NCBI GenBank assembly: GCA_046732615.1 | Contig: JBKPNM010000090.1 | Coordinates: 1 to 47,582 of the forward strand | Length of the DNA: 47,582 nucleotides | DNA from: Actinomycetota bacterium | GTDB lineage: Bacteria > Actinomycetota > Thermoleophilia > Gaiellales > Gaiellaceae | Direction: 5' to 3' | Shown here: positions 1 through 47,582 of the stretch, piece after piece | How the letters are laid out: every line of letters starts with the position of its first letter | Position numbering within the stretch: position 1 is the stretch's first letter | The notes under the pieces: model-generated | What the model was told of the DNA's origin: nothing | Databases searched by the model: none | What the model saw: only the letters and a program-made list of their open reading frames with translations | Translations under genes and position numbers: made by a program

Positions 1-410
1 CCCTTGCCCCGCTCGGCCGTCCATTCCTCCCGTGAGCCGAAGTCGTAGACGTAGCCGAAGACGACGTCGTCCATCGTCGGCCCTTCCGCGACGGCGAGGG
101 ACAGGGAGAAGAAGGGAATGCCCCGCTTCGCGTTGACGGAACCGTCGATCGGATCGACGACGACGGTGAGCGGCCCGCCCGGGCCCACGACCCGCGTCCC
201 GATCTCCTCCGAGACGAGCGTCAGGCCGGTGCCGAGGTCGTCGAGTCGCCGCACGATCGCGCCCTCGGCGGCAGCGTCGATCGCGGTCGTGTCGTCGCCG
301 CCCTCTCCTGAACCGAGCACGGGCTCGCGCTCGAGGCGCGTTGCAAGCTTGGCGAGCACCGCTTCGAGATCGCGCGCGCAGTTACGCGAGACCTCGAGCC
401 ATTCGATCAC
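1..410 (-). CDS. Inositol monophosphatase / FBPase-family protein (runs off the window edge; C-terminus missing)
   Basis: Translated by hand; not in the ORF track. MIEWLEVSRNCARDLEAVLAKL...GGDDTTAIDAAAEGAIV...LVSEEIG...VVVDPIDGSVNAKRGIPFFSLSLAV contains the FIG-family motifs SEE and DPIDGS. The GTG start overlaps the DUF1015 stop (GTGA). Confidence 0.88.
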   Translation of the reverse strand, partial: MIEWLEVSRNCARDLEAVLAKLATRLEREPVLGSGEGGDDTTAIDAAAEGAIVRRLDDLGTGLTLVSEEIGTRVVGPGGPLTVVVDPIDGSVNAKRGIPFFSLSLAVAEGPTMDDVVFGYVYDFGSREEWTAERGK

Positions 411-1474
411 GCGTCGACGGGGTGGATCAGGAGCCCGGAGAGCAGCTTCGGGAAGAAGTAGGTCGCCTTCTGCGGCATCGTGCGTCCGTCCCGCGCGCGC
501 GCGAACACGTCCTCGACACGCAGCGGGCGCAGCAGGAAGGCGCAGTCGTCGTCGCCCACGAGCCGCGCGAGCGCCTCGCCGCGGTCGGGAGTGTACGAGA
601 GACCGTCGTGGCCGAATCGGTCGACGAGCTCGACGTCCAGCTCGCCGGCCCCCGCGCGGACAAGGCGAGCGTCGCTCCCGCGCACGAAGACGACCGCGGC
701 CTCGTCGTCCGGGACGGCGTCGAGGCAGTCGATCGCCGCCGCCACGCTCGAGAACGCCTCGCCGGGCGGATCGATGTCCGGACGACCAGCGAACACACGG
801 TGGGTAGGGAAGATCTCGAGTCCGGGGTCGGAGGTCGAGACGAGAACCGCGAGCAGTCGGTCGGCGCCGTCCTCGTGCGCAAAGGCGACCGCCGTCTCGT
901 AGCGGTGGTGACCGTCGGCGATCAGAAGCCTGACGTCCTCGAAGAACCCTTCGACGCCGGTCTCTCCGCCGATCCGCCACAGGCGGGTTCCCTCGACGTC
1001 GAGGTCGGGCGGACGGCTCTGCGGCCGCGAGAGCGGCGGCGTGCCCTCGTAGAGCAGGAAGATCGGCTCGAGCTGGGCCCGGGTCGCCCGCACAAGCGCG
1101 AGACGCCCCTCGATCGGCCCCGCGTGCGTGCGCTCGTGCGGAAGGACCGCACCGGTCTCGTACGGTTCCGCGCGCAGCGACGCGACGACCCCGGCACGCG
1201 AGCGCGCGACGCTGTCGGGCCCGACGAAGTCCTGCTCGAGCCACCAGACCGCCGGCGTCTCCTCGCGGACGAGCACCCCGTCGGCGAGCCAGTCGCGGAA
1301 CCGCTCTCCCGCCGTCTCCGCGTCGGGCTCGAGCGTCAGGCGGACGATGTTGTGCGGGTCGCGGGCGCGCAGCTCCTCCGCCGCGCGGGCGTCGAGGACG
1401 TCGTACGGCGGGGCGGTCTGCGCGTCGTCCGGCCGCGCGTAGCGAACCGCGCGGAACGAACGGACATCGGCCAC
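407..1474 (-). CDS. DUF1015 family protein
   Basis: N-terminal FRAVRY...PPYDV, VLPHERT, LIADGHHRYETA and C-terminal MPQKATYFFPKLLSGL are typical of DUF1015. Confidence 0.88.
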   Translation of the reverse strand: MADVRSFRAVRYARPDDAQTAPPYDVLDARAAEELRARDPHNIVRLTLEPDAETAGERFRDWLADGVLVREETPAVWWLEQDFVGPDSVARSRAGVVASLRAEPYETGAVLPHERTHAGPIEGRLALVRATRAQLEPIFLLYEGTPPLSRPQSRPPDLDVEGTRLWRIGGETGVEGFFEDVRLLIADGHHRYETAVAFAHEDGADRLLAVLVSTSDPGLEIFPTHRVFAGRPDIDPPGEAFSSVAAAIDCLDAVPDDEAAVVFVRGSDARLVRAGAGELDVELVDRFGHDGLSYTPDRGEALARLVGDDDCAFLLRPLRVEDVFARARDGRTMPQKATYFFPKLLSGLLIHPVDA

Positions 1475-1480
1475 CGCGCG

Positions 1481-1490
1481 AGCCTACACT
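1481..1490. promoter_or_regulatory. Overlapping back-to-back -10 hexamers (bidirectional leaderless promoter)
   Basis: AGCCTACACT gives TACACT (+) 6 nt before GTG 1497 and TAGGCT (-) 6 nt before GTG 1474. The starts are only 22 bp apart, with no room for a Shine-Dalgarno site. Confidence 0.65.
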
Positions 1491-1496
1491 CACCCG

Positions 1497-2333
1497 GTGG
1501 CGACCATCGCCGAGCTCGTCGAGGACCGCACCGTCGACGGGGTGTTCGCGGTCGCCCGCAAACGCCGCCTCACGACCCGCGGCGGGAAGCCCTACCTCGC
1601 ACTCGAGCTCGTCGACCCGAGCGGCCGCATCGAGGGCCGTGTCTGGGACGACGTCGATCTCCTCGACCGCCGCTTCGGCGAGGGAGACGCCGTGCGCGTG
1701 CTGGGCCGCGTGGAGCGCTTCGACGGCCGGCTCCAGCTCGCCGTGCGCACCGTCGAGACTGCGGGGGCCGATCCGGGCAGCCTCGTACCCACGTTGCGAC
1801 GCGACGCCGAGGAGCTCGAGGGGTTCCTCGAGTTCCTCGCCGCGGAGATCGCCCACCCCGGGCTCGCGGCCCTCGTCGGCCGCGTCCTGGCCGACGACGC
1901 CGTGCGGACCGGCATGCGGTCGCTTCCCGCGGCCGGCGCGGACGGGCATCACGGCTACGCAGGAGGGTTGCTCGAGCACACGGTCGGCGTCGCGACCGTC
2001 GCCCGCGAGACGGCGCAACACCATCCGCGACTGCGGGCCGACCTCCTCCTTGCGGCCGCGCTCCTCCACGACGTCGGACGCGTGCGCGAGCTCGGGCCCG
2101 CGCCATCGTTCCGGCCGACACGGGAGGGCGCGATCCTCGGTCACGTGCACCTCGGCGTGCGGCTCGTCGACGAGCGCGCGGACGGCCTCGACGAAACGAC
2201 ACGCGCAGAGGTTCTCCACGCGATCGCGACGCACCACGACCGCACGGCAACCCGGACGGCGGAGGCCGCCGTCCTGTACCACGCGAACCAGCTCGATGCC
2301 GTCGCGGCGACGCGGCCCGTCGGTAACGACTGA
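1497..2333 (+). CDS. OB-fold + HD-domain protein, YhaM/Cbf-like 3'-5' exoribonuclease
   Basis: OB-fold N-terminus (GKPYLALELVDPSGRIEGRVWD), then HHGYAGGLLEHT, ALLHDVGR, GHVHLG, HAIATHH and EAAVLYHANQLDA. Confidence 0.85.
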   Translation: MATIAELVEDRTVDGVFAVARKRRLTTRGGKPYLALELVDPSGRIEGRVWDDVDLLDRRFGEGDAVRVLGRVERFDGRLQLAVRTVETAGADPGSLVPTLRRDAEELEGFLEFLAAEIAHPGLAALVGRVLADDAVRTGMRSLPAAGADGHHGYAGGLLEHTVGVATVARETAQHHPRLRADLLLAAALLHDVGRVRELGPAPSFRPTREGAILGHVHLGVRLVDERADGLDETTRAEVLHAIATHHDRTATRTAEAAVLYHANQLDAVAATRPVGND

Positions 2334-2336
2334 GAC

Positions 2337-3275
2337 TCAGACGTTGAAGCGGACGTTGAGCACGTCGCCGTCGGCGACGACGTAGGTCTTGCCCTCGAGC
2401 CGCTGCGTCCCACGGCGAGCGGCCTCGGCATGCGACCCCGCGTCGAGGAGGTCGTCGGCGGAGATCACCTCACAGCGGATGAAGCCCCGCGCGATGTCGG
2501 TGTGGATGGTCGCCGCCGCGTCGAGCGCCGTCTCGCCGCTTCGGAGCGTCCATGCGCGCGTCTCCTTCTCCCCCGCGGTGAAGAACGTGATCAGCTCGAG
2601 CGCGTCCTTCAGCCGCCCGACGACCTCGTCGAGGGCCGACCGGCCGTCCCGGAACTCCGCCGCCTCCTCCTCGGAGAGCTCCGCGAGCTCCGCCTCGAGC
2701 TTGCAGTCGATCCCGCCGGGGCCGTTCTCGACGGCCAGCAGCGGCTTGGTCGTCAGCGGGTCGAGCTCGGGCGGCAGCTCGCCTGGCCAGTCGGCGAGGG
2801 TCCGGCCCGCGTCGAGGTGGGCGAGCAGCGCGTCGAGCTGCGCGAGCTCCGCGCGCTTCGCCGCGTCGCCGGACTTCGCCTCCTTCGCGACACGCTCGCG
2901 GCGCCGCTCGACGTGATCCCGGTCGGCGACGAGCAGCTCGAGCCGGAGCGTCTCGAGGTCGTCCTCGGGCGTCGCGCCGTCGGAGAAGCCGTCGAGCACC
3001 GCGAGGATCGCGTCGACCTGGCGGAGGTTCCCGAGGAGCTGCGGCCCGGTGCCCGGCACGTCGACGACCCGGATCGCCGCCGGCGTGATTTTCTTCGCCC
3101 CGACGAGTGCGGCCAGCCGGTCGAGGCGGTCGTCGGCGATCGTCGCCATGCCGACGTTCGGCTTGTCGGTCACCGACGCGTAGGCGGTGATCTCCGCGCC
3201 CGCGCGGGTGAGCGCGTTGAACAGCGTCGTCTTGCCGCTGTTCGGTAGCCCCACGATCCCGACCTCGAGCGCCAT
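2337..3275 (-). CDS. ychF: YchF/OLA1-family ATPase (compact form)
   Basis: VGIVGLPNSGKTTLFNALT P-loop; TGS domain LITFFTAGEKETRAWT, IHTDIARGFIRCEVI, RLEGKTYVVADGDVLNVRFNV. Confidence 0.9.
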   Translation of the reverse strand: MALEVGIVGLPNSGKTTLFNALTRAGAEITAYASVTDKPNVGMATIADDRLDRLAALVGAKKITPAAIRVVDVPGTGPQLLGNLRQVDAILAVLDGFSDGATPEDDLETLRLELLVADRDHVERRRERVAKEAKSGDAAKRAELAQLDALLAHLDAGRTLADWPGELPPELDPLTTKPLLAVENGPGGIDCKLEAELAELSEEEAAEFRDGRSALDEVVGRLKDALELITFFTAGEKETRAWTLRSGETALDAAATIHTDIARGFIRCEVISADDLLDAGSHAEAARRGTQRLEGKTYVVADGDVLNVRFNV

Positions 3276-3308
3276 CGGGGCGTCAGGGTAGTCGTCGCCC
3301 GGCCGGGG

Positions 3309-3536
3309 CTAGTGCGACTGGAAGCCCGGCTGAGAGCCTCTCCTGTACCGCTTGAGGTACACGACGCGCGGCACGGCGACGGTGATGCGGCCGTCGTCCG
3401 TCTCGAGCTCGACCGTGCCGCCGGCGCCTGCGGTGACGGCGCGCTCCACGGCGTCGGCGGCGTCGGAAGACACCATCGCGGCGATGATCTGCCCGCCGTC
3501 GAAGGCGAGCTCGATACGAATCGAATCGTCAGACAG
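3309..3536 (-). CDS. Small conserved-looking hypothetical protein (75 aa, loosely DUF3107-like), probable CTG start
   Basis: Not in the ORF track. Reads (L)[74 protein letters not shown] with coding-like GC3. It fills the mce-ychF gap, and GAGGTG lies upstream of the CTG. Confidence 0.65.
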   Translation of the reverse strand: MSDDSIRIELAFDGGQIIAAMVSSDAADAVERAVTAGAGGTVELETDDGRITVAVPRVVYLKRYRRGSQPGFQSH

Positions 3537-3933
3537 GGCACACCACCTCGGTCAGGACGCCGTGCACGGCGTCGGGATGGACGAAGGCGACCTCGAGCCC
3601 GAACAGCCCTCGGCGCGGCTCGGCGTCGATCAGCTCGGCGCCCTTGCGCTCGAGATCGGCGAGCGCCGCGCCCACGTCGTCGACCTCGTACGCGACGTGG
3701 TGCATTCCCGGCCCCCGCTTCGCGAGGAAGCGCCCGACCGGCGTGTCGTCGCCAGTCGGTGCGAGGAGCTCGACGCGGTCGGCTCCCACGAGCACCGAGG
3801 CGGCTTCGACGCCCTGCTCCTCCACCCGCTCGCGGTGCTCCAGGGTCGCGCCGAAGAGCTCCGTGTAGGTGGAGACGGCCTCGTCCAGGTCTGCCACGGC
3901 GAAGCCGACATGATGGACCCCCCGGGCGCTCAC
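3529..3933 (-). CDS. mce: Methylmalonyl-CoA epimerase (VOC family)
   Basis: [48 protein letters not shown]...GVLTE. Confidence 0.9.
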
Positions 3934-4538
3934 GCCGCGATCGTACTCGGCCGGTTTCTCGGCGGGACGAGCACGTCGTCGACGAGCCCGTACTCGACCG
4001 CCTCGGCTGGAGTCATGAACCGGTCGCGGTCGATGTCGTCGAGGACCTGCTCGGTCGCGCGACCCGAGTGGCGCGCGATGATCTCCGCCATCTGGCGCGT
4101 GGTCGACTCGACCTCCCGCGCCGCGATCGTGACGTCCGTCGGCGCGCCGCGGAATCCGGCCGACCCCTGGTGGATCATCAGCTTCGCGTTCGGCAGCGCG
4201 AAGCGCTTCCCGGCCGCGCCCGCCGCGACGATCATCGCCGCCGCGGACATCCCCATCCCGAAGCAGATCGTCGAGACGTCGGGACGCACGTGCTGCATCG
4301 CGTCGTAGATCGCGAGCCCCGCGTAGACCTCACCGCCCGGTGAGTTGACGTACAGCGCGATGTCCTTGTCGGGATCCTCCGCTTCGAGGAACAGGAGCTG
4401 GCCGACGATCAGGTTCGCGAGCTCCTCGTCGACGGGGCGGCCGAGGAACACGATCCGGTCACGCAGGAGCCGCGAGTACAGGTCGAACGCGCGCTCGGCG
4501 CGGCCGTCGGCCTCGAGCACGGTCGGGATCAGCGGCAT
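3930..4538 (-). CDS. clpP: ATP-dependent Clp protease proteolytic subunit
   Basis: MPLIPTVLE...[27 protein letters not shown]; catalytic S (GMGMSAA), H (MIHQ) and D (DRDRFM) are present. AAGGAGG RBS precedes ATG 4538, so the 547-aa ORF call is over-extended. Confidence 0.93.
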
Positions 4539-4557
4539 GACGGCCTCCTTCGCTAAC

Positions 4558-4602
4558 GTGCAACCCTGGAGTTGCACACTATACGCAACTTGGAGGTTGC
4601 AC
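4558..4602. promoter_or_regulatory. Two tandem palindromic operators GTGCAAC-N6-GTTGCAC flanking a -10 element
   Basis: GTGCAAC cctgga GTTGCAC (4558-4577, perfect) and ACGCAAC ttggag GTTGCAC (4583-4602). TATAGT (-) at 4578-4583 lies between them. Confidence 0.8.
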
Positions 4603-4947
4603 ATGGAGGTCACGCGGTCGATTGTCCTGCCCGTCACCCGCGACGAGGCGTGGGAGGCGCTCACCGAGCCCGAGCGGTTGCGCGAGTGGTTCGCGAACGA
4701 CGTCGAGCTCGACGTGCGACCCGGCGGCGAGGGGGTGTTCCGGTGGGAGAACGGCGAGTCGCGCCGCGCGGTCGTCGACGAGGTGGACGAGGGCGAGCGG
4801 CTCGTCCTGCGCTGGGACGACGACGGCCGCGTCGAGCTCGCGCTCGACGACGCTCCCGCCGGGACGCGCGTGCTCGTCCGCGAGACCGCGCCCGAGTGGG
4901 GCGTCGCGCTCGAGCTCGAGGCGTGCGCGGCATGGGCGATCGCGTAG
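4603..4947 (+). CDS. SRPBCC/AHSA1 (START-like) domain protein
   Basis: [30 protein letters not shown]...[12 protein letters not shown]; overlaps the ArsR gene. Confidence 0.85.
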
Positions 4948-5273
4948 AGGCCGTCTTCTCCGCGCTCGCCGACCCGAGCCGGCGGTTCGTGGTGGAGCGG
5001 CTGGCGGCGAGCGGGACGGCGACGCCGACGGAGCTCGCCGGCGAGCTCCCCGTCAGCCGCCAGGCCGTCGCAAAGCACCTGGCGTCGCTCGAGGCGGCCG
5101 GGCTCGTGCACGGGACGCGGGTCGGCCGGAACACCGTCTACCGGCTCGACCCCGCCCCGCTGTCCGCGGCGAGCGAGTGGATCGCGCGCGTCGGCGCGGA
5201 ATGGGACCAGCGCCTCGCCGCCCTCGCCGCCCACCTGGGCCGGGAGGGCGATCGCAGCGCTCCCGACGGTTAG
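4932..5273 (+). CDS. ArsR/SmtB-family transcriptional regulator
   Basis: [17 protein letters not shown]...[27 protein letters not shown]...GRNTVYRL...WDQRLAAL. Confidence 0.92.
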
Positions 5274-5653
5274 GTGGCGACCGGGCGGTGACCCGCGGGG
5301 CGCCACACGTGCCTCAGCGTCGCGCCGAGCCACAGCACGACGGTCGCGAGCACGAGCAGTGACAGCGCGGTGAGCGAGCCGGTCGCGATCGCGAGGATCG
5401 CGAGCACGCCTGTCAGCGCGCCGACGGCGGAGAGCAGCTTTACGGACGTGCTCGCCTCGCGGCCGGCTTCGAGCTCGTCGGAGGCCGAGCCGAGCGCGCA
5501 CGTCGCTGCTCCGAGCAGCGTGACGCCCACGGCGGCCCACCGGTAGCTCGAGCCGACGAACCAGACGTCCCACGACTGGTGCGCCGCGAAGAAGACGAGC
5601 ACGGCGAAACCCGTCAGCAGCGTTGCTGCTCCGTCCTTCCAGGTGAGACCCAT
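5270..5653 (-). CDS. Hypothetical membrane protein (about 4 TM)
   Basis: Strong RBS AAAGGAGGTGA before ATG 5653; four hydrophobic segments. Confidence 0.75.
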
Positions 5654-5763
5654 CCCGTCACCTCCTTTCGCTGTCAGCGTCGCATCGGGACGCCGCGTTG
5701 ACATCCGTGTCGCCGCGGACGGCGGCAGAGCACTTCTCCGCACCCGGACGCGAGCCGCGGGTG

Positions 5764-6393
5764 CTACGCGGCCGACGCGACGACGTCGTCGGCCGTTGTG
5801 AACCGGACGCCTGCATCGCGCCAGCGGGCGAGGGCTGCAGCGGAGCCAGCCACGGAGAGCCCCCGCGAGGCGGCCTCGACGCAGGCAACCCGGTAGCCGC
5901 GAGCGAGGAGACCGGCGATCGCGGCGTCGTTGCAGACGTCGGTGGCCACGCCGAAGACGATCGCCTCGTCGGGCGCGAGCGCCTCGAGGAGCGGCTCGAG
6001 GTTCGGGTTGGAGAAAGCGCTGTAGGTCTTCTTCAGGAGGAGAAGCTCACGGCGCCCTTCGACGAGGCGCGGCAAGAGCCCCGGGGGGTAGGGCGTGAGC
6101 GAGATCGGGAGCGGGTCGCGCTGTGCCGTCTCGGCGATCCTCGCGGAACCCGGGGTGCCGCGGAGGCAGTGCGGCGGGTAGGTCGCCTCGAAGTCGGGCT
6201 CGTCGGAGATCTCGGGATCCGTCAGCTCGTGGTCGTCGGCCGTCGCCAGGTGGGTGATGCCCTGCTCCTCCGCCCAGCGGACGAGCCTCGCCATCGCCGG
6301 AACGGCATCCTCGGCGCCCGGAACGGGGAGCTTCCCCGCGGCTTGCACGAAATCGACCTGAGTGTCGACGTCCCAGAGAAGGAGGCCGCTCAT
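5764..6393 (-). CDS. Isochorismatase-family cysteine hydrolase, probable nicotinamidase (PncA-like)
   Basis: WDVDTQVDF, D-x-H, YPPHCLRGTPG, KKTYSAF, GVATDVC; in an operon with the NAPRTase. Confidence 0.85.
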   Translation of the reverse strand: MSGLLLWDVDTQVDFVQAAGKLPVPGAEDAVPAMARLVRWAEEQGITHLATADDHELTDPEISDEPDFEATYPPHCLRGTPGSARIAETAQRDPLPISLTPYPPGLLPRLVEGRRELLLLKKTYSAFSNPNLEPLLEALAPDEAIVFGVATDVCNDAAIAGLLARGYRVACVEAASRGLSVAGSAAALARWRDAGVRFTTADDVVASAA

Positions 6394-6950
6394 GCGTCCA
6401 CACCGGCAGGCGTCGCAGCTCGATACTGCCAGCCCTCACGCCAGTCGAACGGCGCGACGACGAGGTCCTCGAGCGGCGTCCCGTCGAGAAGGTGATCGAG
6501 AGCCCAGCGGGTCGCCGTGTGACCGATGAGCAGGACTCTGCGATCGCGGCGATCCGTGACGAGCTCCTCGAGGAGCGCCTGCACGCGCTCCGTTGCCTCC
6601 CTGTAGCTCTCGCCGCCGGGGAACGGCACGTCGACCCGCCGGAGGCGCTCGCGCGCCACCGCGTCAGCGGGCGCGCCGTTCAGGTCGCCGTAGTCGATCT
6701 CCCGCAGCCGCCAGTCGAGCCGCACGGGTATCGACCTCTGGCCGAAGGCGATCTCCGCCGTCTCGACGGCACGGGCAAGGTCCGAGCAGAGCACCACGTC
6801 GATCCCGTCGTGGCGGCGCCGCGCGCCGAGCTCGGCAGCGAGCGCGCGGCCTCGCTCGGAGAGCACGCCGCCGAGCCAGCCCGTCGCGACCCCGCCCTCG
6901 TTGTCCGTCGTCAGCGCATGCGTCTCGAAGACGAGCGCGACGCCGTCCAT
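6390..6950 (-). CDS. Histidine phosphatase family protein
   Basis: FETHALT (variant RHG), LSERGR, SDLARAVETA, LREIDYGD, PGGES, VLLIGH. Confidence 0.85.
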   Translation of the reverse strand: MDGVALVFETHALTTDNEGGVATGWLGGVLSERGRALAAELGARRRHDGIDVVLCSDLARAVETAEIAFGQRSIPVRLDWRLREIDYGDLNGAPADAVARERLRRVDVPFPGGESYREATERVQALLEELVTDRRDRRVLLIGHTATRWALDHLLDGTPLEDLVVAPFDWREGWQYRAATPAGVDA

Positions 6951-8041
6951 CACTCGACGAGCTCCAGCCGCGGGCTCGGCCGGTAGCGGCGCCCGATCTT
7001 CGCGGTCGGGCGGCCGTCCGTCATCACGATGTCGGCCGTGAAGTCGTTCTCCCCGCGGATGAGCGACGACCCGACCCCGTAGGCGTCGACGGGCACACCG
7101 AGGCGCTCGAAAGACTCGATCTTCTCGACCGTGAAGCCGCCGGAGGCGACGATGCGGACGCGCTCGAAGCCGTCCTCGTCGAGCGCGGCACGGACCTTGC
7201 GGACGAGGCGCTCGTTCACGCCACGCGGGTCGAAATCCCCCATCTCGCCCCACAGCGCGCGGTCGACAAGCTGGCTCGACGTGTCGAGCCGCACCCCCCA
7301 GAGCCTCGGCCCGAGGGCACGGGCGACGTCGAGCGCCGTCCGCACCGAGTCGTTGTCGTAGTCGACGAGCACCGTGATGCGGAAGTCCTCGGGGGCCCAC
7401 TCGGCGAACTTCGTCGCGGCCAGGACGGTGTTGCCGCCGTAGGCAGCGATCAGCGCGTGGGGCACCGTCCCGAGTCCTCTCCCACCCCACCACGACGCCT
7501 GGGCGTCGGACGTGACGCCGATCTCGGCGCCGAGCACGGCGCCGGCGACGAAGGCCGCATAGCCGTCGCCCGTCTGCACGCGGTGGTGGTCGTGTCTCGC
7601 GGGCATGAAGATGATCGGCTTGCCGTTCGCCGCCTCGACGACGCGGGCGGTGTTCGTCGCGATGAGCGTACGGCGCGCGAGCGTCCCGAGGACGACGGTC
7701 TCGAGGTGGGCGAAGGTCGTGTAGTCGCCCTCGATCGTCATGACGGTCTCCCACGGCTCTGCACGGTCGCCGTCGCGTAGGGCATGGACGGTAAGGCCGG
7801 CCCAGTCGTACGAGCAGAGCTCGAGGATCGCGATCGCCTCGTCCATCCCGCCGAGCATCGCGCGCTTGCGCTGGAACAGCTGCATGACGACGCGGGGACG
7901 GCGCCCGTCGTGGAGCAGCGCAGACCGGGTGTGGTTGAAGTACGCGTCGCTGTAGTAGCCGTCGCGCATCTTCTCGACCGGAAGGTCGAAGATCTCGGGG
8001 TGGAGCCGGTCCCGGCGAGGACGTGCCGGGGCGAGAGTCAC
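6950..8041 (-). CDS. Nicotinate/quinolinate phosphoribosyltransferase family (PncB-like)
   Basis: YSDAYF, LETVVLGTLAR, GTVPHALI, VLVDYDND, GVRLDTS, IVASGGF, YGVGS. GTG start overlaps the DUF1385 stop. Confidence 0.88.
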   Translation of the reverse strand: MTLAPARPRRDRLHPEIFDLPVEKMRDGYYSDAYFNHTRSALLHDGRRPRVVMQLFQRKRAMLGGMDEAIAILELCSYDWAGLTVHALRDGDRAEPWETVMTIEGDYTTFAHLETVVLGTLARRTLIATNTARVVEAANGKPIIFMPARHDHHRVQTGDGYAAFVAGAVLGAEIGVTSDAQASWWGGRGLGTVPHALIAAYGGNTVLAATKFAEWAPEDFRITVLVDYDNDSVRTALDVARALGPRLWGVRLDTSSQLVDRALWGEMGDFDPRGVNERLVRKVRAALDEDGFERVRIVASGGFTVEKIESFERLGVPVDAYGVGSSLIRGENDFTADIVMTDGRPTAKIGRRYRPSPRLELVE

Positions 8042-8811
8042 GCGGCTTCGCGCTCCGCTTCGAGCACCGCCTGCAGCGCCGCCTCCGCGACCTCGAGCTG
8101 CTCGGGGCTCGGTTCGCTCGTCGACAGACGGCGCTGGAGCTCGGTTCCGGGGCGCGCGAGCGCGCGCGAGAGGCGACTGCCCTGGTGCCGGCTCATCCAG
8201 CCGAAGACCTCGACCGCCGCCCCGACGGCGCCGATCGCTCCGACGATCCGCGCGGTCGTGCGGTGACGCGCCGGTGCGAGCTCGGCGGCCGCGCCGGCAA
8301 GGGCCGTCGCGATCGCCAGTGGGCCGACGAGGTGCGAGCCGCAGCGGTCGTGCTCCTTCGGCGCGCGCTCGCCGGTCTCGTACGTCCCGATCGAGACGTG
8401 CTCGGCCCCGTGGTACGAGGTCAGCTGCTCGCCGCGGAGCGCGACGAGGGCGGGAACGAGCGACGCGAGCACGACCGCTGCCTCGCGCGGGACGAGAGGC
8501 AGCGACGAGCGGCGCACGAGGCTCGCGCTCGTCGAGGCTGCGACGAGCGCGACCGCGACCGCCGGGCGCTCGAAGGCGAGGCGTGCCTCCGGCAGGACTC
8601 GCTTCATCGCCGGGAGGACGGCGAACGCCTCCGCGAGCTTCAGCGGCCCGCGCACGAGCGGCACCGACCCGCCGGCGGCGAACGTCGGCTTCGGCCCGGA
8701 AGCGGCCTTGATCGTCCCGTCGGGAAGACGGACGGCAGCGCCCCACGTCCTCGGGCCGTGGACGAGCACGCCGTTCTGCAAGGCCATTCCGCCGAGCCGC
8801 AGCTTCTCCAT
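8038..8811 (-). CDS. DUF1385 family protein
   Basis: LGGMALQNGV, YHGAEH, HDRCGS, STSEPSPEQLEVA. TACGCT -10 lies 6 nt upstream of the ATG (leaderless). Confidence 0.85.
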   Translation of the reverse strand: MEKLRLGGMALQNGVLVHGPRTWGAAVRLPDGTIKAASGPKPTFAAGGSVPLVRGPLKLAEAFAVLPAMKRVLPEARLAFERPAVAVALVAASTSASLVRRSSLPLVPREAAVVLASLVPALVALRGEQLTSYHGAEHVSIGTYETGERAPKEHDRCGSHLVGPLAIATALAGAAAELAPARHRTTARIVGAIGAVGAAVEVFGWMSRHQGSRLSRALARPGTELQRRLSTSEPSPEQLEVAEAALQAVLEAEREAA

Positions 8812-8867
8812 GCCCGGAGCGTAGCGCGGTCTCCGCGGGTGGCGCACGCGGCGCCGGGCGGGTCTCC

Positions 8868-9701
8868 TCAGGCCGTCGCGAGGCGGCGAAGCGCCTGCTG
8901 CAACGCGTCCGCGGCATCGCGGCTCGTGTAGTCGGTGCCGTCGACGGAGATCACCGGCATCACCTCGCGCACGGAGGAGGACGTGAACACCTCGGCGGCC
9001 GCCAGCAGACGCTCGAGCGGGAACGCACCGGTCTCGACCCGGTATCCCTCCTCGCGCGCCAGCCCGACGAGCGCGGCGCGGGTCTCCCCGGCGAGGATCC
9101 CGAGCTCGAGCTCGGGAGTCACGAGCGTCGTCCCCTCGCGCCACCACACGTTCGTCACCGTACCCTCGAGCACGGTGCCGTCGAGGTCGACGAGCACCGC
9201 GTCGTCCGCCCCGCGACGCCGCGCCTCGGTCTCCGCAGCGACGTGGGTCGCGTAGCTGACGGACTTCGTTCCCGGCAGGAGCCACGGCGCCGATCGCCGC
9301 GGGAACGCGAGCGACACGAGACGCTGGCCGCGAGCACGGACCTCCTCGACCCATGCCGGGATCGGCGACACGAGGACGATCGCGGCCGGGCGCCCGCCCG
9401 GCGGGCCGGGCGTCCAGTAGAGACGGAGCGACGCATCGCGGTCGCCGCTCTCGTCCAGCGCGAGCCCGACCAGCCGCCGGAGGTCATCGACATCGGGTGC
9501 GGGAAGGTCGAGGCGCGCAGCCGAGCCCTCCAGGCGCGCAAGGTGCTCGTCGAGCCGGAACGGGCGGCCCGCGTAGACCCGCAGCGTCTCGAACGCCGCC
9601 CGACCGCGGGCGAACCCCTCGTCGGCGGCCGCGACGACCGCGTCCGACGGGTCGAGGACGCCGAGCCGGGACACCGCCGCGGCGAGCGGGCGTTCGCTCA
9701 T
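8868..9701 (-). CDS. Class IV PLP aminotransferase / 4-amino-4-deoxychorismate lyase (PabC-like)
   Basis: GRAAFETLR, HLARL, GTKSVSY, EGTVTNV, GILAGETR, FTSSS; follows the pabB-like gene. Confidence 0.85.
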   Translation of the reverse strand: MSERPLAAAVSRLGVLDPSDAVVAAADEGFARGRAAFETLRVYAGRPFRLDEHLARLEGSAARLDLPAPDVDDLRRLVGLALDESGDRDASLRLYWTPGPPGGRPAAIVLVSPIPAWVEEVRARGQRLVSLAFPRRSAPWLLPGTKSVSYATHVAAETEARRRGADDAVLVDLDGTVLEGTVTNVWWREGTTLVTPELELGILAGETRAALVGLAREEGYRVETGAFPLERLLAAAEVFTSSSVREVMPVISVDGTDYTSRDAADALQQALRRLATA

Positions 9702-10834
9702 CGGGAGTCGCCGGCCAGCGCGCCGCGCGCCCGCGGACGGGGCCGAGACGGACGGAGCCCGTCGAGCGGCGCGCCGATCGCGGCCAGCAGGGGCTCGGCC
9801 TTGACGAGCGACTCCTCCACCTCGGCGCGCGGATCGGAATCCCACACGATCCCTCCCCCGACCCAGAGGTGGAGACGACCTTCCGCGATCGCGAACGTGC
9901 GGATCGTCAGCGCGAGGTCGAAATCGCCGTTGCCGCGGACGCGGCCGAGCGCCCCCATCGACGCCCCGCGCCCGACCGGCTCGAGCGCCGCGATCAGATC
10001 GACCGCCGCGATCTTCGGCGCGCCCGTGACCGACCCGCCCGGGAACGTCGCGGCGAGGATCTCGGCCAGCCCGACCTCCGGTCGCAGCTCACCCTCGACC
10101 GTCGACACGAGATGCTCGACCCCGGCGAGCTGCTCGGCCGCCATCAGCTCCGGCCAGCGAACGCTTCCCGGCACGCAGACGCGCGAGAGGTCGTTTCGCT
10201 CGAGGTCGACGATCATCACGTGCTCGGCCGCGTCCTTCTGCGATGCGAGCAGCTCGACGCGTTCGCCCAGCGGGCGCGTCCCCTTGATGGGCCGCGTCCA
10301 CACCCGCGGGCCGCGGCGCGAGAGGAACAGCTCGGGCGAGGCGGAGACGACCGCCCAGCCGTCGCCCTCGAGGCGACGCCGGTCGCCGTCGCCGAACGGC
10401 GCGCCGTTCGGTTGTGTCAGAGGGGCGAGCCGGGCGGCGAGCGCGGCCGCGGAGCCCGCGAAGTCCGCCGAAAGATGCTGGACGACGTTGACCTGGTAGA
10501 CGCCGCCTGCGGCGATCGCAGCCCGCACGGCATCCACCGCCGCAGCGTGGTCGCGCTCCGCCCACGTGCGCCGCCAGGGGCCGATCTCCAGGTCGTCCGA
10601 CTCGTTGCCATACCTGACATCGTGACGATCGGGCCGGACGGAGCACGCCGCGAGCGGAAGCGGGCACGGTTCGGGCGGCCCAGGCGAGCTGGTGCGGCGA
10701 ATGATCTCGGACAGGCCGTACCCGAAGTAGAGATCCGCGACGAGCTTCTCTCCGCCAGGGGCGAAGAACCCGCGCTCGCGGAGCCACGACTCGATCCGCG
10801 CGAACGCGCCCTCGGCCTCGCGCAGCTCGAGCAC
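9698..10834 (-). CDS. Chorismate-binding enzyme, PabB/anthranilate synthase component I family
   Basis: VYQVNV, SASPELFL, PIKGTR, AEHVMIVDLERNDL, FPGGSVTGAPK, GGGIVWDS. Confidence 0.9.
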   Translation of the reverse strand: MLELREAEGAFARIESWLRERGFFAPGGEKLVADLYFGYGLSEIIRRTSSPGPPEPCPLPLAACSVRPDRHDVRYGNESDDLEIGPWRRTWAERDHAAAVDAVRAAIAAGGVYQVNVVQHLSADFAGSAAALAARLAPLTQPNGAPFGDGDRRRLEGDGWAVVSASPELFLSRRGPRVWTRPIKGTRPLGERVELLASQKDAAEHVMIVDLERNDLSRVCVPGSVRWPELMAAEQLAGVEHLVSTVEGELRPEVGLAEILAATFPGGSVTGAPKIAAVDLIAALEPVGRGASMGALGRVRGNGDFDLALTIRTFAIAEGRLHLWVGGGIVWDSDPRAEVEESLVKAEPLLAAIGAPLDGLRPSRPRPRARGALAGDSR

Positions 10835-10835
10835 G

Positions 10836-12467
10836 TCAGTCCCCGGCGCGCAATCGGGCGATCAGCGACACGAGACGAGCAGTGGAGGGGTCGACGCCCG
10901 GCCCCGTCCCCCCGTCCGCGACCGAGGGCGCGAGCGCGACGGCGAGCTCCTTGCCGAGCTCGACGCCCCATTGGTCGAACGAGTCGATGTGCCAGATCGC
11001 GCCCTGCGTGAACACGGCGTGCTCGTACAGCGCGACGAGCGAGCCGAGCGCGAACGGGGTCAGGCGCTCGAGCAGCAGGAACGTCGTCGGCCTGTTTCCC
11101 GGCATCACCTTGTGCGGCACGAGCTCGTCCGCGACGCCTGCCGCGCGGAGCTCCTCGGCCGTCCGGCCGAACGCGAGCGCCTGCGCCTGGGCGAGGGCGT
11201 TCGCGAGGAGCAGCTCCTGGTGCTCGCCGAGTGGGTTCGAAGCGCGCGCGAAGGCGATGATGTCGGCGGGGACGAGCACCGTCCCCTGGTGGAGCAGCTG
11301 GTGGAAGCTGTGCTGGCCGTTCGTCCCCGGCTCGCCCCACACGACCGGAGCCGTGCCCGCCTCGACCGGGTCGCCCGCGAGCGTGACGCGCTTGCCGTTC
11401 GACTCCATCACGAGCTGCTGGAGGTACGCGGGAAACCGTGCGAGGTACTGCTCGTATGGCAATACCGCGTGGGTCTGCGTGCCGAAGAAGTCGCGGTACC
11501 AGACGTCCAGCAACCCCATCAGCAGGGGGAGGTTCTCCTCCAGCGGCGCGTCCGCGAAGTGCTCGTCGATCGCGTGGAACCCGCCGAGCAGGTCACGGAA
11601 CCCACCCGGCCCGATCGCGATCATCGTCGAGAGGCCGATCGCAGAGTCCATCGAGTACCGGCCGCCGACCCAGTCCCAGAACCCGAACGCGTTCGCCGGA
11701 TCGATGCCGAACGCCGCGACGGCCTCGAGGTTCGTCGACACGGCGACGACGTGCTTCGCGATCGCGGTCTCCTCGCCGCCGAGGCCGTCGAGCAGCCACT
11801 GCCGTGCGCCCCTCGCGTTCGTCATCGTCTCGACCGTCGTGAACGTCTTCGAGGAGACGATCACGAGCGTCTGCGCCGCGTCGAGGCCGCGGAGCTTCTC
11901 GACGAGGTCGGTCGCGTCCACGTTCGAGACGAAGCGCACCGTGACGTCGCGGTCGCTGAACTCGCGCAGCGCCTCGTACGCCATCGCCGGACCGAGGTCG
12001 GAGCCGCCGATCCCGATGTTCACGACGGCGCGGATGCGCTCTCCGGTCTGGCCGCGCCACTCGCCCGAGCGGACGCGATCGGCGAGAGCGGCCATGCGGT
12101 CGAGAACCTCGTGGACGTCTCGGACGACGTCCCGGCCGTCGACGACGAGCGACCGGCTCCGCGGCATGCGCAGGGCGACGTGGAGCGCCGGCCGGTCCTC
12201 GGTGGCGTTGACGTGCTCCCCGCGGAGCATCGCATCACGGTGCTCCGCCACCCTCCGTTCGCGGGCGAGCGCGAGGAGCAGCTCGAGCGTAACGGCGGTG
12301 ATCCGGTGCTTCGACAGGTCGGCGTGGATGCCCGCGGCCACGAGCGAGAGCCGCTCGACGCGCTCCGGGTCGCCGGCGAACAGGTCGCGGAGATGGAGGT
12401 CGCGCACGGCAGCGTGATGCCGTTCCAGCGCCTGCCACGCAGCGCCTCGTGTGAGCGTGTCCGTCAT
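10836..12467 (-). CDS. pgi: Glucose-6-phosphate isomerase
   Basis: [50 protein letters not shown]. Confidence 0.97.
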
Positions 12468-12542
12468 CTCCTCCCGGAACGGGCGGCTGCCCGCGAGCCG
12501 TAGACTCGGCTGACTCTAGACGGTCGACCGCGGGAGGCGCCG

Positions 12543-13580
12543 ATGGCTGCCGGAACGTCGCTCCAGCTCGGGATGGTGGGTCTTGGACGCATGGGCGCGA
12601 ACCTCGTGCGGCGTGCAATGCGCGACGGCCATCGGTGCGTCGGCACCGATGTCGCCGCGGACGCCGTGAAGGCCCTCGAGGAGGACGGCATGGCCGGCGC
12701 CGCGTCCCCCGCCGAGCTCGTCCAGGCGCTCGAGCCGCCCCGCACAGTGTGGGTGATGGTGCCCGCCGGGACGATCACCGAGCGGGCGATCGCCGAGCTC
12801 GGCTCGCTGCTCGACCCGGGCGACACCGTGATCGACGGCGGCAACACGCGCTACCACGACGACATCCGCCGTGCGCGAGAGCTGTCGGAGCGCGGGATCC
12901 ACTACCTCGACGTGGGCACGAGCGGCGGCGTCTTCGGGCTCGACCGCGGCTTCTGCCTCATGATCGGCGGCGAGGACGAGGTCGTCGCGCGGCTCGCGCC
13001 GCTCTTCACCTCGCTCGCACCGGGGCTCGGGACGATCGAGCGGACGCCCGGTCGCTCCGGCGACCCGGCACCCGAGGAGCTCGGCTGGCTCCACTGCGGC
13101 CCGGCGGGGGCGGGGCACTTCGTCAAGATGGTCCACAACGGCATCGAGTACGGGCTGATGGCCGCCTACGCGGAGGGCCTCGACATCCTCAACCACGCGA
13201 ACGCAGGCGCGACCGACCGCGAGGCGGACGCCGAGACGGCCCCGCTCGAGCAGCCCGAGCTGTACCGGTACGACCTCGACGTCGCCGCGGTCGCGGAGGT
13301 CTGGCGACGAGGCAGCGTCGTCGCCTCCTGGCTTCTCGACCTGACCGCCGCCGCGCTTCACGAGTCACCGTCGCTGGACGACTTCGGCGGCCGGGTGTCC
13401 GACTCGGGCGAGGGCCGCTGGACGTCGATCGCCGCGATCGACACCGGCACGCCGGCCCCCGTCCTGACGACCGCGCTGTTCGAGCGGTTCTCCTCGCGCG
13501 GCGAGGCCGACTTCGCGAACAAGGTGCTCTCCGCGATGCGCAACCAGTTCGGCGGGCACGCCGAGAAGCCGGCTCGCTAG
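12543..13580 (+). CDS. gnd: 6-phosphogluconate dehydrogenase (decarboxylating, short type)
   Basis: GLGRMG, IDGGN, DVGTSGG, GAGHFVKMVHNGIEYG, DSGEGRW, AMRNQFGGH. Confidence 0.95.
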   Translation: MAAGTSLQLGMVGLGRMGANLVRRAMRDGHRCVGTDVAADAVKALEEDGMAGAASPAELVQALEPPRTVWVMVPAGTITERAIAELGSLLDPGDTVIDGGNTRYHDDIRRARELSERGIHYLDVGTSGGVFGLDRGFCLMIGGEDEVVARLAPLFTSLAPGLGTIERTPGRSGDPAPEELGWLHCGPAGAGHFVKMVHNGIEYGLMAAYAEGLDILNHANAGATDREADAETAPLEQPELYRYDLDVAAVAEVWRRGSVVASWLLDLTAAALHESPSLDDFGGRVSDSGEGRWTSIAAIDTGTPAPVLTTALFERFSSRGEADFANKVLSAMRNQFGGHAEKPAR

Positions 13581-13596
13581 CTCCAGGCGCTCCCCA

Positions 13597-13625
13597 CTGG
13601 TGTCCGACTTAGAGTCGGACACCAG
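13597..13625. repeat. Perfect 13-bp inverted repeat (terminator- or REP-like hairpin)
   Basis: CTGGTGTCCGACT-TAG-AGTCGGACACCAG between convergent genes; no U-tract. Confidence 0.75.
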
Positions 13626-13643
13626 ACGGCGCGATGCGGCGGC

Positions 13644-14090
13644 TCAGGCGCGGACGAGGAACTCCGGCCCGAGCTCGGCCGGACGCGTCACGCCGGAGAG
13701 CGCCAGCGTCAGCTCGAGCTCGGCGAGCACGCACGCAATACGTGCGCACGCGGCCCCCCGCCGGCGAGGCCGAGGCCTGCATACGGCCGGCCGAGCAGCA
13801 CGGCACGGGCGCCCAGGGCTAGGGCCGTCACCACGTCCGCGCCCGTACGCACGCCGCTGTCGAGGAGAAGCTCGACCCGGCCGCCGACCGCCTCGGCGAT
13901 CGGGGCAAGGCGTCGAGCGCCGCGACGGCGCCGTCCACCTGCCGCCCGCCGTGGTTCGAGACGATCACGCCGTCCATGCCCGCCTCGGCCGCCCGGCGCG
14001 CGTCCTGGGGGTGCAGATCCCCTCGAGCGCGACGGGGCCGCGCCAGTTCTCCCGCAGGAAGCCGAGATCGTCCCACGTCGACGCGGGGTT
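13644..14090 (-). pseudogene. C-terminal fragment of an FMN-dependent alpha-hydroxy-acid oxidase (lactate 2-monooxygenase-like), frameshifted
   Basis: Motifs lie in different frames: [12 protein letters not shown]; [25 protein letters not shown]; [28 protein letters not shown]; [10 protein letters not shown]. Confidence 0.85.
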
Positions 14091-14554
14091 CCGAGTCCGC
14101 GACGACGAACGGCCCCTCGTCCGCACGGCTCTCGAACTCTCCTGCCTCGGAGAACGTGTGTTGGCACACAGGCAAAGAAGATGCCTCCTTCGCGCAGCAG
14201 ACGGCCGACCTCCACCACGGCACGCGGCATGTCCTCGCCGTCGACAGGCTGTTGTACGCGACGACGAGGTCGAAGACGTCGTCGTCGCGGCAGCGAGCCC
14301 GCGTAACCGACCACGTATGTCCCGCGGGGATCTGCGTCGACGAGGGTCGGTGCGACCTCGAGCCCGGTGACGTCGAACCCGCGCGAGCGGAGATCGCGAG
14401 TGACACGGCCTTCGCCGCAGCCGATCTCGAGCGCCCGCCCGGGAGGCCGAAGAAGCTCGAAGAACGCTTCTCGGTACGCCCAGTAGGCGTCGGGCCCCTC
14501 CGCAGGTGCGAACCGGATCCAGTCCGCAGCGGGATCCTCGAACCCGGGCGCCAC
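14091..14554 (-). pseudogene. Class I SAM methyltransferase, frameshifted and C-terminally truncated
   Basis: [15 protein letters not shown] motif I; [10 protein letters not shown] appears in another frame; fuses into the oxidase fragment near 14090. Confidence 0.8.
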
Positions 14555-15844
14555 TCAGACTCCTAGCGTCGTCGCGACGTGGCGGAAGAGGTCGACGCCG
14601 AGCTCGAGGTCGTCGACCGCGATCCGCTCGTCGGTGGAGTGGACGAGGCTCGCCGCGAGCTGCGGATCCATCCCCCGGAGCGGGAAGAACCCATAGACGG
14701 TCGTCCCGTGCTCCTTGCGGAGGTAGTGGCTGTCGGTGAACCCCGCGCACACGACAGGGGCGAGGCGAGCGCTTCGCTCCTTCCGGTCGACCCAGGCCTC
14801 GAGCGCGCTCCACAGCGGCGTGTCGAGCGGTGACCGCGTCCCCCCGACGTGCTCGGCCACGATCCACTCGATCTCCCAGGCTCCCGGGACACCGGCCCGG
14901 AGCAGCGCCTCGACCTCTGCCCGGTCCTGACCGGGGAGCAGTCGGCAGTCGACCTCGATCGTGCAGCTTCCCGGCACGACGTTCCGCTTGCGCGACGCCT
15001 CGATCATCGTCGGCGACAGCGTCGTGGCGAGCAGGGGCTCGACCAGCTGGCCTGCGAGAGGGTGGAGGGCGCGGGCGCGGTCGAGCGCTTCCTCGAGCGG
15101 CGGCACGTCTCCGAGCACGGTCTCGAGGAATGCCTGCACTTCCGGGATCAGCGCGCGCGGCGGCTCGAGTCGCGCGAGCGCCTCGAGGACGGGGCCCGCC
15201 TTGAGCAGTGCGTTGTCGGCGGAGTGGGGATCCGAGGCGTGCCCGCTCCTGCCGCGCAGGCGAAGCTTGAACGGCGCCGTCGCCTTCTCCCCGACCGCGC
15301 AGAGGTAGAGGACGCGCCCGCCGAACAGACAGCGCTCCCCGCCCCCCTCGTTGAGCCCGAATCCCGCCCGCACCGTCTCCGGGTGCTCCCGCGCGAGCCA
15401 CGAGGCGCCGAAGTCGCGGCCGACTTCCTCGTCGGCGGTGAGGGCGAGCAGCACGTCGCCGGGCAGCCGCGCTCCCTCTCGCGCGAGCGAGGCGAGGGCG
15501 ACCGCCGCCGCCGCCGCATGGCCCTTCATGTCGAGCGCGCCGCGGCCCCAGACTTCGCCGTCGACGAGGTCGCCGGACCACGGGTCGCGCGTCCACTCCG
15601 CCGGCTCGGCGAGAACCGTGTCCGTGTGCGCGAGGAGGACGACGCCCGGGCCGTCGCCACCCTCGAGCCGCGCGACGACGTTCGCGCGGTCGGGCGTCTT
15701 CGCGACGAGCCGGCTGTCGACGCCGTTTCTCGCGAGGTAACGCTGGAGCGCGTCCGCTGCGCGGGTCTCGTTCCCGGGCGGGTTGACCGTGTCGAGGCGG
15801 ATCAGCTCCTGCAGGAGCGCGGTCACCTCGTCCCGGAGGGACAT
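14555..15844 (-). CDS. M20/M25/M40 family metallohydrolase (ArgE/DapE-like)
   Basis: LAHTDTV, WGRGALDMKG, ADEEVG, NEGGG, GHAS, FTDSH, HSTDERI. Confidence 0.9.
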   Translation of the reverse strand: MSLRDEVTALLQELIRLDTVNPPGNETRAADALQRYLARNGVDSRLVAKTPDRANVVARLEGGDGPGVVLLAHTDTVLAEPAEWTRDPWSGDLVDGEVWGRGALDMKGHAAAAAVALASLAREGARLPGDVLLALTADEEVGRDFGASWLAREHPETVRAGFGLNEGGGERCLFGGRVLYLCAVGEKATAPFKLRLRGRSGHASDPHSADNALLKAGPVLEALARLEPPRALIPEVQAFLETVLGDVPPLEEALDRARALHPLAGQLVEPLLATTLSPTMIEASRKRNVVPGSCTIEVDCRLLPGQDRAEVEALLRAGVPGAWEIEWIVAEHVGGTRSPLDTPLWSALEAWVDRKERSARLAPVVCAGFTDSHYLRKEHGTTVYGFFPLRGMDPQLAASLVHSTDERIAVDDLELGVDLFRHVATTLGV

Positions 15845-15846
15845 CC

Positions 15847-16563
15847 CTACGGGCTCTCGGCCTTCGACCTCGCCGTCAGTTCGTTGCGAACCTCCCAGAG
15901 CTCCGGGAACACGACCGTCTGGACGAGGCGGCCGAGGACCTCGACCGGTGTGCCCTGTGTGCCGACCACGGCGTCGCCGATCACCCGGGCGACCACGCGG
16001 TAGTGCCGGATCCGCCAGGTCTGGCACCACTCGTCGAGCTCGATCAGCGACTCGGCGAGCCGGTAGAGCGCGTCGTGGTCGCGCCGCTCGACGTACAGGT
16101 CGGCGAGCGAGAGGCCCGCCTCCCGGCGCCGCGCGTGGAACGCCTGCCCGAGCCGCGGCATGGCGGCGCGAAGCGATCGCCAGCCGGGCGAGTCGAAGCC
16201 GCTGCCGTGACCGAGCACCTTGCGAATCTCCTGGTACTCCCACGGCGACAGCTCCTCGAGCATGTCGAGCTGGTCGGTCGCGTAGCGCAGACAGCGGAGC
16301 GGCCGCCGCAGGTGGCGCGCGGCCTCGGCCACGTCACCGTCCTCGGTGAGCCGGGCCGCTTCCTCGACGTCGCTCGACGCCAGCTTGAGCCAGAGCTCGG
16401 ACGACTGGTGGACGACCTGGAAGAGAAGCTCGTCGCGGTGGACCCACTCGTCCGGACCCTTCTGGAGCCGGAGCAGCTCCTCGGTGTTCAGGTAGCGCTC
16501 GTAGTCCGTCGGCGCCCCACCCGGGAGGATCGGAGTGTCGAAGTCCTCGTCGGTCGCGGACAT
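15847..16563 (-). CDS. Tryptophan 2,3-dioxygenase family protein
   Basis: YERYLNTEELLRLQ, HRDELLFQVVHQSSELWLK, GSGFDS, WRIRH...RVIG...GTQGT, FPELWEVR. Confidence 0.85.
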   Translation of the reverse strand: MSATDEDFDTPILPGGAPTDYERYLNTEELLRLQKGPDEWVHRDELLFQVVHQSSELWLKLASSDVEEAARLTEDGDVAEAARHLRRPLRCLRYATDQLDMLEELSPWEYQEIRKVLGHGSGFDSPGWRSLRAAMPRLGQAFHARRREAGLSLADLYVERRDHDALYRLAESLIELDEWCQTWRIRHYRVVARVIGDAVVGTQGTPVEVLGRLVQTVVFPELWEVRNELTARSKAESP

Positions 16564-16588
16564 CGAGGTGAGCATACTGGCCTCGATG
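16561..16588. promoter_or_regulatory. Symmetric bidirectional leaderless promoter between the TDO-like gene and rarA
   Basis: CATCGAGG-tgAGCATACTgg-CCTCGATG. TATGCT (-) and CATACT (+) each lie 7 nt from an ATG, and the 8-bp inverted repeat includes both start codons. Confidence 0.65.
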
Positions 16589-17869
16589 GGCGACCTCTTC
16601 AGCGATGCGGCGGCTGCGCAAGCGTCGACGATCGCGCCGCTTCCCCACCGCGTTCGGCCGCGGTCGCTCGACGAGCTCGTCGGCCAGGACGAGGTGCTCG
16701 GCCCCGGCTCGGCGCTCCGGCGCGCGATCGAGGAAGGACGCGCGCCGTCGATGATCATCCACGGGCCGCCCGGCGTCGGGAAGACGACGATTGCCCGGAT
16801 CGTCGCGGAGACGTCGTCGGCGGCCTTCGAGGAGCTCTCGGCGGTGTCGGCGCGGGTCGACGACGTGAGGGCGGTTCTCGCGCGGGCCCGAGATCGGCTC
16901 GGGGGGAACGGCGTCCGGACGATCCTCTTCATCGACGAGATCCACCGGTTCGACAAGCGCCAGCAGGACTCGGTGCTGCACGCCGTCGAGGACGGGCTCG
17001 TGACGCTCATCGGCGCGACGACCGAGAACCCGTACTTCGAGGTCAACCAGGCGCTGCTCTCCCGCTGCACCGTGATCGAGCTCGAGCCGCTCACGGTCGA
17101 GCAGCTCGAGGAGGTCATCCGGCGCGGGGCCGCGGCGCTCTCGGCAGGCCCGGCCGAGGAGGTCGTCACGGCCATCGCCGGGCGAGCGGGGGGCGACGCA
17201 CGGACCGCGCTGCAGACGCTCGAGCTCGCGTGGGAGACCGCGACGGCGGCAGGCGAGGAGCTGACGGTCGAGCACGTCGACGACGTGGCACGCAAGCGGC
17301 CGCTGAGGTACGACCGTGCCGGCGACCGCCACTACGACCTCGCCTCGGCCTTCATCAAGTCGATGCGCGGCAGCGACCCGGACGCGGCCGTCTACTACCT
17401 CGCCGCGATGCTCGAGGGCGGCGAGGACCCCCGGTTCCTCGCGCGGCGGATCGTGATCGCCGCGAGCGAGGACGTGGGCAATGCCGATCCGCGCGCCCTC
17501 CTCGTCGCGGTCGCGGCCGCGCACGCCGTCGAGCACGTCGGCCTCCCGGAGGCGCAGCTCAACCTCGCGCAGGCCGCGATATACGTCGCGCGGGCACCGA
17601 AGTCGAACGCGGGCGCCCGCGCGATCTGGGCTGCGCGCGCGGACGTCCGTCGCGAGGGAATTGCAGCGCCGCCGGCGATGCTGCGGGACACGCACTACCG
17701 CGGGGCGGCCGAGCGCGGCCACGGCGAGGGATACGTCTCGCCGCACGACGATCCGAGCCGTGCGGGCATCGACCATCTGCCCGAGAGCGTGCGAGGACGG
17801 ACGTACTATGTTCCGTCCGCGAACGGCGAGGAGGCGGAGGAGACGGTGCGTGGCGATCGGGACGGGTGA
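16586..17869 (+). CDS. rarA: Replication-associated recombination protein A (RarA/MgsA)
   Basis: MGDLF...PLPHRVRPRSLDELVGQ, GPPGVGKTT, DEIHRF, GATTENP, SAFIKSMRGSDPDAA, ASEDVGNADP. Confidence 0.95.
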   Translation: MGDLFSDAAAAQASTIAPLPHRVRPRSLDELVGQDEVLGPGSALRRAIEEGRAPSMIIHGPPGVGKTTIARIVAETSSAAFEELSAVSARVDDVRAVLARARDRLGGNGVRTILFIDEIHRFDKRQQDSVLHAVEDGLVTLIGATTENPYFEVNQALLSRCTVIELEPLTVEQLEEVIRRGAAALSAGPAEEVVTAIAGRAGGDARTALQTLELAWETATAAGEELTVEHVDDVARKRPLRYDRAGDRHYDLASAFIKSMRGSDPDAAVYYLAAMLEGGEDPRFLARRIVIAASEDVGNADPRALLVAVAAAHAVEHVGLPEAQLNLAQAAIYVARAPKSNAGARAIWAARADVRREGIAAPPAMLRDTHYRGAAERGHGEGYVSPHDDPSRAGIDHLPESVRGRTYYVPSANGEEAEETVRGDRDG

Positions 17870-18323
17870 CAAGGCTCCGGAGTTCGACCTCGAGGAGGCC
17901 GCCGGAAAGCCGCGCGTCCGGCTCTCCGACTTCCTCGGGAAGACGAACGTGCTCCTCGTCTTCCATCCGTTCGCCTTCACGCCCGTGTGCAGCGAGGAGG
18001 CGCATGACCTGCAGGAGAACCTCCCCTCTTTTCGCAACGCGAACACGGAGATCGTCTTCGTCTCGTGCGACACCTCGGCCGCGCGGCAGGCGTGGAAGCG
18101 CGAGCTCGGCGCGGAGTACACTTTCGCGTCCGACTTCTGGTCGCACGGCGAGACGGCGAAGCGCTACGGCGTCTTCAACGAGGCCAACGGCGCCCCCATC
18201 CGCGGAACGTTCCTGATCGACACGGACGGCACCGTCATCTGGTCGCTCGTCAAGGACGCAGCCACGCGGCGGACCGAGATGGTGCCCGAGTCGCTCGAGA
18301 CGCTCGGCCGCGACGGCGTATGA
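17850..18323 (+). CDS. One-Cys peroxiredoxin (AhpE-like redoxin)
   Basis: GDKAPEFDL, VFHPFAFTPVC (PxxxTxxC), SDFWSHG, RGTFLID. Confidence 0.88.
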   Translation: MAIGTGDKAPEFDLEEAAGKPRVRLSDFLGKTNVLLVFHPFAFTPVCSEEAHDLQENLPSFRNANTEIVFVSCDTSAARQAWKRELGAEYTFASDFWSHGETAKRYGVFNEANGAPIRGTFLIDTDGTVIWSLVKDAATRRTEMVPESLETLGRDGV

Positions 18324-18470
18324 GCGGCACTCCGTCCGAGACGCGGCCTGTGCTCCCGGCGGCCGAGGGTGTCGTGGCCGCTGTCGAGAGGGAGGCTCGG
18401 CGGCCGGCGCGGACGGTCCGGCGGGCGGTTGCGAGCGAGGAGCACGACGGTGGCAGACTGCCGCTTCTTC

Positions 18471-18560
18471 GTGCACGAAGACGGCACGAAGCCGACGCAC
18501 TTTCGGCACGACTCTCGCGATACCGTGACTCCAGGGGGGCTCGCTCCCCCCGAGGGGGGC
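18471..18560 (+). promoter_or_regulatory. GGCAC-repeat promoter module, copy A
   Basis: GTGCAC 18471, CGGCAC 18482, degenerate 18493, CGGCAC 18504; 11-nt spacer; TACCGT 18521-18526; then GGGGGG-ctcgct-CCCCCC-ga-GGGGGG. Confidence 0.65.
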
Positions 18561-18621
18561 GCGGACCGGAAGGGCGCCGGCCACGGCACCGCAGACGTTG
18601 CGCGGACCGGCGCCGGGTTCC

Positions 18622-19398
18622 ATGAGCCGGCTGCACGTCCACGCCTGGGGCGACGACGAGGCGCCGGCGATCGTCTGCCTGCACGGCGTCACGGGCTGGG
18701 GAGGGCATTTCGCGGCGCTCGCCGCGGCTCTCCGGCGCACCCACCGCGTGCTCGCGCCCGACCTTCTCGGACACGGCTCCTCCCCGAAGGAACCGCCCTG
18801 GCGGCTCGGCGACCATCTCGACGCCGTCGAGCGCTCGGTCGGCCGGGCGCAGATCTGGCTCGGACACTCCTTCGGCGCCAGGATCGCGTTCGAGCACGCC
18901 GCGCGCAAGCCAGGCTCGGTCGAGCGGCTCGTGTTGCTCGACCCGGCGATCCTTCTCCCGCCGCATGTCGCGCTCTGGGCGGCCGAGAACGCCCGCGCCG
19001 AGCGGACGTATGGCTCGTTCGAGGACGCGGTCGACCGCCGCTACGAGGAGAGCCAGCTCTACGCGGCGCCCCGTGAGCTCGTCGAGAGCGAGCTCCGAGG
19101 ACACCTCGTCGAGGAGGCCGGCGTCTGGCGTTACCGATACACGCAGGCCTGTGTCGTCACCGCCTACTCGGAGCTCGCGACCGCTCCGGCACGGTTCGAT
19201 GCCGTCCGCGTGCCGACCTTGCTCGTTCTCGGCAACGACTCCTACCTGCCGTACGACCAGATGCTCGACGCCCATCGGGCGGCCCTCGGGGACCTGCTCG
19301 AGGTTGTCGTCGTCCCGGGGGGCCACACCGTGCTGTGGGACGCCCTCGCCGAGACGACCGAGGCCGTGACCGGGTTCGTCGCCCGCGCGAAAGCCTGA
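18622..19398 (+). CDS. Alpha/beta hydrolase
   Basis: CLHGV, APDLLGHG, GHSFG nucleophile elbow, LVLLDP, GGHTV. Confidence 0.9.
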   Translation: MSRLHVHAWGDDEAPAIVCLHGVTGWGGHFAALAAALRRTHRVLAPDLLGHGSSPKEPPWRLGDHLDAVERSVGRAQIWLGHSFGARIAFEHAARKPGSVERLVLLDPAILLPPHVALWAAENARAERTYGSFEDAVDRRYEESQLYAAPRELVESELRGHLVEEAGVWRYRYTQACVVTAYSELATAPARFDAVRVPTLLVLGNDSYLPYDQMLDAHRAALGDLLEVVVVPGGHTVLWDALAETTEAVTGFVARAKA

Positions 19399-19418
19399 CC
19401 GGCGCGCCCGTCCGCGCG

Positions 19419-20777
19419 CTACCCGACGTACTCGTCCGCGATCGAGAGGACGTCGTCGAGCACGGCGATCGCCGTGTCGACCTCCTCGCGCGTGACCGTC
19501 AGCGGCGGGACGGCCATGATCACGTTCCAATGCGTCATCAGGTAGACCCCCTGCTCGAGCGCCGCCTTCGCGAGACGTGAGACAGGCGCGACCGCCTCCC
19601 CCGAGGCGTTGTACGGCACGAGCATCTCCTTCGTCTCACGGTTCTTCACGAGCTCGACACCCCAGAAGCAGCCGAGGCCGCGCACGTCGCCGATCGACGG
19701 ATGGCGGTCGGCGAGGCCGTGCAGCGAGTCACCGAGGTAGCCGCCGACCGCGGCGGCGTTCTCGACGACGCCCTCCTCCTGGAACGCCTCGATCGACGCG
19801 ATCGCCGATGCGCACGCAAGCGGATGCCCGGCATACGTGAGGCCGCCGGGGAAGAACCGGCCGCGCACCTGGTCGACGATCTCGCCACGCGCGATCATCG
19901 CGCCGAGAGGCACGTAGCCCGAGTTGATGCCCTTCGCGACGGTGATGATGTCCGGCACGACGTCCCAGTGCTCGCATGCGAACCACCGCCCGGTGCGGCC
20001 GAAGCCGGCCATCACCTCGTCGAGGATGAGCAGGATCCCGTGCCGGTCGCAGACGTCGCGGATCGCGCGCAGGTAGCCGTCGGGCGGCGGAATGATCCCG
20101 TTCGTGCCGGTGACTGTCTCGAGAATGACGGCCGCGACGGTGTGTGCGCCCTCGTACTCGAGGATCTCTTCGAGGTGGGGCGCGCCGGTGCACACGGGGC
20201 ACGGATCGGGATGGCCGGCCGGGCAGCGATAGGTGTACGGATCGAACATGCGGACGACGCCCGGCATTCCGGGCTCGACCGCCCAGCGGCGCGGGTCGCC
20301 GGTGAGCGTGACGGCGCCGTTCGTCGCACCGTGGTACGACCGGTAGCGCGCGATGATCTTGTTCCTGCCCGTGACGAGCCGCGCGAGCTTGACGGCGTTC
20401 TCGTTCGCCTCGGCGCCGCCGTTCGTGAAGAACGAGACCGCGAGGTCGCCAGGCGTGACCTCCGCGAGCATCCGGCCGAGCCGCGAACGCGACTCGTTCG
20501 CCATCGGCGGGCCGATCGTGCAGAGCTGGTCGGCCTGGTCCTTGATCGCCTGGACGATCTTCGGGTGCTGGTGGCCGATGTTGACGTTGACGAGCTGCGA
20601 CGCGAAGTCGAGGTACCGCTTTCCGTCGTAGTCCCAGAAGTGACGCCCCTCGGCGCCGGCGACCGGAATTGGGGCGATCTGGTCCTGCACCGACCACGAG
20701 TAGAGGACGTACTCCTTCGCGTCCGCGACGATCTGGGCGCCAAGGTCCGGGTTCGCCTCGACAGTGGCCATGTCCAT
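19419..20777 (-). CDS. Class III PLP aminotransferase (omega-amino acid/taurine/beta-alanine type)
   Basis: YLDFASQLVNVNIGH, GGAEANENA, SYHG, LILDEVMAGFGRTG, VAKGINSG, GLTYAGHP. Confidence 0.92.
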   Translation of the reverse strand: MDMATVEANPDLGAQIVADAKEYVLYSWSVQDQIAPIPVAGAEGRHFWDYDGKRYLDFASQLVNVNIGHQHPKIVQAIKDQADQLCTIGPPMANESRSRLGRMLAEVTPGDLAVSFFTNGGAEANENAVKLARLVTGRNKIIARYRSYHGATNGAVTLTGDPRRWAVEPGMPGVVRMFDPYTYRCPAGHPDPCPVCTGAPHLEEILEYEGAHTVAAVILETVTGTNGIIPPPDGYLRAIRDVCDRHGILLILDEVMAGFGRTGRWFACEHWDVVPDIITVAKGINSGYVPLGAMIARGEIVDQVRGRFFPGGLTYAGHPLACASAIASIEAFQEEGVVENAAAVGGYLGDSLHGLADRHPSIGDVRGLGCFWGVELVKNRETKEMLVPYNASGEAVAPVSRLAKAALEQGVYLMTHWNVIMAVPPLTVTREEVDTAIAVLDDVLSIADEYVG

Positions 20778-20838
20778 GCTCCCTTCGCTTCGCTCGCTAC
20801 AGCGATCGTAGCCGTGCCGACGCCGCGCGGACGAGACC

Positions 20839-21006
20839 TCACTCGTCGCGAAACCCGCCCCGGAGCGCGGCTGCGGCGATGTCGACGAACGGGTCGAGCG
20901 GCGTCGGTGTGCCGAGGTTCTCGCGCGGGCCGCGCAGGACGTGCCCTCCCAGCCGCGCCTCGAAACGCACGCAGGCGCGCCGTTTCGATGTTCGACTCCG
21001 TCCCGC
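20839..21006 (-). pseudogene. Decayed internal fragment of an AAA-ATPase (LAL/LuxR-type) regulator
   Basis: RFEARLGGHVLRGPRENLGTPTPLDPFVDIAAA resembles the VLxGxCxxLxTPxPLGPFxD segment that follows Walker A in these regulators. Confidence 0.5.
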
Positions 21007-21060
21007 TCGGGTCCGACCCGGAGGGCTCGCGCGACGCCGGCAACGGCGTACGATCGGGTG

Positions 21061-21160
21061 ATGGCGATCGCAGCGCGGCCTCGTGCGACGCAGCTCCTCG
21101 AGCGAGCCGAGCCGCTCGCGTGTCTCCACGACGCGTACGCGGAGGCGCAACGGGGGGTAA
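21061..21160 (+). pseudogene. N-terminal remnant of an AAA-ATPase (LAL/LuxR-type) regulator
   Basis: MAIAARPRATQLLERAEPLACLHDAYAEAQRG (LLER..L..L......A..G pattern). TACGAT -10 lies 6 nt before the ATG; the frame degenerates before Walker A. Confidence 0.55.
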
Positions 21161-21314
21161 GCGCCGCGCCGGTAGCGGCTGTCTGCCGGCTGGTGCGCTG
21201 AGGTGCGGGCGGCGACGGCCGCCCGCACACCGTCGCGCCGCCGGCACGCCGGATTGTTGCCGGCCACCGGAGACTGGGTGCGCGCCGCTCGGGCCGAGGG
21301 TAATCCGCATTCAC

Positions 21315-21424
21315 TGGCACACATTCGGCACAAAGGTGGCACGCTTTCCCCGATACGGTGCTGCCCCGGGGGTGGGTGGGGGTTTGGGATGGGCCCAGCG
21401 GGACCCGCACAGCGCAACCCACCC
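21315..21424 (+). promoter_or_regulatory. GGCAC-repeat promoter module, copy B, with G-tract leader
   Basis: TGGCAC 21315, CGGCAC 21326, TGGCAC 21337; 11-nt spacer; TACGGT 21354-21359; GGGGG-T-GGG-T-GGGGG-TTT-GGG-AT-GGG at 21368-21393. Confidence 0.72.
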
Positions 21425-21458
21425 AGCCGCCGCGTTAGGACCGGTTAGGCTCACGATC

Positions 21459-22397
21459 GTGAGAGCCGCCGTGATCCGCGAGGTCGGGGCGCTGCCGGAG
21501 CCCGGCGACGCCGATGCGCCCGACGACGACACGATCGAGGTCGTCGCGGCACCTCTCAATCCCATCGACCTCGCCGTCTCCCGCGGCATTCTCGCGACCG
21601 GCCATCCACCGCTGCCGTACGTGCCGGGGTGCGAGGGCGTCGGCCGGACGGCCGACGGGCGCCTCGTCTGGCTCTTCGGCGGGACGCTCGGGCGCACGAC
21701 GAACGGGACGATGGCCGAGCGGGCCCCGATCGGCGACTCGTTCGCGATCGATGTCCCCGACGGAGCCGATCCCGCCGTCGCGGCGGGCCTCGGCATCGCA
21801 GGGCTCGCAGGCTGGCTGCCGCTCGCCTGGCGCGCACCGCTCCAGGGCGGCGAGAACGTGCTCGTCCTCGGCGCCACGGGCTCGGTCGGCCTCGTCGCCG
21901 TGCAGACGGCGAGGCTGCTCGGCGCGGCACGGGTCGTCGCGGTCGGACGAAGCGAGGCGGGGCTCGAGCGCGCGATGGAGCTCGGCGCAGACGCGACGGT
22001 ACGACTCGGCGGGGCGGATGACCTCGTTGCCGCCTTCAAGGACGCATTCGGCGGCGACGGCCCGAGCTACGTGTTCGACCCGCTCTGGGGCGAGCCGGCC
22101 GCGGCCGCGGTGCAAGCCGCGGTGCCGCGCGCGACCGTCGTCAATCTCGGCCAGTCGGCCGGGGCGACGTCCGAGCTCGCGTCGGCCCCTGTCCGCTTCA
22201 AGAGCCTCTCGATCCTCGGGCACACGAACTTCGCTCTCGCGAAAGACGAGCTCGCCGAGCACTACCGCCGGCTCGTCGGGCACGTCGTGGCCGGGGACAT
22301 CACGTTCGAGATCGAGCGCGTGCCGCTCGAGGAGGCAGCATCGGCGTGGCAGCGCCAGGCCGATGGCGCAGGGACGAAGCTCGTGCTCGTCCCCTAG
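21459..22397 (+). CDS. MDR-family NADPH:quinone reductase / zinc-binding dehydrogenase
   Basis: APLNPID, PYVPGCEGVG, VLVLGATGSVG, DPLWG, GTKLVLVP. It has its own TAGGCT -10 at 21446-21451, 7 nt before the GTG. Confidence 0.88.
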   Translation: MRAAVIREVGALPEPGDADAPDDDTIEVVAAPLNPIDLAVSRGILATGHPPLPYVPGCEGVGRTADGRLVWLFGGTLGRTTNGTMAERAPIGDSFAIDVPDGADPAVAAGLGIAGLAGWLPLAWRAPLQGGENVLVLGATGSVGLVAVQTARLLGAARVVAVGRSEAGLERAMELGADATVRLGGADDLVAAFKDAFGGDGPSYVFDPLWGEPAAAAVQAAVPRATVVNLGQSAGATSELASAPVRFKSLSILGHTNFALAKDELAEHYRRLVGHVVAGDITFEIERVPLEEAASAWQRQADGAGTKLVLVP

Positions 22398-22412
22398 GCG
22401 ATCGTCTCCGAC

Positions 22413-22820
22413 GTGCCCGAGCGGCCGTTCGCGATCCGTCCCGCCCCAGACGGGGACCGTATGCCGCTCGCGAGCTTGTTCGCCGCCGTCGCGGAGGAGC
22501 GGGACGGCATCGCAGCGGAGCCGACGGCAACGTCCTCGGCGGGATCTGGATCGACGGCCCGTTCTTCGGGTTCGGCGAGATCGGGATGCTGGTCGCGCGC
22601 GAAATGGCGAGGTCGCGGCGTCGGCTCGGCGCTCGTCGCTGCGGCGATCGAGTGGGGCCGGGAGCGCGGCTTGCACAAGCTGTCGCTCGGCGTCTTCCCG
22701 TACGACGACGCGGTGATCGCCCTGTACCGGAAGCACGGGTTCGAGGTCTAGGGCCGCCGCCGGAAGCACATTCGCCGCGCGAACGGCGAGCTGTGGGACC
22801 TGCTCGACGTGGGCCTCCTG
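22413..22820 (+). pseudogene. GNAT acetyltransferase, disrupted
   Basis: Frame switch after IAAEP (GEIGMLVA is in another frame), WRGRGVGSALV, AVIALYRKHGFEV, premature TAG at 22749-22751, then GRRRKHIRRANGELWDLLDVGLL continues. Confidence 0.8.
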
Positions 22821-22852
22821 CCCACCCGAGAGTACGCGCGATGCGGACTCCG

Positions 22853-23482
22853 TCAGGTGCGACGCTCGAGAACCTCTCGACGAGCCGTTCTGCGTCGACC
22901 TCCGCGTCGACGACGATCCATGCCCGCCGCGTCTCGTGGTGCAGGTTGAACCCGAACCGGGGTTTCCTCGGGCAGCCGTGCCGGGAGCCGCCGTGAGGTC
23001 TCCTCGAGTCGCTCGTACGGGACGTCCACCCGCGTGCGAGGCCCGAGGTCGAACGGCTCCGGCTGGCCGGGCGCCACCGCCACACCGGCGCGCGCGAGCG
23101 CGGCGGCGAGGGCGGCGCGGTCGACCCCCAGAGCGCGAAGCAGCGACGCACCCAGACCCGCCTTCCAGACCAGCGCCACGAGGTCGTCGTCCGGCGTCGG
23201 CTCCGCGCCGCGCGCGAGCGCAAGACCCTCGGCCCGGCCGGAAAGCCGGTAGACCGCGGGCGTCGACGTCGCGGCCTCGCTGCTCCGCCGTTCGACCGGC
23301 GGATCCGCGCGCTGCAGCCTCGCGAGGATCGTCTCCTCGAGCCGCTCCGCCGCCGCGCCGGCCCGGTGGAGCACGTCTCCGGCAGGCCCGTCGCCGCGGG
23401 CAAAGGCGACAAGGACGTGCTCTTCGCCGACCCAGTCGTGCCCGAGGCGGCGCGCCTCGCTCCACGCTCCGACGACGGACAT
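22853..23482 (-). pseudogene. Clp N-terminal (repeat) domain protein, probably frameshifted near the C-terminus
   Basis: EARRLGHDWVGEEHVLVA...L.RAG; second repeat ASLLRALGVDRAAL. A plausible continuation FGFNLHHETRRAWIVVD is in another frame. Confidence 0.6.
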
Positions 23483-23536
23483 CTGCGGCCATACCTAGAC
23501 GTCTCTCGGCACCAGAGAGGGTTAAGCTCGACCCCG

Positions 23537-24778
23537 ATGGCACTCGACCCCGGCCGTGTCGTCGCGCGCCTCCGCGAGCTTCGCTCGCTCACGGGGGACG
23601 AGAACGGCGAGCAGCGGGTCGCCTGGACGGAGACGTGGGCGAAAGGCCGCGCCTGGCTCGCCGAGTCGCTGTCCGACCTGCCGCTCGACGTCGAGCGCGA
23701 CCAGGCCGGCAACGACTGGTACACGTTGCGGGGCGAGTCGGACCGGGCAGTGCTGATCGGCGGCCACATGGACTCCGTCCCGAACGGCGGCTGGCTCGAC
23801 GGCTGCCTCAACGTGCTCGCCGGAGCCGAGGTGCTCCGCCGCATCGCCGACGACGGAACGCCGCCGGTGACCGTGCGCGTGGTCGACTGGGCAGACGAGG
23901 AGGGTGCGCGCTTCGGCCGCTCGCTCTTCGGCTCGTCGGCCGCCGCGGGGTCGATGTCCGATCAGGACGAGCTGCGGAAGCTCGTCGACCGCGACGGCGT
24001 CTCCTTGCCCGACGCGGTCGGCGCATACGGCGTCGACCTCGAGAGGGCCGTCGACGCGAACGCCCAGCTCGTGAGCGCTGCCGCCTACCTCGAGCTCCAC
24101 ATCGAGCAGGGCCCGGTGCTCGAGTCGCTCGACCTGCCGCTCGGCGTCGTGCTGGGAACGTTCGGCGTCGAGCGGTGGCGCGTCACCTGGACGGGCCAGG
24201 CGGCCCATGCCGGCTCGACGCCGATGGACAGGCGCCGCGACGCTCTCGCGGGCGCCGCGAAGCTGGCGCTCGCGATCCGCGACGTCGCGCGCGAGACCGG
24301 TGACGGCGCGGTCTGCACGTCGGGCGGCGTCGTGTGCCGGCCCGGCATCGTCACCTCGGTGGTCGAGACGGCCGAGCAGCTCCTCGATCAGCGCCACCTC
24401 GACGGCGGGAAGCTGGCGTCCATGCTCGCACGCGCCCAGGAGCTCACGCACGGCTTCGCCGAGGAGGAGCAGATCGACGTCGACTGGGACAAGATCTGGT
24501 CGATCGAGCCGATCCTCTTCGACCAGACGCTGATCGGCTTCGCCGACGACGCGATCCGCGAGGTCGCCGGAACCTCTCACCGGCTCCCGTCCGGCCCGCT
24601 CCACGACGCCGCGGAGGTGTCGCGAGCCGGCGTCCCCACCGTGATGCTCTTCGTCCAGAGCCTCCGCGGGCTCTCCCACACGAAGCTCGAGGATACGAGG
24701 CCCGAGCACCTCGAGCTGTCGGTTGCCGCGCTCGATCGGCTTGCCGCGAAGACGATCGACTGGATAGCCGCGGGATGA
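23537..24778 (+). CDS. Zn-dependent amidohydrolase (allantoate amidohydrolase / N-carbamoyl-amino-acid hydrolase / beta-ureidopropionase family)
   Basis: GGHMDSVPNGGWLDG, DEEGARF, ELHIEQGPVLE, HAGSTPM, SGPLHDA, GLSH. TAAGCT -10 lies just upstream of the ATG. Confidence 0.92.
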   Translation: MALDPGRVVARLRELRSLTGDENGEQRVAWTETWAKGRAWLAESLSDLPLDVERDQAGNDWYTLRGESDRAVLIGGHMDSVPNGGWLDGCLNVLAGAEVLRRIADDGTPPVTVRVVDWADEEGARFGRSLFGSSAAAGSMSDQDELRKLVDRDGVSLPDAVGAYGVDLERAVDANAQLVSAAAYLELHIEQGPVLESLDLPLGVVLGTFGVERWRVTWTGQAAHAGSTPMDRRRDALAGAAKLALAIRDVARETGDGAVCTSGGVVCRPGIVTSVVETAEQLLDQRHLDGGKLASMLARAQELTHGFAEEEQIDVDWDKIWSIEPILFDQTLIGFADDAIREVAGTSHRLPSGPLHDAAEVSRAGVPTVMLFVQSLRGLSHTKLEDTRPEHLELSVAALDRLAAKTIDWIAAG

Positions 24779-25206
24779 GGTACGAGCTGGCGGTCGAGAT
24801 CGCTCGGCCGCCGGCCGACGTCTACGCCTTCCTGGCGGATCCCACGCGCCTCGCCGAGTGGCAGGCGGACGTGCAGGAAGTTCGCGGCGCGCCAGGTGGG
24901 CCGCTCACGCCCGGCGCGACGTTCACGGAGGTGCGGGCGTTCCTCGGGAAGCGCGTCGAGTCGACGCTCGAGGCCGTTGTCGCGGAGCCGGGCCGCGAGC
25001 TGACGCTCGAGACCGTCTCCGGCCCGGCGCGCGTCTCGATCCGACACCTCCTCGAGGCGAGCGAGGGCGGAACGGCACTCCGGGTGGTCGCCGAAGCGGA
25101 CCCTGGGAAGCTCCTCGGGCTCGGCGGGCCGTTCGTCCGGCGCGCGGCAGAACGCCGCGCCCGTGCGGACTTCGATCGGCTCAAGGCGGTGCTGGAGACG
25201 GGCTGA
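24775..25206 (+). CDS. SRPBCC (polyketide cyclase-like) family protein
   Basis: MRYELAVEIARPPADVYAFLADP...W...DFDRLKAVLE; ATGA-coupled to the amidohydrolase. Confidence 0.85.
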   Translation: MRYELAVEIARPPADVYAFLADPTRLAEWQADVQEVRGAPGGPLTPGATFTEVRAFLGKRVESTLEAVVAEPGRELTLETVSGPARVSIRHLLEASEGGTALRVVAEADPGKLLGLGGPFVRRAAERRARADFDRLKAVLETG

Positions 25207-25235
25207 GCGCCGTTCGCGAGTAGGCTCGTCGCCGC

Positions 25236-26408
25236 GTGCGAGACCTTGTCGTCGACGACCCGGAACGTGCTCGACGCGCGGAGGCGCCCGACGCCGTTGC
25301 GATCGTCGCCGGCCTCGTTGTCGGCTGCTTCCTGACGTGGAACGTCTCGAACGTCGGCGCCGTCGCCGATCCGCTCGCGGACGCGTACGGGACGTCCCTC
25401 GCGACCGTCGGCCTGCTCACGACCGCGCTCTTCGTCACGCACCTCGCCTCGCAGCTGCCGGCCGGCATCTGGTCCGATCGCGTCGGGCCGCATCGGATCG
25501 CGCTCGCCGCCTGCGTCGCGGGGGCCGTCGGGAACGCGCTTCTGCTCCTCGAGGCGAACCTCGCGCTCGCCTTCGCCGGGAGGCTCGTCGTGGGCGTCGG
25601 GGCCGGCGCGGCGTTCGTGACGGGACTCGACCTGGTCCGCGCCGGACGGGGCGGCCCGGTCACGCAGGGGTTCTACGGCGGAGCGACGATGGCGGGCGGC
25701 GGCCTTGCGCTGGTCATCGTGCCTCCGCTGACGGACGCGACGAGCTGGCGTGCGCCGTATGCGACAGGGCTCGGGCTCGCTGTGGCAGCGGCGATCCCCC
25801 TCGTCCGCGTCCGCGAGCTCCGCTCGGTGGGGCGCGCGTCACGCGGCGTTCTGCGCGACCCGCTGCTTCTGCCGCTCGGCGTGCTCCAGGCCGCGACCTT
25901 CGGGCTCGCGGTGATCGCGGGCAACTGGGTCGTCCCGCTGCTCGAGCGGGACGGCGCCGCTTCGGCCGTCGCCGGCGCCCTCGGCGGCCTCGTCCTGCTC
26001 GCCGGGATCGTCACGCGCCCGCTCGGCGGCGCCGTCGTCCACCGGTGGCCGGGCAGACGGAGGCTGCTCGTCGGCATCTCGCTCGTCGGCGTTGCCGGCG
26101 GCGCTTTCGTGCTCGCTCTGCCCGGGCCGCTCTGGCTCTCTGCGCTCGGGACCCTCGCGCTGGGGCTCGCGGCCGGGCTGCCGTTCGCCGTGATCTTCGA
26201 GGCGGTGCAGCGCCTACGCCCCGACGCGCCGGGGGCGGCCGTCGCGCTCGTCAACGCCTGCGCGGTGCTCGCGATCCTCGTCGGGACGCCGATCGCGGGA
26301 CTCGCGTTCGACGTCCCGGGCGACGGCGCGCTCGCCTTCGCGGCGATCGGGGTGCTGGCGGCGGCGGCGCTGCCGTTCGTCGGGCGCGCCTCTACGGTAC
26401 CCCGGTGA
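25236..26408 (+). CDS. MFS transporter
   Basis: About 12 hydrophobic segments, GIWSDRVGPH motif A, GRLVVGVG. Confidence 0.88.
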   Translation: MRDLVVDDPERARRAEAPDAVAIVAGLVVGCFLTWNVSNVGAVADPLADAYGTSLATVGLLTTALFVTHLASQLPAGIWSDRVGPHRIALAACVAGAVGNALLLLEANLALAFAGRLVVGVGAGAAFVTGLDLVRAGRGGPVTQGFYGGATMAGGGLALVIVPPLTDATSWRAPYATGLGLAVAAAIPLVRVRELRSVGRASRGVLRDPLLLPLGVLQAATFGLAVIAGNWVVPLLERDGAASAVAGALGGLVLLAGIVTRPLGGAVVHRWPGRRRLLVGISLVGVAGGAFVLALPGPLWLSALGTLALGLAAGLPFAVIFEAVQRLRPDAPGAAVALVNACAVLAILVGTPIAGLAFDVPGDGALAFAAIGVLAAAALPFVGRASTVPR

Positions 26409-26995
26409 TCACCCCCGCCTGGCAGCTCCACACCGAACGCCTCGTCCTCCGACCGTTCGAGCCGCGCGACCTCGAGCCCCTCCATGCGATCCACTCGGAC
26501 GAGGGCGTCGTGCGCTGGCTCTACAACGACGCGCGGAGCTTCGCGGAGACGCGCGAGCTGCTCGAGCGGAAGATCGCCGGCTCTGCCGTGGCGGCCGGAG
26601 GGCGACTGCCTCAGTGCCGCCGTCACGCGCCGCGAGAGCGACGTGCTCGTCGGAGACGTCTCGCTGCTCTGGGCGAGTGAGACCCACCGCCAGGGCGAGC
26701 TCGGGTTCGTGTTCCACCCGCTCCACCAGGGGCGCGGCTACGCCACCGAGGCAGCGCGGCCGATCCTCGCCTTCGCGTTCGAGGAGCTCGCCCTCCACCG
26801 CGTGATCGGGCGCCTCGAGCCGCGCAACGTCGGCTCCGCCCGCGTGCTGGAGAAGCTCGGGATGCGCCGCGAGGCGCATCTCGTCGAGAGCGAGGGGGTC
26901 AAGGGCGAATGGCAGAGCGAGCTGTCTACGCCGTCCTGGCGGGCGAGTGGAGCGCCACTTCCGCTGGCGGGCAGCGGGACGACGGCGGATACTGA
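26405..26995 (+). pseudogene. RimJ/RimL-type GNAT acetyltransferase with two frameshifts
   Basis: LHTERLVLRPF in the first frame; shift near 26597 to GELGFVFHP..QGRGYATEAA...NVGSARVLEKLGM; shift near 26922 back to VYAVLAGEW. Confidence 0.8.
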
Positions 26996-27023
26996 TTGTT
27001 CGCACACGACGGAGGTTCAGCGC

Positions 27024-28043
27024 ATGCCACTCACTTTCGGCGTCACCGTTCTGCCCGATCCACCCGCCAGCCGGCTCGTCGAGCTGATGCAGCTCGGAGA
27101 GGAGAACGGCTTCGAGATCGGCTGGACGTACGACTCGCACGTCCTCTGGCAGGAGTCGTTCATCCAGCTGACGCTCGCGATCCAGGCCACGTCGACGATG
27201 AAGTTCGGCCACCTCGTCACGAACCCGGGCACCCGGGAGCCGACCGTCCTCGCGAGCCTCTACGCGACGATGCACGACGTCTCGAACGGCCGGATGGTGA
27301 TGGGCATCGGCCGCGGCGACTCGGCGCGTCGCTATATCGGCCAGCCACCGGTGCGCGTCGCCGAGTTCGAGCGCCGGCTCACGATGATCAAGGACTTCAT
27401 GAACGGCCGCGAGGTCCACTGGAACGACAAGGACCTCCACCTCAAGTGGGTGCGCCCCGAGCTCCCCGAGATCCCGTTGTGGGTCGCCGGATACGGCCCG
27501 AAGGCACTCGGCGTCGCCGGTCGCGTCGGCGACGGAGTCATCATCCAGCTCGCCGACCCCGAGATCATCCAGTGGATCATGGGCACCGCGCGCGCGGCGG
27601 CCGCGGAGGCGGGCCGCGACCCGGCGGCGCTCAAGTGCATCGTCTGCGCGCCGAGCCACGTCGGACCGATCGAGGACGGCCGCGAGCAGACACGCTGGTT
27701 CCCGGCGATGGTCTCGAATCACGTCAAGGACCTGATCGAGCGCTACGGAACCGACGGCTCCGTCGTCCCCAAGGCGCTGACGGACTACGTCGAGGCGCGC
27801 AAGTTCTACGACTACGACGAGCACTCGCGCGTCGGCGCCAAGCACGGCGCCTTCGTCACCGACGAGATCTGCGACCGCTTCTCCGTGCTCGGGGACGTCG
27901 GCCAGATCACGACGAAGCTGCGCGAGCTCGAATCGATCGGTGTCGATCACTACTCGATCTACCTGATGACGGAGGGCCAGGAGGCGACGCTCGAGGCCTA
28001 CGGCGGCGACGTGATCCCCGAGCTCGCCGGAGCTGCGGCATAG
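27024..28043 (+). CDS. LLM-class F420-dependent oxidoreductase (TIGR03842-like)
   Basis: FGVTVLPDPP, WTYDSHVLWQE, VTNPGTR, GIGRGDSA, AGYGPKAL, IIQLADP; GGAGG RBS. Confidence 0.85.
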   Translation: MPLTFGVTVLPDPPASRLVELMQLGEENGFEIGWTYDSHVLWQESFIQLTLAIQATSTMKFGHLVTNPGTREPTVLASLYATMHDVSNGRMVMGIGRGDSARRYIGQPPVRVAEFERRLTMIKDFMNGREVHWNDKDLHLKWVRPELPEIPLWVAGYGPKALGVAGRVGDGVIIQLADPEIIQWIMGTARAAAAEAGRDPAALKCIVCAPSHVGPIEDGREQTRWFPAMVSNHVKDLIERYGTDGSVVPKALTDYVEARKFYDYDEHSRVGAKHGAFVTDEICDRFSVLGDVGQITTKLRELESIGVDHYSIYLMTEGQEATLEAYGGDVIPELAGAAA

Positions 28044-28882
28044 AGGCGTCGCAGGAGCAGGTCGAGGCGTGGCGATCCGTCGCCGCGGGCTGGGAGCGTC
28101 AGCGTGAGCTGATCTGGTCGGCGACGCGCGCCGTCTCGGAGCGCCTGCTCGACCTGCTCGACCCACGACCTGGGCAGACAATCCTCGAGCTCGCAGCCGG
28201 GCCGGGCGACACCGGGTTCCTGGCCTTGCCGCGCATCCTCCCCGGCGGGCACCTTCTGACGACGGACGTCGCGCCGGAGATGATCGAGGTCGCACGTCGG
28301 CGCGCAGGCGAGCTCGGGCTCGAGGGCGTTTCGTTCGCCGTCGAAGACGCCGCCTCGCTGACACTTGCCGATGCGTCGGTGGACGGCGTGCTGTGCCGCT
28401 GGGGCGTGATGCTCGTACCGGAGATGGAGGCCGCGGCCGGCGAGATCGCGCGCGTGCTCCGGCGAGGCGGCCGCACGGCGGTGGCGGTGTGGGCCTCCCC
28501 GGAGCAGAACGAGTGGATGACGGCGCCGGGCCGCAGCGCGCTCGAGCTCGGGCTGATGGAGCCCCCCGACCCCGACGCGCCGGGTCCGTTCCGCCTCTCG
28601 GCCGACGGCCGGCTCGTGTCGCTCCTCGAGGACGCGGGTCTCCGCGTCGCGACGATGGAGGACGTCGCGCTCACGTGGCGGGCACCGTCGCTCGACGCCT
28701 GGTGGACGATCACGAAGGACATGTCGCGGATGCTCTCGCTGCTTCTCGAGCGACTCACGCCTGAGGAGGCCGCCGCGCTACGGGCCGGCGCGGAGCGTCG
28801 TCTCGAGCGCTACGTCGAGCCGGACGGCGAGCTCGTCGTCCCCGCGCTCGCCCGCGTCGCGCTCGCCGTACGGAACGACTGA
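28040..28882 (+). CDS. Class I SAM-dependent methyltransferase (UbiE-like); apparent ATA start
   Basis: W..VAAGWER, LELAAGPGDTG motif I, VDGVLCRWGVML, RVLRRGG, PGPFRL. No ATG/GTG lies between the upstream gene's stop and motif I. Confidence 0.8.
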   Translation: MEASQEQVEAWRSVAAGWERQRELIWSATRAVSERLLDLLDPRPGQTILELAAGPGDTGFLALPRILPGGHLLTTDVAPEMIEVARRRAGELGLEGVSFAVEDAASLTLADASVDGVLCRWGVMLVPEMEAAAGEIARVLRRGGRTAVAVWASPEQNEWMTAPGRSALELGLMEPPDPDAPGPFRLSADGRLVSLLEDAGLRVATMEDVALTWRAPSLDAWWTITKDMSRMLSLLLERLTPEEAAALRAGAERRLERYVEPDGELVVPALARVALAVRND

Positions 28883-28897
28883 CGGGCGCGAAGGAAA

Positions 28898-28970
28898 TGG
28901 CGAGGGCCGGACTTGAACCGGCGACACCACGGTTTTCAGCCGTGTGCTCTACCAACTGAGCTACCTCGCC
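28898..28970 (-). tRNA. tRNA-Phe (GAA)
   Basis: GGCGAGGTAGCTCAGTTGGTAGAGCACACGGCTGAAAACCGTGGTGTCGCCGGTTCAAGTCCGGCCCTCGCCA: acceptor GGCGAGG/CCTCGCC, anticodon loop CT-GAA-AA, GGTTCAA T-loop. CCA is not encoded; TACACT -10 at 28981-28986. Confidence 0.97.
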
Positions 28971-29056
28971 CCGGCAGGTGAGTGTAGCCGTGTCCATAGC
29001 GCGTCGCGGCCGCCGTGCGGAGCGACCGCCGGCCCGGCCGGGTAGCCTCCGCTGCC

Positions 29057-29965
29057 GTGGCTGCGACGCCCCGGACGGTGACCATCGTGGGCGCGCCGCT
29101 CGATCTCGGCCAGGGCCGGCGAGGCGTCGACATGGGCCCGTCCGCGATCCGGTATGCGGATCTCGAGGAACGGCTGACGTCGTTCGGCTGCGTCGTCGTC
29201 GACCGCGGGAACGTGATCGCGCCGGAGCCGGAGGCGCTTGCCCTGCGCGACGAGCGCGTTCGGTTTCTGCCCGAGATCCTCGACGCGTGCGCGAAGCTGG
29301 CCGCGATCGTCGAGGAGGTCGTCGGGTCGGGCTTGCTGCCCCTGGTGCTCGGCGGCGACCACTCCGTGGCCCTCGGAACGCTCGCCGGGCTCCGTGCCGC
29401 CGCCGGCCGGCCGGGAGGCGTCGTCTGGATCGACGCGCACGGCGACCTCAATCGGCCGGAGACGAGCCCGACGGGAAACGTCCACGGGATGCCTCTCGCG
29501 GCGGCTCTCGGGCTCGCGGGCGACGAGTTCTCGCATGACGGGCTCGCGCTGCCGGCGGTCGAACCTGCGCGCGTGTGCCTCCTCGGCGTGCGGTCGCTCG
29601 ACCCGGCCGAGCGCGCGCTGATCCGCGAGACGGGGATCAGGGTGATCACGATGACGGAGATCGACCGCATCGGCATCGAGCGCGCGGTGCGAGAGGCGAT
29701 CGACCGCGTCTCCGGCCCCGGCTTCGTCCACGTCTCGCTCGATGTCGACGCCCTCGACCCGGAGATCGCGCCGGGTGTGGGCACGCCCGTGAAAGGCGGC
29801 CTGACGTACCGCGAGGCGCACCTGGCGTGCGAGGACCTCGCCGAATCGGGCGTTGTCGGCTCGCTCGAGCTCGTCGAGGTGAACCCGATCCTCGACCGCG
29901 AGAACGCCAGCGCGGCGATTGCGGTCGAGCTCGCGGCGAGCGCGCTCGGCCAGTCGATCCTCTAG
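29057..29965 (+). CDS. rocF: Arginase
   Basis: GQGRRGVDMGPSAIR, GGDHS, WIDAHGDLN, SPTGNVHGMP, SLDVDALDP, GTPVKGG, EVNPILD. Confidence 0.95.
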   Translation: MAATPRTVTIVGAPLDLGQGRRGVDMGPSAIRYADLEERLTSFGCVVVDRGNVIAPEPEALALRDERVRFLPEILDACAKLAAIVEEVVGSGLLPLVLGGDHSVALGTLAGLRAAAGRPGGVVWIDAHGDLNRPETSPTGNVHGMPLAAALGLAGDEFSHDGLALPAVEPARVCLLGVRSLDPAERALIRETGIRVITMTEIDRIGIERAVREAIDRVSGPGFVHVSLDVDALDPEIAPGVGTPVKGGLTYREAHLACEDLAESGVVGSLELVEVNPILDRENASAAIAVELAASALGQSIL

Positions 29966-29989
29966 AACCCCGGAGAGCCTTACGCGAGG

Positions 29990-30031
29990 GAAGAGCGTTC
30001 GGGCCGGTTGACCGCGCCGCGAACGCTCTTC
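29990..30031. terminator. Hairpin between convergent genes (putative bidirectional terminator)
   Basis: GAAGAGCGTTCG...CGAACGCTCTTC, perfect 12-bp stem. Confidence 0.65.
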
Positions 30032-30044
30032 GTTGCCGCTGACC

Positions 30045-30863
30045 CTATCGCACGGCGGCGGCAGGGCCAAGCACGCGGATCCGAAGCGGGCGGCCGGATG
30101 CAGCGTGCAGCATCGACGCCGCGTTTCCGCGGTTGATCGCGATCGACATGTTGCGGTAGCTGTCCTCGTAGAGGATGACGTCGCCCGGACGGGCGTCCGC
30201 GAACGTGCGGGCCATGACGGCGAAGTAGCGCTCACCCGCGAGCTCCAACTCGATGCGAGAGCCGGGAACCACACCGGCGTGCTCCGCGTCGTCGCGCGTC
30301 AAGTTGAGGGCGATGTTGCCGAAACTGTCAACGTAGAGCATGGTCGCCTCGATGCGGTCTTCCGAGAACGACGGTCGCGGAAGGTCGAGCCGGACGAGCG
30401 CGTCGGGGTCGAGCGGTGGCCCGAGCTCGTCCAACGGCACGCCGTTCGCGAGATGCGCCGCGGCCGGGGCGAAGAGATCGCGCCCGTGGAAGGTGCGCGA
30501 GATCGACTCGAGCGCGTACTCCGGGTTGACGAGCTCGCGAGCACGCGTGATGCCCGCGCGCTCGGCTGCGGGGAGCAGCAAGCCGTTGTCCGGACCCACG
30601 AACATCCGCCCATCGGCGTCCTCGAGCGCGACCGGGCGGCGCACGCCTCCGACACCAGGGTCGACGACGGCGAGGTGGACGCCCACGGGCATGTACGGGA
30701 GGGTGCTCGAAAGGACGAGGGCGCCTTGGAGCACCTGGGTCGGAGGGATGCCGTGCGTCACGTCGATCACGCGGGCGTCGGGGGCGATGCGCGCGATCAC
30801 GCCGTGACATGTGCCGACGAAGTCGTCCTGGAGGCCGAAGTCCGTCAGAAAGCAAATGACCAC
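30045..30863 (-). CDS. SAM hydroxide adenosyltransferase (DUF62; chlorinase/fluorinase family)
   Basis: LTDFG, IDVTHGI, VVDPGVG..RR, GPDNGLL, TFHGRDLFAP, VDSFGN, INRGNA. Confidence 0.92.
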   Translation of the reverse strand: MVICFLTDFGLQDDFVGTCHGVIARIAPDARVIDVTHGIPPTQVLQGALVLSSTLPYMPVGVHLAVVDPGVGGVRRPVALEDADGRMFVGPDNGLLLPAAERAGITRARELVNPEYALESISRTFHGRDLFAPAAAHLANGVPLDELGPPLDPDALVRLDLPRPSFSEDRIEATMLYVDSFGNIALNLTRDDAEHAGVVPGSRIELELAGERYFAVMARTFADARPGDVILYEDSYRNMSIAINRGNAASMLHAASGRPLRIRVLGPAAAVR

Positions 30864-30872
30864 TCGCCGAGT

Positions 30873-31508
30873 CTACGACGCCGGTGACGCGCGCTCGACC
30901 GCCTCGACGAGCCCGGGAACGTCGTGCGTCGCCGCTTCGGCCACGACCGTCAAGCCGTGCGCGACCGCCTCGCGAGTGGTCTCGGGCCCGATCGACACGG
31001 TCGGGGCCGGAGCGGCCACAGCCGCATAGGCTCGCGCGGCCGACGGCGAGGCAAGAACGACGAAGTCGCACTCCGGCCAGCTCGCAGGCTCGAGCGCGAC
31101 GGTGTGGTAGAGGACGATCACGTCGGCGCCCAGCGTCTCCGGCAGCAGGCGACGGGCTCCCTCCGCGCCGGCGAAGAGCACACGGCCGGGCGGCGTCGGG
31201 AGAGCCGCGAGAAGGCCCTCCTGCGTCGACGTCTCGGCGATCACGTCCGCGTCGCCGAACGCGACCGCGGTTGCGCGGCCGATCGCTGCGACCCTCGTCG
31301 GCGTGCCTCGCATCCTCCGTTTCAGCTCGCGGGCTCCCGCGGGACTCGTGAGGACGACCCAGTCGTACCCGGTGACATCGATCGGCTCGTCGCCGAGCGG
31401 CTCGATCGCGATCAGCGGGACATGGGCGACCTCGTGCCCGGCGCCGCGGAGGCTCTCCACCAGCTCGTGTTCGCGGCCCGCGGGACGGGTGACGACGATT
31501 CGCGCCAC
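30873..31508 (-). CDS. hemD: Uroporphyrinogen-III synthase
   Basis: IVVTRP, PLIAIEP, WVVLTSPAG, AIGRATA, LASPSA, SIGPET; in the hem cluster. Confidence 0.88.
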   Translation of the reverse strand: MARIVVTRPAGREHELVESLRGAGHEVAHVPLIAIEPLGDEPIDVTGYDWVVLTSPAGARELKRRMRGTPTRVAAIGRATAVAFGDADVIAETSTQEGLLAALPTPPGRVLFAGAEGARRLLPETLGADVIVLYHTVALEPASWPECDFVVLASPSAARAYAAVAAPAPTVSIGPETTREAVAHGLTVVAEAATHDVPGLVEAVERASPAS

Positions 31509-31517
31509 GTTTCTCGT

Positions 31518-31607
31518 CCCGTCCCTAGCCCCCACCCGCCCACGGGGACACGGACGGTAGCGAGGGAGATGTGACATGACTGTGCCAAGTTTGTCCCGGT
31601 TGTGCGA
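31518..31607 (-). promoter_or_regulatory. GGCAC-repeat promoter module, copy D, with G-tract leader upstream of hemD
   Basis: On the minus strand: CGGGAC (31593-98), TGGCAC (31582-87), TGTCAC (31571-76); 11-nt spacer; TACCGT (31554-59); GGG-C-GGG-T-GGGGG-CTA-GGG-AC-GGG (31518-31541). Confidence 0.72.
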
Positions 31608-31766
31608 TCAGGGCGCCGAAGGCGGTGACCGCGGAGGCGACGGGGGAGGCGAGTGCGGAGCCGCTCGCGCCGACCGGCGGGAGAAGGGAGTCACGTCGGC
31701 CTAGTGTCAGCGCAGAACAGAATGCAGCGGCCGCACCGCCCGCTGGAAGCGTGTCCGTCGGCGCCT

Positions 31767-32591
31767 TCACCGCGCCAGCGCGGCAAGCTCGCGCCCGAGC
31801 GCGTGCGGATCCGAGCCCTGCCGACGCTCGAGCCAGCTGCCGTCCTCCGCGGCGACGAGCCCGGTGAGCACGGCGCCGTCGTGATGCGCCGCGACGGGCG
31901 CGAGGCAGCCGCCGCCGACCGCAGCGACGCACGCGCGCTCGGCCTCGACGCGGCGGCGAGTCTCGCGATCGTCCACCTTCTCGACGAGATGCTCGTCTCC
32001 GGCGCGCACCTGGAGCGCCAAGGCGCCCTGGCCCGCCTCGGGGAGCATCACGTCCGGCTCGAGCCGCGCGCCGATCTCGCTCCCGAGCCCGAGCCGGTCG
32101 AGCCCGCACGCCGCGAGCACGATGGCGTCGAGGCCACGCTCGCCCCGCTTCCGAAGGCGCGTGTCGATGTTGCCGCGAAGCGGCTCGACGGACAGCGTGG
32201 TATCCAGTGCAAGGAGCTGCGCGCGGCGGCGCGCCGATGCGGTCCCGATCCGCATCCCGGGTCGAAGCTCGGCCGCCCCGCAGAGTGCGTCGCGCGGGTC
32301 CTCGCGGCGTGGGTACGCGCCGACCGTGAGTCCCTCGGCGTCCGTCGAGGTCATGTCCTTGGCCGAGTGGACGGCGACGTCGATCCTGCCGGCGAGCAGC
32401 GCCTCCTCCAGCTCCTTCACGAAGACGCCGCGACTCCCGATCTCGCCGAACGGCCGCGTCCGGTCGCGGTCACCCGCCGTCGTGATCGGAACCAACGCGA
32501 TCTCGACGCGGGGCCGCCGCAGCGCCTCGCTGGCGCGCTCGGCCTGCGTGAGCGCGAGCCTACTGCCGCGCGACCCGACGCGAAGCAGCAC
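31767..32591 (-). CDS. hemC: Hydroxymethylbilane synthase (porphobilinogen deaminase)
   Basis: GSRGSRLALTQ, GVFVKELEEALL, AVHSAKD, REDPRD, GTASARR, RGNIDTRL, GQGALA, GGGCLAP. Confidence 0.95.
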   Translation of the reverse strand: MLLRVGSRGSRLALTQAERASEALRRPRVEIALVPITTAGDRDRTRPFGEIGSRGVFVKELEEALLAGRIDVAVHSAKDMTSTDAEGLTVGAYPRREDPRDALCGAAELRPGMRIGTASARRRAQLLALDTTLSVEPLRGNIDTRLRKRGERGLDAIVLAACGLDRLGLGSEIGARLEPDVMLPEAGQGALALQVRAGDEHLVEKVDDRETRRRVEAERACVAAVGGGCLAPVAAHHDGAVLTGLVAAEDGSWLERRQGSDPHALGRELAALAR

Positions 32592-32717
32592 GGCAGCGGC
32601 GGGTCCCCTGCGTCGCGGGAGCTCCGCAGAGCCGTGCGCCGCGAGGACGGATCCGGACGAACGCCGTCGGCACCACGAGCGGCAGCGGACGTCCGCGCGC
32701 GACGTCGACCGGCATCG

Positions 32718-33983
32718 TCACGCCTCGTCCTCGCCCAGCCCGAACAGATGACGCACGACCTCAGCATAGATCAGCCCGTCCGGCGTCATCGCCGCCTCCT
32801 TCATGCGAACCGTCGGGCCGTGCAGGAGCTTGTTCACGATCTGGGCGGTAACCGTGTCGACCATCGCTCGCTCGCTCTCGGACAGCCGACCGAGACGCTT
32901 TTCGATGCGGGAAAGCTCGGCCGCGCGAATGTCCTCGGCCTGGGCGCGAAGTGACGCAATCGCCGGGACGACCGCGAGGGACGCCTGCCAGGCGTGGAAG
33001 CGCTCCGCCTCCGCCGCGACGATACGCTCGGCAGCGACCGCCTCCGTACGCCGACCGTCCAATGAGGCGGAGACAACCGCCTCGAGGTCGTCGACGTCGT
33101 AGACGAAGCAACCGTCGATCGAGGCGAGGGACGGGTCGACATCGCGCGGCACCGCCAGGTCCACGAAGAGCACGGGCTTGCCGCGGCGCGCCCGCAGCGC
33201 CGAGCCGAGTGCCTCCAGCGTCAGGACGAATCCCGGCGAGCTGGTCGACGAGACGACGACGTCCGCGCCGTCGAGCACGGCGGCGACGTCCTCGAGCCCG
33301 ACCGCGCGAGCGCCGAGAGACGAGGCGAGTCGCTCGGCACGGTCGAGGCTTCGATTGACGACCGCCGCAACCGTCGCGCCGCGCGAGCGGAGGTTCCGCG
33401 CCGTGAGCTCGCTCGTGCGACCGGCGCCGACGAGGACGACGTTGTGCCCCTCGAGGCCCTCGAAGACCTGCTGCGCGAGCGCCGCCGCGGCCGCCGGCAC
33501 CGACGCCGGGCTCTCGCCGATCGCCGTCTCGACACGTGCGCGGCGACCGGCGTGGAGCGCCATCCGGAACGTCCGGTCGAGCACCGGCCCGGGCGCCCCG
33601 GCCTCGAACGCGTCGCGCACCTGGCCGAGAATCTCGCCCTCGCCGGGGACGAGCGAGTCCAGCCCTGCCGCGACGCGGAAGAGGTGCAGGGCCGCCGACT
33701 CGTCCGCGAGGCGGTACGCGAGCGGGGCGAGGGCTGCGGCATTCTGGCCCGCGAGAGCGAGGAGCGCGTCGTCGGCCGCCCGCGCGACGTGATCGTGGTC
33801 GTCGGCCGCGAGGTAGAGCTCGGTGCGGTTGCACGTCGACAGGACGACCGCCTCCTGTGCCTGCGCGCCGTCTCGTGCCAGTCGACGGGCGAGCGCCGAC
33901 GCCGCTTCGAGATCGATCGCGACCCGCTCGCGCAGCTCGACCGACGCGGTGTGGTGCGAGATCCCTGCGAGCGCGAGCTTCAC
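32718..33983 (-). CDS. hemA: Glutamyl-tRNA reductase
   Basis: GISHHTASVELRE, STCNRTE, HLFRVAAGLDS..GEGEILGQV, VGAG, DLAVPRD, NKLLHGPT. Confidence 0.95.
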   Translation of the reverse strand: MKLALAGISHHTASVELRERVAIDLEAASALARRLARDGAQAQEAVVLSTCNRTELYLAADDHDHVARAADDALLALAGQNAAALAPLAYRLADESAALHLFRVAAGLDSLVPGEGEILGQVRDAFEAGAPGPVLDRTFRMALHAGRRARVETAIGESPASVPAAAAALAQQVFEGLEGHNVVLVGAGRTSELTARNLRSRGATVAAVVNRSLDRAERLASSLGARAVGLEDVAAVLDGADVVVSSTSSPGFVLTLEALGSALRARRGKPVLFVDLAVPRDVDPSLASIDGCFVYDVDDLEAVVSASLDGRRTEAVAAERIVAAEAERFHAWQASLAVVPAIASLRAQAEDIRAAELSRIEKRLGRLSESERAMVDTVTAQIVNKLLHGPTVRMKEAAMTPDGLIYAEVVRHLFGLGEDEA

Positions 33984-34753
33984 GATGCGAAGTGGGTCAG
34001 CGGTAGGACGAAGGCGACAAGGGTGAAGCCGGCGACGAGCGACCACGCGAGCCGGCGGCCCTGGAGGCCGGTTTCCCGCCGGAGGATCAGGGCCGTGGCG
34101 TACACGCCCCAGATCACGGCGGTGACCGTCATCGCGGCGTCCAGCTCGCCCGAGTCGAGACGGGTCAGCCCGACGACGATCCCGCCGCTGAGCAACAGGA
34201 GGCCGACGAGCGCCACGCGCGACGCGAGTCGGTCGAGCGCTTCGAGCGACGGCAGCCGCAGGCGCAGAAGACCCGTGTCGCGATGCTTGAGCCGGCGTTC
34301 CTCGTAGAGGTACAGGATCGCCATGGCCGCGGCGACCGTGAAGCTCGCGAACGCGGCGAGCATGAGGCCGACGTGGGCGTCGAGCGTCCAGCCGCCGCCG
34401 TCGCGCTCGTCGACCGCCGTGCCGCCGCCCGCCCACGACAGCACGAGCAGCGCGGTGGCGAACGGCATCACGAGGAGGCCGATCAGCCGGTAGCGGGGCT
34501 TGCACCCCCAGACGAGATATCCGGCGACGACGAGCCACGAGAGCAGGTTCAGCGCGCCGGCCCAGGTTCCCCATGGGAAGCCGTCCGTCGAGACCGCCTG
34601 GGCGACGAGCAGGGCGGTCTGGGCAAGCCAGCCGATGCGGACGCCCCAGATCCCGAGGCGGCCGAACCGGCCCGGCCCGTGCAGCTCTCCGGCATACGCG
34701 ACCGCGGCGAGGCCGTACGCGACGAGCGTCGGCCAGACGAGCAGCTCAGCCAT
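33980..34753 (-). CDS. Cytochrome c assembly family membrane protein (CcsA/HemX-like)
   Basis: Multi-TM, H in DAHVGL, ERRLK...RLPSLEALD, GLQGRR; directly upstream of hemA. Confidence 0.8.
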   Translation of the reverse strand: MAELLVWPTLVAYGLAAVAYAGELHGPGRFGRLGIWGVRIGWLAQTALLVAQAVSTDGFPWGTWAGALNLLSWLVVAGYLVWGCKPRYRLIGLLVMPFATALLVLSWAGGGTAVDERDGGGWTLDAHVGLMLAAFASFTVAAAMAILYLYEERRLKHRDTGLLRLRLPSLEALDRLASRVALVGLLLLSGGIVVGLTRLDSGELDAAMTVTAVIWGVYATALILRRETGLQGRRLAWSLVAGFTLVAFVLPLTHFAS

Positions 34754-34910
34754 CGGCTTCGTCGGCGGCTCGTCCGTCCGTCAGGCGAACGAGCTCGGCC
34801 GTCTCCCGCTCGAGGCGCGACAGCTTCGCCGCGATGATCGCTGCCCACACCAGGACGAAGACGAGGAACACGCCGTACGCCGCCGCGACGTACTTCTCGC
34901 CGGAGCTCAT
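34746..34910 (-). CDS. Small CcmD-like membrane protein
   Basis: KYVAAAYGV + one TM + charged tail, immediately after ccmC. Confidence 0.7.
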   Translation of the reverse strand: MSSGEKYVAAAYGVFLVFVLVWAAIIAAKLSRLERETAELVRLTDGRAADEADG

Positions 34911-35593
34911 CGCGCCAGCGCCTCGCGCAGCGCGCGAATGTTCAGGTCGGTTCGCTTCCCGGCGAGCTCGGTGCGGTACATCACGTAGGCGAGCAACGTG
35001 ATCGCCGCCCATGCGCAGCAGAAGGCGGCGAACATCTCGCCCGTCATCTGCGGGCCGTCGCGCGTGAACACCGTCGGATGGATGAAGTCGTTCGCGAGCC
35101 GGATCGCGAAGAAGCTGACGGGGATCAGTGCGACGCCGAACAGCGCGTAGACGGCAGAGATCCGCTCACGGCGCGGGCCGGCCTCGATCGAGAACCGCAA
35201 CATGAAGTACGCGCAGTAGAAGAGAAACAGGACGAGGAACAGCACGAGCTGGTTCGAGCTCCACGTCCACCAGACCCCCCACGACGCCTTCGCCCAGATC
35301 GACCCCGTGATGAGCGTCAACGCGCCGAAGATCGTACCCTGGTGGATGCCGGTGTAGCTCTCGAGGTCGTAGCGCTCGCCGCGCGTCCACAGCAGCCGGA
35401 GCGCCTTCCAGGCGCCGAGGCCAAAACCCGCGTACGCCGTCAGCGCGATCGGGACGTGGACGTAGAAGATCTTCTGGGAGAGGCCCTGGTCCGCGTCCTC
35501 TGGCGCGACGAAGAAGATCATCGCGACTGCGACGCCCGCGAGGACGACGGCGAGGCCCGCGAGGGCCGCGAGGGGAGGCTTCGTGATGCTCAT
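34907..35593 (-). CDS. ccmC: Heme exporter protein C
   Basis: QKIFYVHVP, LITGSIWAKASWGVWWTW (WWD domain), second His in FIHP. Confidence 0.88.
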   Translation of the reverse strand: MSITKPPLAALAGLAVVLAGVAVAMIFFVAPEDADQGLSQKIFYVHVPIALTAYAGFGLGAWKALRLLWTRGERYDLESYTGIHQGTIFGALTLITGSIWAKASWGVWWTWSSNQLVLFLVLFLFYCAYFMLRFSIEAGPRRERISAVYALFGVALIPVSFFAIRLANDFIHPTVFTRDGPQMTGEMFAAFCCAWAAITLLAYVMYRTELAGKRTDLNIRALREALAR

Positions 35594-35603
35594 CGGGTGA
35601 CGT

Positions 35604-36245
35604 TCACTCGGTGACGACGTACTCGAACGCGGCCCACGAAAGTATCGCGAACACGGCGTCGTAGAGGCCGAGGAACGCGAGGTACGTGCCAGGCTCGGGC
35701 GAGATGCTCGAGCCGACGCCGCCGACGACGAGCGGTATCGCAAGCGGGAGGAAGAGCAGCGGAAGCAGCACTTCGCGACCCCGTGCCGCGGCCGCCATCG
35801 CCGAGACGAGCGAGCCGACGGCGCAGAGCCCGATCGACGCGAGCGCGACGCCGGCGAGCGCGGGTCCGTCGAGCGGCGCGAAGAACAGCGCGAACGCGGG
35901 AAGGGCGACCACCTCGGCCGCACCCAGGAACGCCAGCGCGGCAAGCGTCTTCGCGAGCCAGATCGAGCTGCGGTCGGACGCGGCGAGCACGAGCCCGTCG
36001 AGCGCGCCTGCCTCGGTCTCCGGCGTCCACGCGCGGCCGAGCCCGAGCAGCGAGGTGAAGACGAGCGCGACCCAGAGGAGGCCGTATGCCGCGTCGTCGC
36101 CCGTGCCGCCGGGCAGCGCGAAGTGGAAGACGACGAGGGTCGCGACGACGAAGAGCACCATCGCGGGCAGGGTGTCTCGTGCACGGAGCTCGAGGCGGAG
36201 ATCCTTCCGCGCGAGCGCGGCGACGTCGGCGAGGTAAGCCGTCAT
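35604..36245 (-). CDS. ccmB: Heme exporter protein B
   Basis: KDLRLELR, E.E.GALDGL, LAK, REVLLPLLFLPLAIP. Confidence 0.92.
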   Translation of the reverse strand: MTAYLADVAALARKDLRLELRARDTLPAMVLFVVATLVVFHFALPGGTGDDAAYGLLWVALVFTSLLGLGRAWTPETEAGALDGLVLAASDRSSIWLAKTLAALAFLGAAEVVALPAFALFFAPLDGPALAGVALASIGLCAVGSLVSAMAAAARGREVLLPLLFLPLAIPLVVGGVGSSISPEPGTYLAFLGLYDAVFAILSWAAFEYVVTE

Positions 36246-36844
36246 GCTCGCGCCAGCTCGAGACCCGCCGGAGCGAGCGACGCCAGCCGGTCGGGATCGT
36301 GCGTCGAGACGACCAGCGTGTGGCTGCCTGCGAGCGCCGCGAGCTCGTCGTCGAGGAGGGTCGCTCCCTCTGCGTCGAGCGCGGAATGGGGCTCGTCGAG
36401 GACGAGCAGGGAGGGGTCGTGAAGAAGCGCGCGGCAGAGCGCGAGGCGCTGGGTCATGCCGCGGGAGTACGAGGAGACGCGCTGGTGACGCGCCTCCCAG
36501 AGACCGAAGCGCTCGAGCAGCATGCCGATGCGCTCGCGGCGCTCGTCGACGCGGTAGAGGCGTCCGTAGAGGTCGAGGTTCTCGAGGGCGGTGAGCTCGC
36601 GGTAGACGAGCGGCTCGTGCCCGACGAGCCCGATGCGCGCCCGGTGGACCGCAACCTCGAGCGAGCCCCGCGTTGGCGCCGCCAAGCCGGCGACGAGCCG
36701 AAGGAGGGTCGTCTTGCCGGAGCCGTTCGGCCCCGTCACGAGGAGTGTGCCGCCCTCGTGCAGCTCGAAGCCGACGTCGCGGAACACGGGACGAGCGCCG
36801 TAGCGCTTCTCGAGGCCGCGAGCCCGGACGACGGGCTCAGCCAC
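36242..36844 (-). CDS. ccmA: Heme ABC exporter ATP-binding protein
   Basis: GPNGSGKTT, LTALENL, YSRGMTQR, LVLDEP, STH; upstream of ccmB. Confidence 0.88.
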   Translation of the reverse strand: MAEPVVRARGLEKRYGARPVFRDVGFELHEGGTLLVTGPNGSGKTTLLRLVAGLAAPTRGSLEVAVHRARIGLVGHEPLVYRELTALENLDLYGRLYRVDERRERIGMLLERFGLWEARHQRVSSYSRGMTQRLALCRALLHDPSLLVLDEPHSALDAEGATLLDDELAALAGSHTLVVSTHDPDRLASLAPAGLELARA

Positions 36845-36850
36845 GCGACT

Positions 36851-36974
36851 CCCATCGCGACCGCCTTCTCCCCAACTGCCCCAACTGCCCCCAGGGGCAC
36901 CGCGGGTGCCCTGATGCCACGCTATCGAGGAAACTGTGCCGCATGGGTGCCGAGATCGTGCCGGAAGTGTGACG
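36851..36974 (-). promoter_or_regulatory. GGCAC-repeat promoter module, copy C, upstream of ccmA
   Basis: On the minus strand: CGTCAC (36969-74), CGGCAC (36958-63), CGGCAC (36947-52), CGGCAC (36936-41); 11-nt spacer; TAGCGT (36919-24); GGGCACC-cgc-GGTGCCC hairpin; GGGGG-CAGTT-GGGG-CAGTT-GGGG. Confidence 0.75.
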
Positions 36975-37068
36975 GCGACGGCGCGTCGGCAGCGCCAAGC
37001 GACGGCAACGGATCGGAGCCTTGCGACGGCGCAACCACCGGCGCCGAGCCCGCGCCGCGCCCAAGCGC

Positions 37069-37932
37069 TCAGAGCAGCGTGTCGAGGGCGACGAACACGC
37101 CGAACGCGATGGACAGGATCCCGTTGACCGTGAAGAACGCGGCGTCGAGGCGACGCAGGTCGTTCGGGCGCACGATCGAATGCTCGTAGACGAGGAGCGC
37201 TGCGACGACGGCGACTCCGAGCCAATACCAGGCGTCGACACCGAGCCCGGCGCCGGCCGCCGCCAGGAGTGCGACCGAGCCGGCATGCATCGCGCGAGCG
37301 CCGAAGAAGACACCGCGCACGCCGAACCGGGTCGCCCAGGAGTGCAGGCCGGCGGCGAGGTCGTGCTCGCGGTCGAAGAGCGCGTAGAAGAGGTCGAACC
37401 CGGCAACCCACAGGCAGACGGCGCCGCCGAGCGCCCAGGCCTGCCACGGGAGCTCGCCGGTGACGGCGACCCACGCCCCGACCGGCGCGAGCCCGAGCGA
37501 CGCGCCGAGCCACAGGTGGCAGAGCCAGGTCGCCCGCTTCAGGTACGGGTAGACGACGAACAAGACGACGGGGATCGGCCACAGCCAGCGCACGATCGGC
37601 TCAAGCTGGAAGACGGCGACGAGGTACACGACGAGCGCGAGCGCGCAGAGGGCTGTCACCTGCGTGCGCGTGAGGGCGCCCGACGGCAGCTCGCGGCCGG
37701 CCGTGCGCGGGTTCCGCGCGTCGATCTCCGCATCGATGAGGCGATTGAGCCCCATCGCGAGCGTCCTCGCGCCGACCATGGCGACCGTGATCCACGCCAT
37801 CGGGGCGAGACCGGGCCAGCCGTCGACCGCGAGGAGCGCGCCGACGTAGGCGAACGGCAGCGCGAAGACCGTGTGCTCGAGCCGCACGAGCCGCGCCAGC
37901 CGCACGGGGAGCGGCGTCGCGAGCGTACTCAG
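37069..37932 (-). CDS. UbiA-family prenyltransferase (MqnP-like); probable CTG start
   Basis: RLEHTVFALPFAY, ARTLAMGLNRLIDAEIDARNPRT..RELP, YPYLKR, GFDLFYALFD, AFFTVNG. Confidence 0.88.
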   Translation of the reverse strand: MSTLATPLPVRLARLVRLEHTVFALPFAYVGALLAVDGWPGLAPMAWITVAMVGARTLAMGLNRLIDAEIDARNPRTAGRELPSGALTRTQVTALCALALVVYLVAVFQLEPIVRWLWPIPVVLFVVYPYLKRATWLCHLWLGASLGLAPVGAWVAVTGELPWQAWALGGAVCLWVAGFDLFYALFDREHDLAAGLHSWATRFGVRGVFFGARAMHAGSVALLAAAGAGLGVDAWYWLGVAVVAALLVYEHSIVRPNDLRRLDAAFFTVNGILSIAFGVFVALDTLL

Positions 37933-38378
37933 ACGGGCTCCTTCGTCTTCGAGGCGAGCTCGACTCCGTCGATTCGCATCTCCTTGTCGACGGCCTTCGC
38001 CATGTCGTAGACGGTCAGCGCCGCCACCGCGGCAGCAGTCAGCGCCTCCATCTCGACACCCGTCCGGGCCGTCGTCTCCGCGGCGGCCTCGATCGCCACG
38101 CCCTCTGCCTCGACCGTGAGGTCGACCTCGATGGCGGTCAGTGGAAGCGGATGGCAGAGCGGAATCAGCTCGCTCGTCCGCTTCGCGGCCTGGATTCCGG
38201 CCACGCGTGCCACGGTCAGCGCGTCGCCCTTCGGAAGCGAGCGAAGACGCGCAGCGGTGGTCGCGGCCATCCGCACCCGGGCGCGCGCGACGGCGCGGCG
38301 CCTCGACACCGGCTTCCCGCCGACGTCGACCATGCGGACGTCGCCGGTGGCCTCGTCCACGTGCGAGAGCTCGCTCAC
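37929..38378 (-). CDS. moaC: Cyclic pyranopterin monophosphate synthase
   Basis: LSHVD...MVDV, AGIQAAKRT, LIPLCHPL, TGVEMEAL, VYDMAKAVD. Confidence 0.95.
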   Translation of the reverse strand: MSELSHVDEATGDVRMVDVGGKPVSRRRAVARARVRMAATTAARLRSLPKGDALTVARVAGIQAAKRTSELIPLCHPLPLTAIEVDLTVEAEGVAIEAAAETTARTGVEMEALTAAAVAALTVYDMAKAVDKEMRIDGVELASKTKEPV

Positions 38379-39961
38379 CGCAACATCTTCCGCGCCAGGT
38401 GCGCAAGCCCGCGGCGGTGCTCGACGAGCGCGCGCGCACGTGCGGATGTCCCGTCCGCGTACAGCGCCCCGAGCAACCCGCGGAGCCCGTCGACCGCGCG
38501 GTCGCCGTACGGGTACCACCAACCCGGCGTCAGCCTGCCGCGGTCGGAGTCCACGAGCTTGATGTTCGACAGTGCGTAGAGGCCGTGCTGGGACCCGATG
38601 CGGCCGAGACCCGACGACCGCCGGCCGCCCCACGGCGCCTGCGGGGCGCCGAAGGAGTAGGCGTGGTCGTTGACCCAGACGGACGCGGTCTCGAGGCGCG
38701 CCGCGAGCGAACGCGCGCGACCGGTGTCGCGCGTCCAGATGCTTGCCCCGAGGCCGAACGGCGAGTCGTTCGCCCAGCGCAGCATCTGCTCCTCGTTGTC
38801 CAATGAGACGACAACGACGGCCGGCCCGAACAGCTCCTCGTCCCGGAGCCTCGCGTCGCGCGGCTCGCCGACGACGACGGTCGGCTCGTAGAACCAGCCC
38901 GGAGGGGCGTCTGCAGGACGGCGGCCGCCCGTGACCAGCTCGGCGCCGTGCTCGACCGCGTCCACGAGCAGGGCCTCGAAGCGATCTCGCTGCGCCTCGT
39001 TCACGAGCGGCCCCAGATCGATGCCGGGATCGAGCCCGTGCCCGATGCGGAGGCCACGTGCGCGGGCGGCGACGCGCTCCACGAAGTCGTCGTGGAGGCC
39101 GGACGCGACTGCGATGCGCTCGATGCCTGCGCACGCCTGCCCGCAGTTCGTGAACGAACCCCACAGCGCACCCTCGACCGCCCGGTCGAGATCCGCGTCG
39201 TCGAGCACGAGCATCGCGTCCTTCCCACCCAGCTCGAGGACGACCGGGCAGAGACGCTCTGCCGCAGCTCGGGCGACGAGCCGCCCGACCTCGAGCGACC
39301 CGGTGAAGACGATTCCGTTGATCCCCCGGTGGCGGACGAGCTCCCCCCCGACGTCGCCGTCGCCCTGGACGACCCGGACGAGGCCTGGCGGCGCTCCGGC
39401 CCGCCGGAAGAGCTCCTCGACCCACGCTCCGCTGAGCGGCGTCAGCTCGGACGGCTTGAGCACCGCGGCGTTCCCCGCGGCAACCGCCGCGGCCGCCTGG
39501 CGCAGCGGGATCGCGAGCGGGAAGTTCCAGGGCGTGACGAGCGCGACGACGCCGAGCGGCTCGTACCGGAGCCACCCGCGCTTCTGCCGCAGGACGAGCT
39601 GCGGAAAGGGGAGCCGTTCTTCCCCCAGAACCCGCTCGACGTTAGCGGCGTGCCACCGGCATGCGTCCGCGGCCACGACCAGGTCGTGCGCGTACGCCTC
39701 GGCGAGCGGCTTGCCGGACTCACCGACGATCGTCCGCGCGATCGCATCCGCGTCCTCGACCAGCGCATGCGAGACGCGCTCGAGGAGCCGTCGTCGGGTT
39801 GCGAGCGGCTCCCGTGCGAACGCCTCCTGCGCCATCCGCGCCTCGGCGACGACCTCGGAGAGCTCCTCCGGGGGCGTGACCGCGACACGCCCGACCTCGG
39901 TGAGCGTCGCCGGATCGAACGAGACGAGCTCGCGTCCCGAGACGTCGGCGCCGGCGCTCAC
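38375..39961 (-). CDS. Aldehyde dehydrogenase family protein
   Basis: PWNFP, LKPSELTP, FTGS, LELGGKD, CGQACAG, EELFGP, FGLGAS. Confidence 0.93.
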   Translation of the reverse strand: MSAGADVSGRELVSFDPATLTEVGRVAVTPPEELSEVVAEARMAQEAFAREPLATRRRLLERVSHALVEDADAIARTIVGESGKPLAEAYAHDLVVAADACRWHAANVERVLGEERLPFPQLVLRQKRGWLRYEPLGVVALVTPWNFPLAIPLRQAAAAVAAGNAAVLKPSELTPLSGAWVEELFRRAGAPPGLVRVVQGDGDVGGELVRHRGINGIVFTGSLEVGRLVARAAAERLCPVVLELGGKDAMLVLDDADLDRAVEGALWGSFTNCGQACAGIERIAVASGLHDDFVERVAARARGLRIGHGLDPGIDLGPLVNEAQRDRFEALLVDAVEHGAELVTGGRRPADAPPGWFYEPTVVVGEPRDARLRDEELFGPAVVVVSLDNEEQMLRWANDSPFGLGASIWTRDTGRARSLAARLETASVWVNDHAYSFGAPQAPWGGRRSSGLGRIGSQHGLYALSNIKLVDSDRGRLTPGWWYPYGDRAVDGLRGLLGALYADGTSARARALVEHRRGLAHLARKMLR

Positions 39962-41403
39962 GACCGCATCGTAGCCCCGGCCTCCCGGCCCGGCGCCCGC
40001 CGGTCGAGTTCTGTCAGCTCGCGTGTCGCCCACGCATCGAGGTCGTGGGCGCGAACGTGGGCCCGGATCGCGTCGAGCCTCGTGCCGCGTTCGGCGGGCG
40101 GCAGCTCGAGCGCGGCTTCGAGGGCGGCCGCCTGGCCGTCGACGTCCAGTGGATCGATCCCGATCACCCAGGGCTCGAGCTCCGCGAATGCGCCCGCGCC
40201 GCTCGAGAGCACGAGAACGCCGTCCCGCCGGTTCGCGATCGGCGCCTCCTTGGCAACGAGGTTGAGCCCGTCGAGCACCGGATTCACGAGGAGCACGTCG
40301 TACTCGGTGTAGGCGGCCACCGACGCGACGAAGTCGTCCCGCACGACGAGCTCGACCGGCTCCCAGCCCGGGCGGCCGAATCGCTCGTTGACGGCTGCGA
40401 CGGCTCCCTCGACGGCGTCGCGGTAGTCGACGTACTCGGGGATCGTCTCCCGGGACGGATCGAGCAGTGCGAGCAGGCCGATACGGCCGCGGAGGTCTGG
40501 CCGGCGTTCCAAGAGGCGCCCGAAAGCCTCGAAGCCGCGAACGGCGTTCTTCGACGGATCCGTTCGGTCGACGCGGAGCACGAGGATCTCGGGACGCACC
40601 GCCAGCAGCTCTTCGCGGCGCGAACGGACGCCGTCGCTCGCCACGATCGCCTCGAACTCCTCGACGTCGACTGCGATGGGGTTCGCGTGCGAGCGTCGCT
40701 GCGCCTCGTCGCCGAGGCCCAGGAGCGCCTCGCAGCTCTCGACGAATGCCGCTCGCCAGCGCTCCGTGTGGAAGCCGAGGCTGTCGGCCGCGAGGAGCCC
40801 TTCGTGGATCGCGACGGCGATCGCGCGTGGCAACACGGCCCAGTCGTCCGGGCCGACCCAAGGGATGTGGGTGAAGTGGGCGATCCGCGCATTCGGCCGG
40901 GCGGCGCGCACGAAGCCCGGAACGAGGTCGAGGTGGTAGTCCTGGACGAAGACGGGCGCGTCGGGCACGCGGTCGAGCTCGGCGACGACCGCCGCTGCGA
41001 GGGCGCGGTTGGCCTCGACGTAGCCATGTCGCCACGGGACGCTCAGATCGGCATCCGGATCGTGTTTCAGGCTCCACAGCCGGTGCTGGACGAACCAGAG
41101 GACGGGATTCGCGATGACTCCGTAGAAGCGCTCGTAGACGTGGGGTTCGTGGGCGACGAGGCGCAGCCGGAACGCCGAGCCGCCGGGCGAGCGCTGCGCG
41201 ACCGGCCCATCCGCCGCGACGTCGTGCTCGGCGTCGGTCATCGCGCTCGCGACCCACGTCACTTCCATGCGGTCGACGAGCGGGCGCAGCGCGGTCACGA
41301 GCCCGCCCGAGCCGCGAACCTCCTCGAGCCGGCCGCCCGAGTCGCGGCGAAACCCGACGGGACCGCGGTTGGAGACGACGATCAGCGGCTCGGGGGACGC
41401 CAC
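39958..41403 (-). CDS. otsA: Trehalose-6-phosphate synthase family glycosyltransferase (GT20)
   Basis: VSNRGP, GGLVTAL, QDYHL, FTHIPW, VDRTDPSKN, DGLNLVAKE. Confidence 0.85.
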   Translation of the reverse strand: MASPEPLIVVSNRGPVGFRRDSGGRLEEVRGSGGLVTALRPLVDRMEVTWVASAMTDAEHDVAADGPVAQRSPGGSAFRLRLVAHEPHVYERFYGVIANPVLWFVQHRLWSLKHDPDADLSVPWRHGYVEANRALAAAVVAELDRVPDAPVFVQDYHLDLVPGFVRAARPNARIAHFTHIPWVGPDDWAVLPRAIAVAIHEGLLAADSLGFHTERWRAAFVESCEALLGLGDEAQRRSHANPIAVDVEEFEAIVASDGVRSRREELLAVRPEILVLRVDRTDPSKNAVRGFEAFGRLLERRPDLRGRIGLLALLDPSRETIPEYVDYRDAVEGAVAAVNERFGRPGWEPVELVVRDDFVASVAAYTEYDVLLVNPVLDGLNLVAKEAPIANRRDGVLVLSSGAGAFAELEPWVIGIDPLDVDGQAAALEAALELPPAERGTRLDAIRAHVRAHDLDAWATRELTELDRRAPGREAGATMRS

Positions 41404-41411
41404 GGGGCGGC

Positions 41412-42584
41412 TCAGCGCGCCGGACGGTCGGCGAGCGTGACGTCCACGTTGACCCGCTTGCCGCCGCGGACGACGGTGAAGGTGACGGTCTGGCCCGGCG
41501 CGAGCGTGGTCGTGACGAGTCGGGAGACGTCGTCCGCGCTCTCGATCTTCGACCCGCCGATCGCGACGATGAGGTCGCCTCCGAGCGTCACGTCCTTCCC
41601 GTTGAACGCCTCGGTGCGCGTCCCACCGCGGATGCCCGCGACGCCGGCCGGCGAGCTCTCCTCGACCTGGGTCACGAGCGCGCCGCGCGCGGCGCCGAGC
41701 GAGAAGCGCTTGGCGATCCCGGGCGTCACGTCCTGCGTGCTCACGCCGATGTACGCGTACCGCACACGACCGGTGCGGAGCAGCTGGTCGAGCGCGCGGC
41801 GGGCGAGGTCGATCGGGATCGCGAAGCCGACGCCCTCGGCGTTCCCGCTCGTGCTCTGGATCTGCGCGTTGATGCCGATCACGCGGCCCTCGCCGTCGAA
41901 GAGCGGGCCGCCCGAGTTCCCGCGGTTGATCGGCGCGTCGATCTGGATCGCGTTCGAGACGGCGAAGCCGCCGGCCGTGAGCGAGTCGATCGACCGCCCC
42001 GTCGCCGAGACGACGCCGACCGAGAGCGACGTCTGCTTGCCGAAGGGGCTGCCGATCGCGGCCACGGGCTCACCGACGACCACGGCGGCCGAGTTGCCGA
42101 GCGGCACGGGATCGAGCGGATGGTCCTTGGGCGAGACCCGGACCACGCCCACGTCGCTGAACAGGTCCCACCCGACGACGCGCCCTGCAACGCGCTCGCC
42201 GTCCGAGAACTCGACGTACACGGCGCGCGCGCCCTGGATGTTCGTCCGGGACTCGGCGACGTTCGTGATCACGTGGGCGTTCGTGAGGATCACACCCTCA
42301 CCGTCGACGACGAAACCAGACCCCTGCGCCTGTCCGTCGGCGCCGAGGTTGGCGTAAATGGTCACGACACCCGGCGCGCGGGCGGCGTAGAGCGTTTCCG
42401 GGTCGAAGCCGGCGCCCGTGCGACGGGCCGGCAAGGTCGTCGTGACCGACGTCGGCGTCGCCACCGACTCGACGACGGTGGTCGTCGGGTCACCGAAATC
42501 GGTGACCCAGCCGACGAGCAACGCCGCGGCCGCGCCGACTGCCGCGGCGACGACGGCGAGACCCACTGCGGTCCGGCGGCCCAT
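41412..42584 (-). CDS. HtrA/DegP-like S1C serine protease with PDZ domain
   Basis: N-terminal TM, GSGFV, TNAHV, DVGV, DAPINRGNSGGP, PDZ domain. TACGGT -10 lies 7 nt before ATG 42584. Confidence 0.92.
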   Translation of the reverse strand: MGRRTAVGLAVVAAAVGAAAALLVGWVTDFGDPTTTVVESVATPTSVTTTLPARRTGAGFDPETLYAARAPGVVTIYANLGADGQAQGSGFVVDGEGVILTNAHVITNVAESRTNIQGARAVYVEFSDGERVAGRVVGWDLFSDVGVVRVSPKDHPLDPVPLGNSAAVVVGEPVAAIGSPFGKQTSLSVGVVSATGRSIDSLTAGGFAVSNAIQIDAPINRGNSGGPLFDGEGRVIGINAQIQSTSGNAEGVGFAIPIDLARRALDQLLRTGRVRYAYIGVSTQDVTPGIAKRFSLGAARGALVTQVEESSPAGVAGIRGGTRTEAFNGKDVTLGGDLIVAIGGSKIESADDVSRLVTTTLAPGQTVTFTVVRGGKRVNVDVTLADRPAR

Positions 42585-42612
42585 CCGAGCCACCGTAGCA
42601 ACGCGCTCGTTC

Positions 42613-42674
42613 GTTTCCACGTGAAAACGACGGCGCCCGGGGCCACGGTTTCAGCGCCCTTTTCACGTGGAAAC
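42613..42674. promoter_or_regulatory. Pair of 16-bp parS-like palindromes
   Basis: GTTTCCACGTGAAAAC (42613-42628) and CTTTTCACGTGGAAAC (42659-42674) are AT-rich, CACGTG-centred and mutually inverted. Confidence 0.55.
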
Positions 42675-44078
42675 GGCAAGCTCGCCGGCGGCGACCGGAG
42701 CCGCAGGCAGCGACAGCGTGAAGGTCGTGCGTCCGCCGCGCGACTCGAGCTCGACCGTCCCGCCCATCCGCTCGGCGAGCTCGCGGGCGATCGCGAGCCC
42801 GAGCCCGCTGCCCGACGCATGCGGGCCCTCGACCCGGTAGAAGCGGTCGAAGATCCGGTCGGCGTGCTCGCGCGGAATCCCGGGACCGTCGTCGGACACC
42901 GACAGCTCCGCGCGACCATCGACGCGCACGGTGGCGATCGTGATCTCGGTTCCCGGGGGCGTGTGGGCGAGCGCGTTCCCCGTCAGTGCCCGCCCGATCT
43001 GGAGCACGCGCTCCTCGTCTGCGACCGCCCAGGCGCCGGGATCGGTCTCGAGGACGAGCCGGTGGCCGGTCGACTCGGCGAGCGGCGTGAGCTCGTCGAC
43101 GAGCGCGCGAGCGGTGTCGCCGAGGACCACCTCCTCGCGCTCGACCCGGAGCCGGCCCGCATCCATCCGGGACAGGTCGAGCAGATCGGCCGCGAGCTTC
43201 GTCAGGCGGTCGACCTGCTCGCGCGTGGTCGCGAGGAAGCCCGCGCGCGTCTCCTCGTCGAGATCCTCGTCGACCAGCAGCTCGAGGAACCCGGCGAGGG
43301 AGAAGAGTGGGGTGCGTAGCTCGTGCGACGCGTTCGCGACGAACTCCTTGCGCGCCGTGTCGAGCTGCGCGAGCTGGACGCGCATCCGCTCGAACGCCGC
43401 GGCCAGCTCGCCGAGCTCGTCATCGCCGAGGTCGACCACGGGCTCGTCGAACTGCCCCTCCGCGATGCGGTTCGCGGCCCGCTCGAGCCGGCGGATGCGG
43501 CGAGCGTGCAGGGTCGCGGCGGCGCTCCCCAGGATCGCGGCGATCGCGAGCGCCACGCCGGTGGCGTAGAGCAGCCGCCGCTTGACGACGCGCACGGTCG
43601 CGAGCTGGTCCTCGAGTGGCGTCGAGACGAGGAGCACGTTCCCCGAGAGCAGTGGGATCGCCACCTCTCCGAACGGGCGGCCGCCCCGGTCGACGCGTCC
43701 CCGAGCGGGTCGCGACGTCTGCGCCGCCTCGAGCGCGATCTCGTCCTCGCTGATCGCGCCGGGCGTCGACGCGGAGTCGGCGAGCGGTCGCAGCGAGAGC
43801 GGCGACGGGCCGAAGACCTGGTAGACGACCACGCGGGCGTTCGCGGCGATCGACCAGGCGTCGACGAAATCGTCGATCTCGAGCGGGGTGCTGAAGTCCT
43901 GCTGCGCATACGAGATCGCCGTGGAGTTCGCGTCGCGCTGCAGCTCGTCGAGCCGCTCGTCGACGAGGCGTCGCTCGAGCGACGGGACGACCATCACGTA
44001 CGCGCCGGCGAGGGCGCCGCCGACGATCAGGAGCAGCGCGATCGCCAGGGTGGTGCGGATACCGCCCGGAAGACTCAC
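42663..44078 (-). CDS. HAMP-domain sensor histidine kinase
   Basis: 2 TM, HAMP (DELGELAAAFERM), H-box ASHELRTPL, N-box, DDGPG, GSGLGL. Confidence 0.93.
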   Translation of the reverse strand: MSLPGGIRTTLAIALLLIVGGALAGAYVMVVPSLERRLVDERLDELQRDANSTAISYAQQDFSTPLEIDDFVDAWSIAANARVVVYQVFGPSPLSLRPLADSASTPGAISEDEIALEAAQTSRPARGRVDRGGRPFGEVAIPLLSGNVLLVSTPLEDQLATVRVVKRRLLYATGVALAIAAILGSAAATLHARRIRRLERAANRIAEGQFDEPVVDLGDDELGELAAAFERMRVQLAQLDTARKEFVANASHELRTPLFSLAGFLELLVDEDLDEETRAGFLATTREQVDRLTKLAADLLDLSRMDAGRLRVEREEVVLGDTARALVDELTPLAESTGHRLVLETDPGAWAVADEERVLQIGRALTGNALAHTPPGTEITIATVRVDGRAELSVSDDGPGIPREHADRIFDRFYRVEGPHASGSGLGLAIARELAERMGGTVELESRGGRTTFTLSLPAAPVAAGELAVST

Positions 44079-44776
44079 GAGTCGCGGAAGCGGTAGCCGG
44101 CGCCGCGCACGGTGAGGATCAGCTCGGGCTCGCGTGCGTCACGCTCGATCTTCTCGCGGAGGTGCCGGACGTGCACGTCGATCGTGCGGGGCTCGCGGTA
44201 GTCCGCGCTGCCGCGGATCCGTTCGAGCAGCTGGCGGCGGCTGAAGACGATGCCCGGGTCGGAAGCGAGCAGCGCGAGCAGCTCGAACTCGACGAACGTC
44301 AGCTGGACGGGCTGGCCTCGCACCTCGACCGTCCGGCGGGGCAGGTCGATCACGACGTCGCCGCGGTCGACGACCTCGTCCCGGCGGCTCGCGTGGTGCG
44401 GCGTCGCCGCGCGTCGCAGCAGCGCGCGTACACGGCTCCGGAACTCGCGGATCGAGAACGGCTTGGTGATGTAGTCGTCCGCCCCCAGCTCGAGCCCGAG
44501 GACCTTGTCCAGCTCGTCGTCGCGCGCGGTCAGCATGATGATCGGCACCGTGCTCTCGGCACGGAGCCTCCGGCAGACCTCCAGCCCGTCGACTCTTGGC
44601 AGCATTATGTCGAGGACGACGAGGTCGATGTCCTCCTCGCCGAAGCGCTGCAGCGCCTCGTCCCCGTCGCGCGCCTGGACGACCCGGTAGCCGTCCCGTT
44701 CGAGCGGATAGGTGAGAAGCGACTGGATGGCGTCCTCGTCGTCGACGAGGAGAATGGTGGAGGACGAGTCCGGCAT
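44075..44776 (-). CDS. OmpR/PhoB-family response regulator
   Basis: LVDDE, LDIMLP, MLTA, GADDYITKPF, LTFVEFELL, RTIDVHVRHLREK, TVRGAGY. Confidence 0.95.
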   Translation of the reverse strand: MPDSSSTILLVDDEDAIQSLLTYPLERDGYRVVQARDGDEALQRFGEEDIDLVVLDIMLPRVDGLEVCRRLRAESTVPIIMLTARDDELDKVLGLELGADDYITKPFSIREFRSRVRALLRRAATPHHASRRDEVVDRGDVVIDLPRRTVEVRGQPVQLTFVEFELLALLASDPGIVFSRRQLLERIRGSADYREPRTIDVHVRHLREKIERDAREPELILTVRGAGYRFRDS

Positions 44777-44835
44777 CTGTGCGTCGGCGCCCCCACGGGC
44801 GGATGGGCCTGCCCGTCCCTACTATAGCCCCCTGC

Positions 44836-46608
44836 ATGGAGCCCGCCCGCCTCGGCACGAGCAAGCGGAGGCCGCGGCGCGGCTCGGTCGAGCGCCCCGT
44901 CGACCTGCGGCTGGCGCGCAACCTGGCCGCCTGTCTCGTCGTGCCGCTCCTGCTCGTCGTCGTCACGATCGTCAGGCCCGGCCCGCTCCCGGCGCCGACG
45001 CTGCCCCCGGCGTTCGACGGAGCGACTGCGACGGCGCTGACGAGGGAGCTCGCGGCCAACAACGCGAGCCGCGTGCCGGGCTCGCTCGGCGCGGCGAATG
45101 CGGCCCAGTGGTTCCGCGACAAGCTCGCGCTCTACGGCCTTCCCGTGCGGGAGGACGTCTGGCGGGAGCACGTCCCCGGCGTCGGGCGCGTCGAGCTGCG
45201 CAACCTGGCCGCGGTGGTCGAGGGAACGCTCGACCAGACGATCGTCGTCGTTGCGCATCGAGACAACAACGGCCTCAGCGCGGGCGCCAACGGCAACGCG
45301 AGCGGCACCGCGGCGCTCGTCGAGCTTGCCCGTGCCTACGCGACCGCGGGGACGACCGAGTCGGCCCGGACGCCGCTGCACACGCTCGTCTTCCTCTCGA
45401 CGGACGGTGGCGCGTACGGCTCGCTCGGCGCGGCGCGCTTCGGCAAGCACTCGCCGCTCGCGCGGCGCGCGGTCGCCGTGGTCTCGCTCGACGGGATCGC
45501 CGGCACTGCCCCGACGCGGCTCGAGCTCGGCGGGCTCGGGTCGCACTCGCCGCCGCCCGCGCTCGTCCGCACCGCGGAAGCGCGGATCCAGGGGGAGACC
45601 GGCCGCGTGCCTGCCCAGCCGGGCTTCCTCCACCAGCTCGTCGCCCTCGCGCTCCCCTTCGCATTCGGCGAGCAGGCGCCGCTTCTCGGCGGCGGCGTCC
45701 CTGCTCTGCGGATCAGCACCGCGCCCGACGGCGGCACGCCGCCCGGCGGGGACGAGATCGCTGCGCTCGACGAGGCAAAGCTCGGGGCGCTCGGCCGGGC
45801 GTCCGAGTCGCTGCTCTCGTCGCTCGACGCGGCGGTCGAGCTCCCGACCACGACGGGCGGGGCGCTCTTCCTCGGAGAGCGTGCGATGCGCGGCTGGGCG
45901 CTGCAGCTCCTCCTCGTGGCGCTCGTCGTGCCGTTCGGCGGAGCCGCGATCGATCTGCTCTCCCGCTGCCGGCGGCGCCGGCTGCCGCTGGCTCCCGCAT
46001 GGCGCGCGCTTCGCCGTCGCGTCGGCCTCTGGATCGTGCTGCTCGCGCTGCTGGCCCTCGCAGCCGTCGCGGGAGCGCTCCCGCGCGATCCTCGCCTCCC
46101 GCCGCCGCCCGACCAGCCGCCGGTCGACGCATGGCCCGTCGGTGCCGCCGTGATCGGGGTCTTCGCGATCGTCGTCGTCTGGCTGCGCGCGCGGGCCCGG
46201 CTCATTCCTCGCGCCCGGGCGCGGCCGGAGGAAGATCTCGCGGCGTACGCCGTCGCGTTCCTGGCCCTCCTCGTCATCGCGGGCGGGACGGTGCTCGTGT
46301 CGCCGTATTCCCTCGTCTTCGTCGTGCCCTCCCTGTACGCCTGGCTGCTCCTGCCCCAGCTGCGTCGCGCGCCCGGTTGGGTCACCGACGTCGCGTACGG
46401 CGTGGGGCTCGTGGGTCCGGTGCTGGCGCTGGTGGTGCTCGCGGAGGCGCTCGACCTCGGCCTTCGCGCGCCGCTCTATGCCGCCTCGCTGCTGACGACG
46501 GGCGTCGTGCCGTGGGGCGCGACGCTGGCTCTGGCGGGCTGGGCGGCGGTGGCGAGCTTCGTCGGCGCGATCGCCGCGGGCCGCTACGCGCCGCCGAGCG
46601 GGAGGTAG
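44836..46608 (+). CDS. Membrane protein with an M28 peptidase-like extracellular domain and a multi-TM C-terminus
   Basis: N-terminal TM, NLAAVVEG, VVAHRD, GANGNASGTAALVELAR, then about 7-8 TM segments. Confidence 0.75.
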   Translation: MEPARLGTSKRRPRRGSVERPVDLRLARNLAACLVVPLLLVVVTIVRPGPLPAPTLPPAFDGATATALTRELAANNASRVPGSLGAANAAQWFRDKLALYGLPVREDVWREHVPGVGRVELRNLAAVVEGTLDQTIVVVAHRDNNGLSAGANGNASGTAALVELARAYATAGTTESARTPLHTLVFLSTDGGAYGSLGAARFGKHSPLARRAVAVVSLDGIAGTAPTRLELGGLGSHSPPPALVRTAEARIQGETGRVPAQPGFLHQLVALALPFAFGEQAPLLGGGVPALRISTAPDGGTPPGGDEIAALDEAKLGALGRASESLLSSLDAAVELPTTTGGALFLGERAMRGWALQLLLVALVVPFGGAAIDLLSRCRRRRLPLAPAWRALRRRVGLWIVLLALLALAAVAGALPRDPRLPPPPDQPPVDAWPVGAAVIGVFAIVVVWLRARARLIPRARARPEEDLAAYAVAFLALLVIAGGTVLVSPYSLVFVVPSLYAWLLLPQLRRAPGWVTDVAYGVGLVGPVLALVVLAEALDLGLRAPLYAASLLTTGVVPWGATLALAGWAAVASFVGAIAAGRYAPPSGR

Positions 46609-47582
46609 CGGACCTCGGCTCCCGCCGCCAGCTCGCCCTCGCCGCGCGGGACGTGAACGAGCGCATCGGCTGCGGCGGCGCGGACGATCATGTGCGACTC
46701 CTGGCCCTCGATCGGCAGCAGCATCGCGCGCTCGGCGTCGATGCGAAGCCGGGCGCGCTGGAAGTCGTCGCGGTGGGGGTTCCGCCGTGCGGGCGAGCCG
46801 AGCGTGGCGCGCTCGAACCGCGGCGCCGGGTCGATCGTCCCCTGGAGCGCGCGCAGCGCGGGGACGACGAAGAGCAGCGCGCCGACGAGCGACGAGACCG
46901 GGTTTCCCGGGAGCCCGAAGACGGCCGTTTCGCCCCGCGTCGCGAACGAGATCGGCTTGCCCGGCCGCATGGCGACGCCCCAGAAGACCTCTTCGGCGCC
47001 GAGCTCGGCGAGGATGCCGCGGACGAGGTCGTGCGGGCCGACGGAGACGCCGCCCGAGGTGACGAGGACGTCCGCCTCGAGCCCGCGGGTGAGCGCCTCC
47101 CTGTGCGACGCCTCGTCGTCGGCAACCGTCTGGCGCTCGAGCACGACGCCGTGCCGCTCGAGCAGCGCTGCGAGCATGACGCCGTTCGACTCGTAGATCT
47201 CGCCCTCGGCGAGCGGCTCGCCGGGCGGGCGCAGCTCCGTGCCCGTCGTGACGATCGCGATGCGAGGCAGCGCGGCACATCGCGGCTCGGCGACGCCGGC
47301 TGCGGCGAGGGCGGCGATGCGCGACGGGGTGAGCAGCGCGCCCGCGTGCAACACGAGCTCGCCTGCCCGCACGTCGGCGCCGAGCGGGCGGATGTTCGCC
47401 CCGTGGGCAACGGGTTCGGGAATCGTGACGGCCTCGTCCGCCTCGGTCACGAGCTCGATCGGGACGACGGCGTCGGCGCCGTCCGGGACGACGCCCCCGG
47501 TGGCAATCCCCATGGCCTCGCCGCCCTCGAGCGGCCGGGGTGCGGGCCGGCCGGCCGCGACGCGTGCGACGACGGGCAGCGT
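46584..47582 (-). CDS. moeA: Molybdopterin molybdotransferase (5' end outside the window)
   Basis: IATGG.VP.GADAVV, TTGTEL, IYESN, TSGGVSVG, MRPGKP, GLPGNPVS, QESH. Confidence 0.95.
   Translation of the reverse strand, partial: TLPVVARVAAGRPAPRPLEGGEAMGIATGGVVPDGADAVVPIELVTEADEAVTIPEPVAHGANIRPLGADVRAGELVLHAGALLTPSRIAALAAAGVAEPRCAALPRIAIVTTGTELRPPGEPLAEGEIYESNGVMLAALLERHGVVLERQTVADDEASHREALTRGLEADVLVTSGGVSVGPHDLVRGILAELGAEEVFWGVAMRPGKPISFATRGETAVFGLPGNPVSSLVGALLFVVPALRALQGTIDPAPRFERATLGSPARRNPHRDDFQRARLRIDAERAMLLPIEGQESHMIVRAAAADALVHVPRGEGELAAGAEVRYLPLGGA

What the first reader, a model, noticed from the sequence alone, without database searches (positions are those of the whole stretch)
18471..36974. 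Four dispersed copies of one promoter module: 11-bp-phased YGGCAC repeats + fixed 11-nt spacer + TASSGT -10 + G-rich leader
Seen in sequence, aligned by eye. A(+18471): GTGCAC-N5-CGGCAC-N5-(cgacgc)-N5-CGGCAC-gactctcgcga-TACCGT. B(+21315): TGGCAC-N5-CGGCAC-N5-TGGCAC-gctttccccga-TACGGT. C(-36974): CGTCAC-N5-CGGCAC-N5-CGGCAC-N5-CGGCAC-agtttcctcga-TAGCGT. D(-31598): CGGGAC-N5-TGGCAC-N5-TGTCAC-atctccctcgc-TACCGT. In all four the last repeat ends exactly 11 nt before the hexamer, the spacer is pyrimidine-rich and ends CG(A/C), and G-runs start 7-12 nt downstream. Established knowledge: 11-bp direct repeats overlapping the -35 region at a fixed distance from the -10 are the binding architecture of winged-helix activators (OmpR/PhoB family such as PhoP, GlnR, MtrA; SARP/AfsR). 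Inference: this is a regulon, or a spreading promoter/sRNA cassette, that I do not recognise. Four copies in under 20 kb suggests many genome-wide. Two copies point at heme/cytochrome c genes (ccmA operon, hemD); the others point at a hydrolase and a quinone reductase.
Basis: partly seen in the sequence, partly recalled or inferred. Interest (0 to 1): 0.85.

Follow-up and report, generated by a model that had tools for sequence, protein, structure and literature searches.

The report
Gene-less copies of a competence promoter
The four repeats are real copies of the promoter pattern that this soil actinobacterium (Gaiella) places in front of its DNA-uptake and recombination genes, likely switched on by a newly identified regulator, but these four are likely gene-less units predicted to make short G-rich RNAs rather than to control the heme genes beside them.

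Summary
Confirmed. The window is from Gaiella. The pattern (CGGCAC/CGTSAC units every 11 bp, 11 nt, TAnnnT) occurs at 36 sites in the genome. Nine sit at genes, mostly with a leaderless start 6-8 nt after the hexamer: comEA(-comEC), comM(-dprA), comF, rnhB-yraN, the thpR-recA-recX run, three small unknown ORFs and an orphan OmpR-family regulator. That regulator's promoter carries in-phase units in 8 of 8 Gaiellaceae, and it co-occurs with the arrays across Thermoleophilia (24 of 37 against 2 of 15 comEA/comM regions). This reads as a competence regulon, not a heme regulon. The window's four copies belong to 26 gene-less units of about 95 bp whose best-conserved part is the first 30 transcribed, G-rich bases (5' hairpin plus G-run in A and C; G-quadruplex-type tracts in B and D). 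Copies C and D are inserts at junctions that are tight in genomes lacking them, kept in 15 and 18 of 20 relatives; 9 of 26 units face an opposite-strand gene. Transcription, binding and the RNA's job are untested; a multicopy decoy RNA is my best guess. The RR at 44075-44776 is not supported, and the Flp pilin promoter lacks the pattern.

The parts
18471..18509 (+). Copy A: four 11-bp-phased units (GTGCAC, CGGCAC, cgacgc, CGGCAC), predicted activator sites
18521..18526 (+). Copy A: -10 hexamer TACCGT; start predicted at 18533 from the 6-nt spacing seen at the leaderless targets
18533..18561 (+). Copy A: H-family leader (G6/C6 hairpin from the predicted +1, then a G6 run); lies between the peroxiredoxin and hydrolase genes; also found there in G009, G015, G271
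21315..21342 (+). Copy B: three phased units (TGGCAC, CGGCAC, TGGCAC)
21354..21359 (+). Copy B: -10 hexamer TACGGT; start predicted near 21366
21366..21396 (+). Copy B: Q-family leader with five G-tracts; also found before qor in G265
21446..21461 (+). Separate leaderless-type promoter of qor (TAGGCT, 7 nt, GTG at 21459), so qor need not depend on copy B
31571..31598 (-). Copy D: three phased units (CGGGAC, TGGCAC, TGTCAC) in the hemC-hemD junction
31554..31559 (-). Copy D: -10 hexamer TACCGT; start predicted at 31547
31514..31547 (-). Copy D: Q-family leader with five G-tracts; present in 18 of 20 relatives, absent where hemC and hemD abut
36936..36974 (-). Copy C: four phased units (CGTCAC, CGGCAC x3) in the ubiA-family gene-ccmA junction
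36919..36924 (-). Copy C: -10 hexamer TAGCGT; start predicted at 36912
36872..36912 (-). Copy C: H-family leader (20-nt hairpin from the predicted +1, then tandem G-tract units); intact in 15 of 20 relatives, decayed in 1

Best explanation
The repeat-plus-hexamer pattern marks the promoters of comEA, comM, comF, rnhB-yraN and recA in Gaiella and is likely the switch of its natural-competence regulon, likely read by an orphan OmpR-family regulator (G000:C7:1544-2221), while the four window copies are likely gene-less units predicted to make short G-rich RNAs that would act as a multicopy decoy. Inferred mechanism: three to five regulator protomers bind head-to-tail on the 11-bp units over the -35 region and recruit sigma-A RNA polymerase, which starts 7 nt after the hexamer. 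At nine sites this makes mostly leaderless mRNAs, including the regulator's own (a feedback loop). At 26 other sites a roughly 95-bp unit (array, -10, about 30 conserved bases) has been copied into intergenic spaces without regard to the neighbours. Its RNA starts with a 5' hairpin (H family; A, C) or G-quadruplex-type tracts (Q family; B, D) and presents G-tracts, the one feature shared by the four leader families, so I propose that it titrates a G-tract-binding factor in competent cells. My odds per step: competence-type regulon 0.85; this regulator 0.7; units independent of neighbouring genes 0.8; trans-acting decoy rather than another job 0.4.
For: Shown: sites precede comM, comEA, comF, rnhB-yraN and lie just ahead of thpR-recA-recX; dprA and comEC follow the C-terminal halves of comM and comEA on contigs C22 and C133 (joining across the contig breaks is inferred). 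The same promoters stand before comEA (3 loci), comF, comM, thpR and two of the small ORFs in other Gaiellaceae among 28 loci examined, and in G278, G271, G264. Regulator: found in 30 of 40 class genomes, in none of 8 from families f7, f8, f10 nor in G031, which also gave no comEA or comM match; no match in 186 genomes outside the class; near-invariant recognition helix TRT(L/V)D(S/T)HASRLR; phased arrays upstream of comEA/comM in 24 of 37 regions from genomes with it and 2 of 15 without; its own promoter ranks 1st of 467 leaderless-type promoters for units at the -50/-39 phase, followed by rnhB, comM and a radA-like gene, and keeps that phase in 8 of 8 Gaiellaceae. Gene-less units: 9 of 26 face an opposite-strand gene and 9 of the other 17 downstream genes have their own TAnnnT; 49 of 54 T-type metagenome copies with an identified next gene face the opposite strand (76 loci, many redundant); conservation is confined to about -65..+30 and peaks in the transcribed 30 nt (0.87-0.94 against 0.45-0.5 in the flanks); near-identical duplicates share only about 95 bp; 31 of 31 distinct H segments fold a hairpin from +1 with different inner stems, and 7 of 14 tetraloops are GNRA; at the hemC-hemD site 18 of 19 copies keep the G-tracts while single-base loops vary among T, C and A; no replichore bias (13 of 24).
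Against: No transcript, start site, binding or transformation data; the two sequencing runs laid were uninformative. The Flp pilin promoter has no array in 4 of 4 genomes where it was found, and ssb, recN and ruvB have none, so the regulon lacks the pilus that uptake needs. Family f2 has the regulator but 0 of 6 regions with arrays, f9 only 2 of 6; G103 has the comF site but no regulator match at 1e-28; kin are not independent. The regulator's promoter scores only -6.6 with the full matrix because its two proximal units are replaced by a conserved AAAGGACATCT box. No common terminator or 3' end was found. Formal covariation of the H hairpin is modest (77.9% paired against 76.0 shuffled, and a one-column slide does as well), and the hairpin set and anchors were selected by patterns that favour the result. 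No partner for the RNA was found: no CsrA or 6C RNA match in the 88%-complete genome, and the 90-aa regulon protein has no significant fold match. Many T-type copies have arrays scoring below zero.
Confidence: 0.5

Rival explanations
1. The gene-less units act on DNA in cis, like Neisseria garP-G4: competence-induced transcription of a G-rich start forms an R-loop and a G-quadruplex that opens or stalls the chromosome and loads RecA, giving about 26 dispersed recombination entry points or cassette landing pads.
For: The RNA strand is G-rich in all families; the Q family has short-loop G3 tracts right after +1; RNase HII, YraN, ComM and RecA are in the same regulon; one duplicated pair in G278 flanks a two-gene accessory cassette as direct repeats. 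garP passages read in PMC13463697.
Against: No strand bias relative to replication (13 of 24), whereas garP is strand-dependent; C and D sit in stable heme-operon junctions with no recognised accessory gene in the relatives examined; ViennaRNA puts a quadruplex in only 55 of 131 H and 1 of 7 T leaders, and copy B can pair with a downstream C-rich stretch instead; a hairpin starting at +1 fits a released RNA better.
Confidence: 0.17
2. The units are selfish or near-neutral hitch-hikers: a 95-bp promoter cassette that spreads by local duplication during transformation and is kept as decoy sites for the regulator or by its own drive; the RNA has no host function.
For: Sharp-edged recent duplicates 1 kb apart (93% and 89% identical); clustering in G271 (7 gaps under 20 kb against 3.2 expected, p 0.02); patchy presence at orthologous sites; in family f9, AbiEi/DUF559 genes appear to use the same promoter type (best match just before the start in 4 of 16 loci).
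Against: The transcribed 30 nt are better conserved than the regulator sites across genomes whose HemA is only 72-91% identical; one T-type leader is identical in another family of the class; no DUF559 gene in G000 and few in the family (9 of 120); no terminal repeats or linked transposase seen.
Confidence: 0.2
3. The units are cis-acting internal or antisense promoters that re-tune housekeeping operons (ccm, hemD, murD, alaS, mnmA, era, miaA, efp) in competent cells; this includes the first reader's reading for the four window genes.
For: 19 of 25 tallied units lie between co-directional genes (which also tallies the peptide-cluster site and omits one mis-flagged unit); positions are kept for long periods; copies A, C and D face genes without their own TAnnnT.
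Against: Orientation is mixed, the same leader family faces unrelated genes on either strand, the distance to the next gene varies widely among orthologues, and read-through would not need four conserved G-rich leader families.
Confidence: 0.13

Closest known systems
GlnR / AfsQ1 / MtrA-type promoters of Actinomycetota (OmpR/PhoB family)
   Same: Pentamers at 11-bp period over the -35 region: GlnR a-site gTnAc with four protomers head-to-tail and no Asp phosphorylation (PMC10235972, passages); AfsQ1 GTnAC-n6-GTnAC (PMC6988585, one passage). The candidate is likewise an orphan with a degenerate receiver in Gaiellaceae.
   Different: Unit is GGCAC/GTSAC with no GaAAC b-site; targets are competence genes, not glnA/amtB (scores -6.0, -8.8); the protein misses the MtrA and PhoB cut-offs and has its own recognition helix; found only in Thermoleophilia among genomes searched.
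CiaR-dependent csRNAs of streptococci
   Same: A response regulator with a hexamer-N5-hexamer site at a fixed distance from the -10 drives both genes and several dispersed intergenic small RNAs linked to competence (PMC3091779, passages; PMC4507080, listing abstract).
   Different: 2-6 csRNAs with terminators against 26 units in four families without a recognised terminator; G-rich; spacer 11 against 10 nt; here the same sites precede the uptake genes themselves.
PeSL promoter-stem-loop cassettes of T4-type phages
   Same: Small repeated promoter-plus-stem-loop units; recombination between neighbours can move genes between them (PMC2839356, abstract and passages).
   Different: PeSL stem-loops are terminators and the cassettes lie in variable regions of a phage; these units are chromosomal, activator-type, have the hairpin after +1, and mostly sit between core genes.
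Neisseria gonorrhoeae garP-G4 at pilE
   Same: A promoter next to a G-quadruplex-forming sequence, G-rich transcript, recombination context (PMC13463697, passages).
   Different: Single, strand-dependent locus tied to pilin variation; here many copies, no strand bias, only one of four families is a clear short-loop G3 type.
Late-competence regulons (ComX cin-box, ComK, CRP-S/Sxy)
   Same: Same core targets: comEA-comEC, comF, dprA, comM, recA (families recalled; ComX and ComK also described in passages of PMC8467076 and PMC12849477).
   Different: Predicted reader is an OmpR-family activator with sigma-A-type, leaderless promoters; pilus genes and ssb not found in the set.

Membership tests
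OmpR/PhoB-family activated promoter | Direct repeats at 11-bp period overlapping -35 at a fixed distance from a sigma-70-type -10 | tested here: met
   period 11 scores best in most array-positive regions
OmpR/PhoB-family activated promoter | A cognate receiver + Trans_reg_C protein that binds the repeats | tested here: inconclusive
   Candidate has both domains, in-phase units in its promoter and co-occurs; binding not testable
GlnR regulon | gTnAc-n6-GaAAC boxes before glnA/amtB | tested here: not met
   No b-site in the consensus; glnA-like and amtB-like genes, picked by short recalled signatures, score -6.0 and -8.8
   Candidate scores 109.6 against the cut-off 300 for NF040689; the other four receiver-type OmpR proteins of G000 were not scanned against this model
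Late-competence regulon | Shared site before comEA-comEC, comF, dprA/comM, recA | tested here: met
Late-competence regulon | Shared site before the uptake-pilus genes | tested here: not met
   No array before flp in 4 of 4 genomes; one array of unclear target in a type IV pilus region of G264; the region is unassembled in G000
Late-competence regulon | Induction coincides with DNA uptake | not testable with these tools
   needs a culture
csRNA-like regulator-dependent sRNAs | Intergenic regulator-dependent promoter without a cognate ORF | tested here: met
csRNA-like regulator-dependent sRNAs | Defined transcript ending at an intrinsic terminator | tested here: inconclusive
   No conserved downstream hairpin; no usable RNA reads; the terminator-scan tool was not run
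Any Rfam family (including 6C RNA) | Covariance-model match | tested here: not met
   Only tRNA in the window; one chance-level hit in six loci at E up to 1; no 6C RNA match
CsrB/RsmY/RsmZ sponges | CsrA/RsmA in the genome | tested here: not met
   PF02599 not found in the 88%-complete genome
PeSL cassettes | Stem-loop acts as terminator and flanking repeats release mini-circles | not testable with these tools
   One cassette-flanking pair seen; the hairpin lies after +1
garP-G4 | Short-loop G3 tracts right after the promoter | tested here: met
   Q family only, copies B and D
garP-G4 | Fixed strand relative to replication | tested here: not met
   13 of 24 co-directional in G271, terminus assumed opposite dnaA, all families pooled

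The most novel reading that the evidence does not exclude
Gaiella has turned its competence promoter into a self-spreading 95-bp unit, so that when the cell takes up DNA one regulator fires about 26 dispersed G-rich micro-transcripts that open the chromosome (R-loop/G-quadruplex) as programmed recombination entry points and cassette landing pads: a genome-wide, competence-gated version of Neisseria garP-G4 combined with PeSL-like shuffling.
Probability: 0.15. Interest if true: 0.92.

Novelty: new variant of a known kind. Interest (0 to 1): 0.68.

Why it matters
Passages of PMC12849477 (2026) state that the regulatory cascade of competence in Micrococcus luteus is unidentified and that control in Actinomycetota is poorly understood. 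This finding names a site, a target set and a specific candidate activator for an abundant soil class, so competence there becomes testable by expressing one gene or footprinting one protein. The unusual part is that gene-less copies of the promoter outnumber the coding targets about three to one and keep a conserved 30-base G-rich start. Whether they are decoy RNAs, recombination triggers or parasites of the regulon, I found no description in the searches made (open-access library only).

Tried and rejected
Heme/ccm regulon: rejected. RR at 44075-44776 and the other OmpR/BTAD regulators: no site upstream (-3 to -21 bits); this alone does not exclude them as binders. Sigma-54 promoter (TGGCAC, recalled): no TTGC five bases after the last unit in the four copies. 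Relics of DUF559/AbiEi genes: none in G000, 9 of 120 family genomes have a match, none of the 10 such loci scanned has the promoter or a leader, and no mobile gene was recognised after the leaders (annotation by similarity to G000 proteins only, output of 31 partly cut). Short peptides: no conserved start or frame in the H, Q and S leaders. CsrA and 6C RNA partners: not found. Ribosome decoy: pairing with the real Gaiella 16S tail beats shuffles only in the S family (median z -1.7; H -0.2, Q +0.4). Flp leader as base-pairing target: only copy A ranks in the top 5% of 500 leaders, probably through its own self-complementarity. PC4/PUR fold for the 90-aa protein: good model (pLDDT 92) but best Z 4.6 and no Foldseek match under E 0.001; Borrelia Pur-alpha appears at E 0.47; inconclusive. 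Searches (first protein; seventh protein) read that ORF in the wrong frame and are void; redone; the Atlas gave no valid answer. Y1 transposase link: the gene at C115 has its own flanking repeats and no module. Phages: no exact match in viral contigs. Expression: two runs with small shares, contigs only, no conclusion. Supplements of papers were not read.


Full report
Observation. The four copies are present exactly as described and far above chance (4 against a shuffled mean of 0.06). The window is contig C90 of a 2.76-Mb, 71% G+C, 88%-complete assembly. The stretch lies about 20-30 kb from dnaA in five relatives. Rfam finds only a tRNA in the window.

Genome-wide set. A matrix from the four copies alone recovers many more sites; iteration gives 27 over 20 bits with shuffle maxima of 12-16, and leader searches and an array-only scan add copies with longer spacing. 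The curated set is 36. The consensus is (CGGCACGAAGT)n with period 11, a proximal unit CGTSAC, 11 nt and TAnnnT.

Coding targets. Seven sites have a start codon 6-7 nt after the hexamer, which fixes the likely start site: comM, comEA, comF, rnhB-yraN and ORFs of 68, 90 and 95 aa without a convincing family match. An eighth lies at the cinA/thpR boundary ahead of recA-recX. The C-terminal halves of comM and comEA start contigs C22 and C133 and are followed by dprA and comEC. The same promoters recur in other Gaiellaceae; a two-mismatch pattern hits 14 of 18 family genomes and 6 of 102 others in the class, with 6 reversed-pattern control hits in all. This is the core late-competence set (established knowledge). 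Against a complete regulon: flp, ssb, recN and ruvB have no site.

Regulator. The ninth gene site is at an orphan OmpR-family gene, G000:C7:1544-2221. Its receiver lacks the phospho-acceptor Asp in 8 of 8 Gaiellaceae; orthologues in families f3-f5 keep it and mostly lie beside a kinase-like gene. The recognition helix differs from the other OmpR proteins of G000. It was found in 30 of 40 class genomes, in none of f7, f8, f10, and in none of 186 genomes outside the class. Arrays upstream of comEA/comM are significant in 24 of 37 regions with it and 2 of 15 without, with f2 (0 of 6) the exception (related genomes are not independent). Its promoter has two good units at exactly -50 and -39, then a conserved AAAGGACATCT box in place of the third; it ranks first of 467 leaderless-type promoters at that phase and the layout is kept in 8 of 8 Gaiellaceae, though it scores low with the full matrix. 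GlnR is the structural precedent: an orphan OmpR protein, four protomers head-to-tail around -35 (PMC10235972, passages). Binding is inferred. The window RR at 44075-44776 is part of an RR-kinase-HtrA cluster with no site upstream.

The window copies. They belong to 26 units with no ORF of their own: 11 H (hairpin + G-run; A, C), 5 Q (five G-tracts; B, D), 5 S (GTGGGGAGGAGG start) and 5 T (GGGTGGTGG start). The Q and T cores occur almost only in these units. Nine face an opposite-strand gene; 9 of the other 17 downstream genes, qor among them, have their own TAnnnT (genome baseline 444 of 2335, measured more strictly). In 20 relatives chosen from the 45 searched, by HemA similarity and contig size, D is present in 18 and absent in the two where hemC and hemD abut; C is intact in 15, decayed in 1, absent in 3 where the genes abut, and not in the stretch in 1. 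Conservation covers about -65 to +30 and is highest in the transcribed bases (the anchor pattern inflates this in part). Duplicates in G278 share only that unit, one pair flanking a two-gene cassette. Units cluster weakly and show no replichore bias in G271. H hairpins begin at +1, vary in the inner stem and favour GNRA loops, but alignment-based covariation is modest. Q units keep their G-tracts and vary only in non-G loops. Several H copies, C included, repeat the G-tract unit in tandem.

How it likely works. Shown: sites, targets, conservation, unit boundaries. Inferred: activation by the orphan regulator with feedback on its own gene; transcription from +7; a short G-rich RNA from each gene-less unit. 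For the RNA I favour a trans-acting multicopy decoy for a G-tract-binding factor (0.4 within that step), because position, orientation and neighbours do not matter while an RNA-type 5' structure and G-tracts do. Cis R-loop/G4 recombination triggers, selfish spread and operon re-tuning remain open. No partner was identified.

Known systems. It works like GlnR/AfsQ1-type activation and like the CiaR-csRNA layout (PMC3091779, passages), resembles PeSL cassettes (PMC2839356) and, for Q units, garP-G4 (PMC13463697), but fails or cannot be given a defining test for each. Searches found no description for Gaiella or Thermoleophilia; M. luteus papers (PMC8467076, PMC12849477; passages) report no such site in the passages seen. 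Two earlier notes of this scan reached compatible partial readings in other genomes; they are not independent support.

Verdict. Real and conserved: a likely competence regulon with a named candidate regulator, plus an unexplained family of gene-less promoter-RNA units to which the four window copies belong. New variant of a known kind; interest 0.68.

Noticed in passing
G000:C28:9471-15091 (L322): Thiazole/oxazole-modified peptide cluster (50-aa Cys-rich precursor, SagD/YcaO, SagB, exporter-like genes) whose upstream region copies the regulator's own layout, including the AAAGGACATCT box, with a weak -10: possibly a competence-linked bacteriocin.
   Followed up: partly
L083/L240, L229, L231, L234 (family f9 genomes G047, G053, G035): Dispersed AbiEi/DUF559 endonuclease-type genes have the best promoter match of their locus just before the start in 4 of 16 loci: selfish genes may use the competence switch.
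   Followed up: partly
L046:986-1255 (G000:C161): 90-aa regulon protein, over 1000 homologues, no Pfam family; confident beta-sheet plus two-helix model with no significant structural match.
   Followed up: yes
L044:1097-1381 and L044:6861-7064 (G000:C113); L384 (G278): Leaderless ORFs of 95 and 68 aa under the same promoter, kept in relatives, and a 133-aa ORF behind a weaker site in G278; functions unknown.
   Followed up: partly
L508, L510, L513, L519, about 110 nt before flp: Conserved structured leader of the Flp pilin gene with G-run/C-run hairpins resembling copy A and a CCTCC stretch that could mask the ribosome site; no Rfam match.
   Followed up: partly
S-family units (e.g. L047, L031) and the regulator promoter (L321:1490-1500): A GGACAT(GTCC) element recurs 15-40 nt downstream of S leaders, in no fixed reading frame, and a GGACATCT box sits in the regulator promoter: possibly a second protein site.
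   Followed up: no
L371:2012-3016 (G278:C10): Two-gene cassette (95-aa ORF and DUF6036 nucleotidyltransferase) after a groEL-like gene, flanked by direct copies of an H unit.
   Followed up: partly
G000:C115:12300-12900: Y1 (RAYT-like, label recalled) transposase gene flanked by GTGCC-N-GGCAC-type hairpins; two more fragments at C171 and C68.
   Followed up: no
G000:C10:8792-8870: A probable 27th, degenerate H unit; its orthologue in G271 is intact.
   Followed up: partly
window 41412-44776: RR-kinase-HtrA cluster on the minus strand, an envelope-stress-type layout.
   Followed up: no
window 28898-28970: tRNA-Phe(GAA) on the minus strand.
   Followed up: no
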